DNA of 64,000 nucleotides from Abditibacterium sp. GTDB taxonomy: Bacteria; Armatimonadota; Abditibacteriia; Abditibacteriales; Abditibacteriaceae. Location of the stretch: contig CBDASK010000003.1 in the NCBI GenBank assembly GCA_965199495.1, positions 1,504,001-1,568,000 of the forward strand, in the 5' to 3' direction. A program made the translations under genes and the position numbers. Below, in pieces: positions 1 through 64,000 of this stretch; the stretch's first letter is position 1, and the number at the start of each line of letters is the position of its first letter. The notes under the pieces are model-generated. The model had not been told where the DNA came from. It saw only the letters and a program-made list of their open reading frames with translations, and did no database searches.

Positions 1-2
1 TG

Positions 3-1424
3 TTGAGGCGCGGTGGTTTGACTGGCGGCAACGAAATCACGACGATTGTCGCCGACGATGCGGACGGCGCCGATGCCGTTTATTTCGGCACGTTAGGCGG
101 CGCTTCGGTTTATCGTTACACCGCCAAGCGCGGCGTCGAAGAGTATTGGAAGGCGACGACAGGCGCGATTTACACGCTCAAAATGAATAACGGCAGCCTC
201 TACGCGGGTTGCGATGGCGGCGATGTGTGGAAACTCAACGGCGAAATTGGCGACGTGCGCGCCGCCCGCGTTTTGGACGCGACGCAGCCGCAGGTTCTGG
301 CTCTGGCGGCGCAGGGCCAGACGCTTTATGCCGCGACTGCCAACAACGCGGCGGTTTACAAAATCGGCGCCGACGAGGGCGATAAAAGCAACGAATACGA
401 TTCGGATATTTTCGACGCCAAAAGCGTGGTGCGCTGGGGCGCGCTCAACACACTGGGCGAGGGCGTGACGATTCAAACGCGCAGCGGAAACACGGTTGAC
501 CCCGACGCGACTTGGAGCGATTGGGCGGCGCTCGACAACGGAAAAATCGCCTCGCCCGCCGGTCGCTACTTGCAATATCGCGCCAAACTCGAAGACGGCG
601 GCAAGCTCGCGCGCGTCGAAGCGCTCTATCGCGCGCCCAACCGCGCGCCCAAAGTGACGCTGACTTTGCCCAAAGGCGGCGAAACAATCCGCGCCGACAA
701 AACTTTGACATGGACAGGCACCGATCCCGACAGCGATGCGCTCCGTTACGCGGTTTCGATTGCGGGCGCCGACGGAAAGTTCGCGCCCGTCCAAGATCCG
801 ACGCCGACCGACGCCAAAGTTGATCTCGACACCACGAAATACAAAGATGGCGTCTACCGTTTGCAGGTGCGCGCCTCGGACGCCGCGCGCAACCCCGAAG
901 ACCCGATGAGCGACACGGCGACTTCGCTGCCCTTCACCATTGATAACACGCCGCCGACCTTCGCGAGCTTGAGCGTGGTCAAAGCCGATAACGGCTGGAA
1001 GTTAGAGGGCGTGGCGGGGGACGCGACTTCGCCGTTGGCGGGCGCCGAATGGCGCATCAAGCCCGACGAACCCAAAAAGCCGGACGCAACCAAGAAAGAC
1101 GACAAAAAAGCGGGCGCCAAAGTCGAAACCGTCGCGGTCACGACCGGCGATTCGACCGACGACGCGACGGATGACGCCACAGACGACACGACCAAAACCG
1201 ACGATGCCAAAGCGAAAGCCGACGCCAAAGCCGCAGCCACGGCGCGTAGCGCGTGGCAGGCCGTCGGCGCGGCGGACGGTTTGTTCGACAGCAAAAGCGA
1301 GACGTTAATCGCGATTTTGGATTCGGATTTCGCGCCCGCTCCACTCCAAAGCGGCCTGGAAATCGAAGTGCGTTTGCGCGATGCGGCGGGCAATTCGACG
1401 ATCAAAACGTTGAAGTTGCCGTAG
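3..1424 (+). CDS. 5'-truncated secreted-type protein with beta-propeller-like repeats and Ig/FN3-like C-terminal domains
   Basis: 473-aa ORF open at window edge; repeated 'lYAG/ATxxxxxVYK' blades; 'DPDSDALRYAV...DGVYRLQVRASD...FTIDNTPP' Ig-like pattern. Confidence 0.6.
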   Translation: MRRGGLTGGNEITTIVADDADGADAVYFGTLGGASVYRYTAKRGVEEYWKATTGAIYTLKMNNGSLYAGCDGGDVWKLNGEIGDVRAARVLDATQPQVLALAAQGQTLYAATANNAAVYKIGADEGDKSNEYDSDIFDAKSVVRWGALNTLGEGVTIQTRSGNTVDPDATWSDWAALDNGKIASPAGRYLQYRAKLEDGGKLARVEALYRAPNRAPKVTLTLPKGGETIRADKTLTWTGTDPDSDALRYAVSIAGADGKFAPVQDPTPTDAKVDLDTTKYKDGVYRLQVRASDAARNPEDPMSDTATSLPFTIDNTPPTFASLSVVKADNGWKLEGVAGDATSPLAGAEWRIKPDEPKKPDATKKDDKKAGAKVETVAVTTGDSTDDATDDATDDTTKTDDAKAKADAKAAATARSAWQAVGAADGLFDSKSETLIAILDSDFAPAPLQSGLEIEVRLRDAAGNSTIKTLKLP

Positions 1425-1508
1425 GGATTTTGGGTTGAGAAAGGCGAGGGTTTGCGGGATGGTTGGCTGTCGGCGTAACGGCACTGGATTAAGGTTTCGG
1501 CAACTCGC

Positions 1509-1665
1509 ACTCACACCCCCACTGCCTTCGGCATCTCCCCCTCCGAGAGGGGAAGAATGCCTCATCAGGTTGAAGAGCTTTCTTGGTCAATGTGGAGCTG
1601 CGAAGTAACTGAGGCATTCTTCCCCTCTCGGAGGGGGAGATGCCGAAGGCAGTGGGGGTGTGAGT
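1509..1665. repeat. Long inverted repeat (REP/REPIN-like hairpin, family B)
   Basis: Perfect 56-bp arms 1509-1564 and 1610-1665 around a 45-bp spacer. Confidence 0.9.
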
Positions 1666-1689
1666 TCAAGTCGCTTCCAACTTAACCCA

Positions 1690-2070
1690 ATGCCACTGCC
1701 AATGCTCAAACGTCTACTGAAAATCGCGCTCATCGTATGCGCCATATTTTCGCTACCGATAATCGCGATAGCAACGTTCGTCTGGTATAGCGATTATCGC
1801 GAAGCGCGCAACACTTTCACGATAGAGCAGGTCTGCTCGATCAAAACGGGCGAAAACATAGACGAGGCGCTGAAGAAATTGGGTGATCCGGTCGAATATC
1901 ACACCTACAATTTCAGCAACGTTTACAGTGGGCAATATCGCAATGTGCGGTGCGGTTACTTCGTTGAAATTCCTTATACGCAGGATAAAGGCATAGTTGA
2001 AGAGATATTTTGGGGACGAGGCCGCACCCAAACTCTGGCACAAAGCGGCGTCTGTGGTAAATCTCGATGA
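1690..2070 (+). CDS. Hypothetical membrane-anchored protein
   Basis: ORF with N-terminal hydrophobic helix; start moved out of the repeat (ATG 1690 or 1702); lower GC. Confidence 0.55.
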   Translation: MPLPMLKRLLKIALIVCAIFSLPIIAIATFVWYSDYREARNTFTIEQVCSIKTGENIDEALKKLGDPVEYHTYNFSNVYSGQYRNVRCGYFVEIPYTQDKGIVEEIFWGRGRTQTLAQSGVCGKSR

Positions 2071-2203
2071 AAATATAAGCCGCAATTTGGAAATTTCCGT
2101 GCCATAACAATTTCACATTTCCCCCTAACTTTAAAACGGAATTGAGCGGCACTTTCGCGGGTTTAACGCGTCCAAATTCACGGTAAAAACAACGGCCCAT
2201 CCC

Positions 2204-3115
2204 ATGACTTCTGGTAGCCCCACTTCGCAAATCGAGGCGCCCGCGCCCGACACCACAGAATCGCGGCCTGCGGGCGCGACTTCGGCGCCGCCGCGCGCGC
2301 GCATTTCCGCCGCTCCTTCGCGCGTGGTGAAGTGCTATCTTTCTATCGTCGTGCCCGCCTACAACGAGCAAGACCGTTTGCCTGACACACTTACTGCCAT
2401 CGCCGATTACTTGAAAATGCGCGATTTTTCGCACGAATTGCTGGTCGTTGACGACGGTTCGCGCGATTCGACGCGCGATGTCGTGCGCGAATTCGCCGCC
2501 TCGCGCTCGTGGGTTCGCCTGGTGCAATACGACGACGAACACGGCCACGCCTTGAACAGAGGCAAAGGTTTCGCGGTGCGCGCGGGCATCGAAGCCGCCG
2601 TTGGTCGCGACATTCTGTTTTCCGACGCCGATCTCAGCACGCCCATCGAAGATATGGAGCGATTATTGCCGCCGATTTCGCGCGGCGTGTGCGACGTGGC
2701 TATTGCTTCACGCGCGCTGCCCGAATCGAATTTGGACGTGCATCAACCCGCGCACCGCGAATGGATGGGCCGCACTTTTAACCGTTTGGTGCAAGCCATC
2801 GCGGTGCCCGGCGTCGTGGATACGCAATGCGGTTTTAAAGCATTTCGTGGCGATGTCGCCAAACGATTATTCGCGATGGCGCAAATTGATGGCTTCGGTT
2901 TCGATCCCGAAATTCTGTTTCTGGCGCACAAATACGGTTACACCATTCGCGAAATTCCCGTGACGTGGCGCCATCGCGATAACTCGCGCGTTAATCCGAT
3001 CACGGCGCCGTTTTCGATGTTTAAAGAACTTTTGGAAATTCGCTGGAACGATGCGCGCGGCCTGTATGACGAAGAGCCGAAAGTGCAAAAGCAACCCGAA
3101 CCGTCCGAGCGTTAG
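2204..3115 (+). CDS. Glycosyltransferase family 2 (dolichyl-phosphate beta-glucosyltransferase-like)
   Basis: LSIVVPAYNE, VVDDGSRD, GKGFAV, FSDADLS, DTQCGFK motifs. Confidence 0.92.
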   Translation: MTSGSPTSQIEAPAPDTTESRPAGATSAPPRARISAAPSRVVKCYLSIVVPAYNEQDRLPDTLTAIADYLKMRDFSHELLVVDDGSRDSTRDVVREFAASRSWVRLVQYDDEHGHALNRGKGFAVRAGIEAAVGRDILFSDADLSTPIEDMERLLPPISRGVCDVAIASRALPESNLDVHQPAHREWMGRTFNRLVQAIAVPGVVDTQCGFKAFRGDVAKRLFAMAQIDGFGFDPEILFLAHKYGYTIREIPVTWRHRDNSRVNPITAPFSMFKELLEIRWNDARGLYDEEPKVQKQPEPSER

Positions 3116-3248
3116 GGGCACGAAAACTTTGTGGGGCACACGAGGGCACAGAACTTGAGCGACGAAACCGGAAATTTACGCGGTTTTATCGTGCTGAGTT
3201 CTGTGCCCTTTGTTGTTTTTATCGCGAAATTTTATTGCCCTCCTTTTC

Positions 3249-4457
3249 ATGCTTTCAAAAATTCAGTCCGTCATTCAAGAAACTTTGCCGTCGAGTCCGG
3301 CTTTCAAGGAGTTCACCGACAACGAAAAATCGGCGGGCGTTTTCCTGATGATCTGTTCGATTGTCGCGTTGATTTTAGCCAACTCGCCGCTATCCGCGAC
3401 TTATCTGCATTGGTGGAAAATCTATCTCGGCCCACCCGGTTTATCGTTGAGTTTGTCGCACTGGATTAACGATGGTTTGATGGCGATTTTCTTTATGCTG
3501 ATTGGCCTGGAACTCAAGCGCGAGGTTTATGTCGGCGAACTTTCCGACGTCAAAAACGCGACCTTGCCGATTATCGCCGCGCTGGGCGGCATTTCGGTTC
3601 CGGCGCTAATTCACTTCGCTTTCAATCGCGGTTTGCCCACGCAAAGCGGCTTCGCCATTCCGATGGCGACCGACATCGCTTTCGTTTTGAGCGTCTTGGC
3701 ACTGGCTGGAAACCGCGTGCCGGTTTCGCTGAAAATTTTCTTGACCGCCATCGCCGTCATTGACGATTTGTGCGCCATTATCGTAATCGCGCTCTTTTAC
3801 ACCGCCGATTTGAACCTGACGTATCTCGCGATGGCGGGCGGCGTGGCTGTTCTTTTGGTCATCCTCAACAGAATGCGCGTGATGAGCTTAATTCCCTATC
3901 TATTATTGGGCGCGTTGATGTGGTTTTTCATGCTCGAATCGGGCATTCACGCCACAATCGCGGGCGTAATTCTGGCGTTTGCCTTTCCGTTTCGCTCCAC
4001 AGTTGAGGGCCAAAAATCGCCGATGGCGCGTTTAGAAAGCGCGCTGCACAAACCCGTGGCTTTTATCATTCTGCCGATATTCGCTTTCGCCAACGCGGGC
4101 GTTGTCATCGGCGGCGGCGCCGTTGCCGGTCTGCTTGCGCCCAACGGATTGGGCATCATGGTGGGATTAATTTTGGGCAAGTTCGTCGGCGTTGCTCTGG
4201 CGAGTTTTTTTGCCGTCAAAGTCGGTTTGGGCGCGTTGCCCAACGATATTCACTGGAAGCACGTTGCGGGCGCCGCGTGGCTGACAGGTATCGGTTTCAC
4301 GATGTCCATTTTCATTACCAATTTGGCGTTTGAAACGCAGGGCGATTTGATCAACAGCTCCAAAATGGCGATTTTGCTTTCTTCGATTATCGCCGGTGTC
4401 ATCGGTTATCTTTGGCTCATCACCGTCAGCAAATCATCAACAAAATCGCAGTCGTGA
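3249..4457 (+). CDS. nhaA: Na+/H+ antiporter NhaA
   Basis: WINDGLMAIFF, AIPMATDIAF, AVIDDL, GIGFTMSIF motifs; ATG 3249 preferred over TTG 3210. Confidence 0.95.
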   Translation: MLSKIQSVIQETLPSSPAFKEFTDNEKSAGVFLMICSIVALILANSPLSATYLHWWKIYLGPPGLSLSLSHWINDGLMAIFFMLIGLELKREVYVGELSDVKNATLPIIAALGGISVPALIHFAFNRGLPTQSGFAIPMATDIAFVLSVLALAGNRVPVSLKIFLTAIAVIDDLCAIIVIALFYTADLNLTYLAMAGGVAVLLVILNRMRVMSLIPYLLLGALMWFFMLESGIHATIAGVILAFAFPFRSTVEGQKSPMARLESALHKPVAFIILPIFAFANAGVVIGGGAVAGLLAPNGLGIMVGLILGKFVGVALASFFAVKVGLGALPNDIHWKHVAGAAWLTGIGFTMSIFITNLAFETQGDLINSSKMAILLSSIIAGVIGYLWLITVSKSSTKSQS

Positions 4458-4573
4458 ATCAATAAATGGGTTTCAACCCATGATTTCGGCTTCAAGATCA
4501 AAGGGGTTCCGCACGCTACGAGTAACTTGTTCGCATCAGAATTTCCGGCTAAAATGAGATTGAGAATCAATTT

Positions 4574-4897
4574 ATGAAGAGTCGAATTATGTATATCGAA
4601 CGCAAAGCGGGCAATCTTACCGGGACAGCTCGCATCGGTCGCGTCACGTTTTCCAAAACCGGCAAAACACTTTATTATCGCGGTAAGAAGTTGCAAAGCC
4701 TCAAAGGCAATGGCTTCAAAGCGAATTTTTACGATTTGGCAACCGGCGAAGATTTCTGGATTTCTGGCTGCAAAAAAGATGGTACAGATCGGCTCTATGG
4801 CGAACGCTTGCCCATCAAAATAGACGATGATGTGCGAGAAGAGTATTGGCTAAAAATCCGTGAGTTACCCGCAAAAGTTGAAGATTACGTTGCATAA
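4574..4897 (+). CDS. Small hypothetical protein
   Basis: Clean 107-aa ATG ORF ending at a terminator (ARIGRVTFSKTGKTLYY...FWISGCKKDGTDRLY). Confidence 0.7.
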   Translation: MKSRIMYIERKAGNLTGTARIGRVTFSKTGKTLYYRGKKLQSLKGNGFKANFYDLATGEDFWISGCKKDGTDRLYGERLPIKIDDDVREEYWLKIRELPAKVEDYVA

Positions 4898-4939
4898 ATA
4901 AAAGCGCCGCTTCACCAAAATGGTGAAGCGGCGTTTTAT
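4898..4939. terminator. Bidirectional intrinsic terminator
   Basis: ataaaagcgccgcttcacc-aaaat-ggtgaagcggcgttttat between convergent genes. Confidence 0.8.
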
Positions 4940-4951
4940 CGTCAGCCGAGC

Positions 4952-5554
4952 TTATTTATCGTTGCCGACGCGCATGGCTTTGTCGAGGATGTGATCGATC
5001 ATGCCGTAGGCTTTGGCCTCTTCGGCGCCCATCCATTTATCGCGTTCGACATCGGCTTCGATGCGTTCAATCGGCTGGCCGGTGTGATGGGCCATGATCG
5101 AGTTGAGCGTGCTTTTGAGCGTCAGCATTTCGCGTAAATTGATTTCGGCGTCGGTGGCCTGACCTTCAAAACCGCCCGACGGCTGGTGAATCATCACGCG
5201 CGCGTTGGGCGTCGCGTAACGCTTGCCCTCGTCGCCCGCGCACAGCAAAAGCGCGCCATAAGACGCGGCGTAACCCGTGCAAATCGTGGCGATGGGACAG
5301 GAAACGGTTTGCATCGTGTCGTAAATCGCGTTGCCCGCGTAAATGGAGCCACCGGGCGAGTTGATGTAGATGTCAATATCGCGTTCGGGGTCTTCTTTTT
5401 CCAAGAACAGAAGTTGCGCCTGCACGACCGTTGCGAGCGCGTCGGTGACTGGCTCGTGAATGAAAATGATGCGCTCTTTGAGCAAGCGGTCGAAGATGCT
5501 CATGCCGCGCTCGCCGCGCGGGGTGTCTTCGACGACGTAAGGAACTAATGGCAT
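4952..5554 (-). CDS. clpP: ATP-dependent Clp protease proteolytic subunit
   Basis: YINSPGG, AASYGA (catalytic Ser), MIHQP, ERDKWM motifs. Confidence 0.97.
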
Positions 5555-5704
5555 AGTGGTTTTTGGTTTGGGCGTTGGAACGCGAAAGAAAATTGGAAAA
5601 CTCGCTTTCGCAAACGCAAAGAGACGCCGTTTGGCGCCTCTTCACAATCTCCCTATTCCTACGCTTGCGCCCCCGCGACGTTCCGCGTGGCTGCTGACAA
5701 GCAC

Positions 5705-7288
5705 CTACACGCTGGTGTCGGTTTTGGCGTCCTCGACCGGGCCGCCTTCGGGTTCGACAACGCTGCGATCCGTGTCATCAACCGGCACATCTTCGCTCGC
5801 GGCATCGGAAGTTGCGTCCTCGCTTTCGGCGACGAACGTAGTATCGGCGCCCGCGTCTTCGGCTTCGTCCTCCATCGCGTCCAATTCGTCCATCGCGTCG
5901 GCGATGTCAGCATCTTCGAGCGCTTCGTTGGCTTCGTCGTCCATCGCGGGCATATCCATCGAAACGGCGTTGCCCTGCTCGTCGGTGATGGCGGACAAAT
6001 CCACCAAATAATCGATCGCTTTGCGCTGCAAAATCGAGGTGCGCACATTAGCCACCGGCACGTTCTGCACCAATTCTTCGGGCGGCGTGTTGGTGACATT
6101 GGCCATCAACAGATAATGCTGCTCCAACTCTTCGCGCGAAACCGGGAACTGCTGGCCTTCGGCGATTTGATCCAAAACCAACTCGGTTTTGAGTTCGCCC
6201 GCCAATTCTTCTTTCAAGTCGTCTTCGAGCTGTTCCTGCGTCGAATTGATCGCGCTCAAATAGGCTTCCATCGTGGCGCCATTTTGTCCCAATTCCTGCG
6301 TGATGCCTTCCAAACGCTCCTGCAAACGCAGGTCAACCAGAGCCGATGGCACATCGAAATTGGTGCGATCCACGATCTGCTCGACCAAGGCTTCGCGCAC
6401 CTCTTTGCGCGCCTCACGCTCGCCGGTGGCTTGCAGATACTGGCGCAGGTTATTTTTCAAATCTTCGACGTTCTCGCTCTGACGAATCTGGGCGAACTCA
6501 TCGGTCAATTCCGGCACGACTTTCTCTTTGATCGCCGTGACTTTGACCTCGAACTCGGCTTCTTTGCCCTGCAAATCGGCGTCGGGAAATTCGTCCGGGT
6601 AGGTCATGGTGAAACGCTTGGTTTCGTCCAGATTGATGCCGACCAATTGGTCGTCAATCGCTGGCACAAAACCGCTTTCGCCCACGACGAAACCGCGCAG
6701 GTTGGCGGGTTCTTCGCTTCTGGGTTCGCCATCCAAAAAGACCTGCACATCGGCGAACAAAACGTCGCCCATTTCGACCGCGCGTTCGGGCGCGTTCTTC
6801 AAATAGGCCGCTTCCTCGCGCATCTGATTCAAGGCCTGCTCAACGTCTTCGTCGGTGATTTGAATGTCGCGCTTGACGGCGGCCAAACCTTCGGTCGAAC
6901 CCAGTTCGATTTCGGGACGCGCGATGACGCGGGCCACGAAGGTGAACGGCTTCTCGTTGTCGAAGGCGTCGAAATCAATTTCGTCCACTTCGGCGCGTTC
7001 GAGCGGAATCACTTTTTCCTGTTCGAGCGCGGCCTGATAGGCGGCGCCGACGATCTGGTCGGCGACTTCTTGGGCGATGGCTTCGTCGCCGACGTTGCGG
7101 CGCACGATGCCCGCAGGAATCGAACCGGGACGAAAGCCGGGCACGCGAATGCGCTTGGACATCTCTTTCACGACGCGCGCGCGCGCATCGCTGACGGCGC
7201 TGGGCGCGACTTCGATGTTGAGGGTAATGACGCCGCCCTCGCCGGGCGCACGGGTGACATTTTGCAGTTGGATGGGGTTATTTTGCAC
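5705..7288 (-). CDS. tig: Trigger factor with acidic C-terminal tail
   Basis: VPGFRPG ribosome-binding loop, FKBP-like middle (TYPDEF...LQGKEAEF), upstream of clpP; GTG start. Confidence 0.93.
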   Translation of the reverse strand: MQNNPIQLQNVTRAPGEGGVITLNIEVAPSAVSDARARVVKEMSKRIRVPGFRPGSIPAGIVRRNVGDEAIAQEVADQIVGAAYQAALEQEKVIPLERAEVDEIDFDAFDNEKPFTFVARVIARPEIELGSTEGLAAVKRDIQITDEDVEQALNQMREEAAYLKNAPERAVEMGDVLFADVQVFLDGEPRSEEPANLRGFVVGESGFVPAIDDQLVGINLDETKRFTMTYPDEFPDADLQGKEAEFEVKVTAIKEKVVPELTDEFAQIRQSENVEDLKNNLRQYLQATGEREARKEVREALVEQIVDRTNFDVPSALVDLRLQERLEGITQELGQNGATMEAYLSAINSTQEQLEDDLKEELAGELKTELVLDQIAEGQQFPVSREELEQHYLLMANVTNTPPEELVQNVPVANVRTSILQRKAIDYLVDLSAITDEQGNAVSMDMPAMDDEANEALEDADIADAMDELDAMEDEAEDAGADTTFVAESEDATSDAASEDVPVDDTDRSVVEPEGGPVEDAKTDTSV

Positions 7289-7332
7289 GACTTGAGAAAT
7301 CCTTTTCGTTTTAAATTTTGGAATCGCTCTGG

Positions 7333-7467
7333 TTCAGGAAACGGGAAACAGGAGACGAAGGAGACAGTTTGTTTTAACATCGAAATCCAGAGAGCAAAAA
7401 TTTTCCTTGCCCACTGAACTCATGCGAGTTCCTGTCTCCTTCGTCTCCCGTTTCCTTGTCTCCTGAA
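7333..7467. repeat. Inverted pair of ~7-nt tandem repeats (family D)
   Basis: ttcaggaaacgggaaacaggagacgaaggagacag ... ctgtctccttcgtctcccgtttccttgtctcctgaa. Confidence 0.75.
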
Positions 7468-7552
7468 CATCGCCCGATTCACAAAAATGCCCCGCTCACG
7501 AGAGATGTGCGCGGGGCTTCGGGCTGGTCAAGAGCAAATTGAAATGGAGAAA

Positions 7553-7625
7553 AGCGGAAGACGAGACTCGAACTCGCGACCCTCACCTTGGCAAGGTGAT
7601 GCTCTACCAACTGAGCTACTTCCGC
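7553..7625 (-). tRNA. tRNA-Gly(GCC), no encoded CCA
   Basis: Reverse complement GCGGAAGTAGCTCAGTTGGTAGAGCATCACCTTGCCAAGGTGAGGGTCGCGAGTTCGAGTCTCGTCTTCCGCT forms a canonical cloverleaf. Confidence 0.97.
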
Positions 7626-7640
7626 GTTAGGGCACAAACA

Positions 7641-7669
7641 ATTTTACGGCGAATCCGGCGGCTTGTCAA
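7641..7669 (-). promoter_or_regulatory. Sigma70-type promoter of tRNA-Gly (and possibly tig-clpP)
   Basis: TTGACA-17 nt-TAAAAT on the minus strand, 15 nt upstream of the tRNA. Confidence 0.85.
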
Positions 7670-7777
7670 GGGCCAACCGCAATTTATTTTTCTGTGCTGA
7701 TTTTTTCATTTATCTAAAGCCCCATTTCCCCAATTCTGAGAAACTCATGGTTAACTCTAATTTTTCGTCGCGCTTCC

Positions 7778-9130
7778 ATGTCCCTCTCCGAATCAAACGA
7801 TTTTGCTTCCAATTCGCTCCAGCCGCCCGACGAAGAGACGAAGGTTTTGCGCGCGCGTTTGCGTCAGCGCGAGCGCCAAATCGAAGCGATTCGTTCGGTT
7901 TCCGAAACCCTGTTTTCGCACGATTCCATCGAAGCGATGCTGGAGGAAACATTAACTTTAGCGATGGAGACGCTTGACGCGGGCGTGGGCGCGGTTCTGC
8001 TCTACGAGGCCGAACGCGACGCGCTGGTTTTTCGCTGCGCTTTTGGCCCCGACGCGCACCAACTTCTCAACCAAACAATCGGCACAAATCAGGGCATCGC
8101 CGGGCGCGTATTTTGTAGCGGCCAGCCCAACCTCACCCCCGATGCGTCCAGCGAACCGGATTTCAACAGCGAACTTCACCACGCGATTGCGACGCGCACG
8201 CGCTCTATCGTGACCGTGCCGCTCAAGCGGCGCGGCGCGGCGCCCATCGGCGTGATGCAGGCGCTCAGTTTCGAGACGGCCTACGACAATTACGATTTGG
8301 AAACCCTCGAAATTATCGCCAGCCAAGCCGCCATCGCCATCGAAGATTCCGAGCGCGAACAACAGACCCGCAAAGCCGCGATGGTCTCGTTCATCGGCGA
8401 TTTGTCGCACGACATCAAAAATATGCTGACGCCGATTCAAACCGGCATGTGGACGCTCGACCCGATGCTGCGCCAGATGTTTGACGAACTCGAAACTGCG
8501 GCCAAGGATTTGACGCCAGAGCAACGCCTGGAAATCGAAAAAGCGACGCACCTCACGCGCGGCGAATACGAGTGGATGCTGCAAAACGCGCTCGATGCCG
8601 CCGACCGCGTGCAAAACCGCACCAAAGAAATCGCCGACGCCGTCAAGGGTATTTCGTCGCCGCCACGCTTCGAGGCTGGCGACTTCAACGACGCCTGCGA
8701 AGAGGCCGTGGCTGCCCTGCGCCTCGTCGCCCACGACGCGCAGGTTGAACTGGAACTCGAACTCGATTCCAACTTGCCGATGGTGCAGTTCGACCGCAAA
8801 CAGATTGATACCGCGCTTTATAATCTGATTAACAACGCGATTCCCGAAACGCCTGAAGATGGCACCATCCTAATTCGCACGCGCGCTTTTATCCCGGAGC
8901 CGGATAAATTTACCGTCGAAGTCGCCGATACCGGCAAGGGGATGCCAGCTAATGTGCGCGAAAAACTTTTCACCGACGAAGCGATTTCGACCAAAATTGG
9001 CGGCACCGGTCTGGGCACGCGCATCGTCGGCGACATCGTCAGACGCCATCACGGCACAATTAGCGTCGAAAGCGTCGAGGGCCAAGGCACGACGTTTACG
9101 TTGATTTTGCCGATGAAACAGGGTGGATAA
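7778..9130 (+). CDS. GAF-domain sensor histidine kinase (cytoplasmic, orphan)
   Basis: GAF region (QGIAGRV...TRSIVTVPL), H-box LSHDIKNMLTP, N-box NLINNA, G1 DTGKGM, G2 GGTGLG. Confidence 0.92.
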   Translation: MSLSESNDFASNSLQPPDEETKVLRARLRQRERQIEAIRSVSETLFSHDSIEAMLEETLTLAMETLDAGVGAVLLYEAERDALVFRCAFGPDAHQLLNQTIGTNQGIAGRVFCSGQPNLTPDASSEPDFNSELHHAIATRTRSIVTVPLKRRGAAPIGVMQALSFETAYDNYDLETLEIIASQAAIAIEDSEREQQTRKAAMVSFIGDLSHDIKNMLTPIQTGMWTLDPMLRQMFDELETAAKDLTPEQRLEIEKATHLTRGEYEWMLQNALDAADRVQNRTKEIADAVKGISSPPRFEAGDFNDACEEAVAALRLVAHDAQVELELELDSNLPMVQFDRKQIDTALYNLINNAIPETPEDGTILIRTRAFIPEPDKFTVEVADTGKGMPANVREKLFTDEAISTKIGGTGLGTRIVGDIVRRHHGTISVESVEGQGTTFTLILPMKQGG

Positions 9131-9163
9131 TTACGCTTTATTAAATCAAAATTTGCATTCCAA

Positions 9164-9324
9164 GGCTCATTTGTCATTTCGAGCGAGGCACGAGCCGAGA
9201 AATCTTGCGGCCCCGCGCCAGCGGAGATAACGCTAAATCTTCAACTGTCGAAATTTCAGACTTCCGCTGGCGCGGGGCCGTAAGATTTCTCGGCTCGTGC
9301 CTCGCTCGAAATGACAAATGAGCC
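9164..9324. repeat. REP/REPIN-like hairpin family A (TGTCAT...AGAAATCT)
   Basis: ~62-bp arms 9164-9225 and 9263-9324 with one G-T mismatch. Confidence 0.9.
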
Positions 9325-9361
9325 ATAATGCGCGAGTCTTCTGAACCATAAACCAGATCGC

Positions 9362-9778
9362 ATGTTAGCCCAATTTCTGCTGCCGATGCTCTCGGCGAAA
9401 TTCGGCGACGACGCTTTTGCGACGGGCGATAATCCCCTCGTCACTTTCGCACCCGCTCACGTCGCTGTCGGCGAATTGCGCGTCTTTGAAGTGGGCCGCG
9501 AAGGCCGCATCGAAATTGATAATTTAACGCACGGTCATTTTTACTCGTTCGGCACTTACGCGACGCCAGAAGCAGCCACGCGGGAGTTAGCCGAGAATTT
9601 ATTCGATTTCATTTGCGATCTTTTCGCGGAAAAATATATTTTGTGGCGCGCCAAAAATGACGGTTCCGGCGGCTGGTTCTACCATGATAACAGCGAACCG
9701 CTTGATTTGCCTGTGGCTGCCGACAACGCCGATTGGTTTTTCTGGTCGGGGCCGATAACAAATATCCAGGCTGTATAA
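9362..9778 (+). CDS. Hypothetical protein
   Basis: 138-aa ATG ORF filling the gap, host-like codon usage. Confidence 0.6.
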   Translation: MLAQFLLPMLSAKFGDDAFATGDNPLVTFAPAHVAVGELRVFEVGREGRIEIDNLTHGHFYSFGTYATPEAATRELAENLFDFICDLFAEKYILWRAKNDGSGGWFYHDNSEPLDLPVAADNADWFFWSGPITNIQAV

Positions 9779-9872
9779 AGCGAGTTTTAGCGCTCTCTAC
9801 AGGGAAACGTGGCAAAAAACCGGAAAAAGTGGTAATTTGTTTTCGTCCCCTTTTTACAATTCGGTGCTTTCT

Positions 9873-11015
9873 ATGCTAATTTCCCAACAGTTCCGCGATC
9901 AATATCGCGTGCAGCCAACGTTTAGCGTGCGCTCGCCGGGTCGCGTCAATCTTATCGGCGAACACGTTGACTATAACGATGGCTTCGTTTTGCCGATGGC
10001 GATTCCACTCCAAACCGAAATGGCGTTGCGCCCGCGCGACGACGGCAAAGTCGTGTTGCATTCGCCTTTGTTCAAAGAGTCGCGCGAGTTCTCGCTGGCG
10101 AATCTGAGCAAACAGGACAACTGGATTGACTACGCGCAGGCCGTCGCGTCCGAAATCGCGCGCGAAGGCATCGAGATGCACGGGTTCGAGGGTGTCGTGA
10201 TGTCGAATTTGCCGTTGGCATCGGGCTTGTCGTCGTCGGCCTCGTTTGAAGTTGGGGTCGCCCTCGCATTTTTGCATCTGGCGAACGTCGAAAAATCGCC
10301 GCGCGAAATCGCGCTACTCTGCCAACGCGCCGAGAATAATTTCATCGGAGTTCAGTGCGGCATCATGGATCAGATGGCCGTGGCTGCTTGCACCGCTGAC
10401 CATGCGTTATTGCTCGATTGCCGCGATTTGGCGATGCGACAGGTGCCGTTCAAACTGCGCGATCACGCGATTGTCATCACCGATTCGGGCGCGCCGCGCG
10501 AACTGGCTTCGAGCGCCTACAATGAGCGCCGCGCGCAATGCGAGGAAGGTCTGCGCATTATGCGTAAGCAGGTGCCAGACGCCAAATCGCTGCGCGACGT
10601 TTCGCACGACGAACTCGACGAAATCGGCAGCGAAATGTCGTCGGTCGTGCGCCGCCGCTTGGAACACGTCATCGGCGAAATCGAGCGCACGCAACTCGCG
10701 GTCGCCGCGCTGGAAAAGGGTGATTTGGAAACGTTTGGCCAGCAGATGAATATGTCGCACGCTTCGCTGCGCGACGATTACGAAGTTTCGAGCGCCGAGT
10801 TAGATTTCCTGACCGATTGGGCGCGCCGCCAACCCGGCGTTTTGGGCAGCCGCATGACGGGCGCTGGTTTTGGCGGTTGCACCGTCACGCTGATGGAAAA
10901 ATCGCGCGCCGACGCGTTTATTCGCGGCCAAATCGCCGCCTACGGCGAAGCGATGAACCGCCAAGCGCGCGCGTGGGTCTGCGAGGCGGTTGACGGCGCG
11001 CAAGTGTTGGTTTAG
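9873..11015 (+). CDS. galK: Galactokinase
   Basis: SPGRVNLIGEHVDYNDG, GLSSSAS, CGIMDQ, GSRMTGAGFGG. Confidence 0.97.
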   Translation: MLISQQFRDQYRVQPTFSVRSPGRVNLIGEHVDYNDGFVLPMAIPLQTEMALRPRDDGKVVLHSPLFKESREFSLANLSKQDNWIDYAQAVASEIAREGIEMHGFEGVVMSNLPLASGLSSSASFEVGVALAFLHLANVEKSPREIALLCQRAENNFIGVQCGIMDQMAVAACTADHALLLDCRDLAMRQVPFKLRDHAIVITDSGAPRELASSAYNERRAQCEEGLRIMRKQVPDAKSLRDVSHDELDEIGSEMSSVVRRRLEHVIGEIERTQLAVAALEKGDLETFGQQMNMSHASLRDDYEVSSAELDFLTDWARRQPGVLGSRMTGAGFGGCTVTLMEKSRADAFIRGQIAAYGEAMNRQARAWVCEAVDGAQVLV

Positions 11016-11127
11016 AAGTTTTCCAACAGGGAAAAAGGACGAACGCAAAATAGCGCTCGTCCTTTTTGTTCGACGCGGGCGCTCAACGCGAAATTCGATA
11101 GCAAGCGGGGAGTTAAGTTGACTGCGT

Positions 11128-11311
11128 TAGGATTTACGCATTTGGCCCACGTTTGTCATTTCGAGCGGAGCCGAGAAATCTTACGCCCGCGCGGCAGCGC
11201 AGTTCGAGCGTTTTCCACATTCAAAGCTTTCTGCGACTTCCGCTGGCGCGGGGCCGAAAGATTTCTCGGCTTCGCTCGAAATGACAGGCGAGCGCAACTG
11301 AGTAAATCCTA
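11128..11311. repeat. Family A hairpin nested within an outer 13-bp inverted repeat (MITE-like composite)
   Basis: Outer TAGGATTTACGCA (11128-11140) / TGAGTAAATCCTA (11299-11311); inner tgtcatttcgagcggagccgagaaatctt...aagatttctcggcttcgctcgaaatgaca. Confidence 0.85.
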
Positions 11312-11377
11312 TGCGTAAACCGCAAATTTTTATAACTCTATTTCATATCTCGCGTAAACTGCTGCATTCCCGCTTTC

Positions 11378-12493
11378 ATGTCCACTTTTCATCCGCCGAT
11401 AGCGTCCGAGGCCAGCGCGAAAATTTCGCTTTCGCACGCGGACATTCGCGATGCGATTTGCCAAAACGCGGGTTTTGACCGCGCGTTTGTCACCATGAAT
11501 GTCCTCGCGGCGATTGTGGCCTGTTATGGTTTGTTGGCCGATAGCGGCGCCGTCGTGATTGGCGCGATGATTATCGCGACTTTGTTGGGGCCAATTTCGG
11601 CGTTTTCGCTGGCGATTGTGGATGGCGAACTGGCGTTGCAAAAGCGCGCGCTGTTGGCGCTGTTGGGCGGAATATTATTGGTGCTGGGCATTTCGTATCT
11701 GATCGGCTGGGTCAATCGCGATGTGCCGCTGACGCACGAAATCAGTTCGCGCACGGCGCCGACGATTTTGGATTTGGCGATTGCCGTGGCGGGCGGCGCG
11801 GCGGGCACTTATGCCACGATTTCGCGAAAATTCAGCGCCAACCTCGTCGGCGTGGCTGTAGCCACGGCGCTGGTGCCGCCGCTCGCCGTTGTCGGAATGT
11901 GTCTGGCGCGCGGCTTAAATCAGATGGCGTTGGGCGCGGCGATGCTGTTTGGCATGAACCTGTTGGGCATTCAAGCGGCGTCTTCGATTGTGTTGTGGAT
12001 GAACGGTTTCCACCAAATCATCTCGCAACGACAAAGCGGCAAACGCCTGCTCGCGCGCAACTTGGTCAGCCCGCTCCTTATCGGCGCGCTGGCGGTTTCG
12101 CTTTCGGTGAGCTTTTATCAAACGCTGGCGCAGCAACAGTTCGAGACCCAAGTGCGCGACAGCTTGAAGCAAACGCTCCGGCAGTATCCCGGCGTTTACA
12201 TGGCCGATTTGCGCTTTGAGGCGCCCGACGAGTTCGACTCGACCAATCGCGTGATTTGCGTGGTGCGCTCGCCCTACTCGCTCGGCCCCGACAAAGTGCA
12301 ATTCTTGCAAGACCATCTGCCCAAAGCCGATGGCCAGCCCATCGAATTGCACATTCGTTCGGTGTTGACCAGCGAAGTCACGACCAAAGGTTACGTCCAC
12401 CAACTGCCCGCAGAAAAAGCCGAAGCAGCAAAAGCAAAAGAAGCGGAAACGGAAGAAATCAAACAAAACGAAACCGCTCAAAGTGAAGATTAA
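11378..12493 (+). CDS. DUF389/TIGR00341-type membrane protein
   Basis: [40 protein letters not shown] motifs. Confidence 0.85.
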
Positions 12494-12534
12494 AACGAAG
12501 CGAGCGCTGGTTTCAAGCGTTAGATTGGATTGCG

Positions 12535-13320
12535 ATGCTTTCCCGTGACCAGCGCCTTTCGAGCGCGCAATTCGACCGCGCTTATGCCAACAGCCTGAGC
12601 GTGCGTCATCCGCTCGTGGCGCTCAAAGCGCACCGGCGCGACGACGATTGCGACGACGATTGCGACCAAGTGCGCGCGGCGTTTGTGGTGCCCAAAAAGC
12701 AGGGCAAAGCCGTGCAACGCAATCGCACGCGGCGGCGTTTGCGCGAATGTTATCGTTTGCACGCCCGGCGCGACGATTTAACTGGTTGCGATTTAATTTT
12801 TCTGTCTACGCCCGCCACGCATACAGCCACGGCGACGCAAATCAACGACGCCCTCGACGATGTGTTGCGGCGCATGAAACGTAAATTGGGCGAAACGAAC
12901 GGTTCCAATTCGGGCGGTGCGTCGCGGGCGAATGCGTCCAATCGAAATGATGCGGCGCTTAAAAACACGGAGCCGCAACCCGAATTGGCGGAGTTGAAAA
13001 GCGCGCAAACTTCGTTATTTGCGGCGATTGCACTCTCTGTTATTCGCTTTTACCAACGATTCATTTCGCCCGGTTTGCCGCCTTCGTGTCGTTTTTATCC
13101 GTCGTGTTCCCGTTATACTTACGGCGCAATTGAGCGCTTCGGCTTGCCCCGTGGCTTGTGGTTGGGCTGCTATCGCGTGTGCCGTTGTCATCCGTGGAAC
13201 GCGGGCGGCATAGACGAAGTGCCCGCCCAATTTCCCGCGCTGCAAAGCGTGAAAGCGCGCTCAATTGAGAAAACCAAAGCATTCTTCGCGCGGCGCCGTT
13301 TCGATTCCCCACGAAACTAA
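12535..13320 (+). CDS. rnpA: Fusion of RNase P protein (RnpA) and membrane insertion efficiency factor YidD
   Basis: N-half: [18 protein letters not shown] (RNR motif); C-half: [22 protein letters not shown]...CRCHPW..GGIDEVP; single frame, upstream of yidC. Confidence 0.9.
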
Positions 13321-13424
13321 CGGCGCCGCAGTTGCGTTCAAGACATCTACAACACGGATAAATCATCATAAACAAAGAACAGATTTCTTTGTGCGCTTAG
13401 TTTTTATCCTTTTCCTTTTCCCCG

Positions 13425-15113
13425 ATGAATCAACAAAACTCGCAAAGCTCGCAGATATTTCGCTTTTTACTGCTGGGATTGGCCGGATTCTTTTTATGGA
13501 ATTCGTTCAACCAGAAAAAAAACGAGAAGCCGGCAGTTCCGCCGCGTCCCGCCATCAAGCTCCTCGAAGCGTTCAATAATATCGCGCCTTCGCAGGGCGC
13601 TCCGCTCGACAAAACCGCCGCGCTCGCCGAAGTTGATCGGCTCGATAAGCTCGTCGCCGTCAACCCCAAAGACGAAGTCGCGATGTGGGCGCACCTGCGC
13701 ACCGGCCTGATTCAGCAATACATTCTGGGCGACCTCAAGCCAGCCACGCGCAAGGGCGGCTTTCTGGGCTTTGGCCCCACGGTTACTTATTATCCGGCCT
13801 ACGATGAAGTCGTACACAACTCGGCCAACGACGACATCGAAGCGCAGGCGCTCTATCAAACCGGCGATTTGCAATGGCGCGAATCGGTCGCCAAAAGTCC
13901 CGATAAAAAAGCCTCGTCCGAAGCCATCACCGCGTTGCAGTCGCTCATCACCAAAGGGCGCGGCGCCTCGGCGTTTCTGGACACCAGAATTTACGTGCCC
14001 CGCTCGGAGTTCGCCGACAAACCCGCCGATCCGCGTCTGGTTGCGCTAACCGGCATTCCGGCCCACGGCTTTACGCGCGTCACCGTGCGCGACCTGCACG
14101 GCACCGTCGCTCAATCTAACCCGGCGGGCATCATTGACCGCGTTGACGCGTCGTTCCAAGACTCAAAATACTTCAAAGTCTTCGATATGATGGTCGGAAT
14201 TTTGGGACGCAATCCAGCTTACTCTTACGGTTTGGCGATTCTGATTTTCGCGGTCTTCACGCGCTCGATCATGCAGCCGATTTATAAGAAGCAGTATGAA
14301 AGCATGAAGGGCATGGCCGTGATTGCGCCCGAAATGAAGAAAATTCAGGCGAAATATAAGGACAACAAAGACCCATCAGCGCAAGTGCAGATGATGAAGG
14401 AGATCAAAGCGACGCAGGCCGCGCACGGCGTCAATCCGTTAATGGGTTGCTTTCTGGCAGGGCTTCAAATGCCGATCTTCTTCTTTGTCGTCTACCCGAT
14501 GATCCAGCATTACGAGCCGCGCATGGAACTGGTCAACGCCTCGTTTTTGTGGATTCACGCTCTGGCGCGCCCCGACATTCCGCTCCTGATTCTCTACGGC
14601 ATCTCGATGTTCTTCTCGTTTCGCCTGTCTTCGACGCCGCCCGCCGACGACATGCAGAAGCAGCAGCAGATGATCATGTCGTTCGTGATGCCGGTGATGT
14701 TTCCGTTCTTTTTGATCTCCTATCCGTCGGCGTTCACGCTCTACTGGATGACCTATAACGTGCTTTCGACGATATTCCAATGGAAGTTGATGAAGCAAGC
14801 CGACCCGACCAAAAATATGCTGCGCACGCTGACGGGCGCCGATCTATTGGCGGCCAATCCGACGGCGGACGCCGTGCCCGCGCGGCCCGAAAAAGAGGGC
14901 ACGGTTTCGGTCGTCAAAAAAGAAAAGCCGTCTTTGTCGAGCGGCAAATCGGGATTGGATTTGGATAGAATCGCAGGCAGCAACGGCCATCTCAATGGCG
15001 GCGCCCAAAACGGCACCAACGGTGACCATCACGCGGCGCCCGAAGGTTCGGTTTTGAAGTCGATTTCGAGCGAAACCAAACGTGGCGGGCGACGCGGCAA
15101 GAAAAAACGGTAA
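13425..15113 (+). CDS. yidC: Membrane protein insertase YidC/Oxa1
   Basis: YGLAILIFAVFTR...APEMKKIQAKYK...GVNPLMGC..LQMPIFF; LYWMTYN; synteny with rnpA/yidD/jag. Confidence 0.93.
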   Translation: MNQQNSQSSQIFRFLLLGLAGFFLWNSFNQKKNEKPAVPPRPAIKLLEAFNNIAPSQGAPLDKTAALAEVDRLDKLVAVNPKDEVAMWAHLRTGLIQQYILGDLKPATRKGGFLGFGPTVTYYPAYDEVVHNSANDDIEAQALYQTGDLQWRESVAKSPDKKASSEAITALQSLITKGRGASAFLDTRIYVPRSEFADKPADPRLVALTGIPAHGFTRVTVRDLHGTVAQSNPAGIIDRVDASFQDSKYFKVFDMMVGILGRNPAYSYGLAILIFAVFTRSIMQPIYKKQYESMKGMAVIAPEMKKIQAKYKDNKDPSAQVQMMKEIKATQAAHGVNPLMGCFLAGLQMPIFFFVVYPMIQHYEPRMELVNASFLWIHALARPDIPLLILYGISMFFSFRLSSTPPADDMQKQQQMIMSFVMPVMFPFFLISYPSAFTLYWMTYNVLSTIFQWKLMKQADPTKNMLRTLTGADLLAANPTADAVPARPEKEGTVSVVKKEKPSLSSGKSGLDLDRIAGSNGHLNGGAQNGTNGDHHAAPEGSVLKSISSETKRGGRRGKKKR

Positions 15114-15270
15114 AATAGAAGCACTTCATTTTGTCGTGTTCGATGGTTTTCCCCGAAGAACGAAGAAATTGACGAGCATTATGTGTCCTAAACTGGCTTT
15201 CAACTTTCTGTTTTTCATCTGGAAGAAATTGCACGCCGCTTTTGCCCGCTAATTTTTTCTCACTGCGCGG

Positions 15271-16338
15271 ATGAAATCGCATAAAACCGACAAAGCCCTA
15301 AAAACAATGTCCCCCAAATTTAGCCCGATGCGCTTTACCGCCGCGACCGAAGAGGCCGCGATTGAAGGCGCCCTGCAACTCGTGGGCGCCGCGCGCGACG
15401 AAATCAGCTACGACTTCATCTCGCAAACCGCCAAAGGCGTGACGATTCGCATTCGCCCATTCGAGCCGGAAACCGAAGCCGACCAACCCGCCGTGGCTGC
15501 TACGCCCGTCGAGGTTGAAACGGATGATGAAGACGAGGCCGATGCGCCGCTTCACATTGATTCGATGCACGATTTCGACGATACGAATGATGATGCGGAC
15601 AGCATAGTGGACAATGCAGCCACGGCGGACGACGACGATGAAAGTGACGAAGAAGAAAACGAAGATTCCGACGAGAGCGATTCGGATGATGAACTCGATT
15701 TCGACGCGTCACTGGAACTCGCCGACGACGAATACGATTCCGATGATGAAGACGAGGACGAAACAGACGATTTTGAAGAACCAGAGATCGAGATTGACGC
15801 CGAAATGTTGGAACGCGCGTTGACCTTAGCGCGCGCGATGCTCGATAAAATGGGCTTGGATGCGCAGGTTTCGCAAGGTCAAGCGACGGCGGCGGACATC
15901 GTTCCGATTTCGATTGAGGGCGCCGATGTCGGGATTTTGATCGGCAAGCATGGCGCGACGCTGCAATCGTTCCAATATTTGATGAATTTGACGCTGAACA
16001 ACAAGGGCGAAAACACCATGCGCGTTTCGGTGGATGCGGGCGATTATCGCGCGCGTCGCCAGGAATCATTGGAAGCCGTCGCGCGCGGCGCGGCGCAACG
16101 GGCGCGCCGCGAAGGTCGGCCCATCAAAATGGAGCCGATGCCTTCCAACGAACGCCGCATCGTTCACGATATTTTGCAATCCGAACCCGGCGTTTCGACC
16201 CAGAGCGAAGGCCGCGAGCCGTATCGTTGCGTCATCGTCGCGCCCGGACAGAGCGATTATAGCGGCGCTCACGATAATCGTAGCCGTCGCGGCATGGGCG
16301 GCTACACTCGCGGGCGCGGCGGACGCAATCGTAGATAG
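15271..16338 (+). CDS. jag: Jag/EloR (KhpB) RNA-binding protein, KH + R3H, with acidic linker
   Basis: Jag_N-like start, LIGKHGATL (KH GxxG), ERRIVH (R3H), SEGREPYR; true start may be 15307 or 15328. Confidence 0.92.
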   Translation: MKSHKTDKALKTMSPKFSPMRFTAATEEAAIEGALQLVGAARDEISYDFISQTAKGVTIRIRPFEPETEADQPAVAATPVEVETDDEDEADAPLHIDSMHDFDDTNDDADSIVDNAATADDDDESDEEENEDSDESDSDDELDFDASLELADDEYDSDDEDEDETDDFEEPEIEIDAEMLERALTLARAMLDKMGLDAQVSQGQATAADIVPISIEGADVGILIGKHGATLQSFQYLMNLTLNNKGENTMRVSVDAGDYRARRQESLEAVARGAAQRARREGRPIKMEPMPSNERRIVHDILQSEPGVSTQSEGREPYRCVIVAPGQSDYSGAHDNRSRRGMGGYTRGRGGRNRR

Positions 16339-16406
16339 AAAAGAATGAATAACAAAGGATAAAATTTGCTCCGTCATTTTTTATCCTTTAATTTTATTCT
16401 TTCCCC

Positions 16407-16862
16407 ATGTTTCCCAAACTTCCGCCAAAAAAAACGAAAAAACGTGCGCCCGATAGAGCCACGGCGCGGCGCGAATTTTTGGCGCTCAAGCCGTTGCGTA
16501 ATCCGAACCTGGGTTGGGAAGAAGTCGAAAATCGCGTCGTTTTGCGCGTGCCCCGGCCCGATACGTGGCAGGTCAAAATCGTCAACGTTTTTTTTCCCGT
16601 GCCCGAAGAGCGCAAAGTCGTGCTCGATCCCATCGGCAGCGACGTGTGGCGCGCGTGCGACGGCCAAACTACAATCGCTGACGTAACGAAGGTTTTGCAG
16701 CGCGAATATAAATTGGGCGCCAAAGAAGCGGAACTGTCGCTGCAACAATTTTTCAAAGACCTCGGTCGCCGTGGCTACATCGGCTTCGCGATGCCGGTGA
16801 AACAAGGGGATAAGGAACAGGGAACAAGGGACAAGGAGCAGGGAACGGAGGACAGGACGTAA
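16407..16862 (+). CDS. PqqD-family (RRE-like) protein
   Basis: LDPIGSDVWRACDGQTTIADV...L...F...L..RGYI pattern; C-terminal tail comes from a heptamer repeat. Confidence 0.8.
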   Translation: MFPKLPPKKTKKRAPDRATARREFLALKPLRNPNLGWEEVENRVVLRVPRPDTWQVKIVNVFFPVPEERKVVLDPIGSDVWRACDGQTTIADVTKVLQREYKLGAKEAELSLQQFFKDLGRRGYIGFAMPVKQGDKEQGTRDKEQGTEDRT

Positions 16863-16915
16863 AATCGAAATTGGCAGCAAAACCCTTGTCCCTTATTCCC
16901 TGCTCCTTGTCCCTT
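16803..16915. repeat. Inverted pair of ~7-nt tandem repeats (family D)
   Basis: agggaac/agggac/aggagc units followed by complementary ccttgtc/ccctgct units. Confidence 0.75.
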
Positions 16916-16941
16916 AGAATTCGCTAAACTCTCCAATTCCA

Positions 16942-17544
16942 ATGGCTGCAATGAGTTCTTCGCCGCGCGTCGAGCGGCAAATTTCCCTTCCCTTTAATCA
17001 GGCGTTCAAAATCGCGTTGCGCAACATCACGATTCGTCTGGGTCGCGCCATGATTACCGGCGCGGGCACCATGCTTGGTATCGCGTTTTTGATGAGCGTT
17101 TTCGCCGCCGGATTGGTTTTGACGGCCAAAGGCGTCACGCCCAGCGCAGCCCAATCGCAAAAATCGTTGTGGCTGGTCATCATGTCGCTTTTGGTGTGTT
17201 TTGTCGGCATCACCAACTCAATGCTGATGAGCGTAACCGAGCGTTATAAAGAGATCGGCACCTTCAAATGTCTGGGCGCATTGGATAATTTCATCATCAA
17301 ATTGTTCTTGATCGAATCGGGTTTGCTCGGTTTTTTCGGTTCGCTGGCGGGCGCGCTTTTAGGTTTGATTTTCGTGTTGCTCACCAATTTGGGCGTCGTT
17401 ACCAGACTCGACTGGAGCCGCGTTTTGCTTTATCTGGGCGCGTGCATCGTGATTGGCACCCTACTTTCGATTGGCGCGGCGGTTCCACCCGCGTTTCGCG
17501 CCGCCAAAATGCAAGCTGTTGATGCGATGCGTTCGGAAGTTTAG
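16942..17544 (+). CDS. Short FtsX/MacB-type ABC permease
   Basis: GITNSMLMSVTERYKEIGTFKCLGA...FLIES; PAFRAAKM. Confidence 0.88.
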   Translation: MAAMSSSPRVERQISLPFNQAFKIALRNITIRLGRAMITGAGTMLGIAFLMSVFAAGLVLTAKGVTPSAAQSQKSLWLVIMSLLVCFVGITNSMLMSVTERYKEIGTFKCLGALDNFIIKLFLIESGLLGFFGSLAGALLGLIFVLLTNLGVVTRLDWSRVLLYLGACIVIGTLLSIGAAVPPAFRAAKMQAVDAMRSEV

Positions 17545-17601
17545 TTTCGCACTCTGGAAACCTCGATTAAGTTTTTAGTTTTCAACTCCAATTCAAATAT
17601 C

Positions 17602-18513
17602 ATGGCCCAAGAAAATCTCCCCGACATCGAACCTGTAAACGGCAACTCCGTTTCTGTCGCTAAAAATGGGGTAGCCACGCCAGCGACTCTCACTCCCGAA
17701 GATTACTCCGCCAGCGAAAATATCGTGCGCGTGCGCAACGTGAAGCGCACTTATTACATCGGCCAAAACCCGGTTCACGCGCTACGTGGCATTGACATTG
17801 ATATCCGTCGTGGCGAGTTTATGGCCATCATGGGGCCATCGGGAAGCGGCAAATCCACGCTGTTCAACATGGTCGGCGGACTGGACAAGCCGACCGAAGG
17901 CACGGTTTTCATTGACGAAGTGGACATCGCCCAACTTGATCCGGGCGAATTGGCGTGGTTGCGATGCCGCAAAATCGGCTATATCTTCCAGACGTTCAAC
18001 CTGATTCCCGTCATGACGGCACTCGAAAATGTGACTTTGCCGATGATTTTCGCGGGCGCTTCGCTGGATGAACAAATGGAGCGCGGACGCCGCTTGCTGG
18101 AATTGGTCGGATTGGGCCATCGCCTGATGAACAAGCCAGGCGAATTGTCGGGAGGCCAGCAACAGCGTGTGGCGATTGCGCGCGCGCTGGCCAACGATCC
18201 GGCGATTATTCTGGCCGACGAACCGACGGGAAACTTAGATCAGGAAGTCGGCGAAGAGATCATTCAGATGCTTAAGCGTTTGAACAAAGAGAGCGGCGTG
18301 ACGATTATCACGGCGACGCACGACGACAAAATGTATAAGCGTGCCGACCGCGTGGCTGTTGTTCTGGATGGAGAAATTCTGGACGTTGTGCCGCCCGATA
18401 AAATTGGCGACCACACGGTTGACGGCTTCAAAACGCTCAAAGAACGCAAAGCCGAGCGCGACTCCAAGGAAGACCCCGAAGGTCTCATTGCCTCGTCCGC
18501 CGCGACGATGTAG
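17602..18513 (+). CDS. ABC transporter ATP-binding protein (LolD/MacB type)
   Basis: GPSGSGKST, LSGGQQQRVAIARAL, ILADEPTGNLD. Confidence 0.95.
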   Translation: MAQENLPDIEPVNGNSVSVAKNGVATPATLTPEDYSASENIVRVRNVKRTYYIGQNPVHALRGIDIDIRRGEFMAIMGPSGSGKSTLFNMVGGLDKPTEGTVFIDEVDIAQLDPGELAWLRCRKIGYIFQTFNLIPVMTALENVTLPMIFAGASLDEQMERGRRLLELVGLGHRLMNKPGELSGGQQQRVAIARALANDPAIILADEPTGNLDQEVGEEIIQMLKRLNKESGVTIITATHDDKMYKRADRVAVVLDGEILDVVPPDKIGDHTVDGFKTLKERKAERDSKEDPEGLIASSAATM

Positions 18514-18695
18514 AAATTTAGGGAGAGGTGAAACGCTTCCGCGAATTGAATCGTGGAAGCGTTTTTGTTTTTGAATTTTTCTCGCAGTTACAGAGCTTGC
18601 GGATTTGAAAGCCCTATATCTGGCGGCGCGGCTGTGAGGATGAGTGACGCGGCCAAACCGGGCGCCACACGCTCAAATTTTGTAAGCTCTGTTAC

Positions 18696-19298
18696 ATGGA
18701 TTCTTCAAGCGATCTGGGCATGGTTCTGGTGATTTCCGGGCCGTCGGGCGTGGGCAAAGATACCGTCTGGCAACTTGCCCAAAAATGTTTGCCGACTTTC
18801 GGGCGCGCCGTCACCTGCACGACGCGCGCGCGGCGCGAACACGAAATTGAAGGCGAAGATTATTATTTCGTGTCACACGCCGAGTTCGACCGCATGATTC
18901 GCGAAGATGAGTTGGTCGAATGGGCCGAAGTCCACCAGAACCGTTATGGCGTGCCCAACAAATCCATTTTCGAGCGTATTCTCAACGGCAAAGACGTGGT
19001 TTGCGTGATTGATGTGCAAGGCGCCAAACGCATTCATAATTTGTATCCGACTTCGATTTTAGTTTTTATTAAGCCACCCGCAGGTCAGGAAAACGAAGTT
19101 TTGACGCAACGTATTCAAGGCCGCAGCGCCGTTGATCCGTCCGAATTAGCCACGCGTCTGCAAACCGCGTCGTGGGAAATGTCGCAGGTGCAGCTTTACG
19201 ATTATCAAATCACCAACGACAGCCTCGAACGCGCCGCGCAGGAATTGTGCGAACTTATCGAAAAAGAAAAAGCCGCGCGCGAATTGGTGGCGAGCTAA
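18696..19298 (+). CDS. gmk: Guanylate kinase
   Basis: ISGPSGVGKDT, TTRARREHEIEGEDYYF, EWAEVH..RYG, IDVQGA. Confidence 0.95.
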   Translation: MDSSSDLGMVLVISGPSGVGKDTVWQLAQKCLPTFGRAVTCTTRARREHEIEGEDYYFVSHAEFDRMIREDELVEWAEVHQNRYGVPNKSIFERILNGKDVVCVIDVQGAKRIHNLYPTSILVFIKPPAGQENEVLTQRIQGRSAVDPSELATRLQTASWEMSQVQLYDYQITNDSLERAAQELCELIEKEKAARELVAS

Positions 19299-19308
19299 AA
19301 ATTCCATT

Positions 19309-19420
19309 AGCCACAAAGGACACAAAGAAGAACGAAGAAAATAAAAAGTAGAGGAACTAATTTACATAGTTTTGCTTTTACAAATTATTTTTTTCGTGCT
19401 TCTTTGTGTCCTTTGTGGCT
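19309..19420. repeat. Hairpin family C (AGCCACA..GGACACA)
   Basis: agccacaaaggacacaaagaag ... cttctttgtgtcctttgtggct. Confidence 0.85.
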
Positions 19421-19429
19421 TGACAAATC

Positions 19430-20638
19430 ATGAAAGGCAAAACGATAATTTTGGGCATTGGCGGCGGCATCGCGTCTTATAAAATCGCCGATTTGGCCTC
19501 CAAACTCACGCAACGCGGCGCCGATGTTCACGCGGTTTTGACCGATTCGGCCACGCGTTTTATCGCGCCGCTCACCTTTCAAGCTCTCACACATAATTCG
19601 GCTTTAACTTCGCTATGGGTCGAGCCAAACAATTCCGATGCCGGTTTGAGCGCCGGAATGCCGCATATTGATTTGGCCGACCGCGCCGATTTAATTTTAA
19701 TCGCGCCAGCGACGGCCAACTTGATTTCCAAACTCGCGCGTGGCGCGGGCGACGACCTGCTGACGACTTTAGTTTTAGCCACGCGCGCGCCCATCGCGGT
19801 GGCGCCCGCGATGAATCCACAGATGCTTGCTCATCCGGCGACGCAACGCAATTTGCGGGTTTTGCGCGAATTCGGCTACTCGATTATCGAGCCAGAAAGC
19901 GGGCGCATGGCGTGCGAACATATCGGCACTGGACGACTACCGGAAACTGCGGAATTAATGGATTGGATCCAAAACGCGCTGTTCCCAGTTCGCGATTTGG
20001 ATGGTTTGCGCGTCGTCGTAACGGCGGGGCCGACGCGCGAAAATTTGGATCCGGTGCGCTATTTGTCCAATCGTTCTTCGGGAAAAATGGGTTACGCAGT
20101 CGCGCAAAACGCGGCAGAGCGCGGCGCGATTGTCACGCTAATTTCGGGGCCGACTTCGCTGGCGGCGCCGCCCGATGTCGAACGAATTGATGTGCAAACC
20201 GCATTAGAGATGCGTGCAGCCACGGCGACGGCGTTCGGCGATTGCGACGCCTTAATCGCCGCCGCCGCGCCCGCCGATTTTCGCGCGTTGGAAGTGCCAG
20301 CGCAAAAAATCAAGCGCGGCGAACAAACCAATTTAACGCTCGAACTCGCCGCCAATCCCGACATCGTGCGCGAATGCGCGGCGCGCAAGCGCGACGGACA
20401 AATCGTCGTCGGTTTCGCCGCCGAAACCGGCGATCCGACAATTGAAGCGACGCGCAAACTGCGCGAGAAAAATCTCGATGCCATCGTCGCCAACGACGTT
20501 TCTGCTCTCGACGCGGGCTTCGATGTCGAAACCAATCGCGTGATTTGGATCGCGCCCGGCAAGACCGAAGCGTGGCCGTTGTTGCGCAAAAGCGAAGTCG
20601 CCGCGCGCATCTGGGACGAAATTTTGAAATTACGGTGA
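19430..20638 (+). CDS. coaBC: Phosphopantothenoylcysteine decarboxylase/ligase
   Basis: GGIASYK, APATAN, APAMN, TAGPTRENLDPVRYLSNRSSGKMG, VGFAAET. Confidence 0.97.
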   Translation: MKGKTIILGIGGGIASYKIADLASKLTQRGADVHAVLTDSATRFIAPLTFQALTHNSALTSLWVEPNNSDAGLSAGMPHIDLADRADLILIAPATANLISKLARGAGDDLLTTLVLATRAPIAVAPAMNPQMLAHPATQRNLRVLREFGYSIIEPESGRMACEHIGTGRLPETAELMDWIQNALFPVRDLDGLRVVVTAGPTRENLDPVRYLSNRSSGKMGYAVAQNAAERGAIVTLISGPTSLAAPPDVERIDVQTALEMRAATATAFGDCDALIAAAAPADFRALEVPAQKIKRGEQTNLTLELAANPDIVRECAARKRDGQIVVGFAAETGDPTIEATRKLREKNLDAIVANDVSALDAGFDVETNRVIWIAPGKTEAWPLLRKSEVAARIWDEILKLR

Positions 20639-20654
20639 GAGAAAGTAAACGAAC

Positions 20655-20690
20655 AAAAACGGCTCCGCCACAATTGGCGGAGCCGTTTTC
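20655..20690. terminator. Bidirectional terminator
   Basis: aaaaacggctccgcca-caat-tggcggagccgtttt between convergent genes. Confidence 0.8.
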
Positions 20691-20703
20691 GTTACCCTAA
20701 ATT

Positions 20704-22428
20704 TTACTTCGTTTGCGGTTGAATCTGAATGCCGCCGTTACCGCCCATCATGCCGCCCATGCCGGGTTGCTGTTGCGGTTTGATTTTGGCGCGTTCGGCT
20801 TCGGCCAATTTCGGCTCTTTTAGCAAACCGAATTCGGCGGCGATTTGGCCGCGCGTAGCATCGTCGGGATTGAAACCAAACGGCGAGGGCGCCGAAGGAG
20901 CTTCGTCCAATCGCTTGGAGGCCGCTTTCAATTCGTCCAATGCGAGTTTAGGCTGTCCGGCGTCGCGCAGGGCGCGGGCGTATTCGACGCGCAGAGCGGT
21001 GTCGTTCGGCTGTTTCTCGGACGCAGCTTGGAGCGCTTTTAACTGTTCGGGCTTGTTGCCCTGCCCGGCGTAAAGCTGCGCCAGTTGATAGTTAATCGCG
21101 GCGTTTTCCATATCGCTATCGCCGGGCAAAGCCGATTTATATTGTTCGATGGAAGCGGCGCGCGTTTTCTTCTGTTCTTCGGGCGTTTTGGAGAAAAATC
21201 CCGGATCGTTTTGCGCTTTGTAGGCCAGCAATGCCGCATCAGAAATTGTGGGAGTGGCGGCTTTTTTGATCTCGTCCTGCTTTTTCGTCCACGCTTGTGA
21301 ATCCTGATTCTTCTCGTAATCTTCGAGAGCTTTCTTCTTGTTTTTCGCGTAATCGGCGGGCAACTTCAGCGCGCGCTGCTCGACCAAAAAGATATTTTGA
21401 TTGCCACTGGCGTCTTTGATGGGGCCAACCAGCGTGCCCGTGCTTTTGGCGAGTTGATCGCCGATTTCGGCGCCCAATTCGGCGGGCAATTTCCAACCGA
21501 GTTCGCCGCCTTTGGCGCTGCTGGCCGGGTCGTCGCTCTGCGCCTTGGCAATCGCCGCGAAGTTGGCGGCGGTCGGCGCGGCTTTGAGTTGCGTCATCAA
21601 TTTGTCGGCTTTGGCCTGCGCTTCCTGTTCGGCGGCTTTGGGATCAGTCGGCGTTTTGGCGTCGCTCTTGGGAAGGGGCGGGCGCACCACGATTTGACGC
21701 AATTGCAGTTTGGTCTGGCTGCGTTTGTAATCGTCCTCGCTGACTTTGTTGGCGTCCTCGATCTGCTTTTGATACTTTTCCACGTAAAGCTGATCGCGAA
21801 TGCCCTCGCGCTGGTCGGGCGTGATTTTGGACAGCGTGTCGGCTTTGGCCTTTTCCATCGAACCGTATTGCGCCTCGATCAAACGGCGCAGTTGTGCCTC
21901 GGACTGGCCGGGTTGCGGCTCAAAACTCTTGGCGATTTCCTCGTTGATTTTGGCGTCAACGTCGGCATCGGTGATGTTAATCCCGGCGGCTTTGGCGGCC
22001 TGAATCGTGGCGGCGTTGGCGGTCAAGCCTTCGAGTGTGGACTGCTTGCCCGCGAAATAAGACGCCGCCGTGGTGGTCTGTCCATACTGGCGCATGAACT
22101 GTTCCTGACGATCCATCGCGCCCGCGAGGTCGCCCGCCGAAATCGTTTTCTCGCCGAGTTTTGCGACGGTTGCGGTCGAGTTAATCGCGCGCGGGCCACC
22201 GTGCTGCGCCAGTTGGGCGGGTGGGAAGAGCGACGAGGCCATGAAACCGCCCGCCATAATCACGCCCGAACCGACCAAAAACACCTTGACGATGTTAGAA
22301 GCCACGGCGCCGCGACGGATGCCTTCAATGGAAAATGGCGAAGGTTTTTCTTCTTTGTAACGCGCTTTTTCAACGGTTTCGGGCGCCTTTGGACGCTTAA
22401 CCGGAGTTTGAGAATCTTTGACTGACAT
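20704..22428 (-). CDS. SurA/PrsA-like parvulin peptidyl-prolyl isomerase with TPR-like C-terminus
   Basis: N-terminal TM, SurA_N-like helical part, FAAIAKAQSDDPASSAKGGELGW. Confidence 0.85.
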   Translation of the reverse strand: MSVKDSQTPVKRPKAPETVEKARYKEEKPSPFSIEGIRRGAVASNIVKVFLVGSGVIMAGGFMASSLFPPAQLAQHGGPRAINSTATVAKLGEKTISAGDLAGAMDRQEQFMRQYGQTTTAASYFAGKQSTLEGLTANAATIQAAKAAGINITDADVDAKINEEIAKSFEPQPGQSEAQLRRLIEAQYGSMEKAKADTLSKITPDQREGIRDQLYVEKYQKQIEDANKVSEDDYKRSQTKLQLRQIVVRPPLPKSDAKTPTDPKAAEQEAQAKADKLMTQLKAAPTAANFAAIAKAQSDDPASSAKGGELGWKLPAELGAEIGDQLAKSTGTLVGPIKDASGNQNIFLVEQRALKLPADYAKNKKKALEDYEKNQDSQAWTKKQDEIKKAATPTISDAALLAYKAQNDPGFFSKTPEEQKKTRAASIEQYKSALPGDSDMENAAINYQLAQLYAGQGNKPEQLKALQAASEKQPNDTALRVEYARALRDAGQPKLALDELKAASKRLDEAPSAPSPFGFNPDDATRGQIAAEFGLLKEPKLAEAERAKIKPQQQPGMGGMMGGNGGIQIQPQTK

Positions 22429-22503
22429 GGTTTTATTGGGAGAAGTCGGAAGTTAGAAACTTTAAAGCGCTGTTTGGGCCTTTCATTTCTAACTTTTAAC
22501 TCC

Positions 22504-23145
22504 TTAAAGATGAGAAGTGTCGTTGATATATGAAATCACGAGTGGCAAGCCCTCAAGTTTCTCAGACTCAGCGTTTTGCGGCGCGGCAACGCGAATTTTC
22601 GTCAACGAGCAGTTACCGATTTGCAAACGCCGCGCGTTCGCTGGCGGCGCGCCCAGCAGGTGACACAGCAAAACGCGCAGCGATCCGTTATGCCCGACAA
22701 CCGCGACCGTTTGTCCGGCGTGCTTTTCCAGCAACGCGTTCCATTCCGGCTCTAATCGCGCCCACAACATTTGATAACTTTCGCCATCGGGCGGCGCAAC
22801 CAGCCACGGATCGGCGACGCGCTGTTTCCACAATTCGGCGTAATCCGCGTTGATTTGCGCTTCGCTCAAACCTTCCCACGTGCCATAATTGACTTCGTTC
22901 CAGCCTTCCAAACGCGTCACTTTCAAATCATGATCGGCGGCGATTCCATCGGCAGTGCGCCACGCGCGTTGCAATTTCGAAGCGTAAACCGCGTCGAGAT
23001 GCACGTCTTTCAAACGCGTCGCAATGGCGCGCGCTTGTTCGATGCCGCGCGGCGTCAGTTCTAAATCGCGCGCGCCCGCAAAAGTGCGAATCGCGCCCGA
23101 ATTGCCAGCGACTTCGCCGTGCCGAATCAAATAAATCGTGGTCAT
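22504..23145 (-). CDS. Histidine phosphatase family protein
   Basis: LIRHGE, SKLQRAWRTA, EVNYGTWEG, VVGHNG. Confidence 0.92.
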   Translation of the reverse strand: MTTIYLIRHGEVAGNSGAIRTFAGARDLELTPRGIEQARAIATRLKDVHLDAVYASKLQRAWRTADGIAADHDLKVTRLEGWNEVNYGTWEGLSEAQINADYAELWKQRVADPWLVAPPDGESYQMLWARLEPEWNALLEKHAGQTVAVVGHNGSLRVLLCHLLGAPPANARRLQIGNCSLTKIRVAAPQNAESEKLEGLPLVISYINDTSHL

Positions 23146-23176
23146 AACTTTGGAAATTTAAAAGTTGCCAGTTACT

Positions 23177-23319
23177 GCTCGCTTGTCATGGGTGCGCAGT
23201 GAGGCACGAACGAAGTCGAAGAATCCAAAGGTTGCGCGTTGACTTCGCTTTGGCCTCACCCGGAGTCCTGGATTCTTCGACTTCGTTCGTGCCTCACTGC
23301 GCACCCATGACAAGCGAGC
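23177..23319. repeat. Family A variant hairpin
   Basis: Perfect 51-bp arms 23177-23227 and 23269-23319 (gcttgtcatgggtgcgcagtgaggcacgaacg...). Confidence 0.9.
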
Positions 23320-23335
23320 GTATTAAATTAACTCC

Positions 23336-24355
23336 CTACTTTCGCGCCAATCCCGCTGCTAATTCGGCGTTGCGCATCGCCAAATCGCGCCATTTTTGAA
23401 GCGTCGCATTTGGAACGGGTCGCGCTTGTTCTATCAACTGCGGCAAGGTTTGCACTTCGTCGGGCGAACCTAAACTCGGAGCGCCCAACAGTGTAGCCAG
23501 CGCCGAAACTTTCGGGTCGTAATTGAGGGCGACTGTCGAAACTCCCTGCGAAGCCGCGAAAATCAGCGCGTGCAAACGCATCGCGATCATCAAATCGCCG
23601 CTGCCCGCCAGCGCGACCAATTCGGCGGTCGTTTTTCCTTTGACTTCTAATTTCTCCGACGCTTCGACTAAACCGTTGAGAATTTCGTCGTCGGGGCCGG
23701 GCTGCATCGTCAAGAATTTCAGCGTCGCGCCCGCCGCCGTGGCTGCTGTGCGCAGTGCCGCGATTAATTCGGGAATCGCGCCTTCGCTCGCGCCCGGCCA
23801 ACTGCGCAGCGCGATAACCCATCGTTTTGGCCCGCGCTGCACGCCCGGCGCGGGCGCCAAACTCCACACCGGATCGGCGGTGATTTCGACGGCGCGCGTC
23901 ACGCCGATTTCGCGCAGCAATTGCGCCGAAGCCGGGTCGCGCACCGTCGCGATTTCGGCGCCCTGAAACGCCGCGCGCGCCAACTTGCGTGAAATTGGAC
24001 TTTTCAGCGGCCCGACGCCCTGCGCATACATCATCGCCGGTTTGCCGCTCAAACGCGCCATACGCAACACGCCGGTGTAATAAACCACGTTGCGCACACT
24101 GGTCACGTCCTGCAACAACGAGCCGCCGCCTGACAAAAAAACATCGCAGCGTTTAATTGCTTCCATCAATTCGCGCGGACTCTGGCGCCCAACCGCTTCG
24201 CAACCGTGCAGCGTGCGCGTGGCAGAAACGTCGCCCGCCGTCGCGCAAAAGGTGGCATCTGGGCGCTGAGTTTTGAGCGCGCCAATCATCGCCGCCAAAA
24301 CCGCTTCGTCGCCCGCGTTGGCGAACCCGAAATAACCGTTGATGAGAAAATTCAC
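23336..24355 (-). CDS. csaB: Polysaccharide pyruvyl transferase CsaB
   Basis: GYFGFANAGDEA, SGGGSLLQDVTS, AQGVGP, TVRD, AMRLHALI, YDPKV. Confidence 0.92.
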   Translation of the reverse strand: MNFLINGYFGFANAGDEAVLAAMIGALKTQRPDATFCATAGDVSATRTLHGCEAVGRQSPRELMEAIKRCDVFLSGGGSLLQDVTSVRNVVYYTGVLRMARLSGKPAMMYAQGVGPLKSPISRKLARAAFQGAEIATVRDPASAQLLREIGVTRAVEITADPVWSLAPAPGVQRGPKRWVIALRSWPGASEGAIPELIAALRTAATAAGATLKFLTMQPGPDDEILNGLVEASEKLEVKGKTTAELVALAGSGDLMIAMRLHALIFAASQGVSTVALNYDPKVSALATLLGAPSLGSPDEVQTLPQLIEQARPVPNATLQKWRDLAMRNAELAAGLARK

Positions 24356-24394
24356 GAGACAAATAGGTTAGCGGATTTCAAATTTCGGATGTCA

Positions 24395-24582
24395 GATTTC
24401 GGATTTGGCGCGCTGTGTCATTTGGAGTGAGGCACGAACCGAGAAATCTTGTGGCCCCGCGCCAGCGGAAATTACGCGATTCCTTCGACGTGAATCACTC
24501 GCAAAATTGCGCTGCCGCGCGGGCGAAAGATTTCTCGGTTCGTGCCTCACTCCAAATGACACAGCGCGCCAAATCCGAAATC
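24395..24582. repeat. Family A hairpin with outer heptamer (GATTTCG) arms
   Basis: gatttcggatttggcgcgctgtgtcatttggagtgaggcacgaaccgagaaatctt and its reverse complement. Confidence 0.9.
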
Positions 24583-24586
24583 GCTT

Positions 24587-25132
24587 TCACTTCACCAGTT
24601 CGAGCATCGCGCGAAAATCTGGGGTTCCGGCTTCGCCCAACAATTCGTAAATCGCCGCCTCGGTCGAAGTCGCCACGGCGCCCGCGCGCATCATGCGCTC
24701 CCAGCCGACGCGACGATTGTCTTCGCGCCGCGACGAAATCGCATCGTAAGCCGTAAAGACGGTGAAATCGTGGTCAATCAAATCGAGCGCGGTTTGCGCC
24801 ACGCAAATATGCGCTTCGATACCGCACAATAAAACGTTCTGACGCCCGCAATTTTCGATGTTCTCGCGCGCGTCGGGCCACGCCGAAAACCGCATTTTTT
24901 CGACCGCTTCAAATTCGCCCAGCGCGCGTTTTATTGCGTCGGCAGTGCCGCCGATTTTCGCCGTGTTTTGCTGCGAAACCACGACCGGCATTTCCAAACG
25001 CCGCGCGAGGGTCGCCAGCATGGCGATGTTGCGTTCCAATCGCTGCGCCTCGAAAATTTCGGGCAGCAGACGCGTTTGCACGTCGCAGATGAAAAGCAGC
25101 GCGTTGTCGCGCGTTAGTCGAGGCTGGGGCAT
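24587..25132 (-). CDS. Isochorismatase-family hydrolase
   Basis: ICDVQTRL, KMRFSAW, CGIEAHICVAQTALDL; ATG 25132. Confidence 0.9.
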   Translation of the reverse strand: MPQPRLTRDNALLFICDVQTRLLPEIFEAQRLERNIAMLATLARRLEMPVVVSQQNTAKIGGTADAIKRALGEFEAVEKMRFSAWPDARENIENCGRQNVLLCGIEAHICVAQTALDLIDHDFTVFTAYDAISSRREDNRRVGWERMMRAGAVATSTEAAIYELLGEAGTPDFRAMLELVK

Positions 25133-25270
25133 CAGGAGAGAAAGGATATTAAAGACGAACGATAAAAAGTAGTTTTCCCTTGCCAGTATGTAACTTCTGC
25201 GGCATTGCGTTTGCGTCGCTATTTGCGCCGAAATGGGGCGCAAACGCGCCGTTCATATCGGTAAAATATC

Positions 25271-26173
25271 ATGTCGAACACCAAAAATCAATACGCAATG
25301 CAAAATCCCGTGACGCAATATCCCTCTCCGCCGTTTCCCAAACAGCCGCAAAACGCGCCCGGTCTGGCCCAGAAAATGGAGCCGCAACCCGATCACGGCG
25401 AAGAATCTTATCAGGGTTTCGGCAGATTGGCCGGACGTAAGGCGCTGATTACCGGCGGCGATTCGGGCATCGGGCGCGCTGCCGCCATCGCGATGGCGCG
25501 CGAGGGCGCCGATGTCGCCATCGGTTATTTGCCTTCCGAAGAAGCCGACGCCAAACAAGTCATCGAATGGATCGAAAAAGCGGGCCGCCGCGCCGTTGCT
25601 TTGCCGGGCGACATCAAGGACGAAGCGTTCTGCCAAAAATTAGTCGCCGATGCCGTTGAACAATTGGGCGGATTGGATATTTTGGTCAACAACGCGGGCA
25701 AGCAAACTTCGGCTTCGTCGCTCGAAGAGATCACCACCGAACAGTTCGACGCGACCTTTAAAACCAACGTTTACGCGATGTTTTGGATTACCAAAGCCGC
25801 TTTACCGCATCTTCCGGCGGGCGCGAGCATCATCAATACGGCTTCGATTCAGGCGTTCGACAGTTCCAAGAACTTGCTCGATTACGCGCAGACCAAATCG
25901 AGCATCGTGGCGTTTACGCACGCGCTGGCGAAGAATATCGCCGAAAAAGGCATTCGCGTCAACGCCGTGGCTCCCGGCCCGGTCTGGACGCCATTGCAAT
26001 CGAGCGGCGGCCAGCCGCAGGATTCCATCGAGAAATTCGGCGCCAAAACGCCGATGGGTCGCCCCGGCCAACCCGCCGAATTCGGCCCGGTCTACGTGTT
26101 TTTGGCCTCGCAGGAAGCCAGCTACGTCACCGGCGAAGTTTATGGCGTGACCGGCGGCGAAGGTTTGATGTAA
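25271..26173 (+). CDS. SDR oxidoreductase (YghA/general stress type)
   Basis: [34 protein letters not shown]. Confidence 0.93.
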
Positions 26174-26246
26174 ATCGTCAAGACGACGTTAAAACAATCG
26201 CGCGCGCCGGGAACTCTCGGCGCGCGCGGTTGTTTATGCACACAGC

Positions 26247-26957
26247 ATGAAAAACCTGAAATCTCCATTATTCTTTGGCGCCGTCATCGTCGGCGCTTCC
26301 GTCGCGCTCTTTGCAGCCAGCGCCGTGAATCGTCCCACCGTCGCCGATGCCGCCACGGCGAGCGCGCAGACCGAAGACATCGCCAAAAAACCGGCGCCCG
26401 TGATCCTGGCCAAACCCGGCCAAAGCACCGCGACTTTCGCCGGTGGCTGCTTTTGGAGCATGGACGCGATTTTCAATCAAGTCAAAGGCGTTGACAGCGC
26501 GCAACCCGGTTATGCGGGCGGCAATTCCAAAAACCCGACCTACGAAGGCGTCGCGCAGGGCGACACCGGTTATGCCGAAACCATCAACGTGATTTACGAT
26601 CCGAAAGTGATTTCGTATAAAGATTTGGTGGATATTTTTCTCACCGTGCATAATCCGACGCAACTGAATTATCAGGGCAACGACACGGGCACGCAATACC
26701 GCAGCGAGATTTTCTATCGCAGCCCAGAGCAAAAGCAAATCGCCGAAACTGCCATCGCGAAACCGGCCTCGGCTTACGGCTGGAAAGAAACGAGCAAAAT
26801 CGTGACGCAACTCGCACCCTACGACAAGTTTTATCGCGCCGAGACTTATCATCTCAACTACTACAACCAACATCCCAACGAAGGCTACTGCTCCGCCGTC
26901 GTCGGGCCGGAAATCGAGCATTTCAAAGAGAAATTTGGCGACCGTTTGAAAAAGTAA
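26247..26957 (+). CDS. msrA: Peptide-methionine (S)-S-oxide reductase with signal peptide
   Basis: FAGGCFW, GYAGG, QGNDTGTQYRS, AETYHLNYY; hydrophobic N-terminus. Confidence 0.95.
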   Translation: MKNLKSPLFFGAVIVGASVALFAASAVNRPTVADAATASAQTEDIAKKPAPVILAKPGQSTATFAGGCFWSMDAIFNQVKGVDSAQPGYAGGNSKNPTYEGVAQGDTGYAETINVIYDPKVISYKDLVDIFLTVHNPTQLNYQGNDTGTQYRSEIFYRSPEQKQIAETAIAKPASAYGWKETSKIVTQLAPYDKFYRAETYHLNYYNQHPNEGYCSAVVGPEIEHFKEKFGDRLKK

Positions 26958-26971
26958 GCTGGGCCGAAATG

Positions 26972-27008
26972 AAACCGCCGCGTTCGTAAATGAACACGGC
27001 GGTTTTTT
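26972..27008. terminator. Intrinsic terminator
   Basis: aaaccgccgcgttc-gtaaat-gaacacggcggtttttt. Confidence 0.75.
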
Positions 27009-27011
27009 GTG

Positions 27012-27356
27012 TCAGTCCAAACCGTCCGATTCTGGCGCGCGGGCGCCCACAATAAACCAAATCAACATTCCAGCCCCACTACCAGCCACGGCGCCGGTGA
27101 ACAATGCCAAAAACAGGGAAACGATCGCCATAAATGGATTGTCAATATCATCGGTTGCGCTGAGCATCATCCAAAGCAGAGCAAGCGCGCCAAAGCCGCC
27201 CAACGCGCCGCCGCCGAAAAACAAAAGCACGCCGCCAAACCAGCCGACGATCCATTTAGGCGGCGGTTTAAGAGGCTTGCGCCGCTTTTTTGGCGCCGAG
27301 TTGCCAGTGAACTCGATGCGATGTTTCGGCGATTCCGATGGCAAGTTTGAAGACAT
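27012..27356 (-). CDS. Hypothetical two-TM membrane protein
   Basis: Two hydrophobic segments; ATG 27356 follows the upstream stop. Confidence 0.6.
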   Translation of the reverse strand: MSSNLPSESPKHRIEFTGNSAPKKRRKPLKPPPKWIVGWFGGVLLFFGGGALGGFGALALLWMMLSATDDIDNPFMAIVSLFLALFTGAVAGSGAGMLIWFIVGARAPESDGLD

Positions 27357-27367
27357 AGAAATTGGTT

Positions 27368-27694
27368 TCAACCCGGCAAATAACTCGCGCAACGCGCTTT
27401 GAGAAGTTCGACCAAATCGTCATCCATATATTCGTAATCGTCGGGAATATCCAAAACCGCGACGCGTTTTCCGGCGAGTTCCCGTTTGATCCTGCGATTC
27501 AAACGCGTTTTATGCGCGCTTTCCATTACCAAAATCAAGTCGGCCCATTCGATTTGTTCGCTGCACAATGGAACTTCCGCATCGTTGTTGAGGCCCGCTG
27601 AATCGGTTGCGACGCCTTCATAATCGGCAAACAAATCCGCCGCTGTTGGGCTGCGCAGTTTGTTTTGCGAACAGAGAAAAAGAATATGTTTCAT
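27368..27694 (-). CDS. Low-molecular-weight phosphotyrosine phosphatase-family protein
   Basis: LFLCSQNKLRSPTA (CX5R), SAG, EWADLI, LDIPDDY. Confidence 0.9.
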   Translation of the reverse strand: MKHILFLCSQNKLRSPTAADLFADYEGVATDSAGLNNDAEVPLCSEQIEWADLILVMESAHKTRLNRRIKRELAGKRVAVLDIPDDYEYMDDDLVELLKARCASYLPG

Positions 27695-28060
27695 CGGGAA
27701 TTACGATTGTCTTCCATTTTTCGCCGCCAAACTTCGCCAACAACTTCATCCAAAGCCTTGACCTGCGCTTCCGATGTCGAAGTTTGAGACACGATTTGAA
27801 ACCCGCTGTTGATGCCCGTCGGCCCATGAATGACGCGCACGAATCCGCCACGAGAACTGTGTCCATGCTCGACAACAATATCGGAGACAACGCAAAACTC
27901 GCGCTGAATTTCGGCTAACAATCGCTCTTTGACTTTGCCGACCGATTCGAGCGCCGTAGGCCGCGCGCCGCTCGATGCCAGAGATGGCGTGACCAACGAT
28001 AACCAACGGGCCTTCTTCGTCATAATCTACGCGGATTTGAAAATCTTCGGGACGAATCAT
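27691..28060 (-). pseudogene. Probable frameshifted hypothetical gene
   Basis: ORF 27746..28060 gives a plausible N-terminus and ORF 27691..28023 a plausible C-terminus whose stop overlaps the next ATG; frame switch near 27950. Confidence 0.5.
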
Positions 28061-28265
28061 GGACGAAAGTTTACCGGCGATGACCCAACCAGAACGCGAC
28101 TTATCGCACGCCGCTCACTGCGTTGGGGATAACTTATTCGCTTGCGGGCATAAATCGAGTGAAAGCGCGCGTTGGAGCGAATCGCGTTGTTTTCAATGGA
28201 AATTAAACCGCAGAAACAGTTGCCGTTTCGAGTGGCAGAAGTTAGAATGTTTGGGGTTGCTCATT

Positions 28266-28311
28266 CGCTACATTTTGTGGCACACCCAGACGCGCGGCAC
28301 AAGATGTTGCG
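28266..28311 (+). promoter_or_regulatory. Tandem NrdR boxes
   Basis: CGCTACATTTTGTG (28266) and CACAAGATGTTGCG (28298) resemble the NrdR consensus, 32 bp apart, just upstream of the RNR gene. Confidence 0.8.
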
Positions 28312-28332
28312 CTTTTCGCTTTTTTTAACCTC

Positions 28333-31300
28333 ATGGATAACACCACTCCCCTCGCCCCCGAAATTGCCGCTCCACAAAACGGCGCGCCCGCAATGGCGAC
28401 GCACCTCACGCCGCCGACCAGCGTGACCAACGGACACACTTCACCCATCGGCGCCGCTTACGGCGATGGAGCCACGCCGACTGACCTCAACGCATCGGTG
28501 ACCGGCAAAAGCGACGGCAAAGGCGGTTGGACGCCCGGCTTTCGCGCCAAGACTTCGCCCGAACGCGCGCTCAAATGGGAGCGCCATTTCACCGAACCGG
28601 GCCAAGACCCATTCGAGACGCTCGACTGGGAAATGCGCACGGCGGGCATTACGGGCGAAGACGGCAAATCGGTCTTTGAACAAACCGATTGCGAAATTCC
28701 CAAACCGTGGTCACAACTCGCCACCAACGTCGTGGTCAGCAAATATTTTCGCGGCCCGATCAATTCGCCCCAGCGCGAACATTCGGTCAAACAGGTGATT
28801 GGCCGCGTGGCGGATACCATCGGTTTGTGGGGCGCGCAGGGCGGCTATTTCGCCAGCGACGAAGACGCCGAAAACTTCCGCGATGAACTGGCTTATTTGC
28901 TCGTTCATCAATACGGCGCGTTCAACTCGCCGGTCTGGTTCAATCTGGGCGTGAAAGACGCGAAACAACAATGCAGCGCGTGTTTTATCAACGATGTTTA
29001 CGACGATATGGAAAGCATCATGGAACTGGCGGCGACAGAAGCGCGCCTGTTCAAAGGCGGAAGCGGTGCGGGCGTCAATTTGTGGCGCATCCGTTCGAGC
29101 AAAGAGCAGTTGCGCGGCGGCGGCATCGCCAGCGGCCCGATCTCGTTTATGCGCGGCTGGGATTCGTTCGCGGGCGCGGTGAAATGTCTGACGCCCGATG
29201 CGCAGATTTATACCGACCAGGGTTTGCGCACGGTCGGCGAGCTGATCGATCCGAATTTGGAGCCGGGTTTTCACGCCGATGATTCGGTTGTTTTGGCGAC
29301 CAAAGATGGCCCGACGCGCATCAGTCAGGTTTACGTCAGTCCCCTCGCGCCGACGCGCGAAATGGAGTTGGGACACACCGGTTTGCGTCTGCGCGGCACT
29401 CATCAGCATCCGGTTTTGACGCTGACGCCGCAATTTGAATTGGAGTGGAAAGCGCTTTCGCAGATCAACGTCGGCGACCGCGTGGCTGTGGCGCGCGGCC
29501 AGGAAATGTGGCCCGAAAACGCGCCGACATTCGACTTCGCGCCGCAAACGACATGGGCAAAACTCGACTTGACTTATCCGACGCAGATGACGCCCGAACT
29601 GGCGCGTTTGTTGGGTTACATGACTTCCGAAGGCTGCATGGATGCGCAGCGTTTCCGCTTTTGTAACGCCGATAAGGACGTGTTCGCCGACTTCTTGCGT
29701 TGCGTCGAAGCCGTCTTTGGGCACGACGGGAGCGGTAACGTCAGCGAACGAATCAACGAAAAAACCGGTGTCACGACGCAGATGTTCGAGGCGTGCTGGA
29801 CCAACGCCGTGCGCTTTTTGCAAGTCGCCGGACTGGGCTTTGAAAAGTCGGACGAAAAGCGCGTGCCGCGCTCGATCCTGAGTTCGCCGCGCGAATTGGT
29901 CGTCGAATTTTTGCGCGCCTACTTCGAGGGCGACGGTCACGTTTCGACGTATGTTTACGCATCCAGCGCCTCGCGCGCGCTCTTGGGTGATGTTCAATTG
30001 CTGCTCTTGAACATGGGAATGTTGCCCTTGTTGCGGCGCCATCCCGTCAACGGCAAAGATTACTGGAATTTGTGTTTGCGCGGCGAAGCGGCGTTTCGGT
30101 TCGTGCGCGAAGTCGGCTTTATTTCGGCGCGCAAACAGGCGGCGTCCGATGTCGCGGGCGACAAAAATACCAACATCGACACGCTGCCATTTTTGGTGGA
30201 CGTGTTGCGCCAATACACTTCCAAAAACAAGTATTTCCATTGCTCCGATGGCCAAACGCGCGAGTTGGGTTTTGGCTTTTTCAATCGCAAAGCGGGCAGC
30301 GCGATTTCGTATAATCGTCTGCGTAACACGCCCGCGCTTTTGGATCATTTGGAACAGGTCAATCCGCAACTCGCCGAAACCTTGGAGTGGTTGATGGAAC
30401 GCGAGTTTTTCTGGGACACCGTTAAGTCGGTCGAAGCAGCCACGCCCGCCGTGACCTACGATTTTACCGTGCCGCAAACGCATTCGTTCGTGGCCAACGG
30501 CATCGTCAACCACAATTCGGGAGGAACGACGCGTCGCGCAGCGAAGATGGTAATCCTCAACGCCGACCATCCTGATATCGGCGAGTTCATCACCTGCAAA
30601 GCCGACGAAGAAAAGAAAGCCTGGGCGCTCATCGAGGCGGGTTATAACGGCGGCTTCAACGTGCCGGGCGGCGCCTACGATTCGGTCGCGTTTCAGAACG
30701 CCAACCACAGCGTGCGCGTGACCGACGAGTTCATGCGCGCTGCCGAAAACGATACCAATTGGCAACTGCGCGCCGTCACCACGGGCGCCGTCGTCGAAAC
30801 CAAAAAGGCGCGCCAGATGCTCAAGGACATCGCTCAGACGACGTGGATTTGCGGCGATCCGGGGATGCAATTCGACACCCTTATCAACGAGTGGCACACC
30901 TGCTCCAATTCGGATCGGATTTACGCGAGCAACCCGTGCAGCGAGTTCATGTTCCTCAACTCAACGGCATGTAATTTAGCCTCGTTGAACTTGTTGAAGT
31001 TTTACAACATGGAAACCGGCGAGTTCGACGCGGCGGGTTATGCGCGCGCGTGCGAAGTCTTTATTACCGCGCAGGAAATTATCGTTTCGTTCGCATCGTA
31101 TCCAACGCAAAAAATCGGCGAGATGAGCGAGCAATATCGTCCGCTTGGTCTGGGTTATGCCAACCTCGGCGCTTTGCTGATGGCCAAAGGTTTGGCCTAC
31201 GACAGCGACGAAGGCCGCGCTTTAGCGGGCGCTTTGACAGCGATTATGACGGGCGCGGCCTATCGTAAATCGGCGCAAATCGCGCGCAACACCGGGCCGT

Positions 31301-33909
31301 TTGAGGGCTACGTCCAGAACAAAGAACCAATGCTGCGCGTCATCGCCAAACACCGCGATGCGGTGAATCGCATTGACACAACGCTCGTCGCCGAAAACGT
31401 GATGCAGGAAGCGCGCAACGCGTGGGACGATGCGTATATGACGGGGCAAAAGTATGGCTATCGCAATTCGCAGGCGACAGTTTTGGCGCCGACCGGCACT
31501 ATATCTTTCATGATGGATTGCGATACGACTGGCGTCGAGCCGGACATCGCACTCGTCAAATACAAGAAGTTGGTCGGCGGCGGTTTGCTCAAAATCGTCA
31601 ATCAGACGGTTCCGGCGGCGTTGCGCAACTTGGGATATAACGAAAGCGAGATCAAATCCATCGTGGATTACATCGACAAAAACGATACCATCGAAGGTGC
31701 GCCCGGCTTGCTCGATGAGCATTTGTCGGTCTTCGATTGCGCGTTCAAGGCGATGAACGGCACCCGTTCGATTCATCACATGGGCCACATCAAGATGATG
31801 GCGGCGACGCAACCGTTTATTAGCGGCGCGATTTCCAAGTGCGTGACGGGCGAAACGTTGGTAGCCACGGCGGGCGGCATCGTGCCGATTGGCAGCTTTT
31901 ATCGAGGCGAAAAGCCGGGCGAATTCACGCCGGTCGCGGCCAAACTCGCTTCGATCGGCGCGCCGCAAGACGCCGACTTGTTCTATTACGGCGGCAATCG
32001 CCCGACGATCAAAGCGTCGTGGGCCGACGGGCGCACCATCGAAGGCACGCCCAATCATCGCGTGAAAGTCGCCAACGCTCAAGGCTACGATTGGAAACGC
32101 TTGGACGCTTTGGAAGCGGGCGATTACGTTTCGGTGAAGTTGGGCGCGAATCTGTGGGCGGACAAAGACGCGAATTTGCTCGACGGCTTCGAGGCGTCGG
32201 CGCTTTATGGTTGCCAGAAAACGATTACTCTGCCCGCGAAAATGACGCCGGATTTGGCGCGTTTCTTGGGAATGTATATCGCCGAAGGCAACATGACACG
32301 CAGCAACTACATGGTGCGCGTGACTAACCTCAACGCCGAAGTTTTGAGCGCGTGCGAACGCATCGTTTTCGAGACGTTTGGCATTACGGGGCGCGTCGAA
32401 ACCGACAAGCGCAACGGCGTGACGAGTTGGGTTTGCGCGTCCAAATCATTGTGCGAGTTTCTGACGCACATCGGCGCGGGCGGCGATTCGAGTAGCAAGC
32501 AAATCCCGTGGTCGGTTTTGCAGTCGAGCGAAACCTGCGTGCGCGAATTTATCGGCGGTTTGTGGCTCGACGGCTACATTCGTCAAGACGGTATGACGGC
32601 GATTTGTCTCAACTCGCCCGAACTGTTGCGGCAACTGCAAGTCGTGCTGAATAACTTCGGTTTGCGCGCGCAACTGATTCAAAAATACAACAAGGTTTAC
32701 GACAAGTTCTTTCACGAACTCGGTTTGCACGGCGCCGATTCGCGTCGCTTTGGCGAACTGTTCCGTTTGGACGACGCGCACAAAACCGAGGCATTGGCCA
32801 AATTGTGCGAAGTCGCCAAAAAAGTCGATGCGGTTCACTCGGACGTAATTCCGGCGTTCCGCGCCGAAATTCAGGCGTTCGTGCGCGCCAAACACGATAC
32901 GCAACGGTTCCGCAACATCTTCGATGCGCGCACCAAACATCTATCGCGTCATACCGTGGCCGCCGTGGCTGCATTCTACGGCGAAGAGTTGTTCAAAGCG
33001 ATTCCCGACTTGCGCGAGATCATGGACAACAACATTCACTTCGTCGCCCTGCGCGAAATCGAAGAAGGATTCGCGCCGGTTTACGATTTCCAGGTGCCGA
33101 CCAATCACGCGTTCTTGGGCAACGGCATGATCAATCATAACACGGTGAATATGCCGCAGGACTGCACAGCCGACGAAATTTATGATGCCTATCTGCAATC
33201 GTGGAAAATGGGCGTGAAAGCGGTCGCGATTTATCGCGATGGCAGCAAGCGCACCCAACCGCTTTCGACGGCTTCGGACGCGCAAAAGGCCGAAAAAGCC
33301 GACAAGAAAGAAAGCGAAATCCGCCGCGCCGCGCGTCGCAAACTGCCCGACGAGCGCAATAGCATCACGCATAAATTCTCGATCGCCGGGCAGGAAGGTT
33401 ATTTCATGGTCGGTTTGTATGAAGACGGTTCGCCGGGCGAAATCTTCATCAAAATGTCGAAGGAAGGTTCGACGATTTCGGGCTTGATGGATTCGTTTGC
33501 GGTCGCGGTCTCGATGTGTTTGCAATACGGCGTGCCGTTGCGCGTTTTGGTGAATAAATTCTCGCACACGCGCTTCGAGCCGTCGGGCTACACCACTAAC
33601 CGCGATATTCCAATCGCCAAATCGTTGATGGATTACATCTTCCGTTGGTTCGACCTGAAGTTTCATCCCAACGGCGACAACGGTTACGCGGGCAAAGTTA
33701 CAGCGACGGTCGTGCATGCCGCCTTGCCCGAAGCTTCGCTGTTTGAGAGCGAGGGCGGCGGCAATCACGGTAACGTCGGCAACGCGCAACGCGAAGTCTC
33801 GCAGATGCAGCAGGACGCGCCGCCGTGTCCCGATTGCGGCGCGCTGACGGTTCGTAGCGGCGCCTGTTACAAATGTAACGAGTGCGGCGCCACGACCGGT
33901 TGCGGTTAA
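28333..33909 (+). CDS. nrdJ: Class II (B12-dependent) ribonucleotide reductase with two inteins, C-terminal TSCPD-like domain and Zn ribbon
   Basis: CSACFI, ASNPCSE, CNLASLN, RPLGLGYAN, APTGTIS, YRDGSK, terminal CPDCG..CYKCNECG; about 980 aa after splicing. Confidence 0.95.
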   Translation: MDNTTPLAPEIAAPQNGAPAMATHLTPPTSVTNGHTSPIGAAYGDGATPTDLNASVTGKSDGKGGWTPGFRAKTSPERALKWERHFTEPGQDPFETLDWEMRTAGITGEDGKSVFEQTDCEIPKPWSQLATNVVVSKYFRGPINSPQREHSVKQVIGRVADTIGLWGAQGGYFASDEDAENFRDELAYLLVHQYGAFNSPVWFNLGVKDAKQQCSACFINDVYDDMESIMELAATEARLFKGGSGAGVNLWRIRSSKEQLRGGGIASGPISFMRGWDSFAGAVKCLTPDAQIYTDQGLRTVGELIDPNLEPGFHADDSVVLATKDGPTRISQVYVSPLAPTREMELGHTGLRLRGTHQHPVLTLTPQFELEWKALSQINVGDRVAVARGQEMWPENAPTFDFAPQTTWAKLDLTYPTQMTPELARLLGYMTSEGCMDAQRFRFCNADKDVFADFLRCVEAVFGHDGSGNVSERINEKTGVTTQMFEACWTNAVRFLQVAGLGFEKSDEKRVPRSILSSPRELVVEFLRAYFEGDGHVSTYVYASSASRALLGDVQLLLLNMGMLPLLRRHPVNGKDYWNLCLRGEAAFRFVREVGFISARKQAASDVAGDKNTNIDTLPFLVDVLRQYTSKNKYFHCSDGQTRELGFGFFNRKAGSAISYNRLRNTPALLDHLEQVNPQLAETLEWLMEREFFWDTVKSVEAATPAVTYDFTVPQTHSFVANGIVNHNSGGTTRRAAKMVILNADHPDIGEFITCKADEEKKAWALIEAGYNGGFNVPGGAYDSVAFQNANHSVRVTDEFMRAAENDTNWQLRAVTTGAVVETKKARQMLKDIAQTTWICGDPGMQFDTLINEWHTCSNSDRIYASNPCSEFMFLNSTACNLASLNLLKFYNMETGEFDAAGYARACEVFITAQEIIVSFASYPTQKIGEMSEQYRPLGLGYANLGALLMAKGLAYDSDEGRALAGALTAIMTGAAYRKSAQIARNTGPFEGYVQNKEPMLRVIAKHRDAVNRIDTTLVAENVMQEARNAWDDAYMTGQKYGYRNSQATVLAPTGTISFMMDCDTTGVEPDIALVKYKKLVGGGLLKIVNQTVPAALRNLGYNESEIKSIVDYIDKNDTIEGAPGLLDEHLSVFDCAFKAMNGTRSIHHMGHIKMMAATQPFISGAISKCVTGETLVATAGGIVPIGSFYRGEKPGEFTPVAAKLASIGAPQDADLFYYGGNRPTIKASWADGRTIEGTPNHRVKVANAQGYDWKRLDALEAGDYVSVKLGANLWADKDANLLDGFEASALYGCQKTITLPAKMTPDLARFLGMYIAEGNMTRSNYMVRVTNLNAEVLSACERIVFETFGITGRVETDKRNGVTSWVCASKSLCEFLTHIGAGGDSSSKQIPWSVLQSSETCVREFIGGLWLDGYIRQDGMTAICLNSPELLRQLQVVLNNFGLRAQLIQKYNKVYDKFFHELGLHGADSRRFGELFRLDDAHKTEALAKLCEVAKKVDAVHSDVIPAFRAEIQAFVRAKHDTQRFRNIFDARTKHLSRHTVAAVAAFYGEELFKAIPDLREIMDNNIHFVALREIEEGFAPVYDFQVPTNHAFLGNGMINHNTVNMPQDCTADEIYDAYLQSWKMGVKAVAIYRDGSKRTQPLSTASDAQKAEKADKKESEIRRAARRKLPDERNSITHKFSIAGQEGYFMVGLYEDGSPGEIFIKMSKEGSTISGLMDSFAVAVSMCLQYGVPLRVLVNKFSHTRFEPSGYTTNRDIPIAKSLMDYIFRWFDLKFHPNGDNGYAGKVTATVVHAALPEASLFESEGGGNHGNVGNAQREVSQMQQDAPPCPDCGALTVRSGACYKCNECGATTGCG
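29185..30516 (+). mobile_element. Intein 1 (444 aa) with LAGLIDADG homing endonuclease
   Basis: Starts CLTPDA, ends YDFTVP.THSFVANGIVNHN, +1 Ser; LLGYMTSEG and FLRAYFEGDG; removal restores AGAVK|SGGTTRRAAKM. Confidence 0.95.
31840..33141 (+). mobile_element. Intein 2 (434 aa) with LAGLIDADG homing endonuclease
   Basis: Starts CVTGET, GTPNHR block B, ends VYDFQVP.NHAFLGNGMINHN, +1 Thr; FLGMYIAEG and FIGGLWLDG; removal restores GAISK|TVNMP. Confidence 0.95.
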
Positions 33910-33911
33910 AC

Positions 33912-33945
33912 AAAAGAGGACGCGGCGCAAGTCGCGTCCTCTTTT
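33912..33945 (+). terminator. Intrinsic terminator after nrdJ
   Basis: aaaagaggacgcggc-gcaa-gtcgcgtcctctttt. Confidence 0.8.
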
Positions 33946-33967
33946 CATTTACTTTTGAGGAGAAAAC

Positions 33968-34432
33968 ATGAATCAATGGAGAATGGCGTTTCGCGTGGGA
34001 GCCGATGGCACAGAGTTGTGGCCGCAGTGCAAAACTCTGGGTATCGCCGCCATCACTTACAAGCCGCTGGCCGAGACCGATCTCTCGCAATTTGCGCAGG
34101 GTGAACCAGAGGCAGATTGGAGAAAATTGGAGTCGTCTCAGAAATTTAGCCTAAAAGCCGTCGCTTACGAGATGAAGGCGGACGACGTTATTTATGTTAA
34201 ACAAGGGCCGATGATTATCTGGCGCGGACGAGTGACTGGCTCTTACCAATTCGACGCGGACTACCGAATCGTCGATGAGTTTGGGACGCCGTGGCCGCAT
34301 CAAGTTCCAGTAGAGTGGGAGCGTAACTTCCTGCCCGCGAAAATGAAGCTGGGAGCCGAAATGTCCACGGTTAAACGGTTGACCGAAGAAAACATCGCGG
34401 ATTTGGAGAAAGTTTTTGGCTCGCCCAAATAA
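33968..34432 (+). CDS. Hypothetical protein (possible EVE/PUA-like domain)
   Basis: GAGGAG SD; MKADDVIYVK...GRVTGSYQFD...HQVPVEW pattern; atypical codon usage. Confidence 0.65.
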   Translation: MNQWRMAFRVGADGTELWPQCKTLGIAAITYKPLAETDLSQFAQGEPEADWRKLESSQKFSLKAVAYEMKADDVIYVKQGPMIIWRGRVTGSYQFDADYRIVDEFGTPWPHQVPVEWERNFLPAKMKLGAEMSTVKRLTEENIADLEKVFGSPK

Positions 34433-34434
34433 GT

Positions 34435-34475
34435 AAATAAAAAGGGACGCGATTTCATCGCGTCCCTTTTTATTT
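34435..34475. terminator. Bidirectional terminator
   Basis: aaataaaaagggacgcgat-ttc-atcgcgtccctttttattt. Confidence 0.85.
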
Positions 34476-34484
34476 ACCGGATTC

Positions 34485-37286
34485 TCATTTCGCCACATAA
34501 ACCCGATACTTCCAACCATCCAATTTCAACGTCGGCGACGCATTTAGACTGACTTTGGAACTATGAAACGCATCAGCGTATTGCCCCGCGACATCGGTGC
34601 TTTTCAGCGTCACGGTTTGCGGTTGTTCGCTCAGATTGACCACGACCAAAACTTTGTTTTTGCCGTTTTGTCGCGTAAAAGCGTAAATTTTGTCGTCGTT
34701 ATCGGTCGCGATTTTGGCGAAACTGCCGCTCGAAAGCGCCGGATTATTCTGGTAAAGTTCCAGCAAATGATGATAAAACGGGTAAACCGCCGACCCGGCG
34801 CGCGCAGCAGCCACGGGCGACGGATCGGTTTTGGAAAAGCTCAATTCTTGCCCGTTATACAAGAGAGGTTTGCCCGGTAAAGTCGCGTTCAAAACCATTA
34901 ACGGCGCGACTTGCGGCATACCCGGTTTGACTTCGACCGGCGTGCCGGTGCCCCAGCCCCAATCGGCGTGCGGGTGCCAATCGTGGTTGTCCACGAAACG
35001 CATCAAAACCGAGCCGACCGGATAATCGCGCGCCTCGCGGCGCAACTGATCGTCAATGGCCGTGGCCGGTTTGCGACCGGCGGTGATGTCCCACAAAATC
35101 GGCGGCATCGCCCAATCGTAGCTCATATCGAACGCCGGATGAATGCCGGGATTATCGGCTTCGGCCAGCATAAAAACCGGCTTGATTTTCGTCAACTGCG
35201 GACGCAACCACTGCCAGAACTCAACCGGCACGCGGCCATTGCTGCCCGCGACATCGGCGCGAAATCCATCAACGCCGTAATCGCGCACCCACATTGCCAT
35301 GTTGTCGCGCATCAAATTCCACAACGGCTGATTCCAAGCGCCCGCTTTTCCATAATCGAGCTGCGCGACATCGGGCCAATTATAGGCTTGCATAATTTCG
35401 CCCGCCGCGTTTTTGGCGTAGAATTCGGGATGCTCTTTGATCCACGCATTGTCCCACGCAGTATGATTGGGCACCCAATCCATTATCACCCGCAAACCCA
35501 ATTTATGAGCGCTGTCAACCAATTGTTTGAACTCGGCTTTGGTGCCGAAATCGGGATTGATCGCGGTGTAATCGCGCACAGAATAGGGACTGCCGAAACC
35601 TTTCTCGGTGCCGCGCGGGTGCAGAGGCATAAACCACACGATGCCCACGCCCATCGCTTTGAGCGAGGGCAAATGCTGCTCGAATTCGCTCAAAGCCTGG
35701 CCTTTGGGAAATGAATACAAGTCGAGATTGACTTCATAAATCGACTGGTTTTTCGCCCAATCTGGCCCGGCGACAGTTTGCGTGGTGAGTGGGCCATTCA
35801 TTTTCAAAGGCAGACCGGGCGCCGACAGCAAATACGGCTGATATTTCTGTGCGCTCACCGTGAAGGGCGGCGACGTGGCTGCTAATCCGCCCGCGCCAAA
35901 ACGCGTGGTTTTGGAGCCGTCGGTCAAATCGAATTGATAGCTCAAATCGCTCTTGCGATTCCACGGTACATTGGCAACATAATACGAATAATACGCGTCC
36001 GTCATGGTCAAGCGGGCCGCATATTTCTGGCCCGCCGCTTCGACCGCGACGCTTTTCAAGTCGTCGGGCCGCGCGCGCAACACCAGCGCGATTTGACCGT
36101 TATCGTAACCCAAATCGCGCGGGCCATGCGGATGAAAGAGCGCTTTAGTCGCCGTCACGCCATCATCGGAATTGGCGGGTTTGTCGTAACCAACCGGCTT
36201 GATGAAAAGCACCGAGTTATCGTTGACTTTATCGGTTTCGTCGCGCGGCGCGTTGGAGTCAGCGACCCAATCTTCGCTGTTCGCGCCGAATTTGACGAAT
36301 TTGTAAAGATAGCGCCCCGGCGCGAGCGGCAAAGTCAAGCGCCACGTCAAACCGTCGGCATCAGCATGAAGCGGATTAGCGGTGTTCTTCCAACCGTTGA
36401 ATGTGCCGACGACAGCGACGCTTTTCAAAGGTTTATCGGCCTTGAAGACGAACGCGTGCGGCACGTCGCTCGGCTCGCCGGTTGTGCCCGCGCCCGCCGC
36501 GATTTCGTTGACCGGCGCCGGGGCATCGGCATCGGCGACAACGCCGCCCAGAGGCAACAAATCTTTGGGCTGCGCCACGACCAAAAGCGAGTTGTCATTG
36601 ACTTTATCTGTCTCGTCGCGCGGCGCTTTGGGGTCAACGATCCAATCGCTTTCGTCGGGCGCAAAGGGCGCGAACTTGTAAACATAACGGCCCGGCGCGA
36701 GCGGCAAACTCAGGCGCCACGAGAATCCGCCGTCGCCGCTCACCATCGCGTTTTTGGTTTTGTCCCAACCGTTGAAACTGCCGACCAACTGAAGTTTGTC
36801 CAGTTTTTTGGCGGATTTGTAAGCGAACGGTTGCGCGATGATTTGCACCATCGAATTGCCGTAAGTCGTGTCTTCCAGGTCTTTGGGCGCATTCGGATCG
36901 GCGATATATTCGCTGCCATCGGGCGCGAATTTATAGTCGTAGCGACCGGGCGGAAGCGGCACGCTAACACGCCACGTCAGACCATCGGCATCGGCTTTCA
37001 TCGGGTTTTGCGTGGCGTTCCAGCCGTTGAAAGTGCCGACCAGCGCGACGCTTTTTAATTTTTTATCGGCTTTGTAAACGAACTCGTGAGGCACCATGCC
37101 CTGTTCGGGTTGCGCGCCCCATTTCGGGTTGGCGAGCGCATCGGCGACGAGCTTGACTTTGGCGGGATTGAGCGCGGTCGGCGCCAAATCTGCCGAGCGG
37201 CTGCAACCAGCCACGCCGACAAGCGCGAGCGCTAAAAACGGCAGCGTGGTTTGGCGAAAGGGAAATTTCCTGTTTTTCTTCATCAT
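34485..37286 (-). CDS. GH13 alpha-amylase-family lipoprotein with three tandem CBM48-like domains
   Basis: Lipobox VAGC; 3x 'VGTFNGW...W...LPL.PGRY.YKF'; MDWVPNH, GFRADVA, LAEA, DNHD catalytic regions. Confidence 0.92.
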   Translation of the reverse strand: MMKKNRKFPFRQTTLPFLALALVGVAGCSRSADLAPTALNPAKVKLVADALANPKWGAQPEQGMVPHEFVYKADKKLKSVALVGTFNGWNATQNPMKADADGLTWRVSVPLPPGRYDYKFAPDGSEYIADPNAPKDLEDTTYGNSMVQIIAQPFAYKSAKKLDKLQLVGSFNGWDKTKNAMVSGDGGFSWRLSLPLAPGRYVYKFAPFAPDESDWIVDPKAPRDETDKVNDNSLLVVAQPKDLLPLGGVVADADAPAPVNEIAAGAGTTGEPSDVPHAFVFKADKPLKSVAVVGTFNGWKNTANPLHADADGLTWRLTLPLAPGRYLYKFVKFGANSEDWVADSNAPRDETDKVNDNSVLFIKPVGYDKPANSDDGVTATKALFHPHGPRDLGYDNGQIALVLRARPDDLKSVAVEAAGQKYAARLTMTDAYYSYYVANVPWNRKSDLSYQFDLTDGSKTTRFGAGGLAATSPPFTVSAQKYQPYLLSAPGLPLKMNGPLTTQTVAGPDWAKNQSIYEVNLDLYSFPKGQALSEFEQHLPSLKAMGVGIVWFMPLHPRGTEKGFGSPYSVRDYTAINPDFGTKAEFKQLVDSAHKLGLRVIMDWVPNHTAWDNAWIKEHPEFYAKNAAGEIMQAYNWPDVAQLDYGKAGAWNQPLWNLMRDNMAMWVRDYGVDGFRADVAGSNGRVPVEFWQWLRPQLTKIKPVFMLAEADNPGIHPAFDMSYDWAMPPILWDITAGRKPATAIDDQLRREARDYPVGSVLMRFVDNHDWHPHADWGWGTGTPVEVKPGMPQVAPLMVLNATLPGKPLLYNGQELSFSKTDPSPVAAARAGSAVYPFYHHLLELYQNNPALSSGSFAKIATDNDDKIYAFTRQNGKNKVLVVVNLSEQPQTVTLKSTDVAGQYADAFHSSKVSLNASPTLKLDGWKYRVYVAK

Positions 37287-37369
37287 TTGGGTCGGGAAAA
37301 AGGCAAACGGAGCGTGAAATTGATTTCACGCTCCGTCGTTAAAAGTTTCGGGGCGCCAGAGCGCGCCAT

Positions 37370-38131
37370 TTACTTCAAGCGATTCTGCTGCTCGCCCAGA
37401 GCGTCGCGCAAAATCGTCGGCACCGCGTCCGTCGTCGGGTTGACCGTCCACATATTGGCGCCCGTCACGGTCGCCATCGGTTTGAGCGACTTGACGTGGC
37501 CATCGGCAAACAGGAAATTCGTCATGCCCAGATGATTTTGGAAATTGGTATTGCTGCCACCCGCCAAATCTTCGACCTGATACAAATCCGCGTTGTTGGC
37601 GTTATCGGAGTGTTCCAAAACCAGAATCGTCTGCGAGGAACTTTCCAACTGCGCCAGCGCCGCGCCACCCGAAACGGGACGATCAATCTCGCCACGATTC
37701 ATCGGACGAATGCCGCCCGCGTTGGCGCTGGCCGGACTACCCGCGCCGACGCCCGGCTGATACGAGCCGCCGCCGTTGCACATATAAGACGCCGACGCCG
37801 CCGCCGCGTTGTTGACTGTTGTCGTTGGCGTGTAGGATGGGCACTTGAACACCTGCCAGCTTTTGATGTAGGGCTGAACGGTGTAATGCCACGGATAAGC
37901 GCCGTTGTCCCAGCAGGCGAAAGGCAGTTTTTCGTCGTAATCCTGCGTGTATTGCAAAATGCCCAGACCGATCTGCTTGAGATTGCTGGTGCATGAACTG
38001 CGCCGCGCGTTTTCGCGGGCACGCGCGAAAACGGGAAACAGAATCGCCGCCAAAATGGCGATAATCGCGATAACAACGAGAAGCTCGATCAAAGTAAATG
38101 CAGAGTTTTTGTGTGAGGAAATTTTGAACAT
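37370..38131 (-). CDS. Prepilin-type N-terminal methylation / DUF1559 H-X9-DG protein
   Basis: [47 protein letters not shown]-terminal [15 protein letters not shown]. Confidence 0.93.
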
Positions 38132-38230
38132 GATGTGCGTGAGCGCGGAACCGAGGCCACGCGAATACGGTTGAAGTTGGGCGCGGCGTCGCGCAGTTGC
38201 AAATAGTTTTGCCGGTTGAATGAGGGGAAC

Positions 38231-39358
38231 TCAAACGGCAACGGGACTGGGAAAATTAGCAAAGTTCGGCCACTTTTGACGGCAGGACAAGCGCGGAATC
38301 AGGCGCATCGGCACCGCGCGATGTTGGCGCTGGGGCGGCAGTTGATCGTGTGCGCGGCTCCACACCAAATCGGCGGCTTCGCGGCCAATCTCGTCCCACG
38401 GCAGGTGCAGCGAAGTGATGTTGTGCCGCCGCGCGGCGGGCGAATTATCGAACGCCACAATGGCGGGCCACTGCGCGCGTGGCACATTGGCGGCAAGCAA
38501 GCCGTCCATGAAACCCAGCGCGACCGCGTCATTGGCAGCCACGACGCCGCGAATGTCGCCGCGCCCCAGCAATTCGCCCGCGAATCCGCGTCCGATGGCG
38601 CGCGCACCCGCCGCGTCATCGTTGGCTTCTTCACGCGGACAAAACGCCATCGCGTGATAGGGCAAACCCGCTTCGGCCAGCGCGCGCGCCCAGCCGTTTT
38701 CGCGCTCGCTCGACCATTCTTTGGCGCTGCTGCCCGACGTGGCTGCATGAACGCCCAGATAAGCGATGCTCCTGAAACCGCGCTCGATCAGATGATGGGT
38801 GGCGCGATAGCCGCCATCTTCGTTATCGAAAGACAACAGATCGAGCTGCTCGCCTGCGCGCCAGTTGCCGCCGATGCGCGCCAGAGGCACGCTCTCATCG
38901 AACAAACCTCGCAGCGAAACCTCGTCGAGCCGCTCTTCGCGCACCAACAAAAACGCGCCGTCAATCTTCAAGTCGCGCCACGAATCGTTGGCCTGCGACA
39001 GCTCCAACGACAAAGCCACGCCGCCGCGCGCCGCCACACGCGAATCGAAACCGATCTGAATCTCCGTCGCGTAAGGATGCGGCGACGCGTCATCAATCAA
39101 AAACACCTGACACGACGCGGCTTCGGCTTCGCCCTGCCCCGCGAACGAACCGACTTTGGGAACCGCGCGAAACAAACCTTCGGCCTCCACCATCTGCAAC
39201 GCCCGATGCGCGATATAACGCGAAACTCCGTGCTGCTGGGCGACAGCACTCACGGTTGGTAACATCGCCCCCGGCTTCAAAGCGCCGCCGACCAACAAAG
39301 CGCGCAGCGATTGCTCTACACCTTGCTGTTGCTCGCGAGTTTCCTGTCGGCTGGCCAT
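38231..39358 (-). CDS. GntR-HTH / LacI-type sugar-binding transcriptional regulator
   Basis: LKPGAMLPTV..AQQHGVSR..AHRAL; DNEDGGYRATHHLI, AANDAVA, IVAFDN; ATG 39358. Confidence 0.88.
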   Translation of the reverse strand: MASRQETREQQQGVEQSLRALLVGGALKPGAMLPTVSAVAQQHGVSRYIAHRALQMVEAEGLFRAVPKVGSFAGQGEAEAASCQVFLIDDASPHPYATEIQIGFDSRVAARGGVALSLELSQANDSWRDLKIDGAFLLVREERLDEVSLRGLFDESVPLARIGGNWRAGEQLDLLSFDNEDGGYRATHHLIERGFRSIAYLGVHAATSGSSAKEWSSERENGWARALAEAGLPYHAMAFCPREEANDDAAGARAIGRGFAGELLGRGDIRGVVAANDAVALGFMDGLLAANVPRAQWPAIVAFDNSPAARRHNITSLHLPWDEIGREAADLVWSRAHDQLPPQRQHRAVPMRLIPRLSCRQKWPNFANFPSPVAV

Positions 39359-39642
39359 GATAAATAGAGTATACCCAGATTCAAACAGTTTCAAACATAT
39401 TTTCAGATAGAATTTACATTCTTTATAAGCCAGCAATTTTCAAATTTTGAATGGACGCCTTTGCCTAAATATCGCCGCGCAGAGAAGGGTTGCGGTTAGT
39501 CCGCGAAAAAGGTAAGTTAAAAAGGCTGGCAATAAGAAGGGAATTGTTCAAATTTCCGGCGTTTTCTGCTTTCTAATTCTGGCTGCTGTTTTACTATAAA
39601 GTCTCTTTCAAAACTCATCTGGTTTTGCGATAATTTGTTCAA

Positions 39643-40224
39643 ATGGAACTGACACACGAACGAGGGGCACTCATTCCCGCCAAGCCCGGCCAATTCGCTA
39701 ATCTCGGATGGGCGGCGCTGTGCGCGCTGGGCGGCATCAGTTATGGCTGGGCGCAGCACATTGTAGCGCCGCGCGCGGCTTATATTATCGGCGGCACTTT
39801 GTTGGGCGTGGCTGCGGTATTGGTCGCGATTAATCTCGTCAACTATTTTCGTCTGGAGCGCGAAGGTTGGTGGATGCCCATCGAAGCCGAACCGTTTGGC
39901 GGCGGACGCACGTTGGAAGGCAAAGGCTGGATCGTGGACGTTCAGGACGATCACATTCATACTATCAATCATGGCCGTTACGGGCCAGTTGAAAACATGG
40001 TGCGTCTGGATGCGATTAAGCGCGTGGACGTTTTGGGCGACGGCGCCAGTCTGGTTTTGACCAACGAATTCGTCAATCCTTATATGTCCATCGAATGGGA
40101 TTTTCTGCCCAAAGCCCAACGCATCGCTTTAATTCGTTGGGTACGCGAACACACGCAAAACGCGCTGTTTACGCCGTTCGCCGAAGAGATCGAAAGCGGC
40201 TGGTTTCCGCGCGCCGTGCGTTAG
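39643..40224 (+). CDS. Hypothetical membrane protein
   Basis: Two N-terminal TM segments; ends 8 nt before pyrE. Confidence 0.65.
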   Translation: MELTHERGALIPAKPGQFANLGWAALCALGGISYGWAQHIVAPRAAYIIGGTLLGVAAVLVAINLVNYFRLEREGWWMPIEAEPFGGGRTLEGKGWIVDVQDDHIHTINHGRYGPVENMVRLDAIKRVDVLGDGASLVLTNEFVNPYMSIEWDFLPKAQRIALIRWVREHTQNALFTPFAEEIESGWFPRAVR

Positions 40225-40232
40225 TTATTTTC

Positions 40233-40829
40233 ATGCAAACACCGTTAAATCCCGAACAAATCGAACAGGCATTGCGCGAAAGCGGCGCTTGGTTAGAAGG
40301 TCATTTTCTGCTGGCGTCGGGGCGTCATTCGGCGCAATATATCGAGAAATTTCGTCTGCTCGAACAGCCGCGTTTGACTTCGCAATTGTGCGCTGAAATC
40401 GCGCGGCGCTTTGAAAACGACGACATCGAATGCGTCGTCGGCCCGGTGACGGGCGGCATCATTCTGGCGTTTGAAGTCGCGCGCATTTTGGGCGTGCGCG
40501 CGGTTTACGCCGAACGCGCCGACGACGGCAAAGGTTTCGCGTTGCGGCGTGGCTTTGAACTGAAGCCAAACGAGAAATGTCTGGTCGTCGAAGACATCGT
40601 GACAACCGGCGGCAGCGCGCAAAAAGTCGTCGAATTGGTGCGCGCCAACAACGGCCACGTCGGCGGCGTGGCTCTATTGGTGGATCGTTCCAATGGCGCG
40701 TTGCAAATTGATGCGCCGCGCGTGGAATCGCTGTTGACGATGCAAGTCGAAAGCTGGGCGCCCGGCGAAGCACCGGCGTGGCTCAGCGAAAAATATGGCC
40801 CGGCGCGCAAACCGGGCACGACGAAATAG
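40233..40829 (+). CDS. pyrE: Orotate phosphoribosyltransferase
   Basis: GHFLLASGRHS, LRRGF, VVEDIVTTGGS PRPP motif. Confidence 0.95.
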   Translation: MQTPLNPEQIEQALRESGAWLEGHFLLASGRHSAQYIEKFRLLEQPRLTSQLCAEIARRFENDDIECVVGPVTGGIILAFEVARILGVRAVYAERADDGKGFALRRGFELKPNEKCLVVEDIVTTGGSAQKVVELVRANNGHVGGVALLVDRSNGALQIDAPRVESLLTMQVESWAPGEAPAWLSEKYGPARKPGTTK

Positions 40830-40840
40830 ATAAATATTTG

Positions 40841-40929
40841 GCCACGAAAAAGCACAAAAGAAACAAAAATTTTGGAGGGGAAATACGCGTTCTTCCAAAC
40901 CTTTTGTTTCTTTTGTGCTTTTTCGTGAC
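40841..40929. repeat. Family C variant hairpin
   Basis: gccacgaaaaagcacaaaagaaacaaaa ... ttttgtttcttttgtgctttttcgtgac. Confidence 0.8.
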
Positions 40930-40940
40930 TAAATATTATT

Positions 40941-41846
40941 TCAACGCGCCGCCACAATCGCACGCGTGGCGCTTTGCCAACGCGGATAATCGAAGGCAAA
41001 ACCCGCGTCCAACAAACGCGTGGGCACGACGCGGCGGCTTTTGAGCAGTAATTCGGTTTCGGTTTGTCCGATTAATGCGCCAATTTCGAGTTGCCAGCGC
41101 GCCGTTGGCAACGCGTACGGGATTTTCAAAGCGCGCCGCAAAGTCGAGAGAAATTGCGCGTTGGTCAACGGTTGCGGCGCGGCGATATTGATTGGGCCAT
41201 TCAATTCGCTTTCCAATAAAAACGCGACGGCGCGACAGAAATCGTGCAAGTGAATCCACGAAATATATTGTCCGCCGCCCGCCATTGGGCCGCCGAATCC
41301 GAGCTTAACCAAAATCTCGAACGCATCATAAACTCCGCCGCGCGGTGCGCCGAAAACCATCGCCAAGCGCATCGCCACGCGGCGACATTCGACCGGCGCT
41401 GCGAACAAAGTTTGCTCCCATTTTTGGCAAACATCAACCGAAAAACCGTGGCCGATTTCGCCTGATGTTTCGTCCATCGGGCGGTCGCGCGCATCGCGAT
41501 AAATCGTGGCCGACGCCGCATTGAGCCACACGCGCGGCGCCGTGGCTGCATCGTTGACGGCACGCCCAATTAACTTTGTGGTTTGCACGCGCGAATCGAG
41601 AATTTGGCGTTTGTTCTCGGCGTTATAACGGCAATTCACGCTACGCCCAGCCAGATTAATGACGGCATCGGCGCCATCGAATTCGCGTGCCCAATCGCCC
41701 ATTGTTTTGCCGTCCCACGCGACAAATTTGGCGCCCATTTTTGGATCATGGCGCGAAATTACGGTGAGTTCGTGATTGGCGTTTTGTAGAAATGGGACGA
41801 GCGCTTGGCCGAGATAACCCGACGCACCGACGAGAATAATTTTCAT
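40941..41846 (-). CDS. TIGR01777-family NAD-dependent epimerase
   Basis: GASGYLG, INLAG, ILDSRV, SWIHLHD, SRRVVPTRL. Confidence 0.9.
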   Translation of the reverse strand: MKIILVGASGYLGQALVPFLQNANHELTVISRHDPKMGAKFVAWDGKTMGDWAREFDGADAVINLAGRSVNCRYNAENKRQILDSRVQTTKLIGRAVNDAATAPRVWLNAASATIYRDARDRPMDETSGEIGHGFSVDVCQKWEQTLFAAPVECRRVAMRLAMVFGAPRGGVYDAFEILVKLGFGGPMAGGGQYISWIHLHDFCRAVAFLLESELNGPINIAAPQPLTNAQFLSTLRRALKIPYALPTARWQLEIGALIGQTETELLLKSRRVVPTRLLDAGFAFDYPRWQSATRAIVAAR

Positions 41847-41861
41847 AAAAATTGCGGATGT

Positions 41862-41906
41862 TTTTCCCTCACCCGCCTTCTCGTAGCGAAGGCGGGTGAG
41901 GGAAAA
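41862..41906. repeat. Short family-B-like hairpin / terminator
   Basis: ttttccctcacccgccttc-tcgtagc-gaaggcgggtgagggaaaa. Confidence 0.7.
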
Positions 41907-41909
41907 CCT

Positions 41910-42833
41910 CTAATCGCGCGTCAGCACGAACGCCGCCCAGCGTTCCGTCCACGTTTCGTCGCCTTCGTCGCGCGATTCGCCGTCCATCTGCCGCGCGATT
42001 TGCGTTTTAAATCCGGCGCCATTTAACGCCGCCTCAACTTCATCGGCGCGCGGCGCGCTGATGCCCGAAACCACGAGCGTGCCCGCAGTGGCTGTAACGC
42101 GCGCGAGTTCGGGCGCCAATCGAATCAGCAAATCGCTCATCAAATTGGCGACGACAAATGGAAAGGGCTGCGCGACCCATTTCAAATCGGCAGCTAATTT
42201 CGCGTCAATTGCGACGCCGTTTTTTGCGGCGTTTTCGTTCGTGGCGGCAATGCACCATTCGTCCAAATCGGAGCCGACGACATCGGCGCCCAACTTGGCG
42301 GCGGCGATGCTCAAAATGCCGCTACCGCAACCAACATCGAGCAGCTTTTGGCCGTCTAAATTCAAATCGCCGAGTAGTTCCAGACACATCCGCGTCGTGG
42401 GATGTTGGCCGGTGCCAAAGGCCAAACCGGGATCGAGTTCGATGGCGATTTTGTCCGATTGCGGTGCATCTTCCCAACTGGGCACGATGAGAAAACGCCC
42501 GATTTCGAGCGGCGGAAAGTTTTCGCGCCACTCGTTGGCCCAATCGTGCGAAACGACGGCTTCGACGTGAAAATCGGCCTCGAAACCGGCGCGCGCCAAC
42601 GATGCAGCCACGTCGTCGGGACTGGAAGAGGAATTGTCGCGGCGATAACCCGTCAAAGTCGTTTGCTCGCGCTTCACGAGGGTCGCGTCCTCGCTCTGGT
42701 CGAAGACAATCGCGGTGTCCTCGATTTGCACGCCCTCGCAGTCGTGTTCGATTAAAAAATTAGCGGCGGCCTCGGTGTCGGCGGGCGCCACGGTGAGACG
42801 AATCAGGTGCCAGGAATCTTGGGGAGATGACAT
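41910..42833 (-). CDS. prmA: Ribosomal protein L11 methyltransferase
   Basis: DWANEW, LDPGLAFGTGQHPTT, DVGCGSGILSI, VANL. Confidence 0.95.
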   Translation of the reverse strand: MSSPQDSWHLIRLTVAPADTEAAANFLIEHDCEGVQIEDTAIVFDQSEDATLVKREQTTLTGYRRDNSSSSPDDVAASLARAGFEADFHVEAVVSHDWANEWRENFPPLEIGRFLIVPSWEDAPQSDKIAIELDPGLAFGTGQHPTTRMCLELLGDLNLDGQKLLDVGCGSGILSIAAAKLGADVVGSDLDEWCIAATNENAAKNGVAIDAKLAADLKWVAQPFPFVVANLMSDLLIRLAPELARVTATAGTLVVSGISAPRADEVEAALNGAGFKTQIARQMDGESRDEGDETWTERWAAFVLTRD

Positions 42834-42868
42834 GGTTGCGGGCGTGAGTTTACCCGCTCAAACGGTTT

Positions 42869-44575
42869 TTACGCGTCCAAATCCACGCCCTCGATCTCTT
42901 CGGCGCCCGGCAAATCTTCGAGGCTCATCACGTTGTCCAGTCCGTCGCCCGTTTCCATTTCGTCTTCCGCTTCCAGGTTTTGTTTGGCGGTTTGCAACAA
43001 AGTCGAGTGTTCAGTCGTATGCTTTTCGGGATGAACTTTCATGCCCTGATGCAAAATTTGATCGATCAAATCCACGATTTGCGGGTCGAACTGCGTGCCC
43101 GCGCAACGCTTTAATTCGCCCACGGCGTCCTCGTGCGAGACCATATCGCGATAGGGACGCGGCGTCGTCATCGCATCGAACGCGTCAACGGCGCCCACAA
43201 TGCGCGCCACCAGAGGGATGCCCTCGCCCGCCAGACCATCGGGATAACCGCTACCGTCCCATTTTTCGTGGTGATGCAAAATCCCATCGGTCAGCCGGTT
43301 AAGCGTCGGCACGCGCAAAACCAAGTCGCGACCAATCGCCGGATGCTTCTGAATAATGGAAAATTCTTCGTCCATTAACTTGCCCGGCTTGAGCAAAATG
43401 CCGTCGGGCACGCCGATTTTGCCGATGTCGTGCAGCAAAGCCGAATAACGCACTTCGTCCAATTTCTCGCCCTTGAGTTCCAGGCGCCGCCCGACCTCGA
43501 CGGCCAAACGCATCACGCTTTCGCAATGTCCGCGCGTGTAGGCGTCTTTGGCTTCGATGGCGTCGGCCAAAACCGCGATGGTCGAAGCGTAAGCCTCATT
43601 GAGTTCGTGGTGCAAACGCACGTTTTCCAGCGCGATTCCGGCGTGCTGACCGATAGACAATAGCAATTTGGTGTCCTGCTCGTTGAAGTCTCCGCTGCGT
43701 TTGTTGGCCAAAAGTAGCACGCCACTGTTCTTGCCTTTGGCAGCCACCGGCAGAGCCGACAGGTTGACCAGACCGGAACCGTCGGGCAATTTGTCGCTAT
43801 CGTTTTCGACTAAGGGCGCGTTTTCGGTATGAACGCGGCGCGTGAACTCGAACAGCGCGTTGGCGATTTCGGGTTTGAGATCGTCCATGCCCAGCGAGGC
43901 GATCACATCGTCGCCGTCCGATTGGGTGAATAAACCGACTTCGGCGCCCGTCAGTTGGCGCGCCATTTCGATAATTAGCGACGGCAAATCGTCAATTTGC
44001 AGGTCGTGCAAATCCAAAACTTGCGCGAACAAATCGTCTTTTTCGCGCTCTTTTTCTTCGTTCTGGCGCACCAAATCGGCGACGTGAGAATGCAAACGCG
44101 CGTTTTCCTGCTCGGCCTCACGCTTTTCAGTTTGCAAATCGGCGTGAGCATTGTTCAATGCCTCGTGCGCTTCTTCGTGCGCTTCGAGTTGCCGCGCTAA
44201 CTGCGCGATTTGATGATTCAACCGCGCGTTCTCTTCGCCGCTCTGGCGATTATTTTCTTCGAGCGCGGCGTTTTGATGCGTCAAACTTTCGTTTTCGAGC
44301 GACGATTTGTCGAGTTGCACGCGCAACTGTTCGACCTCGGTCTGCAACTGCGCGATCTGCGCGCTCAAATTTTCTTGATGGCGCAGAGCGGCTATCTTTT
44401 CGGTATCGAGCGACAAAACGGCGGCGCGCGCGCATTCGAGTTGTTGATGCACGGCATCGAAAGCCGCCAGAGCCGAAGCACTGGCCGAAGGTTGGTGCAT
44501 TTGCGGATGATCTTGCAGCACGGCGCAATCATCAATTGAGTCGGATGTGGGCGGTAAATTGGCGGAGAGAAACAT
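42869..44575 (-). CDS. Coiled-coil + GAF + HD-GYP phosphodiesterase
   Basis: YTRGHC, LLHDIGK, HHEKWDGSGYP, VDAFDAM. Confidence 0.92.
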   Translation of the reverse strand: MFLSANLPPTSDSIDDCAVLQDHPQMHQPSASASALAAFDAVHQQLECARAAVLSLDTEKIAALRHQENLSAQIAQLQTEVEQLRVQLDKSSLENESLTHQNAALEENNRQSGEENARLNHQIAQLARQLEAHEEAHEALNNAHADLQTEKREAEQENARLHSHVADLVRQNEEKEREKDDLFAQVLDLHDLQIDDLPSLIIEMARQLTGAEVGLFTQSDGDDVIASLGMDDLKPEIANALFEFTRRVHTENAPLVENDSDKLPDGSGLVNLSALPVAAKGKNSGVLLLANKRSGDFNEQDTKLLLSIGQHAGIALENVRLHHELNEAYASTIAVLADAIEAKDAYTRGHCESVMRLAVEVGRRLELKGEKLDEVRYSALLHDIGKIGVPDGILLKPGKLMDEEFSIIQKHPAIGRDLVLRVPTLNRLTDGILHHHEKWDGSGYPDGLAGEGIPLVARIVGAVDAFDAMTTPRPYRDMVSHEDAVGELKRCAGTQFDPQIVDLIDQILHQGMKVHPEKHTTEHSTLLQTAKQNLEAEDEMETGDGLDNVMSLEDLPGAEEIEGVDLDA

Positions 44576-44733
44576 GAGACAACGTAAAACTTGGGGCGGG
44601 CGCTGGACGCCCTTTTAATTCGGATGTTCAGCGCATTTCACGCCGAAGTCGTTCGCAATTACGGTTAAAAATTCCTAAGACTTCGGTTAAAAAAGCGCAG
44701 ACCAACCAGTGAACGCGATTTTCAACGTATGAC

Positions 44734-46353
44734 TTAGAGCAATGATTCCGCCGTGGCTTGGGCTTGGTTCTGCTGCGCTTGATCCAATTCTTCCTGCTCG
44801 ATGACCTGAAGATAATGATTGGACTGTTCCTGCGAACGTTTGAGCGCATCAGGGCGTGGACGGGCCGATCTTTCGGCCAGGGCCGCGAAATGATCGTTAG
44901 TTTTCTGGCTTTCTTGCAGAATTTTTTCCAAAACATTCACGACTTTGGGGTCGAACTGGCTGCCCGCACAACGCTTCATTTCGTCCAACGCTTCCTGCGC
45001 CGAAACGGACTGACGGTAAAGGCGCGGCGTCGTCATCGCTTCGAAGGCATTGACGGCGCCGACGATGCGCGCGGCAATGGGAATTCTCTCGGCGGCCAGC
45101 CCCGAAGGATAGCCGCTGCCGTCCCATTTTTCGTGCTGATGCAAAATCGCGTCGGCCACGAAATGCAGATGCGGCATCCGCAAAACCAGATCGCAGCCGA
45201 TCACGGGATGGGTGCGCATAATCTTCTGTTCTTCGTCATTCAACCGCCCCGTGTTGAGCAATATTCCGTCGGGCACGCCGACTTTTCCAATGGCATGAAG
45301 CAATGCGGCCTGACGCACCTCTTCCAGTTGTTCGGCTTTGAGATCGAGTTTTTTGGCGACTTCAACGGCCAACAACATGATGCTCTGCGCGCGCCCGCCG
45401 GTATAAGCATTGCGAGTTTCGATGGCGTCAATCAAAGCGGAAACGGTATCGTTATAACGCTCTTCGTGTTGCCGGTAAAACTTCGCGTTTTCCAGCGCGA
45501 TAATCATCTGCGGCTCCAACTGTTGGAGCCGGTGGCTGTCCGCAAGGGTAAAGTCGCCGTCCGATTTGTTGGCCAGCAGCAAAACGCCGCCGTTTTCGTG
45601 ATGGGCCGCAAAGGGCAGCGCGATGAGATTGAAAAACTCGCAACTTTTCGGCGTGTTTTCGAAATCGTTTTCGATAACCGCTTCTTTGCCCTGACGAACT
45701 CTCTGCGTGAACTCGAACAGTTCGTAAGCCACGCGCGGCGGCAACCCGTCTAACCCACGCATTGCGGCGGCATCTATGGCGCTCGAATCGGTGAGAACGC
45801 CAACTTCAGCGCCCGTAATTTCGCAGGCGGCAGTTACAATTTGCCCGACCAAATCTTCAGTTTTGAGATCGAAGAGCGGCCCCATTTGTTGCAACAACTT
45901 GTCGCCTGACGAATCGTCGAGTTCGCTGGCAGCGCCCTCGATTTCGTTGATTTGCTGCTGCAAGCGAGCGTTATCGCCTTCCAATTTTTTGTTGTGGTTT
46001 TCCAAAAATTCGATGAGTTCGCTGGCGTCATTCAATTCCGATTGTAACGTTTCAATTTGTGCCGTCAAGCCTGCTTCGTGCGCGAAGTGCTGCGTTCTGG
46101 CGCTGTCACTTTCCATTTGGAGCGCCGCTACTATTTGGCGCGATTTTTCGAGTTGCTCGATGACATCGCGAAGCGCCGCAACGGCAGTTTCTCCCCCGTT
46201 GTCGGTGGAATCTGCCTGGACTTTTTCCAACGCGGAATCCGAGTTCGGGTCGCCGGATTTTTGGTGCGACTCCGCCGCGACGACCGATGAAGAACGCACG
46301 GGGACGGGAATGATAGAAGGGGCGGATGAGGGAAAAAGAGCGCGGGGTTTCAT
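44734..46353 (-). CDS. Coiled-coil + GAF + degenerate HD-GYP protein
   Basis: Paralogue of the neighbour with YTGGRA, LLHAIGK, HQHEKWDGSGYP, VNAFEAM. Confidence 0.88.
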   Translation of the reverse strand: MKPRALFPSSAPSIIPVPVRSSSVVAAESHQKSGDPNSDSALEKVQADSTDNGGETAVAALRDVIEQLEKSRQIVAALQMESDSARTQHFAHEAGLTAQIETLQSELNDASELIEFLENHNKKLEGDNARLQQQINEIEGAASELDDSSGDKLLQQMGPLFDLKTEDLVGQIVTAACEITGAEVGVLTDSSAIDAAAMRGLDGLPPRVAYELFEFTQRVRQGKEAVIENDFENTPKSCEFFNLIALPFAAHHENGGVLLLANKSDGDFTLADSHRLQQLEPQMIIALENAKFYRQHEERYNDTVSALIDAIETRNAYTGGRAQSIMLLAVEVAKKLDLKAEQLEEVRQAALLHAIGKVGVPDGILLNTGRLNDEEQKIMRTHPVIGCDLVLRMPHLHFVADAILHQHEKWDGSGYPSGLAAERIPIAARIVGAVNAFEAMTTPRLYRQSVSAQEALDEMKRCAGSQFDPKVVNVLEKILQESQKTNDHFAALAERSARPRPDALKRSQEQSNHYLQVIEQEELDQAQQNQAQATAESLL

Positions 46354-46454
46354 AGAAAGACAGAGTTGCTGCGGCGCTCAAAGTGGCTTTCGCCATGCCT
46401 ACAAACAACGGATTCTGTCAATACAGCAACAATTTCGCCTCTCCCCAAAGAAAC

Positions 46455-46670
46455 TTATTTCGCTTTTTTAGCGGCGGCTTCCAAGGTGGAATCGGGCACC
46501 GCTTTTTCGCTGGAGCGCGCCAGAAGTTCGGTGATAACTACGAAAATGAGCGAGGCCACTCCTGCCGAAATGTTGAAACGCTTGGTGAGGAAGTTGGCGA
46601 ACATTTTGGCGACGAAACCGCCCAAAATGCGGCGACCGAAAAATAAAAGAAAGGACATGGGAATTCCCAT
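46455..46670 (-). CDS. Small hypothetical hydrophobic protein
   Basis: 67-71 aa ORF with one hydrophobic helix; start codon lies inside a 30-bp palindrome. Confidence 0.4.
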   Translation of the reverse strand: MGIPMSFLLFFGRRILGGFVAKMFANFLTKRFNISAGVASLIFVVITELLARSSEKAVPDSTLEAAAKKAK

Positions 46671-46705
46671 GTCCTTTCAATTTACGCGCCAATGACAATT
46701 TTCAA

Positions 46706-47311
46706 TTAACTGCCGAAGCGTTCGCTGACTTTATCCCAATTGACGGTGTTCCACCACGCTTCGAGATATTTTGGGCGCGCGTTCTGATAATTCAGATAAT
46801 ACGCGTGTTCCCACACGTCGTTGCCCAGAATCGGCGTCAGGCCCTGCGTGAGCGGGCTATCTTGATTGGGCGTCGAAATCACCTGCAAATTGCCCGACGC
46901 GTCTTTGACCAGCCACGCCCAGCCCGAACCGAACTGGCCCGCGCCCGCCGCGTTGAATTTGGTCTTGAGTTCGTCCAGCGAACCAAACGTCTGGTCAATG
47001 GCGTCTTTGAGCGCCCCGCTGGGCTGCGAAGCGCCGCCGGGCGTCATGGTTTCCCAAAACATGGTGTGATTGATATGTCCGCCACCGTTGTTGCGAATAG
47101 CGGTTTTAACCGAATCGGGCGCGCTGTCGAGATTGGTAATCAAATCTTCGATAGATTTATTGGCCAGTTCGGGCGCCTTTTCGAGGGCGGCGTTGAGATT
47201 ATTGACGTAAGCCGCGTGATGCTTGTCGTGATGAATTTTCATGGTTTCTTCATCAATATGCGGTTCGAGCGCGTCATACGCGTAGGGCAGAGCGGGAAGT
47301 TCAAAAGCCAT
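46706..47311 (-). CDS. sodA: Fe/Mn superoxide dismutase (Mn-type signature)
   Basis: [47 protein letters not shown]. Confidence 0.96.
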
Positions 47312-47446
47312 AGTATTTTCCTTGAATCGCGCGGCGCCACGATTTGCTGGTTTTTGGCGCGCCGCCGAAATTCGAGGTTTCTCTGGCGCAAAACTGGCGC
47401 CGCGTTTTTGGGTAGTGCTACGAATCAGAAGTTTTGCTCTTGCCCC

Positions 47447-47476
47447 TTGCGCTCCATAAGCAAATCTGATTATAAT
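47447..47476 (+). promoter_or_regulatory. Candidate sigma70 promoter for the tRNA cassette
   Basis: TTGCGC-18 nt-TATAAT, divergent from sod. Confidence 0.55.
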
Positions 47477-47507
47477 TATTTCCGCGCCAAATTGGCGCAC
47501 CAAAATC

Positions 47508-47603
47508 ATGTTTGTTTTCGGCTTGAACTTAAAACCCTTCGCTTTGCAGAATCTGCAAACGAATGGTTTCGTTCCACTTCCGACAGCGCGCATGAATTTC
47601 TAA
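47508..47603 (+). CDS. Putative leader peptide [31 protein letters not shown]
   Basis: 31-codon ORF between promoter and terminator, below the ORF-track cutoff. Confidence 0.45.
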
Positions 47604-47623
47604 GTTCTCAGAAATCATTGATT

Positions 47624-47668
47624 AAACGCCCGCCTCTGGAAGTCCCGGAGGCGGGCGTTTTTGTTTTT
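47624..47668 (+). terminator. Terminator/attenuator hairpin upstream of the tRNA cassette
   Basis: aaacgcccgcctctgg-aagtc-ccggaggcgggcgttt followed by ttgttttt. Confidence 0.8.
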
Positions 47669-47680
47669 CTGATGCGATTT

Positions 47681-47751
47681 TGCTTGATCGTCTAAAGGTA
47701 GGACTTCTGACTTTGGCCCAGAAAATCTTGGTTCGATTCCAGGTCGAGCAG
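47681..47751 (+). tRNA. tRNA-Gln(TTG)
   Basis: TGCTTGA/TCGAGCA acceptor, loop CTTTGGC, GTTCGATTC T-arm; A-C mismatch at 31-39; no CCA. Confidence 0.85.
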
Positions 47752-47767
47752 TGGAAATTTTTCCAAT

Positions 47768-47839
47768 AGTGAGGTGGCGAAGTGGTAACGCGACGGCCTG
47801 TTAAGCCGTTCATCGCAGGTTCGATCCCTGTCCTCACTG
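47768..47839 (+). tRNA. tRNA-Asn(GTT)
   Basis: AGTGAGG/CCTCACT acceptor, ACGGC-CTGTTAA-GCCGT anticodon arm, G73; no CCA. Confidence 0.88.
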
Positions 47840-47843
47840 TAAG

Positions 47844-47916
47844 GTGCGCGTGGCCCAATGGCAGAGGCGGTCGGTTTAAGCCCGACGTGTTGCGAGTTCG
47901 AGTCTCGCCGCGCACA
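47844..47916 (+). tRNA. tRNA-Leu(TAA), short variable loop
   Basis: GTGCGCG/CGCGCAC acceptor, GTCGG-TTTAAGC-CCGAC, 5-nt variable loop, A73. Confidence 0.85.
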
Positions 47917-47929
47917 GAGTTAGTTTTTC

Positions 47930-48003
47930 GCCCGCGTAGCCCAATTGGTAGAGGCGCTGGATTCAAACCCCAGAGGTTCGCAGTTCGAGTCTGCGCGTGG
48001 GCA
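47930..48003 (+). tRNA. tRNA-Leu(CAA), short variable loop
   Basis: GCCCGCG/CGTGGGC acceptor, CTGGA-TTCAAAC-CCCAG (A-C mismatch), 5-nt variable loop, A73. Confidence 0.82.
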
Positions 48004-48103
48004 AATTTCACTCACGAAATATGGCGTTAAAACAGCTATGATACCCTGCACACCAGCAACGTCATCGCCGTTCCAATCGTCTAAAATTGACAACACATCA
48101 CCG

Positions 48104-50056
48104 ATGCAACAATCACAATCCGAAGTTCTCGTGCCCGCGCTTGAAAGCGCCGACCTCGCGCAAGAACCTCATATTATTACCGATAATTTGGACGAACTTC
48201 TGGCGGTTTTGCCCGCCGAATTGTCCGATGCGATTCCCGAATCGCAGCGCCCCAACTTATTGGAAATCGTCTTAGATTTGGGTCGTCGGCCCGAAGCGCG
48301 TTTTCTGGGACGCTATCAATATCTGCGCGAAACCGTCGTGACGCGCGAAGAGTTGGACTCAATCGAAGCGAAAATCGGTGCTTTCGGCGACGACAACCGC
48401 GCCGGACTGCCAGCCACGTTGCATCGCATCTCGGCGCTTCGCAATCGGCGCGGCCAAATCGTCGGCCTGACGCTACGCGTTGGGCGCGCCGTGACCGGCA
48501 TCATTGACATTCTGCGCGACTTGATCGAAAGCGGCCAATCGCTGTTGTTGATGGGCCGTCCGGGCCTGGGCAAAACCACGATGCTGCGCGAAATGGCGCG
48601 CGTTCTGGCCGACGAATCCGGCAAACGCGTGGTGATTGTGGACACCTCGAACGAAATCGCGGGCGATGGCGATGTGCCGCATCCGGCGATTGGGCGCGCG
48701 CGGCGGATGCAGGTGCCGCACGTCGCGCACCAACACGACGTGATGATCGAGGCCGTCGAAAATCACATGCCCGAAGTCATCGTGATTGACGAAATCGGGC
48801 GCATGGAAGAAACGCTCGCCGCGCGCACCATCGCCGAACGCGGCGTGCAACTCATCGCGACCGTGCACGGCAACACGCTCGATAATTTGATCGCCAATCC
48901 TTCGATGAGCGATTTAATCGGCGGCGTGCAAACCGTGACGCTGGGCGACGAAGAAGCGCGCCGTCGTCGCACGCAAAAAACAGTCAGCGAGCGCAAATTA
49001 CCGCCGACTTTCGACATCGTTGTCGAGATGATCGAGCGCGACAAAATCGCGATTCGCCGCCCGGTGGCTGATGTCGTGGACGCGTTACTTCGCGGCCAGA
49101 GCGCCAGTCCCGAAACGCGTTGGCGCGACGAGAACGGCGAATTAAATGTCGTGGGAGCCGAAGTTATATCGGCGCCCGAACCGATGGGCGAACGCGAGTT
49201 TTCCAATCGTAATGGTCGCGGCGGCGGGCGCGATAATCGCGGGCGCGGCGGCAATAATCGCGATAATCGTAACGGCTCCAACAAAGCGCACGGCTATTCC
49301 AAAGGTCACGGCGCTCCGGTTCCGCCGGTATTTCTGGCGCCCAAAGGCGGCACGCTCGTTCCCGTTGGCCCGCGCGCGGAAAGCGCGCAAACCTTCGCGC
49401 CATCGTCGTTCGATGACGATGGAGATGACCTAAAACCCATATTAAACGGCGAAGACGCGCGCCAATTCGAGTACGAAATGTTGCGTGACGAAAACAACGG
49501 CCCGGCGGGTGAACTGGCCGAAGAAGAGTTCGAGAATTTGCTTTCGACGTGGCAATCGCAGCCGGTGAACATGAGCAAAATTCGGCGTATTTATCCGTTC
49601 GGCATTTCGCGCTCGCGCTTGTCGCGCGCGGCCAAACATTTGGGAATTGACATCGTGCCCGCGCGCACCTGGCAAGAATGCGACGCCGTTTTGATGCTGT
49701 CGGGCGACGAAGGTTTGCCCGCGACCAATTCGATGCTGCGCGAAGCGCGCGACCTGAAACTGCCGATTATCGGCGTCGGCGGCAACACTTACGCGCAAAT
49801 CGTGGCGCGATTGAATGATCTATATAATACCGGCGCGTCCGATAGCGAAGATTCGCCGCGCGAACTGGCGATCCGAGAAGCCAAAGAAGCCGCGCAACGC
49901 GTGCTGGAAAGCGCGCAGACCATCGAACTGCGCCCGCAAATGAAAGCGCTGCGGCGTCTGCAACACGAAATCGCCGAGCGTTATCATCTGAAAAGTTTCA
50001 GCGTAGGACGCGACCCGCGCCGCCGCGTCAAAGTCGCGCCGATGATGGAACGGTAG
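48104..50056 (+). CDS. Ycf45/SpoIIIAA-like AAA ATPase with C-terminal R3H domain
   Basis: LDLGRRPEAR, GRPGLGKTT, VDTSNEIAGDGD, IVIDEIG, RRLQH (R3H); ATG 48104 lies after the tRNAs. Confidence 0.9.
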   Translation: MQQSQSEVLVPALESADLAQEPHIITDNLDELLAVLPAELSDAIPESQRPNLLEIVLDLGRRPEARFLGRYQYLRETVVTREELDSIEAKIGAFGDDNRAGLPATLHRISALRNRRGQIVGLTLRVGRAVTGIIDILRDLIESGQSLLLMGRPGLGKTTMLREMARVLADESGKRVVIVDTSNEIAGDGDVPHPAIGRARRMQVPHVAHQHDVMIEAVENHMPEVIVIDEIGRMEETLAARTIAERGVQLIATVHGNTLDNLIANPSMSDLIGGVQTVTLGDEEARRRRTQKTVSERKLPPTFDIVVEMIERDKIAIRRPVADVVDALLRGQSASPETRWRDENGELNVVGAEVISAPEPMGEREFSNRNGRGGGRDNRGRGGNNRDNRNGSNKAHGYSKGHGAPVPPVFLAPKGGTLVPVGPRAESAQTFAPSSFDDDGDDLKPILNGEDARQFEYEMLRDENNGPAGELAEEEFENLLSTWQSQPVNMSKIRRIYPFGISRSRLSRAAKHLGIDIVPARTWQECDAVLMLSGDEGLPATNSMLREARDLKLPIIGVGGNTYAQIVARLNDLYNTGASDSEDSPRELAIREAKEAAQRVLESAQTIELRPQMKALRRLQHEIAERYHLKSFSVGRDPRRRVKVAPMMER

Positions 50057-50064
50057 AAGTGAGC

Positions 50065-50212
50065 GTGTCCGCGAAGGCGTACAGTTGCGCGCGAAGCGCG
50101 ATTCCAGACCCACATTTCAATGGGTTACGCGGGATGTTCACTCTCGTAAACCCATAATAAATTATGGGTCTGGAATCGCGCTTCGCGCGCAACTGTACGC
50201 CTTCGCGGACAC
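50065..50212. repeat. Long inverted repeat (family E)
   Basis: Perfect 48-bp arms 50065-50112 and 50165-50212 (gtgtccgcgaaggcgtacagttgcgcgcgaagcgcgattccagaccca). Confidence 0.9.
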
Positions 50213-50224
50213 ACGAATCGAACA

Positions 50225-50533
50225 ATGAACCAAACTCCACAAACTGTTGAAGAGTTGGGCTGGCAAGACGGCACCGTCGCCGAATTTTTGGGTTTGACGC
50301 CCGAAGAATCGGCGCTCATCGAGATGAAGTTGGCGCTGAGTCGTCACTTGCGCGAGCGCCGCGCCGCCAGCATGACGCAAAACGAATTGGCCGAAAAAAT
50401 CAGTTCGAGCCAATCGCGCATCGCCAAAGCCGAAAGCGGACACAGTTCAGTTTCGATGGAACTGTTGGTGCGCGCGATTCTGGCGACGGGCGCAACGCCC
50501 CACGAAATTGGCGAAGTTTTGGAGCGCGTTTGA
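50225..50533 (+). CDS. XRE-family HTH protein (antitoxin-like)
   Basis: GW..GTVAEFLGLTPEE...MTQNELAEKISSSQSRIAKAESG. Confidence 0.85.
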   Translation: MNQTPQTVEELGWQDGTVAEFLGLTPEESALIEMKLALSRHLRERRAASMTQNELAEKISSSQSRIAKAESGHSSVSMELLVRAILATGATPHEIGEVLERV

Positions 50534-50570
50534 GCCACAAAGAAAGTCGCGCCCATGACGCAAAGATGAA

Positions 50571-51179
50571 TTATGAACCTGCCAGACGCGACCAAGCGCA
50601 CAAACGAATGTTGAAACCGCGTCCGGCTTTGTCTCCCCATGTTTGCGTTTGGTAAGCGACAGCTTTGTTTTCCCATTTTGTGGATTCGCGCAGTTCTTCT
50701 AACTCGCCCTCAAAAGGGCGTTGCGCTTTGTCGTAGCTGATGAACATGACAATACGCGCATCAATTTCCCAACTGTATGTTCTTGATCCGAATGGTTTCC
50801 ATAATTGGCCGAGTTGACCGCTCAAATCGGCTTTTTCCCATCGCCCAAGTCTGTTTTCCTGCCTATCAACGTAATGTCCTGAACCATATCGCCTCACTTT
50901 TATATTCGACACCTTCACCAAAGCAAGCGTCACAGTACCAATTGAGGGAGAGTGACAAATGGCAGTTGACGAAAAGTTGTCTATAGGAGAAAATCGGCTG
51001 GCCCCGCATCCCTGTGATTCCAAGAATGGAAAAATCGCGCCTTGCCATTCCTGATAAGTTGACCTAACGGGATTCGCTCCAGCCAATTCGTCGCTGGCGT
51101 ATAAACCGAGCGGCAAAATCGCGGTATCGAACTGTTCGAGACAATCCACTAATCCATTTCGTAAAGCGTCAATTTCCAT
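50571..51179 (-). CDS. Hypothetical protein
   Basis: 202-aa ATG ORF, lower GC. Confidence 0.6.
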   Translation of the reverse strand: MEIDALRNGLVDCLEQFDTAILPLGLYASDELAGANPVRSTYQEWQGAIFPFLESQGCGASRFSPIDNFSSTAICHSPSIGTVTLALVKVSNIKVRRYGSGHYVDRQENRLGRWEKADLSGQLGQLWKPFGSRTYSWEIDARIVMFISYDKAQRPFEGELEELRESTKWENKAVAYQTQTWGDKAGRGFNIRLCAWSRLAGS

Positions 51180-51252
51180 GTTTTTCAGTGTGACTTAACG
51201 GCGATTGTCGCGCGCTCAAAACGCCGCAAAATGGTAAACCTTATTTAACCCA

Positions 51253-51825
51253 ATGAACGAATCATTTTTTCAGGTGCTCCAACGTGCGCGCGAATCGCAA
51301 TCGTTGGTCGCCATTTATACCAACGTGGACTCGCCGCGCGCGTTTTTGGCCGGTTGGGTCGAGGCCGTCACGCAGGAACACGTCGTAATGCGCCATCTTT
51401 CGCCCGAAGGTCGCTATGACGGCTACGTTTTGAAATACGTGGACTCGATTTTTCGAGTGGACGCCGAAGGCCGCTATATCGAGCGCTTGCAGTTTTTGTA
51501 TAACGCGCGCAATCAAGAATTTCCCGCGCGCCTGATTGGCGGCGACGTGGCTGAAGATGCGAGCCTGATTCCCGAAATGCTATCGGCGGCGCAAAACGAG
51601 GGCATGATGGTTTCCATCGAAGTCGCTGCCGACGACATGGAAAACGGCGTCGTGCGCGATGTCGGTTTCGATACGGTTCTGCTCGAAGTTTACGATTACT
51701 TCGGCGCCATCGACCGCGAAGCGACGATTCATCTTGAAGCGATTTCGGAAGTGCGCGTGGATTCGGAACGTTTGCAATCGTTGAAAATGTTGTCCAACTG
51801 GCATCAGTTGCCGGGGCTTGAATAA
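51253..51825 (+). CDS. Hypothetical protein
   Basis: 190-aa ORF with host codon usage; halves look internally duplicated. Confidence 0.7.
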   Translation: MNESFFQVLQRARESQSLVAIYTNVDSPRAFLAGWVEAVTQEHVVMRHLSPEGRYDGYVLKYVDSIFRVDAEGRYIERLQFLYNARNQEFPARLIGGDVAEDASLIPEMLSAAQNEGMMVSIEVAADDMENGVVRDVGFDTVLLEVYDYFGAIDREATIHLEAISEVRVDSERLQSLKMLSNWHQLPGLE

Positions 51826-51832
51826 CGATTTT

Positions 51833-51977
51833 TAGCCACAGAGGGCACGGAGAACGCACAGAGGGGCACAGAAAGAAAAAAGCAATTTAGATTACGAAGA
51901 ACTATTCGAGCGATTGACTTCTAAATTCTTCGTTCTTTCTGTGCCCCTCTGTGTGTTCTCTGCGAACTCTGTGGCTA
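51833..51977. repeat. Family C hairpin
   Basis: tagccacagagggcacggagaacgcacagaggggcacagaaagaa ... ttctttctgtgcccctctgtgtgttctctgcgaactctgtggcta. Confidence 0.88.
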
Positions 51978-51988
51978 TTCCCCAAATC

Positions 51989-52705
51989 ATGAATTTTGAA
52001 ATTATTCCCGCCATTGATATTCGCGGCGGCCAATGTGTGCGCCTGATTCAAGGCGATTACAATCAAGAAACCGTCTACGGCGATGATCCGCTTCAGATGG
52101 CTCACAAATGGGCTGACGAAGGAGCCACGCGCATTCACATTGTGGATTTGGACGGCGCGCGCGATGGAAATAGCGGCAATTTGGAAATTATTTCCAAGAT
52201 TGCCAGCGAAATTAAAGTGCCGATTCAAGTCGGCGGCGGCATTCGCACGCACGATACTTTGGACGCGCTATTAGATGCGGGCGTGCAGCGCTGCATTCTG
52301 GGCACCAAAGCGGCGCAGGACACGCGCTGGGCTGAAGAGACTTTCGCAATTTACGCCGATGCCGTAATTTTGGGCATTGACGCGCGCGAAGGCAAAGTCG
52401 CGGTGAGCGGTTGGCAAGAAACTTCGGGCGCCGATGCGGTTGGTTTCGCGCGTTATATGGAAGAGGCCGGTTGTATGCGGATTATTTTCACCGACATCGC
52501 GCGCGACGGAATGCTGAGCGGGCCGAATTTGGACGCGATGCGCGCGATGGCCCAAGCGGTCGAAATCCCGGTTATCGCGTCGGGCGGTTTGAGCAATGCG
52601 GGCGACGTGGCTACCTTACGCGGCATTGATGGTTTGGAAGGCGTAATTACCGGCAAGGCGTTGTATGCGGGGAATGTGACGCTGAAAGATTTGCTGGCGG
52701 GTTGA
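51989..52705 (+). CDS. hisA: ProFAR isomerase
   Basis: IIPAIDIRGGQCVRL, HIVDLDGA, QVGGGIR, FTDIARDGML, ASGG. Confidence 0.96.
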   Translation: MNFEIIPAIDIRGGQCVRLIQGDYNQETVYGDDPLQMAHKWADEGATRIHIVDLDGARDGNSGNLEIISKIASEIKVPIQVGGGIRTHDTLDALLDAGVQRCILGTKAAQDTRWAEETFAIYADAVILGIDAREGKVAVSGWQETSGADAVGFARYMEEAGCMRIIFTDIARDGMLSGPNLDAMRAMAQAVEIPVIASGGLSNAGDVATLRGIDGLEGVITGKALYAGNVTLKDLLAG

Positions 52706-52857
52706 GCGTTTTACCCTCTCCCGGAGGGAGAAGGAACTACTTTTCGGAAAACAGAAGTTCGTCTAACTGACTTATTAAGTCAGTTGAAGCGACTTATAAA
52801 CCTCCGAAAATTAGTTCCTTCTCCCTCCGGGAGAGGGTTAGGGTGAGGGTAAAACGC
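52706..52857. repeat. Family B hairpin (CCCTCTCCC..GGGAGAGGG-TTAGGGTGAGGG type)
   Basis: ccctctcccggagggagaaggaacta / tagttccttctccctccgggagaggg; left arm lacks ~12 nt; internal hairpin aactgactta-t-taagtcagtt. Confidence 0.85.
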
Positions 52858-52865
52858 CGAAAATT

Positions 52866-53834
52866 TTAATACGGCCCGCGAATCCACTGCGCCACATTCG
52901 ACTGATACCAATCGCTCAACTTCGCGTGAGCTTCATCGCCCAGCGGCGCCAAATCCGCCGCGCCCGCGTTCGATTCGACCTGACTGACTTTGCTGGCGCC
53001 GGTAATTATCGTCGTTACTGCGTCGTAATCTAAAATCCAACGCTGCGCCCATTGCGACATCGACGTATTTTCGGGCACGAAAAGTTTGAGTTCGTCGGCC
53101 AGTTCGACACCTTTCTCGAACGGCAAACCGGCGAAAGTTTCGCCAACGTTGAAACTGTCGCCATCGCGGTTAAAATTGCGATGGTCATCTTTATCGAACG
53201 TCGTTTCTTTCGTCATTTTGCCCGACAACAATCCGCTCGCGAGGGGCAAACGAATAATCAAACCGACGTTTTTGGCTTTAGCTTTCTCAAATAAATCGTC
53301 AATCGGCTTCTGGCGAAAAACGTTGAAGATGATTTGCAACGAACTCAAACCTTCGTGTTGCAAACAAATGTGCGCCTCTTCCATTGATTCGACGCTGGCG
53401 CCAAATCGCTGGATTTTGCCTTCGGTTTTCAAAGTTCGCAGATGATCGAAAACTTCGCCGCGCCGCAAATCTTGCGTCGGGATGCAGTGCAGTTGCGTCA
53501 AATCGAGCGATTCGACGCCCAGATTTTGGAGCGATTGTTCGGTCGCGCCGCGCAAACCTTCCAAAGTTAATTCTTCGCCGCCGCGCCCCAGTTTGGTGGC
53601 GACGAACGGCTTCGCGCCGCTCTCTTTCAGAAAGCGCCCGATGAGTTTCTCGCTTTTACCGCCACCGTAAACGTTGGCGGTATCGAACATCGTCACGCCG
53701 TTTTCGTGGGCGGCGCGCAAAATTTCGAGCGCTTCGTCTTCGGAAACTTCGCCCCAACTGCCACCGATTTGCCAGGTGCCCAGTCCGACTTCGCTAACAG
53801 CCACGCCGGAGGAATCTAATTTTCGGGTATTCAT
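52866..53834 (-). CDS. Aldo/keto reductase
   Basis: VGLGTWQIGG, FDTANVYG, ATK, DLTQLH, PLASGLLSGK; ATG 53834. Confidence 0.93.
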   Translation of the reverse strand: MNTRKLDSSGVAVSEVGLGTWQIGGSWGEVSEDEALEILRAAHENGVTMFDTANVYGGGKSEKLIGRFLKESGAKPFVATKLGRGGEELTLEGLRGATEQSLQNLGVESLDLTQLHCIPTQDLRRGEVFDHLRTLKTEGKIQRFGASVESMEEAHICLQHEGLSSLQIIFNVFRQKPIDDLFEKAKAKNVGLIIRLPLASGLLSGKMTKETTFDKDDHRNFNRDGDSFNVGETFAGLPFEKGVELADELKLFVPENTSMSQWAQRWILDYDAVTTIITGASKVSQVESNAGAADLAPLGDEAHAKLSDWYQSNVAQWIRGPY

Positions 53835-53888
53835 AATCGCGCTCGATATTGCAATCTCGGCACCCAAAACGCAATATATTTTGGTTCT

Positions 53889-54308
53889 ATGATTTCTTCC
53901 ATCGGCCACGCCGCCTACGATTGCTACAAATTCGACGCAACGCTCGACTTTTACACGCGCGTTCTGGGATTCGACAAAATGTTCGAGCTGCATAACGACG
54001 AAGGAAAACTCTGGATCGTTTATCTGCGCGTCAACGACAACGCTTACATCGAACTGTTTCCGCGCGTTGGCGAAGCGCCCGCCAAATCGGGTTCGTATTC
54101 GCATTTGTGCTTGGAAGTCACCGACATCGAGAACACTTTCGCCAGCGTCGTCGAGCGCGGCGCGCCGGTTGATGCTCAGGTCAAAACCGGCAAAGACGGC
54201 AACCGTCAGGCGTGGACGCACGATCCCGAAGGCAATCGCATCGAGTTCATGGAAATGGCGCCCGATTCGCTGCAACGAAAAGCGATTGAGCGGCTCAAAA
54301 ATGCGTGA
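53889..54308 (+). CDS. VOC/glyoxalase-family protein
   Basis: GHAA...DFYTRVLGF, YIELF, HLCLEV, HDPEGNRIEF. Confidence 0.9.
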   Translation: MISSIGHAAYDCYKFDATLDFYTRVLGFDKMFELHNDEGKLWIVYLRVNDNAYIELFPRVGEAPAKSGSYSHLCLEVTDIENTFASVVERGAPVDAQVKTGKDGNRQAWTHDPEGNRIEFMEMAPDSLQRKAIERLKNA

Positions 54309-55450
54309 ATTTTAAACTCCAAGCTGTTCTGATGCTGACGCTGGCACTGGCTTGTGGCGGCGCTTTGCCCGTATCGGCGCGCGTGATGACGCCGACCGAA
54401 TTTGGCGCGACGGGAGACGGGCAAACCGACGACGGCCCCGCGCTCCAACGCGCTTTGGATTCGCTCAAGAACGGCGATGTTTTGCAAATCCCGGCGGGCC
54501 AAACTTACCGTCACGGCGACGTTTTGACGATTCGGGTTACGGGCGCGCACTTGCAGGGGCCGGGCACCTTGCTGGCGACGCAAGAAGAACATTGTGCGCT
54601 CTCCATTGACGCCGATAACGTGCTTGTTGACGGCGGATTAGAGCTGAAAATCGCCCAGACTTCGCGGCGTTGGAGCGCGCCCGCGCAGAACAATTTGAAT
54701 TTGCTCGCTCACAAAGGCATCGTGGTGCGCGACGTTTTCGTGGACGGAGCGGGCGCGGCGGGCGTGTTTATTTACGGCGCGTCCAATTACCTCATCGAGA
54801 ACGTGACGGTGCAAAACACGCGTGCCGATGGGATTCATCAAACGCACGGCGCGCACGACGGAATTATACGCCGCGCGGTTGTTCGTAACGTCGGCGACGA
54901 CGGCATCGCGGTCGTTTCCTACGGCGCCGATGGCGCGCCTTGCCACGATATTACAATTGAATCGCCGCGTTTTATTGGCAACAAATGGGGACGCGGTTTC
55001 AGCGTCGTGGGCGGCGATGACATCACGTTTCGCGATATTTACGCCGAAAATTCCAATGCCGCCGCGCTCTACCTTACCTGCGAGGGCGCGCCGTGGAATA
55101 CCGCGCCGACGCGCCGCGTGCGCGTGTTGGGCGGCGAGTTGAAACGTTCCAATCAAAGCGACACGGTTGATCACGGCGCGGTTTTGATTTACAATGCGCG
55201 CCCCAATTTTACTATCGAAGACGTGACGATTGAGGACTTGCAAATCAGCGAGACCAATCCCAAAGCCTCGCGCCAAGTCGGGATTTTGGTCGGCAAAAGT
55301 GGCGGCGTCAAAAATATAGAGTTGAGCGACCTGAGAATTAGCGGCGGGCCAGCGAACCTCTTCGTTTCCGATGCGCCCGCCGCCAGTTATGTGACGAAAA
55401 ACTGGACGTTTAACGGCGCGGCTCAAGCCAACCACGAAGTTGCGCAGTAA
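54305..55450 (+). CDS. Secreted right-handed beta-helix (pectin lyase fold) protein
   Basis: Signal peptide; FGATGDGQTDDGPALQRAL; ADGIH, GDDGIAV repeats. Confidence 0.85.
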   Translation: MNFKLQAVLMLTLALACGGALPVSARVMTPTEFGATGDGQTDDGPALQRALDSLKNGDVLQIPAGQTYRHGDVLTIRVTGAHLQGPGTLLATQEEHCALSIDADNVLVDGGLELKIAQTSRRWSAPAQNNLNLLAHKGIVVRDVFVDGAGAAGVFIYGASNYLIENVTVQNTRADGIHQTHGAHDGIIRRAVVRNVGDDGIAVVSYGADGAPCHDITIESPRFIGNKWGRGFSVVGGDDITFRDIYAENSNAAALYLTCEGAPWNTAPTRRVRVLGGELKRSNQSDTVDHGAVLIYNARPNFTIEDVTIEDLQISETNPKASRQVGILVGKSGGVKNIELSDLRISGGPANLFVSDAPAASYVTKNWTFNGAAQANHEVAQ

Positions 55451-55452
55451 GG

Positions 55453-56670
55453 TCAATTGTAAACTCGCGCCGGACGCGCTTGTTTTTCCCACGCCGCCGC
55501 GTCGCCGTTCCAGACTTGAAGCAAGCGGTCAATATTCGTGTTTTTCTGCATCAGCGCGCGCATTTGCGACGTGCCGCAGACCAAATCGAACATTTGGTTG
55601 TGGCTCGAACTGGCGAAGAAATTGATCTGCGGCGCGACTTTACGCGCGGCGGCCCATAGCTCGAAGTTGATGCGCGTCGAATCGGCGCGCGCCGGGTCGG
55701 CGACAATGAGTTGCGCGCCCTGACAAATTTTGCCCGCATAATGGCCTTTGCTCGGTTTCCACGAAACTGCTTGAAATTGCCAACCGGCGAGGTTACGTTT
55801 GTTCAGTTCGCGCACGAACGCGCGCGCGTCCAAACCGGGCGCGCCCGCCAGTTCAAACGGGCGCGACGTTCCAATTCCAATCGAAAGGCCGGGCAGTTCG
55901 CCTAAAATTCCGGTTGCGGCGTAGAAAAATGGCGAATCGGCGCGCGGAATGTTCGGACTCGACGGAATCCACGTCAAACCGGTGTCACGCCACGTCATGT
56001 CGCGTTGATAACCCCGCATCGGCACGACGCTTAGTTGGCAACTGTTGCCGCGCCGCGCATTGAGCCACCGCGCCAGTTCCCCCATCGTCAGGCCGTGGCG
56101 ATAGGGAATCGGATAGGGCGAAACAAACGAGGCTTTTTGCGCCAATCGGCCTTCGCTACGCGGCCCGACCGGATTGGGCCGATCCAAAATGACGTAGGGA
56201 ATGCGTTGCGCCGCGCACGCTTTCATGCACTCGCCCATCGTCGAAATGAAGGTATAAGAACGTGAGCCGATGTCCTGAATATCGAAAACTAGAACATCAA
56301 CGCCGCGCAGCATTCGCGGCGTCGGACGCCGCGTGCCGCCATAAAGCGAATAAACCGGCAAGCCGGTGGCTCTGTCGCGATAAGTTTTGACGCTCGCGCC
56401 CGCAGCCACGGCGCCGCGCACACCGTGTTCGGGCGCATAAAGCGCGACCAGTTTGACATTGGGCGCCGCGCGTAAAACGTCAATCGTGGCGCGCCCAGCG
56501 CGCGTCACGCCGGTTTGATTGGTCACCAAACCAACGCGTTTTCCGCTCAGAATATCGAAGTTATGTCCGGCCAAAACGTCAATGCCGGGCAAAACTTGCG
56601 CGTGAGCGGAGGGGGCACAGACGGCGAAAAGGAGCGTGAGAAAAAATGGAAGAAAATGGAAATTTCGCAT
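55453..56670 (-). CDS. Exo-beta-N-acetylmuramidase NamZ (DUF1343) family
   Basis: GLVTNQTG, APEHG, SLYG, FDIQDIGSRSYTF, LDRPNP, RHGLTMGELA. Confidence 0.92.
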   Translation of the reverse strand: MRNFHFLPFFLTLLFAVCAPSAHAQVLPGIDVLAGHNFDILSGKRVGLVTNQTGVTRAGRATIDVLRAAPNVKLVALYAPEHGVRGAVAAGASVKTYRDRATGLPVYSLYGGTRRPTPRMLRGVDVLVFDIQDIGSRSYTFISTMGECMKACAAQRIPYVILDRPNPVGPRSEGRLAQKASFVSPYPIPYRHGLTMGELARWLNARRGNSCQLSVVPMRGYQRDMTWRDTGLTWIPSSPNIPRADSPFFYAATGILGELPGLSIGIGTSRPFELAGAPGLDARAFVRELNKRNLAGWQFQAVSWKPSKGHYAGKICQGAQLIVADPARADSTRINFELWAAARKVAPQINFFASSSHNQMFDLVCGTSQMRALMQKNTNIDRLLQVWNGDAAAWEKQARPARVYN

Positions 56671-56758
56671 AAACAACGGTGGGGAAGTTTAGGCGACTGA
56701 TTAAACTACGCGTTCAATTTGAATGGGATAATCTCGTGGAATGAACCTTTTTATCGGT

Positions 56759-57074
56759 ATGAAAACCTTGATTTCTACGTTCTGCTGTTTCGCTCTTTGT
56801 TGCGCTTCGGTGAGCGCCGCGCCCGCAAAAAAACGCTGTGGGAATATGCCACCGTTGATTTTGCTGCTTCACGATCTACAGGGAATACAAATTATCGTTA
56901 TGAGCAGAATTGATTCTGCCCGGCAAAAAAATTATTTTTATGGAAACCACAAATTCCAATACCGCCAATTATAAAAATTATCTTTTCAATCGAATGGGCG
57001 CGCAAGGCTGGGAATTGGCATTTGTTCCCGGCAAGCCAACCGAGAATATTTATATCTTCAAACGCCCAAAGTAA
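56759..57074 (+). pseudogene. Doubly frameshifted small secreted protein (WEY...GWEL...FKRP type)
   Basis: Signal peptide MKTLISTF..SAAPAKK in one frame, KTLWEYATV in a second, NRMGAQGWELAFV..IYIFKRPK* in a third. Confidence 0.6.
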
Positions 57075-57105
57075 ATCATTTCATTCGCTAAACTAATCCG
57101 CAATT

Positions 57106-57861
57106 ATGCCCGCCAAACGAATCATTCCCGCGCTCGATATTAACGCGGGCCGCGTCGTCAAATGCGTTCAGTTCGAGAATATGCGCGACGCGGGCGACCC
57201 CATCGAACGCGCCGCGTTTTACGACGCGCAGGGCGCCGACGAACTGGTTTTTCTCGACATCACCGCCTCGCACGAAAAGCGCGGCATTATCTCCGACTTG
57301 GCCGCGCGCGTCTGTGAAGAGGCGTTTATTCCTTTCACCGTCGGCGGTGGCCTCAAATCAACCGACGAAATGGCGCAGATTTTGGCGGCGGGCGCCGACA
57401 AAATTTTCATCAACACATCGGCTTTCACCGATCCCGATCTAATCGAACGCGCCGCCAATCAGTTCGGCGTGCAGTGCGTCGTCGTGGCGATTGATGCCAA
57501 ACGCGACGGCGACAATTGGCAGGTTTGGTTGCACGGCGGGCGCACGCCGACGGGCCGCGACGCGATTGAGTGGGCGCGTGAGGCGCAAAGTCGCGGCGCG
57601 GGCGAAATTCTGCTCACTTCGATGGACGGCGATGGCACGCAAGCGGGCTACGATTTGGAACTCACGCGCGCCGTGGCTGATGCCGTCGGCGTGCCGGTTA
57701 TCGCGAGCGGCGGCGCGGGGAGCGTAGATCATATTTACGACGCGCTCACCATCGGCGGCGCTGAAGCCGCGCTTGTCGCCTCGATTGTGCATTACGGAAC
57801 TTATACGATTGGGCAAATCAAAACCGAATTGGCCGCGCGCGGCGTGGATGTGCGGCTTTAA
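57106..57861 (+). CDS. hisF: Imidazole glycerol phosphate synthase cyclase subunit
   Basis: [46 protein letters not shown]. Confidence 0.97.
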
Positions 57862-57882
57862 AGTTCCAATTCGCGTAACGGC

Positions 57883-58149
57883 TTACCAAATATCGCTTTC
57901 TTCGGCATCGTATTTCGCTTGCAACGCGCGCTTTTCGCGCGCGGTTTCTGCCCTTTGTCGCCGCGCATCAACAAAGATAAAAGGCAGGAAAACGATCAAG
58001 CTAAGTAAAGGCATTAGCAACAAAAGTTTTGGCGCTCCAGTTATTAAAGGTGTGACCAACATGGACAGCACGGTCGAAATTGCCATCGGCCACAGAAAAA
58101 ACAGCGTTCTTTTTTTGGTTTTCTCCCACGCAATCGAATTATTTTTCAT
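57883..58149 (-). CDS. Small two-TM hypothetical protein
   Basis: GGAGGA SD, ATG, two hydrophobic helices. Confidence 0.65.
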   Translation of the reverse strand: MKNNSIAWEKTKKRTLFFLWPMAISTVLSMLVTPLITGAPKLLLLMPLLSLIVFLPFIFVDARRQRAETAREKRALQAKYDAEESDIW

Positions 58150-58268
58150 TATTCCTCCATTTCAACGGGCGCCTTTGAAATTCAAAACATATGGAACTGA
58201 TGCAGAATTTCGCTCAAATTAGCGTTTCGCTATTGCCAATGCGCGCGCGAACTGCCAATATAAAGCGG

Positions 58269-59279
58269 ATGTTGCAAGCGATGAAAGCGAAAATTGACTG
58301 GTTTTTGACCGGCATGATCGCCGCGATAATTCTGGCGTGCCTGTTCCCGACGCCGGGCGCCAAAAGCGGATTTTTACATCCCGATATTTTGGTCAAAGTC
58401 GGCGTCGCGCTGATATTTTTCCTGCACGGCGTGGCGTTGTCGTTCGATAAGCTCAAAGCCGGAACGCTGCGTTGGCCGCTTCACCTCATCGTGCAAGTCG
58501 GCACGTTCGTCTTTTTTCCCCTTCTCGGCTGGCTGCTGCTCCAATTATTCGGGCGCTTTTTGCCCGCCGATTTGAACACCGGTTTTTTCTATTTGTGCGC
58601 TTTGCCTTCGACGGTTTCGTCGTCGGTCGCGATGACGGCGGCGGCGCGCGGCAACGTGCCAGTCGCGGTTTTCAACGCGACATTATCGAGCTTAATCGGC
58701 ATTTTCCTGACGCCTTTATGGATCGGTTTGGTCATCGGCACCCAAGGTGGATCGTTGCCCCTGGGCAAAGTCATTCTCGATTTGGTATTGTGGCTTTTGC
58801 TACCGCTCGTCGTCGGCCAACTGTCGCGTCCGTTTTTGGGCGCGTGGGCGCAAGCGCATAAATCTTTCATCAACAATGTGGATAAAGGCACGATTTTGCT
58901 GCTGGTCTACACCTCTTTTTGCGATTCGGTCGTGGACGGCGTGTGGACAAAAAATGGCGCCAACGTTTTGCTACCCGCATTCGTCGGCGCGATGGTTTTG
59001 TTCGTCATCGTTTTCTCTGCAATGCGCGCGTTTTGCGCCAAAGCGCATATTGCGCCCGACGATAGCGCCGCCGTAATTTTTTGCGGCACGAAGAAAACGT
59101 TGGCATCGGGCGTGCCGATGGCGCATTTGATTTTCGGCGCCAATCCGGGTTTAGGTCTGATTCTGTTGCCAATTTTGATTTATCATCCGTTGCAACTGGC
59201 GATTTGCGGCTGGCTGGCGTCGCGCTGGGCGCGCCGCGCCGATAGGCGTGAAGCGGCGTTGGCCGAAAGCGTAGTTTAA
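58269..59279 (+). CDS. Bile acid:sodium symporter family protein
   Basis: IFFLHG, CALPSTVSSSVAMT..ARGNV, FCGTKKTLASG, YHPLQL; exact start uncertain. Confidence 0.9.
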   Translation: MLQAMKAKIDWFLTGMIAAIILACLFPTPGAKSGFLHPDILVKVGVALIFFLHGVALSFDKLKAGTLRWPLHLIVQVGTFVFFPLLGWLLLQLFGRFLPADLNTGFFYLCALPSTVSSSVAMTAAARGNVPVAVFNATLSSLIGIFLTPLWIGLVIGTQGGSLPLGKVILDLVLWLLLPLVVGQLSRPFLGAWAQAHKSFINNVDKGTILLLVYTSFCDSVVDGVWTKNGANVLLPAFVGAMVLFVIVFSAMRAFCAKAHIAPDDSAAVIFCGTKKTLASGVPMAHLIFGANPGLGLILLPILIYHPLQLAICGWLASRWARRADRREAALAESVV

Positions 59280-59881
59280 GTGGCGAAGTCGTAATCATAA
59301 TTCCGCTCGCGCGGCGTCACCAATCGCGCGAAATCGCCGCGCGCGTTTTCGCGCTGCGTCGTCACAAACGCGCTGATGTCCTCGATTTCGACAATCTCCT
59401 CGCGCGCATAACGGCGCAACGTTTCGCCGCGAAGTCCCAGCTGAACCGCGCGCCGTTCGCACTTGGCGCCGCTTGGGTCGTGATCGGGATCCCATTGCAG
59501 TCGCACCTCCGATGCAGCCACGGCGGCTTGCCAGTCGGCGTGGCTGCTGTAATTCGAGGCGTCGAAACTCGATGGAACAGCGGCTTTTAAGACTTCATTG
59601 AAGAACGCGCGCCGGATGCGAATGGCGAGCGTGACTTCCTGATTTTCTTTGGTGCCCCAGCCGCACCGATACATCATCCACAGAAAATTCGGCTTGAACC
59701 AACTCATGCGGTTTAAACTCCAATCGCCGCCCAAAGTGCCTTCGCGTGCTGCGAAGTGGCCGATGCTCGCATTGTAAGCCTGATAAACAATGACCGATTC
59801 GTCGTCGAATTGGGCGAGAATATGTTGGCCCTCGCGCGGCCAAATAGAGAGTTGCGATAGATAAGATTCAAAATTAATCAT
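59276..59881 (-). CDS. DUF4291-family protein
   Basis: VYQAY, RMSWFKPNFLWMMYRCGW, VRLQWDPDH, AVQLGL. Confidence 0.85.
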   Translation of the reverse strand: MINFESYLSQLSIWPREGQHILAQFDDESVIVYQAYNASIGHFAAREGTLGGDWSLNRMSWFKPNFLWMMYRCGWGTKENQEVTLAIRIRRAFFNEVLKAAVPSSFDASNYSSHADWQAAVAASEVRLQWDPDHDPSGAKCERRAVQLGLRGETLRRYAREEIVEIEDISAFVTTQRENARGDFARLVTPRERNYDYDFAT

Positions 59882-59882
59882 T

Positions 59883-60263
59883 ATGTTTTACGAAGAACTC
59901 AAATACGATGACAACGGTTTAATTGCCGGTGTTTTTCAGGATTACCAGACCGGCGAAGTTTTAACTTTAGCATGGTTGAATAAGGAAGCCGTTCAGCAAA
60001 TGTGGGAAACCAAACGCGGCACGGTTTATCGCCGCTCGAAAGGGCGCGTGATGATCAAAGGCGAAGTTTCGGGCAACATCCAAATCGTCCACGAAATTCT
60101 GGCCGATTGCGACCGTGACGCTTTGGTCATCAAAATCGAGCAAGTCGGCGGCGCGGCCTGCCACAAAGGTTATCGCTCGTGCTTCTTCGATCAAGTGCAA
60201 GAAGACGGCGCGATGGAAGCGCAGGGCGAACCGTTATTCGATCCGGCGAAGGTTTACGGATAA
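59883..60263 (+). CDS. hisI: Phosphoribosyl-AMP cyclohydrolase
   Basis: KGEVSGN, DCDRDAL, ACHKGYRSCF. Confidence 0.93.
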   Translation: MFYEELKYDDNGLIAGVFQDYQTGEVLTLAWLNKEAVQQMWETKRGTVYRRSKGRVMIKGEVSGNIQIVHEILADCDRDALVIKIEQVGGAACHKGYRSCFFDQVQEDGAMEAQGEPLFDPAKVYG

Positions 60264-60265
60264 AA

Positions 60266-60414
60266 TTAGCCACAGAGATCACAGAGAACACGCAGAGGGA
60301 CACAGAGAGAACGAAGAAAATGAAAAGCAAAACCATAAAAATGGTTCGTTTCCATTTCATTTTCTTCGTTCTCTCTGTGTCCCTCTGCGTGTTCTCTGTG
60401 ATCTCTGTGGCTAA
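60266..60414. repeat. Family C hairpin, ~60-bp perfect arms
   Basis: ttagccacagagatcacagagaacacgcagagggacacagagagaacgaagaaaatgaaa and its exact reverse complement; overlaps the pepF stop. Confidence 0.92.
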
Positions 60415-62192
60415 ACCAAACCTTCAAATTCGTCAATTTGAGCGCGAATCACATCCAAACTCGCTGTCCAAAAATCGGGCGTCGTCACGTCAATGCCGAA
60501 CTTCGCGGCCAGAGTTTTGGCGTCGGCCATGCCGCATTCGCTCAGAAATTCGTCGTATTGCGCGCGGAACGTTTCCGGTTCGCGCTGATAGATCGCGTAA
60601 AGTCCCAGACCAAATAACAATCCGAATGTATACGGATAATTATAGAAAGTTGGGCCATAATAATGGCCTTTAACCGCCCACATATACGGATGATATGACG
60701 CCATATCATCGCCATAAGTTTGGTGTTGGGCATCCAACATGAGCGAACAAAATTCGCTTTCGGTTTGCTCGCGTTGTTCGCGCGCGGCAAAGACACTCTT
60801 CTCGAATAAAAATCGCGAATGTATATCTACGACGACCTGCAAACTACCACTTAACGAATTGTCCAACAACGCGATGCGCTCTTGCGGTTCGGCGTCTTTA
60901 ATGGCGGCTTGCAGCGCCAGAGTTTCGCAGAAAATGCTGGCGGTTTCGGCCAAAGTCATCGGGATTTGGCATTGCAACGGCGTGCGATTTTCCAAGCACA
61001 GGTTGTGGTAACCGTGTCCCAATTCGTGAGCGACGGTCGAAACGGCGTTATACGAACCGTCGAAGTTGGTCAAAATCCGCGAAACGCCGGGCAAAATGCC
61101 CGTGCAGTAAGCGCCACCGACTTTGCCCATGCGCGGCGGTGCGTCCATCCAATTTTCGTCGTAGGCCCGATCCGAAAACTCGGCCATTTTTGGCGAATAC
61201 TCGCCAAAATTTTCGCTCAGAAACTTTTGCGAAGCCACCCAACTCCACTCGCTTTTCGATTGACCGACGGGCGCGCCCAAATCGAACCATTCCAGTTTCT
61301 CGACGCCCAGAGCGCGCGCTTTGGCTTTCATATAGCGCTGAAAATCGGGAAACGAAGCCACACACGCGCTCTGCATCGCATCGAGCGTGGCCGCGTCAAT
61401 GCTGTTGCGAATCAATGTCGGCTCGACATCGCTATTGTAGCCACGGCGGCTTCGTAGTTCGCGTTGAAACCCTTTGATGCCGTTCAGAGCGCCCGCCAAA
61501 GGCATCGAAACGGTTTGCCAACTCGCGATTTCGGCGACGTAAGCGGCCTCGCGCGTTTCGCGATTCGGATCGTGCGCGAGGGCGCGAATCGAACTCATCG
61601 GCAACGCCTTTTTTTGCCCCTCGATTTCAACATCCACCGTTAAAAGCGCCGTCATATTGCCGTGCAATTTAGCCCAGCCGCCCAATCCCATCGGTTGCAG
61701 CGACGACGCCAGATTCTCTTCGGCGGCGCTCATCTGGTGCGCGGCCAATTGCGCGGCGCGGCGCACCCAAAACTCATGATCGCGCGCGACTTGCGATTGC
61801 GATAACAACGCTTCGATGTCGCTCGAACCGACCCACGCGACCAATCGCGTTTCGAGTTGGCCTAAAACAATTGTGCGCGTTTCCATCTCGGATTCGCGCG
61901 CCTTGGCGAGTTCGTCGCTCGCGTCAGTCGTCACGAAACAGCCGATATAACTGCCCAGCGTTTCCAATCGTTCGAGCAAGTGATTGAGCGAGCCGACGAT
62001 TTCTTCAAATTGGCCGACGAAAGCCAAGTCAACGGTGCCGGTTTCGCGACGAGCGACCCCGACTTGCTCAAAAAGCGCCGAGAGTTCGCCGATGGAATCG
62101 AGGGCGCTTTCAAATTCGGTGTTAAATTCGGGCGAAGTCAATGACGGAAAAATCGGCGTCATGTCCCAACGCGGCAAGGTTTGATTTTGCAT
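60411..62192 (-). CDS. M3B oligoendopeptidase (PepF-like)
   Basis: PRWDM, GKVGGAYC, AHELGHGYH, LAETAS, FYNYPYTFG; ATG 62192. Confidence 0.93.
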   Translation of the reverse strand: MQNQTLPRWDMTPIFPSLTSPEFNTEFESALDSIGELSALFEQVGVARRETGTVDLAFVGQFEEIVGSLNHLLERLETLGSYIGCFVTTDASDELAKARESEMETRTIVLGQLETRLVAWVGSSDIEALLSQSQVARDHEFWVRRAAQLAAHQMSAAEENLASSLQPMGLGGWAKLHGNMTALLTVDVEIEGQKKALPMSSIRALAHDPNRETREAAYVAEIASWQTVSMPLAGALNGIKGFQRELRSRRGYNSDVEPTLIRNSIDAATLDAMQSACVASFPDFQRYMKAKARALGVEKLEWFDLGAPVGQSKSEWSWVASQKFLSENFGEYSPKMAEFSDRAYDENWMDAPPRMGKVGGAYCTGILPGVSRILTNFDGSYNAVSTVAHELGHGYHNLCLENRTPLQCQIPMTLAETASIFCETLALQAAIKDAEPQERIALLDNSLSGSLQVVVDIHSRFLFEKSVFAAREQREQTESEFCSLMLDAQHQTYGDDMASYHPYMWAVKGHYYGPTFYNYPYTFGLLFGLGLYAIYQREPETFRAQYDEFLSECGMADAKTLAAKFGIDVTTPDFWTASLDVIRAQIDEFEGLV

Positions 62193-62239
62193 AAGCAAGA
62201 AATTAAAGTTGCAAGGTTGCCGCCGATAGTGCGGTAGCT

Positions 62240-62719
62240 TCAATTATAGACGCTCCACGCGTTGAGCCAGAGGCGCCCCGTCTTTTTGTCCGCCGCAAAA
62301 TTGCACAAAATAAACCACGGATGTTCGTCGTTCTTATCTTTTTCGACCATAAAAGAACCGCATTGCGCGCTCGGCGGAACAGTCGAAAACAATCCAGTTC
62401 CCTTTGTTAAAGCCGTTTGACTGATGGGAATAAGCGTGAATCTCGCGTGTTTTTTGAACTGCGCCAGAATTACGGATATTTGTTGTGGCGTCGTTTGTAA
62501 TACCATCGAATCGTGATTATCGGTCAAAGTGCCGCTACTTTTATGCTCGACAACTTGAATGTTTTGCGCGTTGACATCGATAAAATCGAGCGGGTTGCTT
62601 GTAGCGGCGCAACCGCGCGCCACGAAAAAACGAGCATTACTCCAACGCCGCTCAGGGCCAGCCATTTGAAAAATTTTTTCATTTGCCTCTATTATTTCAC
62701 GTTGCCGCATCCACGCCAA
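62240..62719 (-). CDS. Hypothetical protein (possibly 5'-truncated)
   Basis: 159-aa lower-GC ORF, weak start. Confidence 0.4.
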   Translation of the reverse strand: MAWMRQREIIEANEKIFQMAGPERRWSNARFFVARGCAATSNPLDFIDVNAQNIQVVEHKSSGTLTDNHDSMVLQTTPQQISVILAQFKKHARFTLIPISQTALTKGTGLFSTVPPSAQCGSFMVEKDKNDEHPWFILCNFAADKKTGRLWLNAWSVYN

Positions 62720-62790
62720 ATTTCCGAGTGCCCACCAACGCGCACTCAGGTGCGTTACGCGCGACTATTTTGTTGGCAAGCTCTAATCCA

Positions 62791-63924
62791 ATGCGCTCTC
62801 GCAACTCCAAAAAACGCGTTCGATTATTGACGTTTGGTATCGCTCTAATTATCGGCGCCTTCGGTTTGTGGGCACAACAGCGCTGGCTCCACGATTTACG
62901 CGCCGTCCAAATCGGCGGCGACCCAACCGACGTGGCTGCACTTGCGCGCTGGCCGTGGCCCAATGCGAAAAGGGTTAATCCAACGCGCGGCGTCACACAT
63001 TGGCGCGACGATTCATCGGGCGACGGCACGGTTTGCGAACTCATCGAATTCGATTTTCAAGCCAACCCGAATTTGCGTTTCGCGCTGTTCGATCAAGACA
63101 GCGACGACGCCAAGCCTTGGGACAATCATTGTTTGTATTGGCCACGCGGCGCCGCGCAGATGACGCGACAACTCAACGACAACAATCAGCGCGTTGTCGC
63201 GTTGTGGAATGGTGCATTTTTCGGTTATCACGGCGGCTCGAAATGGGCGAATAAAGACGCGTTTCACGTTTCGCCCGTTGTCGTTGACGGCGTAGTTCAC
63301 GATTTTGGCGCCAATCACCGCTGGAGTTTCGGCGTCAAATATCGCAACGGTAAACCGACATTTTCAACGTTTCACGAGCCATCGAACGCGACGTTGAAAG
63401 AGAACTATGATTTTGCCAGTGGCGGTGTGCAATGTTTGATTCGCGATAAAAAACCGCTGGGTTTACGCGCTTATGGTTTGCCGCCGTTGACGCAGCCGGT
63501 GAATTCGACCGACAAAGAGGCCGGGCACATTCCCGATTTTGATTGGATGAAATCGAGTCGCGCCAGCATCGCATGGAACAAAGACAGTTCAAAAATGTGG
63601 CTCTTGTTCATCAAAGAAGGCGATTCCGAAGGTGCCAGCATAGCGGCGCTTAAAATCGGCGGCGGAATGTTAGGTTTGCAACTGCGCGGCGGCTGGAGCG
63701 TGGCCGATGTGCGTAGATTCTGGCTTTCCCGAAACGTGTGGGGCGCCATCAACTCGGACGCGGGCGACGTGGCTCAACTCAGCGTCTTGCGGCCCGACCG
63801 TAATTACGATTTAGTTCCGTCGCGTCAGGCCAGCTCGCAAATGCGATTGACGTTTGGGTCAGATTTTACCAATGCGCCCGCAGGCGGCGCGCTGATGTAT
63901 TTTTATGTCGCAGAACAGACTTAA
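62791..63924 (+). CDS. Phosphodiester glycosidase (NAGPA-like) family protein
   Basis: N-terminal TM; WNGAFF, SRASIAW, AINSDAG resemble the family NGgFF / RTAIG / NLDGG motifs. Confidence 0.6.
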   Translation: MRSRNSKKRVRLLTFGIALIIGAFGLWAQQRWLHDLRAVQIGGDPTDVAALARWPWPNAKRVNPTRGVTHWRDDSSGDGTVCELIEFDFQANPNLRFALFDQDSDDAKPWDNHCLYWPRGAAQMTRQLNDNNQRVVALWNGAFFGYHGGSKWANKDAFHVSPVVVDGVVHDFGANHRWSFGVKYRNGKPTFSTFHEPSNATLKENYDFASGGVQCLIRDKKPLGLRAYGLPPLTQPVNSTDKEAGHIPDFDWMKSSRASIAWNKDSSKMWLLFIKEGDSEGASIAALKIGGGMLGLQLRGGWSVADVRRFWLSRNVWGAINSDAGDVAQLSVLRPDRNYDLVPSRQASSQMRLTFGSDFTNAPAGGALMYFYVAEQT

Positions 63925-64000
63925 CTCAGGCTTCAAAGCCAATTAGCGCAAATGCTCTTCTGTTTCGCGTTCGAGTTGCATATAAGTCTCGATTTCGCGC

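What the first reader, a model, noticed from the sequence alone, without database searches (positions are those of the whole stretch)
1234..62938. Highly iterated non-palindromic motif CGTGGCTG(C)/(G)CAGCCACG on both strands
Seen: my manual tally gives about 37 copies of the 8-mer, split about evenly. CGTGGCTG occurs near 3842, 5686, 8707, 10379, 11851, 15492, 18351, 23738, 29481, 32964, 35874, 38738, 39807, 41541, 51546, 57672, 59539, 62931; CAGCCACG near 1234, 9573, 12824, 13741, 15617, 20217, 22801, 27083, 30437, 34808, 37208, 42605, 48411, 53798, 56403, 59515. Base composition alone predicts about 3. Most copies lie inside CDS and use the otherwise less-favoured GCT/GCA Ala codons; the extended consensus is GNCGTGGCTGC. 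Inference: an undescribed genome-wide signal such as a DNA-uptake-like sequence, Chi-like site, methyltransferase-linked repeat or nucleoid-protein site. The lack of strand bias argues against a KOPS-type polar motif.
Basis: partly seen in the sequence, partly recalled or inferred. Interest (0 to 1): 0.72.

Follow-up and report, generated by a model that had tools for sequence, protein, structure and literature searches.

The report
Strand-tiled DNA self-tag with candidate receptor
A small group of Abditibacterium-like bacteria carries one short DNA word about 3,000 times in its chromosome, spaced out separately along each strand; it is likely a "self" tag for taking up DNA from kin, possibly read by a duplicated pilus-tip protein whose predicted shape resembles a known DNA receptor.

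Summary
Confirmed: 37 copies in the window (2 expected), 3,091 in the genome, 10-fold above a synonymous-codon shuffle in all six frames, no replichore bias. The word is abundant in only 3 of 41 genomes searched (one clade, Abditibacteriaceae-like), conserved beyond synonymous background, and scarce in the plasmid, phage and islands. Same-strand copies avoid each other within about 1 kb (134 pairs vs 442 expected); opposite-strand copies do not (421 vs 442). In controls, a Pasteurellaceae uptake sequence behaved alike, a Neisseria-type one was orientation-blind, E. coli Chi showed no avoidance. Relatives use other words (GAGTACTC, AAGTACTT, GACCGTACT). Best reading (0.6): an uptake-sequence-type self tag for natural transformation. 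Candidate reader: a pilus-cluster protein whose predicted fold best matches Thermus ComZ, tandemly duplicated in the three word-bearing genomes and single in a close relative lacking the word. Uptake and binding are untested. Main rival: an intracellular repair signal in cells without AddAB/RecBCD. I found no paper on it.

The parts
1234..62938 (.). Dispersed set of 37 copies of CGTGGCTG, part of a genome-wide set of 3,091. Plus strand: 3842, 4276, 5686, 8707, 10379, 11851, 15492, 18351, 23738, 29481, 32964, 35874, 38738, 39807, 41541, 51546, 57672, 59539, 62931. Minus strand: 1234, 9573, 12824, 13741, 15617, 20217, 22801, 27083, 30437, 34808, 37208, 38536, 42605, 46910, 48411, 53798, 56403, 59515.
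8707..8714 (+). Typical sense-frame copy, GCC GTG GCT GCC (Ala-Val-Ala-Ala); 20 of 37 window copies use this frame
1234..1241 (-). Typical antisense-frame copy, GCA GCC ACG GCG (Ala-Ala-Thr-Ala); 12 of 37 window copies use this frame
4276..4283 (+).
38536..38543 (-).
46910..46917 (-).
5686..5693 (+). The only copy outside my called genes, between the ORFs at 4952-5554 and 5705-7288
59515..59546 (.). Close inverted pair (minus 59515, plus 59539) inside one gene; no same-strand pair in the window is closer than 434 bp

Best explanation
The word (C)GVCGTGGCTGCT is written about 3,000 times through the chromosome and spaced separately on each strand, and it is likely a self tag for natural transformation that would be read by a ComZ-like pilus-tip protein. 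Shown: abundance in all frames, conservation, scarcity in mobile DNA, species dialects, and same-strand avoidance over about 1 kb that is equal on both sides of a site and follows the DNA strand, not the direction of transcription. Inferred: fragments carrying the word are taken up and recombined more often, so mutations that create it spread (molecular drive, as modelled for DUS/USS); a second copy on the same strand within one fragment length adds nothing while a copy on the other strand does, so the word's orientation must decide which strand succeeds.
For: 13-fold over an order-3 Markov model, 10-fold over codon shuffles. 3 of 41 genomes, one clade. G000 sites kept in G011: 48 of 70 vs 41% for any 8-mer; silent GCT kept 42 of 49 in the word vs 110 of 220 elsewhere. 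Residues under sites are less conserved than average in G004 (0.68 vs 0.81) and G009 (0.56 vs 0.69); VAA and AAT tripeptides 1.37 and 1.35-fold up, as reported for uptake sequences (PMC2817400, abstract). Plasmid-like contig 2 vs 16 expected, phage-like contig 6 vs 42. Dialect shift in G004 coding singlets; other words in relatives, with intergenic-type inverted pairs in G004, G017 and L283. The Pasteurellaceae USS control shows the same strand-specific spacing: 20/44 same vs 34/43 opposite, p 0.03; singlets 15 vs 30, p 0.012. ComEC in 30 of 31 and ComEA in 29 of 31 class genomes; DprA and a pil cluster in G000. The tip protein's model (pLDDT 85) ranks Thermus ComZ first of 48,161 chains (Z 8.8, rmsd 5.5, 177 aligned). 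It is tandemly duplicated in all 3 word-bearing genomes and single at this locus in the wordless genus members examined; close relative L275 (PilC 92%, IleRS 91% to G000) has one copy and 2 words in 22 kb vs 13. Copy B is 85-95% identical between G000 and G011 (same dialect) and 43-75% to G004 (other dialect); copy A is only 30-79% between G000 and G011.
Against: No uptake or binding data. A Neisseria-type DUS control is orientation-blind (35/62 vs 34/62), so the best-known pilin-read tag does not give this pattern; the USS control is one genome, 400 kb, with a shorter range. Strand specificity is not family-wide: not significant in G004 (24/47 vs 31/45, p 0.18) and not seen among G017 singlets (7 vs 9 pairs). 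In G000 only 15 of 86 close inverted pairs are intergenic. Competence genes and single ComZ-like genes also occur in wordless relatives; tandem or extra paralogs also occur in a palindrome-bearing genome (G022), in G045 and elsewhere in G012 and G002. The duplication is one evolutionary event, L275 is a 22-kb slice, and fast change in pilins is common for other reasons. Thermus takes up DNA without apparent sequence preference (PMC6561018, passages), the fold match is middling, and sequence searches did not find ComZ. The word is patchy in the family, unlike DUS/USS. Loss of AddAB fits the genus pattern equally well.
Confidence: 0.6

Rival explanations
1. The word is an intracellular, strand-specific repair or recombination signal that replaces Chi in cells without AddAB/RecBCD, perhaps read by a Dna2-like nuclease-helicase; repair that spares the marked strand converts the unmarked allele and so drives the word.
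For: Within the genus AddA is in 10 of 10 wordless and 0 of 3 word-bearing genomes; the Dna2-like protein shows the reverse pattern (domains). Reading one strand explains the spacing directly. No word-bearing family genome tested has AddA. HIP1 is proposed to have a Chi-like, AddAB-independent effect (10.1101/2024.09.10.611283, passages).
Against: One event in one clade. AddAB is also missing from all 14 other family genomes, some without a word in my samples. The Dna2-like gene is in pieces in G011 and absent from AGTACT-palindrome genomes. Shielding is equal on both sides (31 vs 28; 92 vs 104), not one-sided as I would expect of a translocating enzyme. E. coli Chi shows no avoidance (10 vs 9.2). 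Species-level flank dialects are more typical of uptake tags.
Confidence: 0.2
2. The word is a HIP1-like methyltransferase or nickase site that marks one strand for mismatch repair, with one site needed per strand per kilobase.
For: A two-sided range of about 1 kb fits nick-directed repair (own knowledge). Relatives have HIP-like palindromes. MutL of the whole class lacks the first Asp of the endonuclease motif, so another nick source may be needed.
Against: The MutL variant is in 29 of 29 genomes, with or without words. A graded 12-17-base consensus whose flanks shift between species is unlike a methyltransferase site. I saw no N6/N4 or C5 enzyme confined to the three genomes (judged from scores and sizes, not a tree); G014 has no C5 enzyme. 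The methylase beside mutS sits with a nuclease-like gene and looks like an ordinary restriction pair (family name recalled).
Confidence: 0.08
3. The word is the site of an abundant chromosome-organising or replication protein that binds in a fixed orientation.
For: Even coverage, conservation, and the proposal of a nucleoid role for HIP1 (PMC5861425, abstract).
Against: No replichore bias, no ori/ter gradient, flat autocorrelation from 2 to 100 kb (0.95-1.05). A duplex-level toy model gave equal avoidance for both orientations (0.68/0.69), a strand-level one gave 0.58/1.0.
Confidence: 0.07
4. The word is a neutral by-product of codon use, mutation bias or a REP-type element.
For: G004 hairpin copies begin with GTAG like REP elements and G000 has other GTAG repeats and Y1 transposases.
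Against: Survives codon shuffles; 2,945 distinct 20-base contexts among 3,083 sites; 91% in called genes; no hairpin covariation; lowest same-strand ratio of 1,066 six-mers, where the median is 1.17; silent positions conserved.
Confidence: 0.03

Closest known systems
Uptake signal sequence (USS) of Pasteurellaceae (PMC7811141 passages; PMC2817400 abstract; 10.1101/2025.10.24.684340 abstract and Introduction)
   Same: Non-palindromic word, about 0.7 per kb, both strands, strict core with graded flanks, mostly in genes at tolerant positions, missing from foreign DNA; same-strand avoidance in my control.
   Different: Unrelated sequence and phylum; no distant AT-rich tracts; wider avoidance range (about 1 kb vs about 0.5 kb); few intergenic pairs in G000; confined to part of a genus; no RecBCD; uptake untested.
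DNA uptake sequence (DUS) of Neisseriaceae, read by ComP (PMC3630211, PMC2397512, PMC12061091, passages)
   Same: Dialects among close relatives around a fixed core; inverted pairs in G004, G017, L283; spacing near 1 kb.
   Different: DUS spacing was orientation-blind in my control; the candidate reader here is a 1,300-residue ComZ-like protein, not a small pilin.
HIP1 and alternate HIPs of cyanobacteria (PMC4390886, PMC5861425, PMC13756078, abstracts)
   Same: Hyper-abundant, conserved, patchy replacement by other words; the family's GAGTACTC and AAGTACTT palindromes look like HIPs; HIP1 is also proposed to aid transformation.
   Different: This word is not palindromic, has a longer graded consensus, no matching methyltransferase was identified and no 10-90 kb period was seen.
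Chi sites of RecBCD/AddAB (recalled; E. coli control)
   Same: Non-palindromic, over-represented, read on one strand.
   Different: No RecBCD/AddAB here, no replichore skew, two-sided shielding, and E. coli Chi shows no spacing.
ComZ of Thermus thermophilus, PDB 6qvi (PMC6561018, abstract and passages)
   Same: Pilin-like N-terminus, beta-solenoid body related to ice-binding proteins, gene next to minor pilins.
   Different: 2.5 times longer with inserted domains, 17% identity over 177 aligned residues, duplicated; ComZ serves sequence-blind uptake.

Membership tests
DNA uptake enhancing sequences (DUS/USS) | Hundreds to thousands of copies of a short word on both strands, beyond codon effects | tested here: met
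   3,091 copies, 1,525/1,558 on the chromosome strands; 10-fold over codon shuffle
DNA uptake enhancing sequences (DUS/USS) | Conserved positions, in tolerant coding sites | tested here: met
DNA uptake enhancing sequences (DUS/USS) | Scarce in recently acquired and mobile DNA | tested here: met
   2 vs 16 and 6 vs 42 on the small contigs; many of the largest gaps are low-GC stretches
DNA uptake enhancing sequences (DUS/USS) | Dialects around a shared core among relatives | tested here: met
   G004 vs G000/G011; AGTACT-core words elsewhere; homology between the two cores is not shown
DNA uptake enhancing sequences (DUS/USS) | Inverted pairs in intergenic hairpins | tested here: inconclusive
   G000: 86 pairs, 15 intergenic; common in G004, G017, L283; terminator function not tested
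DNA uptake enhancing sequences (DUS/USS) | Competence machinery encoded | tested here: met
   ComEC, ComEA; DprA, PilB/T/C/D by motif and gene order
DNA uptake enhancing sequences (DUS/USS) | Word-dependent uptake or transformation shown | not testable with these tools
   needs a culture
DNA uptake enhancing sequences (DUS/USS) | ComP or ComN receptor present | not tested
   only a prepilin motif scan was run; no ComP/ComN profile search
Chi sites | RecBCD or AddAB encoded | tested here: not met
   (genome 95% complete)
Chi sites | Replichore skew | tested here: not met
   1,596 of 3,083 on the leading strand
HIP1 / alternate HIPs | Palindromic sequence | tested here: not met
   sequence; no flank complementarity
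HIP1 / alternate HIPs | Cognate methyltransferase | tested here: inconclusive
   specificities cannot be read from sequence
HIP1 / alternate HIPs | 10-90 kb periodicity | tested here: not met
   simple autocorrelation in 2-kb bins, 0.95-1.05; cruder than the published method
KOPS/AIMS polar motifs | Strand polarity relative to ori/ter | tested here: not met
REP elements | Intergenic hairpin copies with shared flanks | tested here: not met
   G000; part of the G004 copies do look REP-like
ComZ-type pilus-tip DNA receptor (candidate reader) | Pilin-like N-terminal domain plus beta-solenoid | tested here: met
   predicted models: pilins Z 6.6 and 5.9; ComZ rank 1, Z 8.8, rmsd 5.5, 177 aligned; middling scores
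ComZ-type pilus-tip DNA receptor (candidate reader) | Encoded beside minor pilin genes | tested here: met
   follows four prepilin-type genes in the pil cluster
ComZ-type pilus-tip DNA receptor (candidate reader) | Binds DNA and is needed for uptake | not testable with these tools
   bench work

The most novel reading that the evidence does not exclude
Abditibacteriaceae evolved a third, independent uptake-tag system in which a ComZ-type pilus tip, sequence-blind in Thermus, gained sequence specificity after gene duplication, and in which the tag's orientation decides which strand is transferred, so each strand is tiled on its own. The family's palindromic and non-palindromic dialects would then join HIP-type palindromes and DUS/USS as one phenomenon, and the same hidden strand rule would hold for the Pasteurellaceae USS.
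Probability: 0.25. Interest if true: 0.88.

Novelty: new variant of a known kind. Interest (0 to 1): 0.7.

Why it matters
Sequence-specific DNA uptake is described for two families only (10.1101/2025.10.24.684340, Introduction), and the function of HIP1 is still debated. One family with palindromic and non-palindromic words, wordless close relatives and a candidate receptor gene offers natural experiments on how such tags arise and change. The same-strand versus opposite-strand spacing test is cheap, separated USS from DUS and Chi in my controls, and says that a step in the pathway reads one strand. In practice, adding the word may help to transform these little-cultured bacteria.

Tried and rejected
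Codon or dipeptide artefact: rejected. Replichore or lagging-strand role: rejected. Transcript-level role: rejected, since avoidance holds for antisense-antisense pairs (23 vs 154) and for same-DNA-strand pairs across oppositely transcribed neighbours (9 vs 25) but not for sense-sense pairs on opposite strands (26 vs 16). Single-strand hairpin reading: no covariation, folding energy unchanged by flank swapping. One-sided shielding: none. MutL nuclease loss as correlate: class-wide. ComEA as reader: ordinary architecture in the 6 aligned, of 11 loci tried. 'Tandem tip genes make a heterodimer, hence an asymmetric word': weakened, the second copies in G017 and L283 belong to an old paralog class also found with palindromes and without words. 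AddAB loss as sufficient cause: no. I first took the G004 flanks for a coding repeat; two searches showed a dialect. I first scored G017 as wordless from a 23-kb sample; searches corrected this, so my other 'wordless' calls from 23-140 kb samples may be wrong too. Enrichment in repair genes was weak (40 vs 30, p 0.045, 19 hand-picked genes) and absent in competence genes (21 vs 16). Foldseek, PDB sequence and Pfam searches gave no family for the tip protein; the N-terminal 736-residue model did not list ComZ. No complex was predicted and no sequencing runs were examined.
Full report
OBSERVATION. The window holds 37 copies of the 8-mer, 19 plus and 18 minus, against 2.03 +/- 1.34 in 100 shuffles. 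The window lies on a 4.72-Mb contig of a 4.81-Mb, 95% complete genome. Its ClpP has its best matches in Armatimonadota/Abditibacteriaceae records (72-86%), so I call it Abditibacteriaceae-like. The genome has 3,091 copies, 13 times an order-3 Markov expectation and the top 8-mer; single changes inside GTGGCT fall to background while the flanks are graded. With my own gene calls (3,703 genes) there are 2,820 copies in genes against 271 and 343 in two kinds of synonymous shuffle, enriched in all six frames. Two frames dominate, GTG GCT (Val-Ala) and GCA GCC ACG (Ala-Ala-Thr).

DISTRIBUTION. There is no replichore bias: 1,596 of 3,083 chromosomal copies are on the leading strand under the split taken from GC skew. 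Density is even along the chromosome except in islands. The plasmid-like contig has 2 copies (16 expected at chromosomal density) and the phage-like contig 6 (42), although both avoid the same palindromes as the host. Contexts are nearly all different (2,945 of 3,083), so this is not a repeated element.

STRAND TILING. Same-strand pairs 61-500 bp apart number 134 against 442 expected, opposite-strand pairs 421 against 442; the deficit fades by about 1.5 kb, half-recovery about 0.7-0.9 kb. GTGGCT has the lowest same-strand ratio of 1,066 frequent six-mers (0.62; median 1.17), and the next three overlap it. Strong sites suppress medium sites equally on both sides (31 and 28 vs 73 each; 92 and 104 vs 189) and only on their own strand. 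The rule follows the DNA strand, not transcription. G011 agrees (2 vs 13 pairs, p 0.003); G004 is not significant. A toy model reproduces the pattern when benefit saturates per strand and not when it saturates per duplex; this shows consistency only.

CONTROLS (400 kb each). Pasteurellaceae USS in G044: same 20/44, opposite 34/43 (p 0.03; singlets p 0.012). Neisseria-type DUS in G093: 35/62 and 34/62. E. coli Chi, first 100 plus-strand sites of 1,008: 10 pairs vs 9.2. The three control words were recalled, then confirmed abundant.

RELATIVES. CGTGGCTGCT has 869, 650 and 669 copies in G000, G004 and G011 and 2-51 in the other 38 of 41 genomes. The three form one clade in a MutL tree (support 100, FastTree). 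Sites are conserved beyond silent background between G000 and G011 and sit at less conserved residues (84 aligned genes for G011, 217 for G004, 11-53 for five wordless genomes). G004 has its own flanks, (G/C)GA-CGTGGCTG-(G/C)TGT, also in coding singlets, and 92 of 266 sampled copies are in inverted pairs. Other family members use other words: GAGTACTC, 2,650-4,077 copies in 4 of 31 class genomes; AAGTACTT in G014 and G018; GACCGTACT, 2,633 copies in G017, half in 15-bp inverted pairs. Of 68 metagenome loci around the pilus-tip gene I examined the 44 of 9 kb or more; 12 carry such a word, 11 palindromic and one asymmetric. No strongly iterated word was seen in samples of 23-140 kb from G002, G003, G006, G009, G010, G012, G013, G015, G016, G023 and G045; such samples missed the G017 word at first, and one G045 contig has 4 AAGTACTT in 5.6 kb. 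Whether CGTGGCTG descends from the AGTACT words is not shown.

CANDIDATE READERS. (a) AddAB: absent from G000; AddA in 10 of 10 wordless and 0 of 3 word-bearing genus genomes, and 0 of 14 other family genomes; no AddB-size PF12705 frame in 10 non-genus genomes. A Dna2-like nuclease-helicase is in 5 of 31 genomes, the three word-bearing ones (in pieces in G011), G016 and G017. (b) Methyltransferases and MutL: nothing that tracks the word. (c) Competence genes are class-wide. (d) The pil cluster (pilB, pilT, pilC, pilD, four prepilin-type genes) ends in two tandem genes of 1,291 and 1,328 residues. AlphaFold models from alignments of 77 and 72 sequences (pLDDT 87.6 and 85.3) give a pilin-like N-terminus (Z 6.6 and 5.9) and, for residues 321-1328, Thermus ComZ as best match, followed by ice-binding solenoids, the same neighbours the ComZ paper reports (PMC6561018, passages). 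The pair is a recent duplication shared by G000, G004 and G011; the other genus genomes examined have one gene at this locus. L275, about as close to G000 as G004 is, has the same gene order, one copy and background word counts. Copy B is conserved between the two genomes that share a dialect while copy A is not. Against: one event; single ComZ-like genes occur with AGTACT words and without words; older paralogs are scattered.

MECHANISM. Shown: a conserved, strand-tiled, species-variable word. Inferred: it spreads because word-bearing fragments are transferred more often in transformation; benefit saturates within one fragment length on one strand. A polar receptor at the pilus tip, or a check on the single strand that passes ComEC, would do this; in H. 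influenzae only one strand enters (PMC7811141, passages) and gonococcal single-stranded DUS shows a strand preference (cited in PMC12061091, passage). I give 0.6 to the transformation tag, 0.2 to an intracellular repair signal, the rest to methylation, chromosome structure and neutrality. It works like a DUS/USS; it is not a member of either, and the defining uptake test is open.

LITERATURE. Whole-word searches for CGTGGCTG, CAGCCACG and GTGGCTGC found 0 papers; GAGTACTC and AAGTACTT gave 11 unrelated papers (its third term was a word fragment and could not match). Searches (30 of 359 listed) showed no report of such words in this phylum or of same-strand spacing of uptake sequences; I saw listings only, apart from the papers named. 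Seen: abstracts of PMC2817400, PMC4390886, PMC5861425, PMC13756078; passages of PMC3630211, PMC2397512, PMC7811141, PMC12061091, 10.1101/2024.09.10.611283; abstract and passages of PMC6561018; abstract and Introduction of 10.1101/2025.10.24.684340. No supplements were read, and subscription papers are not covered, so genome-wide k-mer tables there may already list these words. Maughan 2010 and Duffin and Seifert 2012 were seen only as citations.

EARLIER SCAN NOTES. Other windows of this genome gave the same word, strand tiling and dialects; they are repeats of the idea, not support. I measured the tiling and the first dialect before opening them. Notes on similar words in Gemmatimonadota and Verrucomicrobia were not tested.

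VERDICT. Real, strong, apparently unpublished. New variant of a known kind; interest 0.7.

Noticed in passing
G000 whole genome; G004, G006, G009, G012 samples: Strong avoidance of many palindromes (e.g. CGGCCG 32 vs 4,779, CTCGAG 40 vs 4,164, GGWCC, GTAC, CTAG), shared by wordless relatives.
   Followed up: partly
L243-L271 (MutL of 29 class genomes): The endonuclease motif reads (N/C)QHRAHE and CPHGQP in all 29, lacking the usual first Asp (canonical motif recalled); how this class marks the new strand is open.
   Followed up: partly
window 1500-1680, 9165-9325, 11150-11310, 19305-19425: Three families of long intergenic inverted-repeat elements of 110-170 bp, multi-copy in G004 and G011.
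   Followed up: no
G000:C3 dispersed: GTAG-type REP-like repeats (GTAGAGACAC, 161 copies), 8 Y1-transposase matches and a CRISPR-like repeat (131 copies).
   Followed up: no
L123, L124, L125 (G009, G012, G010): addAB beside a sucB-like gene; AAGCGG is 1.5-1.7-fold over-represented in G009 and G006 and resembles Firmicute Chi words (recalled).
   Followed up: no
G044 and G093 samples (L143-L162, L223-L242): USS spacing is strand-specific, DUS spacing orientation-blind; not seen in the papers searched.
   Followed up: partly
L283 and L217 (G017): Asymmetric words whose inverted pairs form 24-30-bp palindromes centred on GAATTC; in L283 pairs lie at gene ends and singlets inside genes.
   Followed up: partly
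G045 (L216 vs L176, L177, L222): One contig carries AAGTACTT at word-like density, the others do not; the assembly may be mixed.
   Followed up: no
L304: ATGGGCGG occurs 22 times in 13.5 kb (17-fold), a possible further word or repeat.
   Followed up: no
L218 (G014): Several pil genes are split into pieces although the genome is rich in AAGTACTT; assembly errors or decay.
   Followed up: no
G000:C3:80384-86483: SbcC- and SbcD-like genes (named from sequence look only) lie head to head with mutL.
   Followed up: no

What the first reader, a model, noticed from the sequence alone, without database searches (positions are those of the whole stretch)
47447..48003. Possible attenuation-controlled 'reserve' tRNA cassette whose leader peptide is enriched in the codons the tRNAs read
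Seen: promoter-like TTGCGC-18-TATAAT, a 31-codon ORF (47508-47603), a strong GC hairpin with U-tract (47624-47668), then tRNA-Gln(TTG), Asn(GTT), Leu(TAA), Leu(CAA). Codons 6-19 read TTG AAC TTA AAA CCC TTC GCT TTG CAG AAT CTG CAA ACG AAT, so 8 of 14 are UUR-Leu, Asn or Gln, the set the cassette decodes. Established: leader-peptide attenuators sense charged tRNA, and silent stress-induced tRNA operons exist (e.g. the Anabaena trn operon). Inference: ribosome stalling caused by loss of these tRNAs (starvation, anticodon nucleases, antibiotics) permits read-through. I could not identify a clear antiterminator by eye.
Basis: partly seen in the sequence, partly recalled or inferred. Interest (0 to 1): 0.8.

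Follow-up and report, generated by a model that had tools for sequence, protein, structure and literature searches.

The report
Codon-matched attenuator for spare tRNA genes
In this Abditibacterium-type bacterium, four spare tRNA genes sit behind a tiny gene rich in the amino acids those tRNAs carry and a transcription stop signal; related genomes pair other spare-tRNA sets with matching tiny genes, which suggests (untested in the lab) a switch that turns on replacement tRNAs when those tRNAs run short.

Summary
Observation confirmed and extended. Promoter, 31-codon ORF (47508-47603), terminator (47624-47668) and tRNA-Gln/Asn/Leu/Leu are real; all four tRNAs duplicate housekeeping genes. The leader is conserved in 10 related loci. 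Key result: 34 such terminators precede tRNA cassettes in Abditibacteriaceae genomes and metagenome contigs, and leader amino acids track the cargo (Phe-Met; Asn alone; Arg-Cys-Asp-Ser; Gln-Asn): 0 of 100,000 permutations reach the observed match, also without the window's lineage. Matched codons crowd just before the point where a stalled ribosome would free the antiterminator (2.4x versus 1.2x after). rtcB carries the same layout with unmatched leaders, and RNA-repair genes follow several cassettes. Best reading: classical leader-peptide transcription attenuation with tRNA genes as cargo, probably a response to tRNA loss or damage. Not shown: translation, read-through, the inducer (no RNA data); the UUR-codon claim is weak alone; some leaders do not match. 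Ten library searches found no paper on it. This scan earlier noted all-20-amino-acid leaders before phage tRNA arrays on other DNA (unchecked).

The parts
47447..47452 (+). -35 hexamer TTGCGC of the predicted leader promoter
   Evidence: sequence; same or near-same hexamer, 18-nt spacer and TATAAT in G004, G006, G007, L124, L152
47471..47476 (+). -10 hexamer TATAAT
   Evidence: TATAAT in all 9 leaders of this lineage that one search scored
47484..47498 (+). short GC-rich hairpin at the predicted 5' end of the transcript (role unknown: pause or 5' protection)
   Evidence: fold; similar GC-rich stretch before the ATG in relatives seen by eye
47508..47603 (+). leader ORF, 31 codons
   Evidence: ATG invariant and ORF of 31-36 codons in 10 of 10 aligned leaders; start context at the 54th percentile of real starts in a genome where 13% of sampled starts have an SD core; no Pfam family
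47523..47564 (+). control tract, codons 6-19: 9 of 14 Leu/Asn/Gln
   Evidence: tract ends at the modelled switch boundary
47576..47582 (+). antiterminator 5' strand core (codons 23-25), extendable to about 47592
47637..47643 (+). antiterminator 3' strand core = top of the terminator 5' arm plus its loop
47624..47668 (+). intrinsic terminator (16 pairs, 5-nt loop, U-tract)
   Evidence: same type before the second cassette of the genome and before 33 other cassettes
47680..47752 (+). tRNA-Gln(UUG), spare copy; A31-C39 mismatch in the anticodon stem (read from sequence)
   Evidence: 57% identical to the housekeeping copy
47767..47840 (+). tRNA-Asn(GUU), spare copy; A1-U72 first pair
   Evidence: 59% identical to the housekeeping copy
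47844..47916 (+). tRNA-Leu(UAA), spare copy, short variable arm (73 nt)
   Evidence: 55% identical to the 83-nt housekeeping copy
47930..48003 (+). tRNA-Leu(CAA), spare copy, short variable arm (74 nt)
   Evidence: 62% identical to the 84-nt housekeeping copy; 80% over 75 nt to a Leu(CAA) in a 36-tRNA plasmid array
48104..50056 (+). downstream AAA ATPase (Spore_III_AA-like) + R3H gene; possibly co-induced, possibly with its own promoter (start codon chosen by me)
   Evidence: Pfam; follows the cassette in G004, G006, G011, L124 and G007, not in G002, G010, G012
46706..47311 (-). divergent Fe/Mn superoxide dismutase gene (context, not part of the device)
   Evidence: Pfam; present upstream in G011, replaced by another gene in G004

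Best explanation
A ribosome-sensing transcription attenuator controls a cassette of spare tRNA genes. RNA polymerase starts at about 47483; a ribosome translates the 31-codon leader. If Gln-, Asn- and Leu-tRNAs are plentiful it runs through codons 6-19 and covers 47576-47582, the terminator folds and the cassette stays off (it also stays off without translation, because the leader then folds on itself). If those tRNAs are scarce the ribosome stalls in the tract, 47576-47582 pairs with the terminator loop as it emerges, and polymerase reads into the tRNA genes, which replace the missing species and close a negative feedback loop. The same device recurs in the family with other cargo, each leader enriched in its own cassette's amino acids. 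The most likely trigger is loss or damage of tRNA (for example by anticodon nucleases) rather than lack of amino acid. Shown: anatomy, redundancy, conservation, leader-cargo match, covariation. Modelled: the switch. Inferred: translation, read-through, charging of the spare tRNAs, the trigger.
For: All four anticodons have housekeeping copies elsewhere. Of the genome's tRNA groups only this one and a second redundant cassette (Ser-Tyr) have a strong hairpin (-31.5, -28.1) within 40 nt upstream. Leader conserved in 10 of 10 aligned loci. 34 of 129 terminator-pattern sites precede tRNAs and all 34 have an ATG ORF ending 19-37 nt before the stem. Leader-cargo match: 30.5 vs 0.0+/-4.8 over 18 lineages, 0 of 100,000 permutations; 0 of 100,000 without the window's lineage; 27 of 100,000 for 7 small unrelated cassettes; 0 of 100,000 with all 34 kept. 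Matched residues 198 of 396 (81.5 expected) in the 14 codons up to the modelled boundary, 91 of 350 (76.2 expected) after it (29 leaders). Antiterminator: 86% of cells paired, 9 double changes, 0 of 500 shuffles, slid registers 28-52%; best anti-loop helix ends 12-45 nt before the ORF end in 24 of 33 leaders vs 25% of shuffles. Window model: P(antiterminator) 0.51-0.98 with the ribosome at codons 2-18, 0.00 at 20-30, 0.17 with none. Only 2 of 34 cassettes have a 9/12 promoter match between the ORF stop and the first tRNA. The same terminator pattern in other phyla sits behind Leu-, Ile- or Cys-rich ORFs before genes whose N-termini I recognise as leuA, ileS and sulfur genes (names recalled). 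rtcB has promoter, ORF and terminator in 17 of 27 loci with Leu/Asn/Gln fractions of only 0.14-0.29. Ro60/TROVE, Hen1-Pnkp, RlaP, SPFH, cREC genes follow several cassettes.
Against: No expression, ribosome or termination data. At equilibrium the finished terminator always wins (P=1.00), so the switch needs kinetic control that I only modelled. The window's antiterminator alone is not significant (6 of 100 and 6 of 60 shuffles as good); a fixed-window switch test gave 14 of 29 real vs 26% shuffled. Several leaders do not match their called cargo: L116, L203, L034 and the single-tRNA loci L126, L127, L160, L175; in the Ser-Tyr leader the Ser run lies at or after the modelled boundary. Amino-acid changes are as common as synonymous ones in the window's clade (for example 5:5 against G011). 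The window's leader is the poorest in Leu/Asn/Gln of its clade (11 of 30 vs 13-15 of 30), its tRNA-Gln has a stem mismatch, and G011's cassette is split by an insertion: decay is under way in places. Kin are not independent, so P values overstate.
Confidence: 0.8

Rival explanations
1. A generic translation-stress attenuator (whiB7/vmlR type): any slowing of the ribosome in the first 19 codons, for example by antibiotics, opens it; codon identity is incidental or only tunes it.
For: In the model any stall at codons 2-18 allows the antiterminator. rtcB has the same layout with mixed leaders. The Anabaena tRNA array is induced by chloramphenicol (PMC8421152, sections 21-22). Large cassettes have near all-amino-acid leaders.
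Against: It does not predict leader-cargo matching across unrelated leaders nor the crowding of matched residues before the boundary. The two modes are not exclusive: antibiotics probably induce it as well.
Confidence: 0.1
2. The attenuator is real but reads amino-acid or nitrogen shortage (uncharged tRNA); extra tRNAs with other charging properties, or tolerated mischarging, keep translation going.
For: Classical attenuators sense charging (established knowledge). The genome has gatB but no asnS or glnS over the cut-off, so Gln- and Asn-tRNA both depend on glutamine-driven amidation. Cassette tRNA-Asn of this lineage has A1-U72, whereas U1-A72 is the determinant for bacterial GatCAB (PMC1635274, passages; A1-U72 not mentioned there).
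Against: More tRNA does not supply a missing amino acid (inference). Cargo sets such as Arg-Cys-Asp-Ser or His-Arg-Leu-Trp-Phe share no biosynthetic pathway (own knowledge). Genes after the cassettes are RNA-repair, not biosynthetic. This rival shares the mechanism with the best explanation and differs in purpose; the ribosome cannot tell the two signals apart.
Confidence: 0.25
3. The ORF is not translated or the terminator is only a leaky damper or the end of a small RNA; the tRNAs are silent relics of a mobile array.
For: No RNA evidence; signs of decay in G000 and G011; tRNAs resemble those of plasmid and phage arrays.
Against: Invariant ATG, kept ORF length and compensatory changes between ORF and terminator loop; composition tracking cargo cannot arise without translation.
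Confidence: 0.06
4. Control is by a DNA-binding repressor at the promoter (TrcR-like) or by a T-box riboswitch, and the ORF is a by-product.
For: The one studied array is controlled by the repressor TrcR (PMC10272220, passages; PMC8421152 section 22).
Against: No T-box hit in Rfam at gathering score in the window or at E<=10 in 47300-48100. TrcR is described as restricted to cyanobacteria. I did not run a motif search for operator repeats, so an extra repressor layer is not excluded.
Confidence: 0.04

Closest known systems
Leader-peptide transcription attenuators of amino-acid operons (E. coli trpL, hisL, leuL, pheL; multivalent thrL, ilvL, pheM-pheST) - recalled
   Same: Short ORF with control codons, antiterminator strand in its 3' part, intrinsic terminator, predicted off-state without translation; multivalent sensing. 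The same terminator pattern marks Leu-, Ile- and Cys-rich leaders in other phyla.
   Different: Cargo is the tRNA genes themselves, so output replaces the sensor's ligand; leaders are matched to 1-13 amino acids per cassette and differ between cassettes; no Rfam leader family reaches its gathering score (Thr_leader 21.6 of 55 bits, Trp_leader 16.6 of 41).
L-arrays / Anabaena PCC 7120 trn operon (PMC8421152; TrcR, PMC10272220)
   Same: Supernumerary, divergent tRNA genes; neighbours and co-regulated genes in RNA processing and repair (rtcB); proposed inducible reserve.
   Different: Here cassettes of 1-17 tRNAs scattered on the chromosome, each with its own leader; Anabaena control is by promoter repeats and a repressor; 'attenuat' and 'leader' have 0 hits in both main texts.
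Translation-stress uORF attenuators (whiB7/wblC, B. subtilis vmlR PMC9226507, E. coli topAI-yjhQ PMC12121999; search listing only, whiB7 recalled)
   Same: uORF plus terminator reporting ribosome stalling; resembles the rtcB leaders found here.
   Different: Those control proteins and are not matched to a tRNA set.
RtcR-controlled RNA repair operon induced by damaged tRNA (PMC7790460, PMC10159003; search listing and start of abstract only)
   Same: Response to tRNA damage involving rtcB and Ro60-type genes.
   Different: There a sigma-54 activator senses tRNA fragments; here rtcB and the tRNA cassettes carry uORF-terminator leaders. I did not search for RtcR in this genome.
T-box riboswitches - recalled
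   Same: Antitermination according to tRNA state.
   Different: T-boxes bind tRNA directly without translation; none detected.

Membership tests
Leader-peptide transcription attenuator | Short conserved ORF between promoter and regulated genes | tested here: met
Leader-peptide transcription attenuator | Control codons for the amino acids/tRNAs tied to the regulated genes | tested here: met
   permutation test; position test; window alone; exceptions listed in the Against line
Leader-peptide transcription attenuator | Intrinsic terminator upstream of the regulated genes | tested here: met
   (predicted, not mapped)
Leader-peptide transcription attenuator | Mutually exclusive antiterminator whose 5' strand is free when the ribosome stalls at control codons | tested here: met
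   covariation; position; model; weak for the window alone and 14 of 29 vs 26%
Leader-peptide transcription attenuator | Leader is translated and stalling raises read-through in vivo | not testable with these tools
   no RNA holder listed; needs Ribo-seq, Term-seq, reporters
L-array (long supernumerary tRNA array) | Supernumerary isodecoders redundant with the housekeeping set | tested here: met
L-array (long supernumerary tRNA array) | Long array (anomalously many genes, up to 43) | tested here: not met
   4 genes in the window; 1-17 per cassette in relatives. Works like an L-array fragment; not filed as one
L-array (long supernumerary tRNA array) | Horizontal spread / foreign origin | tested here: inconclusive
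   similarity to plasmid and phage tRNAs and patchy presence (8 of 13 genomes of the genus, some incomplete); no tree built
L-array (long supernumerary tRNA array) | Silent in normal growth, induced by translation stress | not testable with these tools
   no RNA data
T-box riboswitch | Stem I with specifier loop and T-box antiterminator | tested here: not met
   no Rfam T-box match
TrcR regulon | Tandem direct repeats over -10 and start site, RHH repressor | not tested
   no operator search run; paper passages restrict TrcR to cyanobacteria and two cyanophages

The most novel reading that the evidence does not exclude
Abditibacteriaceae run a modular, self-describing backup-tRNA regulon: each spare-tRNA cassette carries a leader whose codons spell out its cargo and are rewritten as tRNAs are gained or lost, so that destruction of a given tRNA by an anticodon nuclease or toxin switches on just the resistant-looking replacement for it, while an unmatched leader switches on rtcB. 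It would be an anti-ribotoxin response needing no protein regulator, and the leader-cassette sets would list which tRNAs are attacked in nature.
Probability: 0.45. Interest if true: 0.93.

Novelty: new variant of a known kind. Interest (0 to 1): 0.84.

Why it matters
Why bacteria keep supernumerary tRNA genes, and what switches them on, is open; the one worked-out case (Anabaena) uses a repressor. Here the regulatory logic can be read from sequence: the leader names the tRNAs it controls. If true it is a closed feedback loop in which the ribosome meters individual tRNA pools and orders replacements, it gives a direct test of the idea that spare tRNAs counter tRNA-cleaving toxins, it predicts one-codon experiments, and it offers compact tRNA-specific biosensors. 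It also adds rtcB to uORF-terminator control in a whole family.

Tried and rejected
Viral contigs: 0 matches to the terminator pattern. Rfam: only the tRNAs reach gathering scores. Pfam: no family for the leader peptide; the ORF inserted in G011's cassette gave only a weak HTH hit, so my reading of it as HNH-like is by eye and recalled. Earlier-findings search by place: nothing. Paper searches with no relevant hit on attenuation of tRNA genes: 0 papers each; listings without such a case; one search found the Anabaena papers. The library lacks most subscription journals and I read no supplements, so a prior mention, for example in the supplementary tables of PMC8421152 or in attenuator surveys, is not excluded. 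The UUR-specific reading was tested and is not significant for the window alone. A link to the divergent superoxide dismutase gene was dropped because G004 has another gene there. Whole-transcript equilibrium folding never gives the antiterminator. Rows dropped (first five tests), 78 and 80: L127, L160, L175 (single tRNA at a contig end), L126 (single tRNA, not flagged as truncated, dropped as probably incomplete), L138 (start mis-called); one search dropped L138 only; the last test keeps all 34.

Full report
Observation. The window holds, on the + strand, TTGCGC (47447-47452), 18 bases, TATAAT (47471-47476), an ORF of 31 codons (47508-47603), a 16-pair hairpin of -32.1 kcal/mol with a U-tract (47624-47668) and four tRNA genes, Gln(TTG), Asn(GTT), Leu(TAA), Leu(CAA). 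Codons 6-19 are as quoted. Eight of 14 being UUR-Leu, Asn or Gln has a chance of about 7e-4 after allowing for the choice of window, and 8 of 50,000 base-shuffled ORFs reach it. The organism is an Abditibacterium by the titles of family members that carry the same terminator.

The tRNAs are spares. ARAGORN finds 66 tRNA genes in the genome; each of the four anticodons has a second copy elsewhere, only 55-62% identical to the cassette copy. The two Leu genes lack the long variable arm. That need not disable them: the only Leu(TAG) of the genome is also short-armed, and a stand-alone short Leu(TAG) pattern is found in 10 of 12 other genomes of the genus. The cassette Leu(CAA) is 80% like a tRNA in a 36-gene plasmid array, and the Gln-Asn pair 72% like a phage pair, which fits an origin in mobile arrays; no tree was built. 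Among all tRNA groups of the genome only this one and a second redundant cassette, Ser(TGA)-Tyr(GTA), have a strong hairpin within 40 nt upstream; the second also has a promoter, a Ser-rich ORF and a near-identical terminator.

The leader is conserved. Eighteen of 41 genomes matched the region. Gln-Asn-Leu cassettes occur in G002, G004, G006, G007 (Gln not called), G010, G012, in G011 (split by an inserted ORF) and in metagenome locus L124; L152 has Gln-Asn only. In the alignment of these 10 leaders the ATG is invariant and the ORF has 31-36 codons. The tract is stronger in relatives (13 consecutive Leu/Asn/Gln in G012 and G002). Amino-acid changes are about as common as synonymous ones in the window's clade, as one expects if composition rather than peptide sequence is selected, but this gives no independent proof of translation. 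There is no Shine-Dalgarno motif, but only 13% of 1774 sampled starts in this genome have one, and the leader's start context ranks at the 54th percentile of real starts.

Leaders match their cargo across the family. Pattern scans for the terminator gave 129 distinct sites; 34 are followed by tRNAs, all in genomes of this family or in unnamed metagenome contigs, and all 34 have an ATG ORF ending 19-37 nt before the stem, 29 with a TTG-type promoter upstream. Phe-Met cassettes have Met/Phe-rich leaders, lone Asn has Asn-rich leaders, Arg-Cys-Asp-Ser has a run of 12 such residues, and the eight-amino-acid cassette of G013 has 47 of 59 matched residues. Permuting cassettes among 18 leader lineages, with the pooled leaders as background, gave 30.5 observed against 0.0+/-4.8, 0 of 100,000; without the window's lineage 0 of 100,000; seven small unrelated cassettes 27 of 100,000; all 34 undropped 0 of 100,000 (dropped rows are listed under Tried and rejected). 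Misses: L116, L203, L034 and four single-tRNA loci show no match, and Ser-Tyr ranks 4 of 18. At codon level, 36 of 42 Leu codons are readable by their own cassette against 31.1 permuted (P=0.017, eight related leaders); the window's 3 of 4 UUR codons are not distinguishable from the genome's 48%. Kinship inflates all these P values, though the small-cassette test uses unrelated leaders.

An antiterminator exists. Bases 47576-47582 complement the top of the terminator's 5' arm and its loop (47637-47643). In the alignment 86% of cells pair, with 9 double changes; 0 of 500 shuffles reach this and slid registers give 28-52%. Read without the loop gap, three sub-lineages use three different complementary sequences in one register; L152 pairs in a shifted one. 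Across 33 leaders the best helix to the loop ends 12-45 nt before the ORF end in 24, against 25% of shuffles. Singly the helices are weak: 10 of 34 have z below -1.65 and the window's has 6 of 100 shuffles as good. On nascent RNA ending at 47645, the antiterminator forms with probability 0.51-0.98 when a ribosome sits at codons 2-18, 0.00 at codons 20-30 and 0.17 with no ribosome; once the 3' arm is complete the terminator always wins, so control must be kinetic. In 29 leaders, cargo-matched residues are 2.43-fold enriched in the 14 codons up to the modelled boundary and 1.19-fold after it. A fixed-window control gave 14 of 29 real against 26% of shuffled leaders. Only 2 of 34 cassettes show a possible internal promoter after the ORF.

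Context. Of 933 strong terminators in the genome, 6 have a promoter and short ORF in front: the two tRNA cassettes, rtcB, an HMGL-like synthase gene with an Ile-Ile-Thr leader (cimA by recall), a ribosomal protein gene and one doubtful case. rtcB has this layout in 17 of 27 loci examined, some of which lacked upstream sequence, with mixed leaders (Leu/Asn/Gln 0.14-0.29), a natural negative control for the window's lineage (0.34-0.50 where Gln, Asn and Leu were all called). Ro60/TROVE, Hen1 and Pnkp, RlaP, SPFH, cREC and DUF6847 genes follow several cassettes (34 proteins scanned, 11 without a family). Outside the family the same terminator pattern follows Leu-, Ile- or Cys-rich ORFs before biosynthetic or synthetase genes (gene names recalled from N-termini), that is, ordinary attenuators.

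Mechanism. The anatomy is that of a classical attenuator with tRNA genes as cargo. Steps shown: anatomy, redundancy, conservation, match, covariation. Modelled: the switch. Inferred: translation, read-through, charging, trigger. I favour tRNA loss or damage as the trigger because more tRNA cannot cure a lack of amino acid, the cargo sets share no pathway and the neighbours are RNA-repair genes; starvation and antibiotics would stall the ribosome too. The genome makes Gln- and Asn-tRNA by amidation (gatB over the cut-off, asnS and glnS not), which may be why these two travel together. The cassette tRNA-Asn of this lineage has A1-U72 where GatCAB is reported to need U1-A72 (PMC1635274, passages); whether it is amidated is open. 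The window's copy shows some decay.

Comparison and novelty. PMC8421152 (abstract, sections 18, 21, 22 and a term search) and PMC10272220 (passages) describe a stress-induced supernumerary tRNA operon under a repressor, with no mention of attenuation or leaders in the main text. Ten searches found no leader-peptide attenuator of tRNA genes; subscription papers and supplements were not seen. Three unchecked notes of this scan report all-20-amino-acid leaders before phage tRNA arrays; I saw them after forming my reading and did not test them. They would be the all-purpose counterpart of the cargo-matched leaders shown here. Verdict: a new variant of a known mechanism, with strong comparative support and no experimental data; interest 0.84.

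Noticed in passing
G000:C3:4309188-4309709 (- strand; L021): Second redundant cassette, Ser(TGA)-Tyr(GTA), with TTGACA-17-TAAAGT promoter, Ser-rich leader and near-identical terminator, followed by a 76-aa ORF, a Ro60-vWA-like gene and a ThiF gene.
   Followed up: yes
G000:C3:2253900-2255603 (L211) and L216-L244: rtcB is preceded by promoter, 30-45-codon ORF and terminator in 17 of 27 family loci; leaders are of mixed composition.
   Followed up: partly
G000:C3:2537418-2537537 (L214): Ile-Ile-Thr leader and terminator before an HMGL-like synthase (probably citramalate synthase): an ordinary Ile attenuator.
   Followed up: partly
G000:C3:3473050-3473125 (- strand; L212): The genome's only tRNA-Leu(TAG) has a short variable arm; the same holds for a stand-alone gene in 10 of 12 other genomes of the genus. 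Unusual for bacterial tRNA-Leu (recalled).
   Followed up: partly
window 47768-47839 and relatives: Cassette tRNA-Asn of this lineage has A1-U72 rather than the U1-A72 pair of the housekeeping copy, in a genome without asnS.
   Followed up: partly
L002:1885-2600 (G011): An ORF of about 230 codons with an HNH-like motif (by eye; no Pfam HNH hit) is inserted on the opposite strand between terminator and tRNA-Asn, destroying tRNA-Gln.
   Followed up: partly
L197 (G013) and L198 (G021): The same promoter-ORF-terminator leader occurs without detected tRNAs, directly before small ORFs and TROVE/Ro60 or Ro60-like operons.
   Followed up: partly
G000:C3:4061305-4061537, 4284143-4284216, 4321007-4321080, 4621966-4622040: Other odd tRNA-like genes without such a leader: Glu(CTC)-Trp-Ala(TGC) trio, a tRNA with a TTA (ochre) anticodon, a divergent Val(CAC), and Ile(TAT).
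   Followed up: no
window 48104-50056: AAA+R3H gene follows the cassette in six loci with no terminator called between; a TATGAT near 48034 is kept in G011 and may be its own promoter.
   Followed up: no
L064, L069, L073, L077, L081 and others: In Latescibacterota and Gemmatimonadota records the terminator pattern follows a short ORF and precedes what looks like an ABC-transporter ATPase gene; possibly another uORF attenuator family.
   Followed up: no
window 42869-46353: Two adjacent coiled-coil/GAF/HD-GYP-like genes upstream of the superoxide dismutase gene.
   Followed up: no
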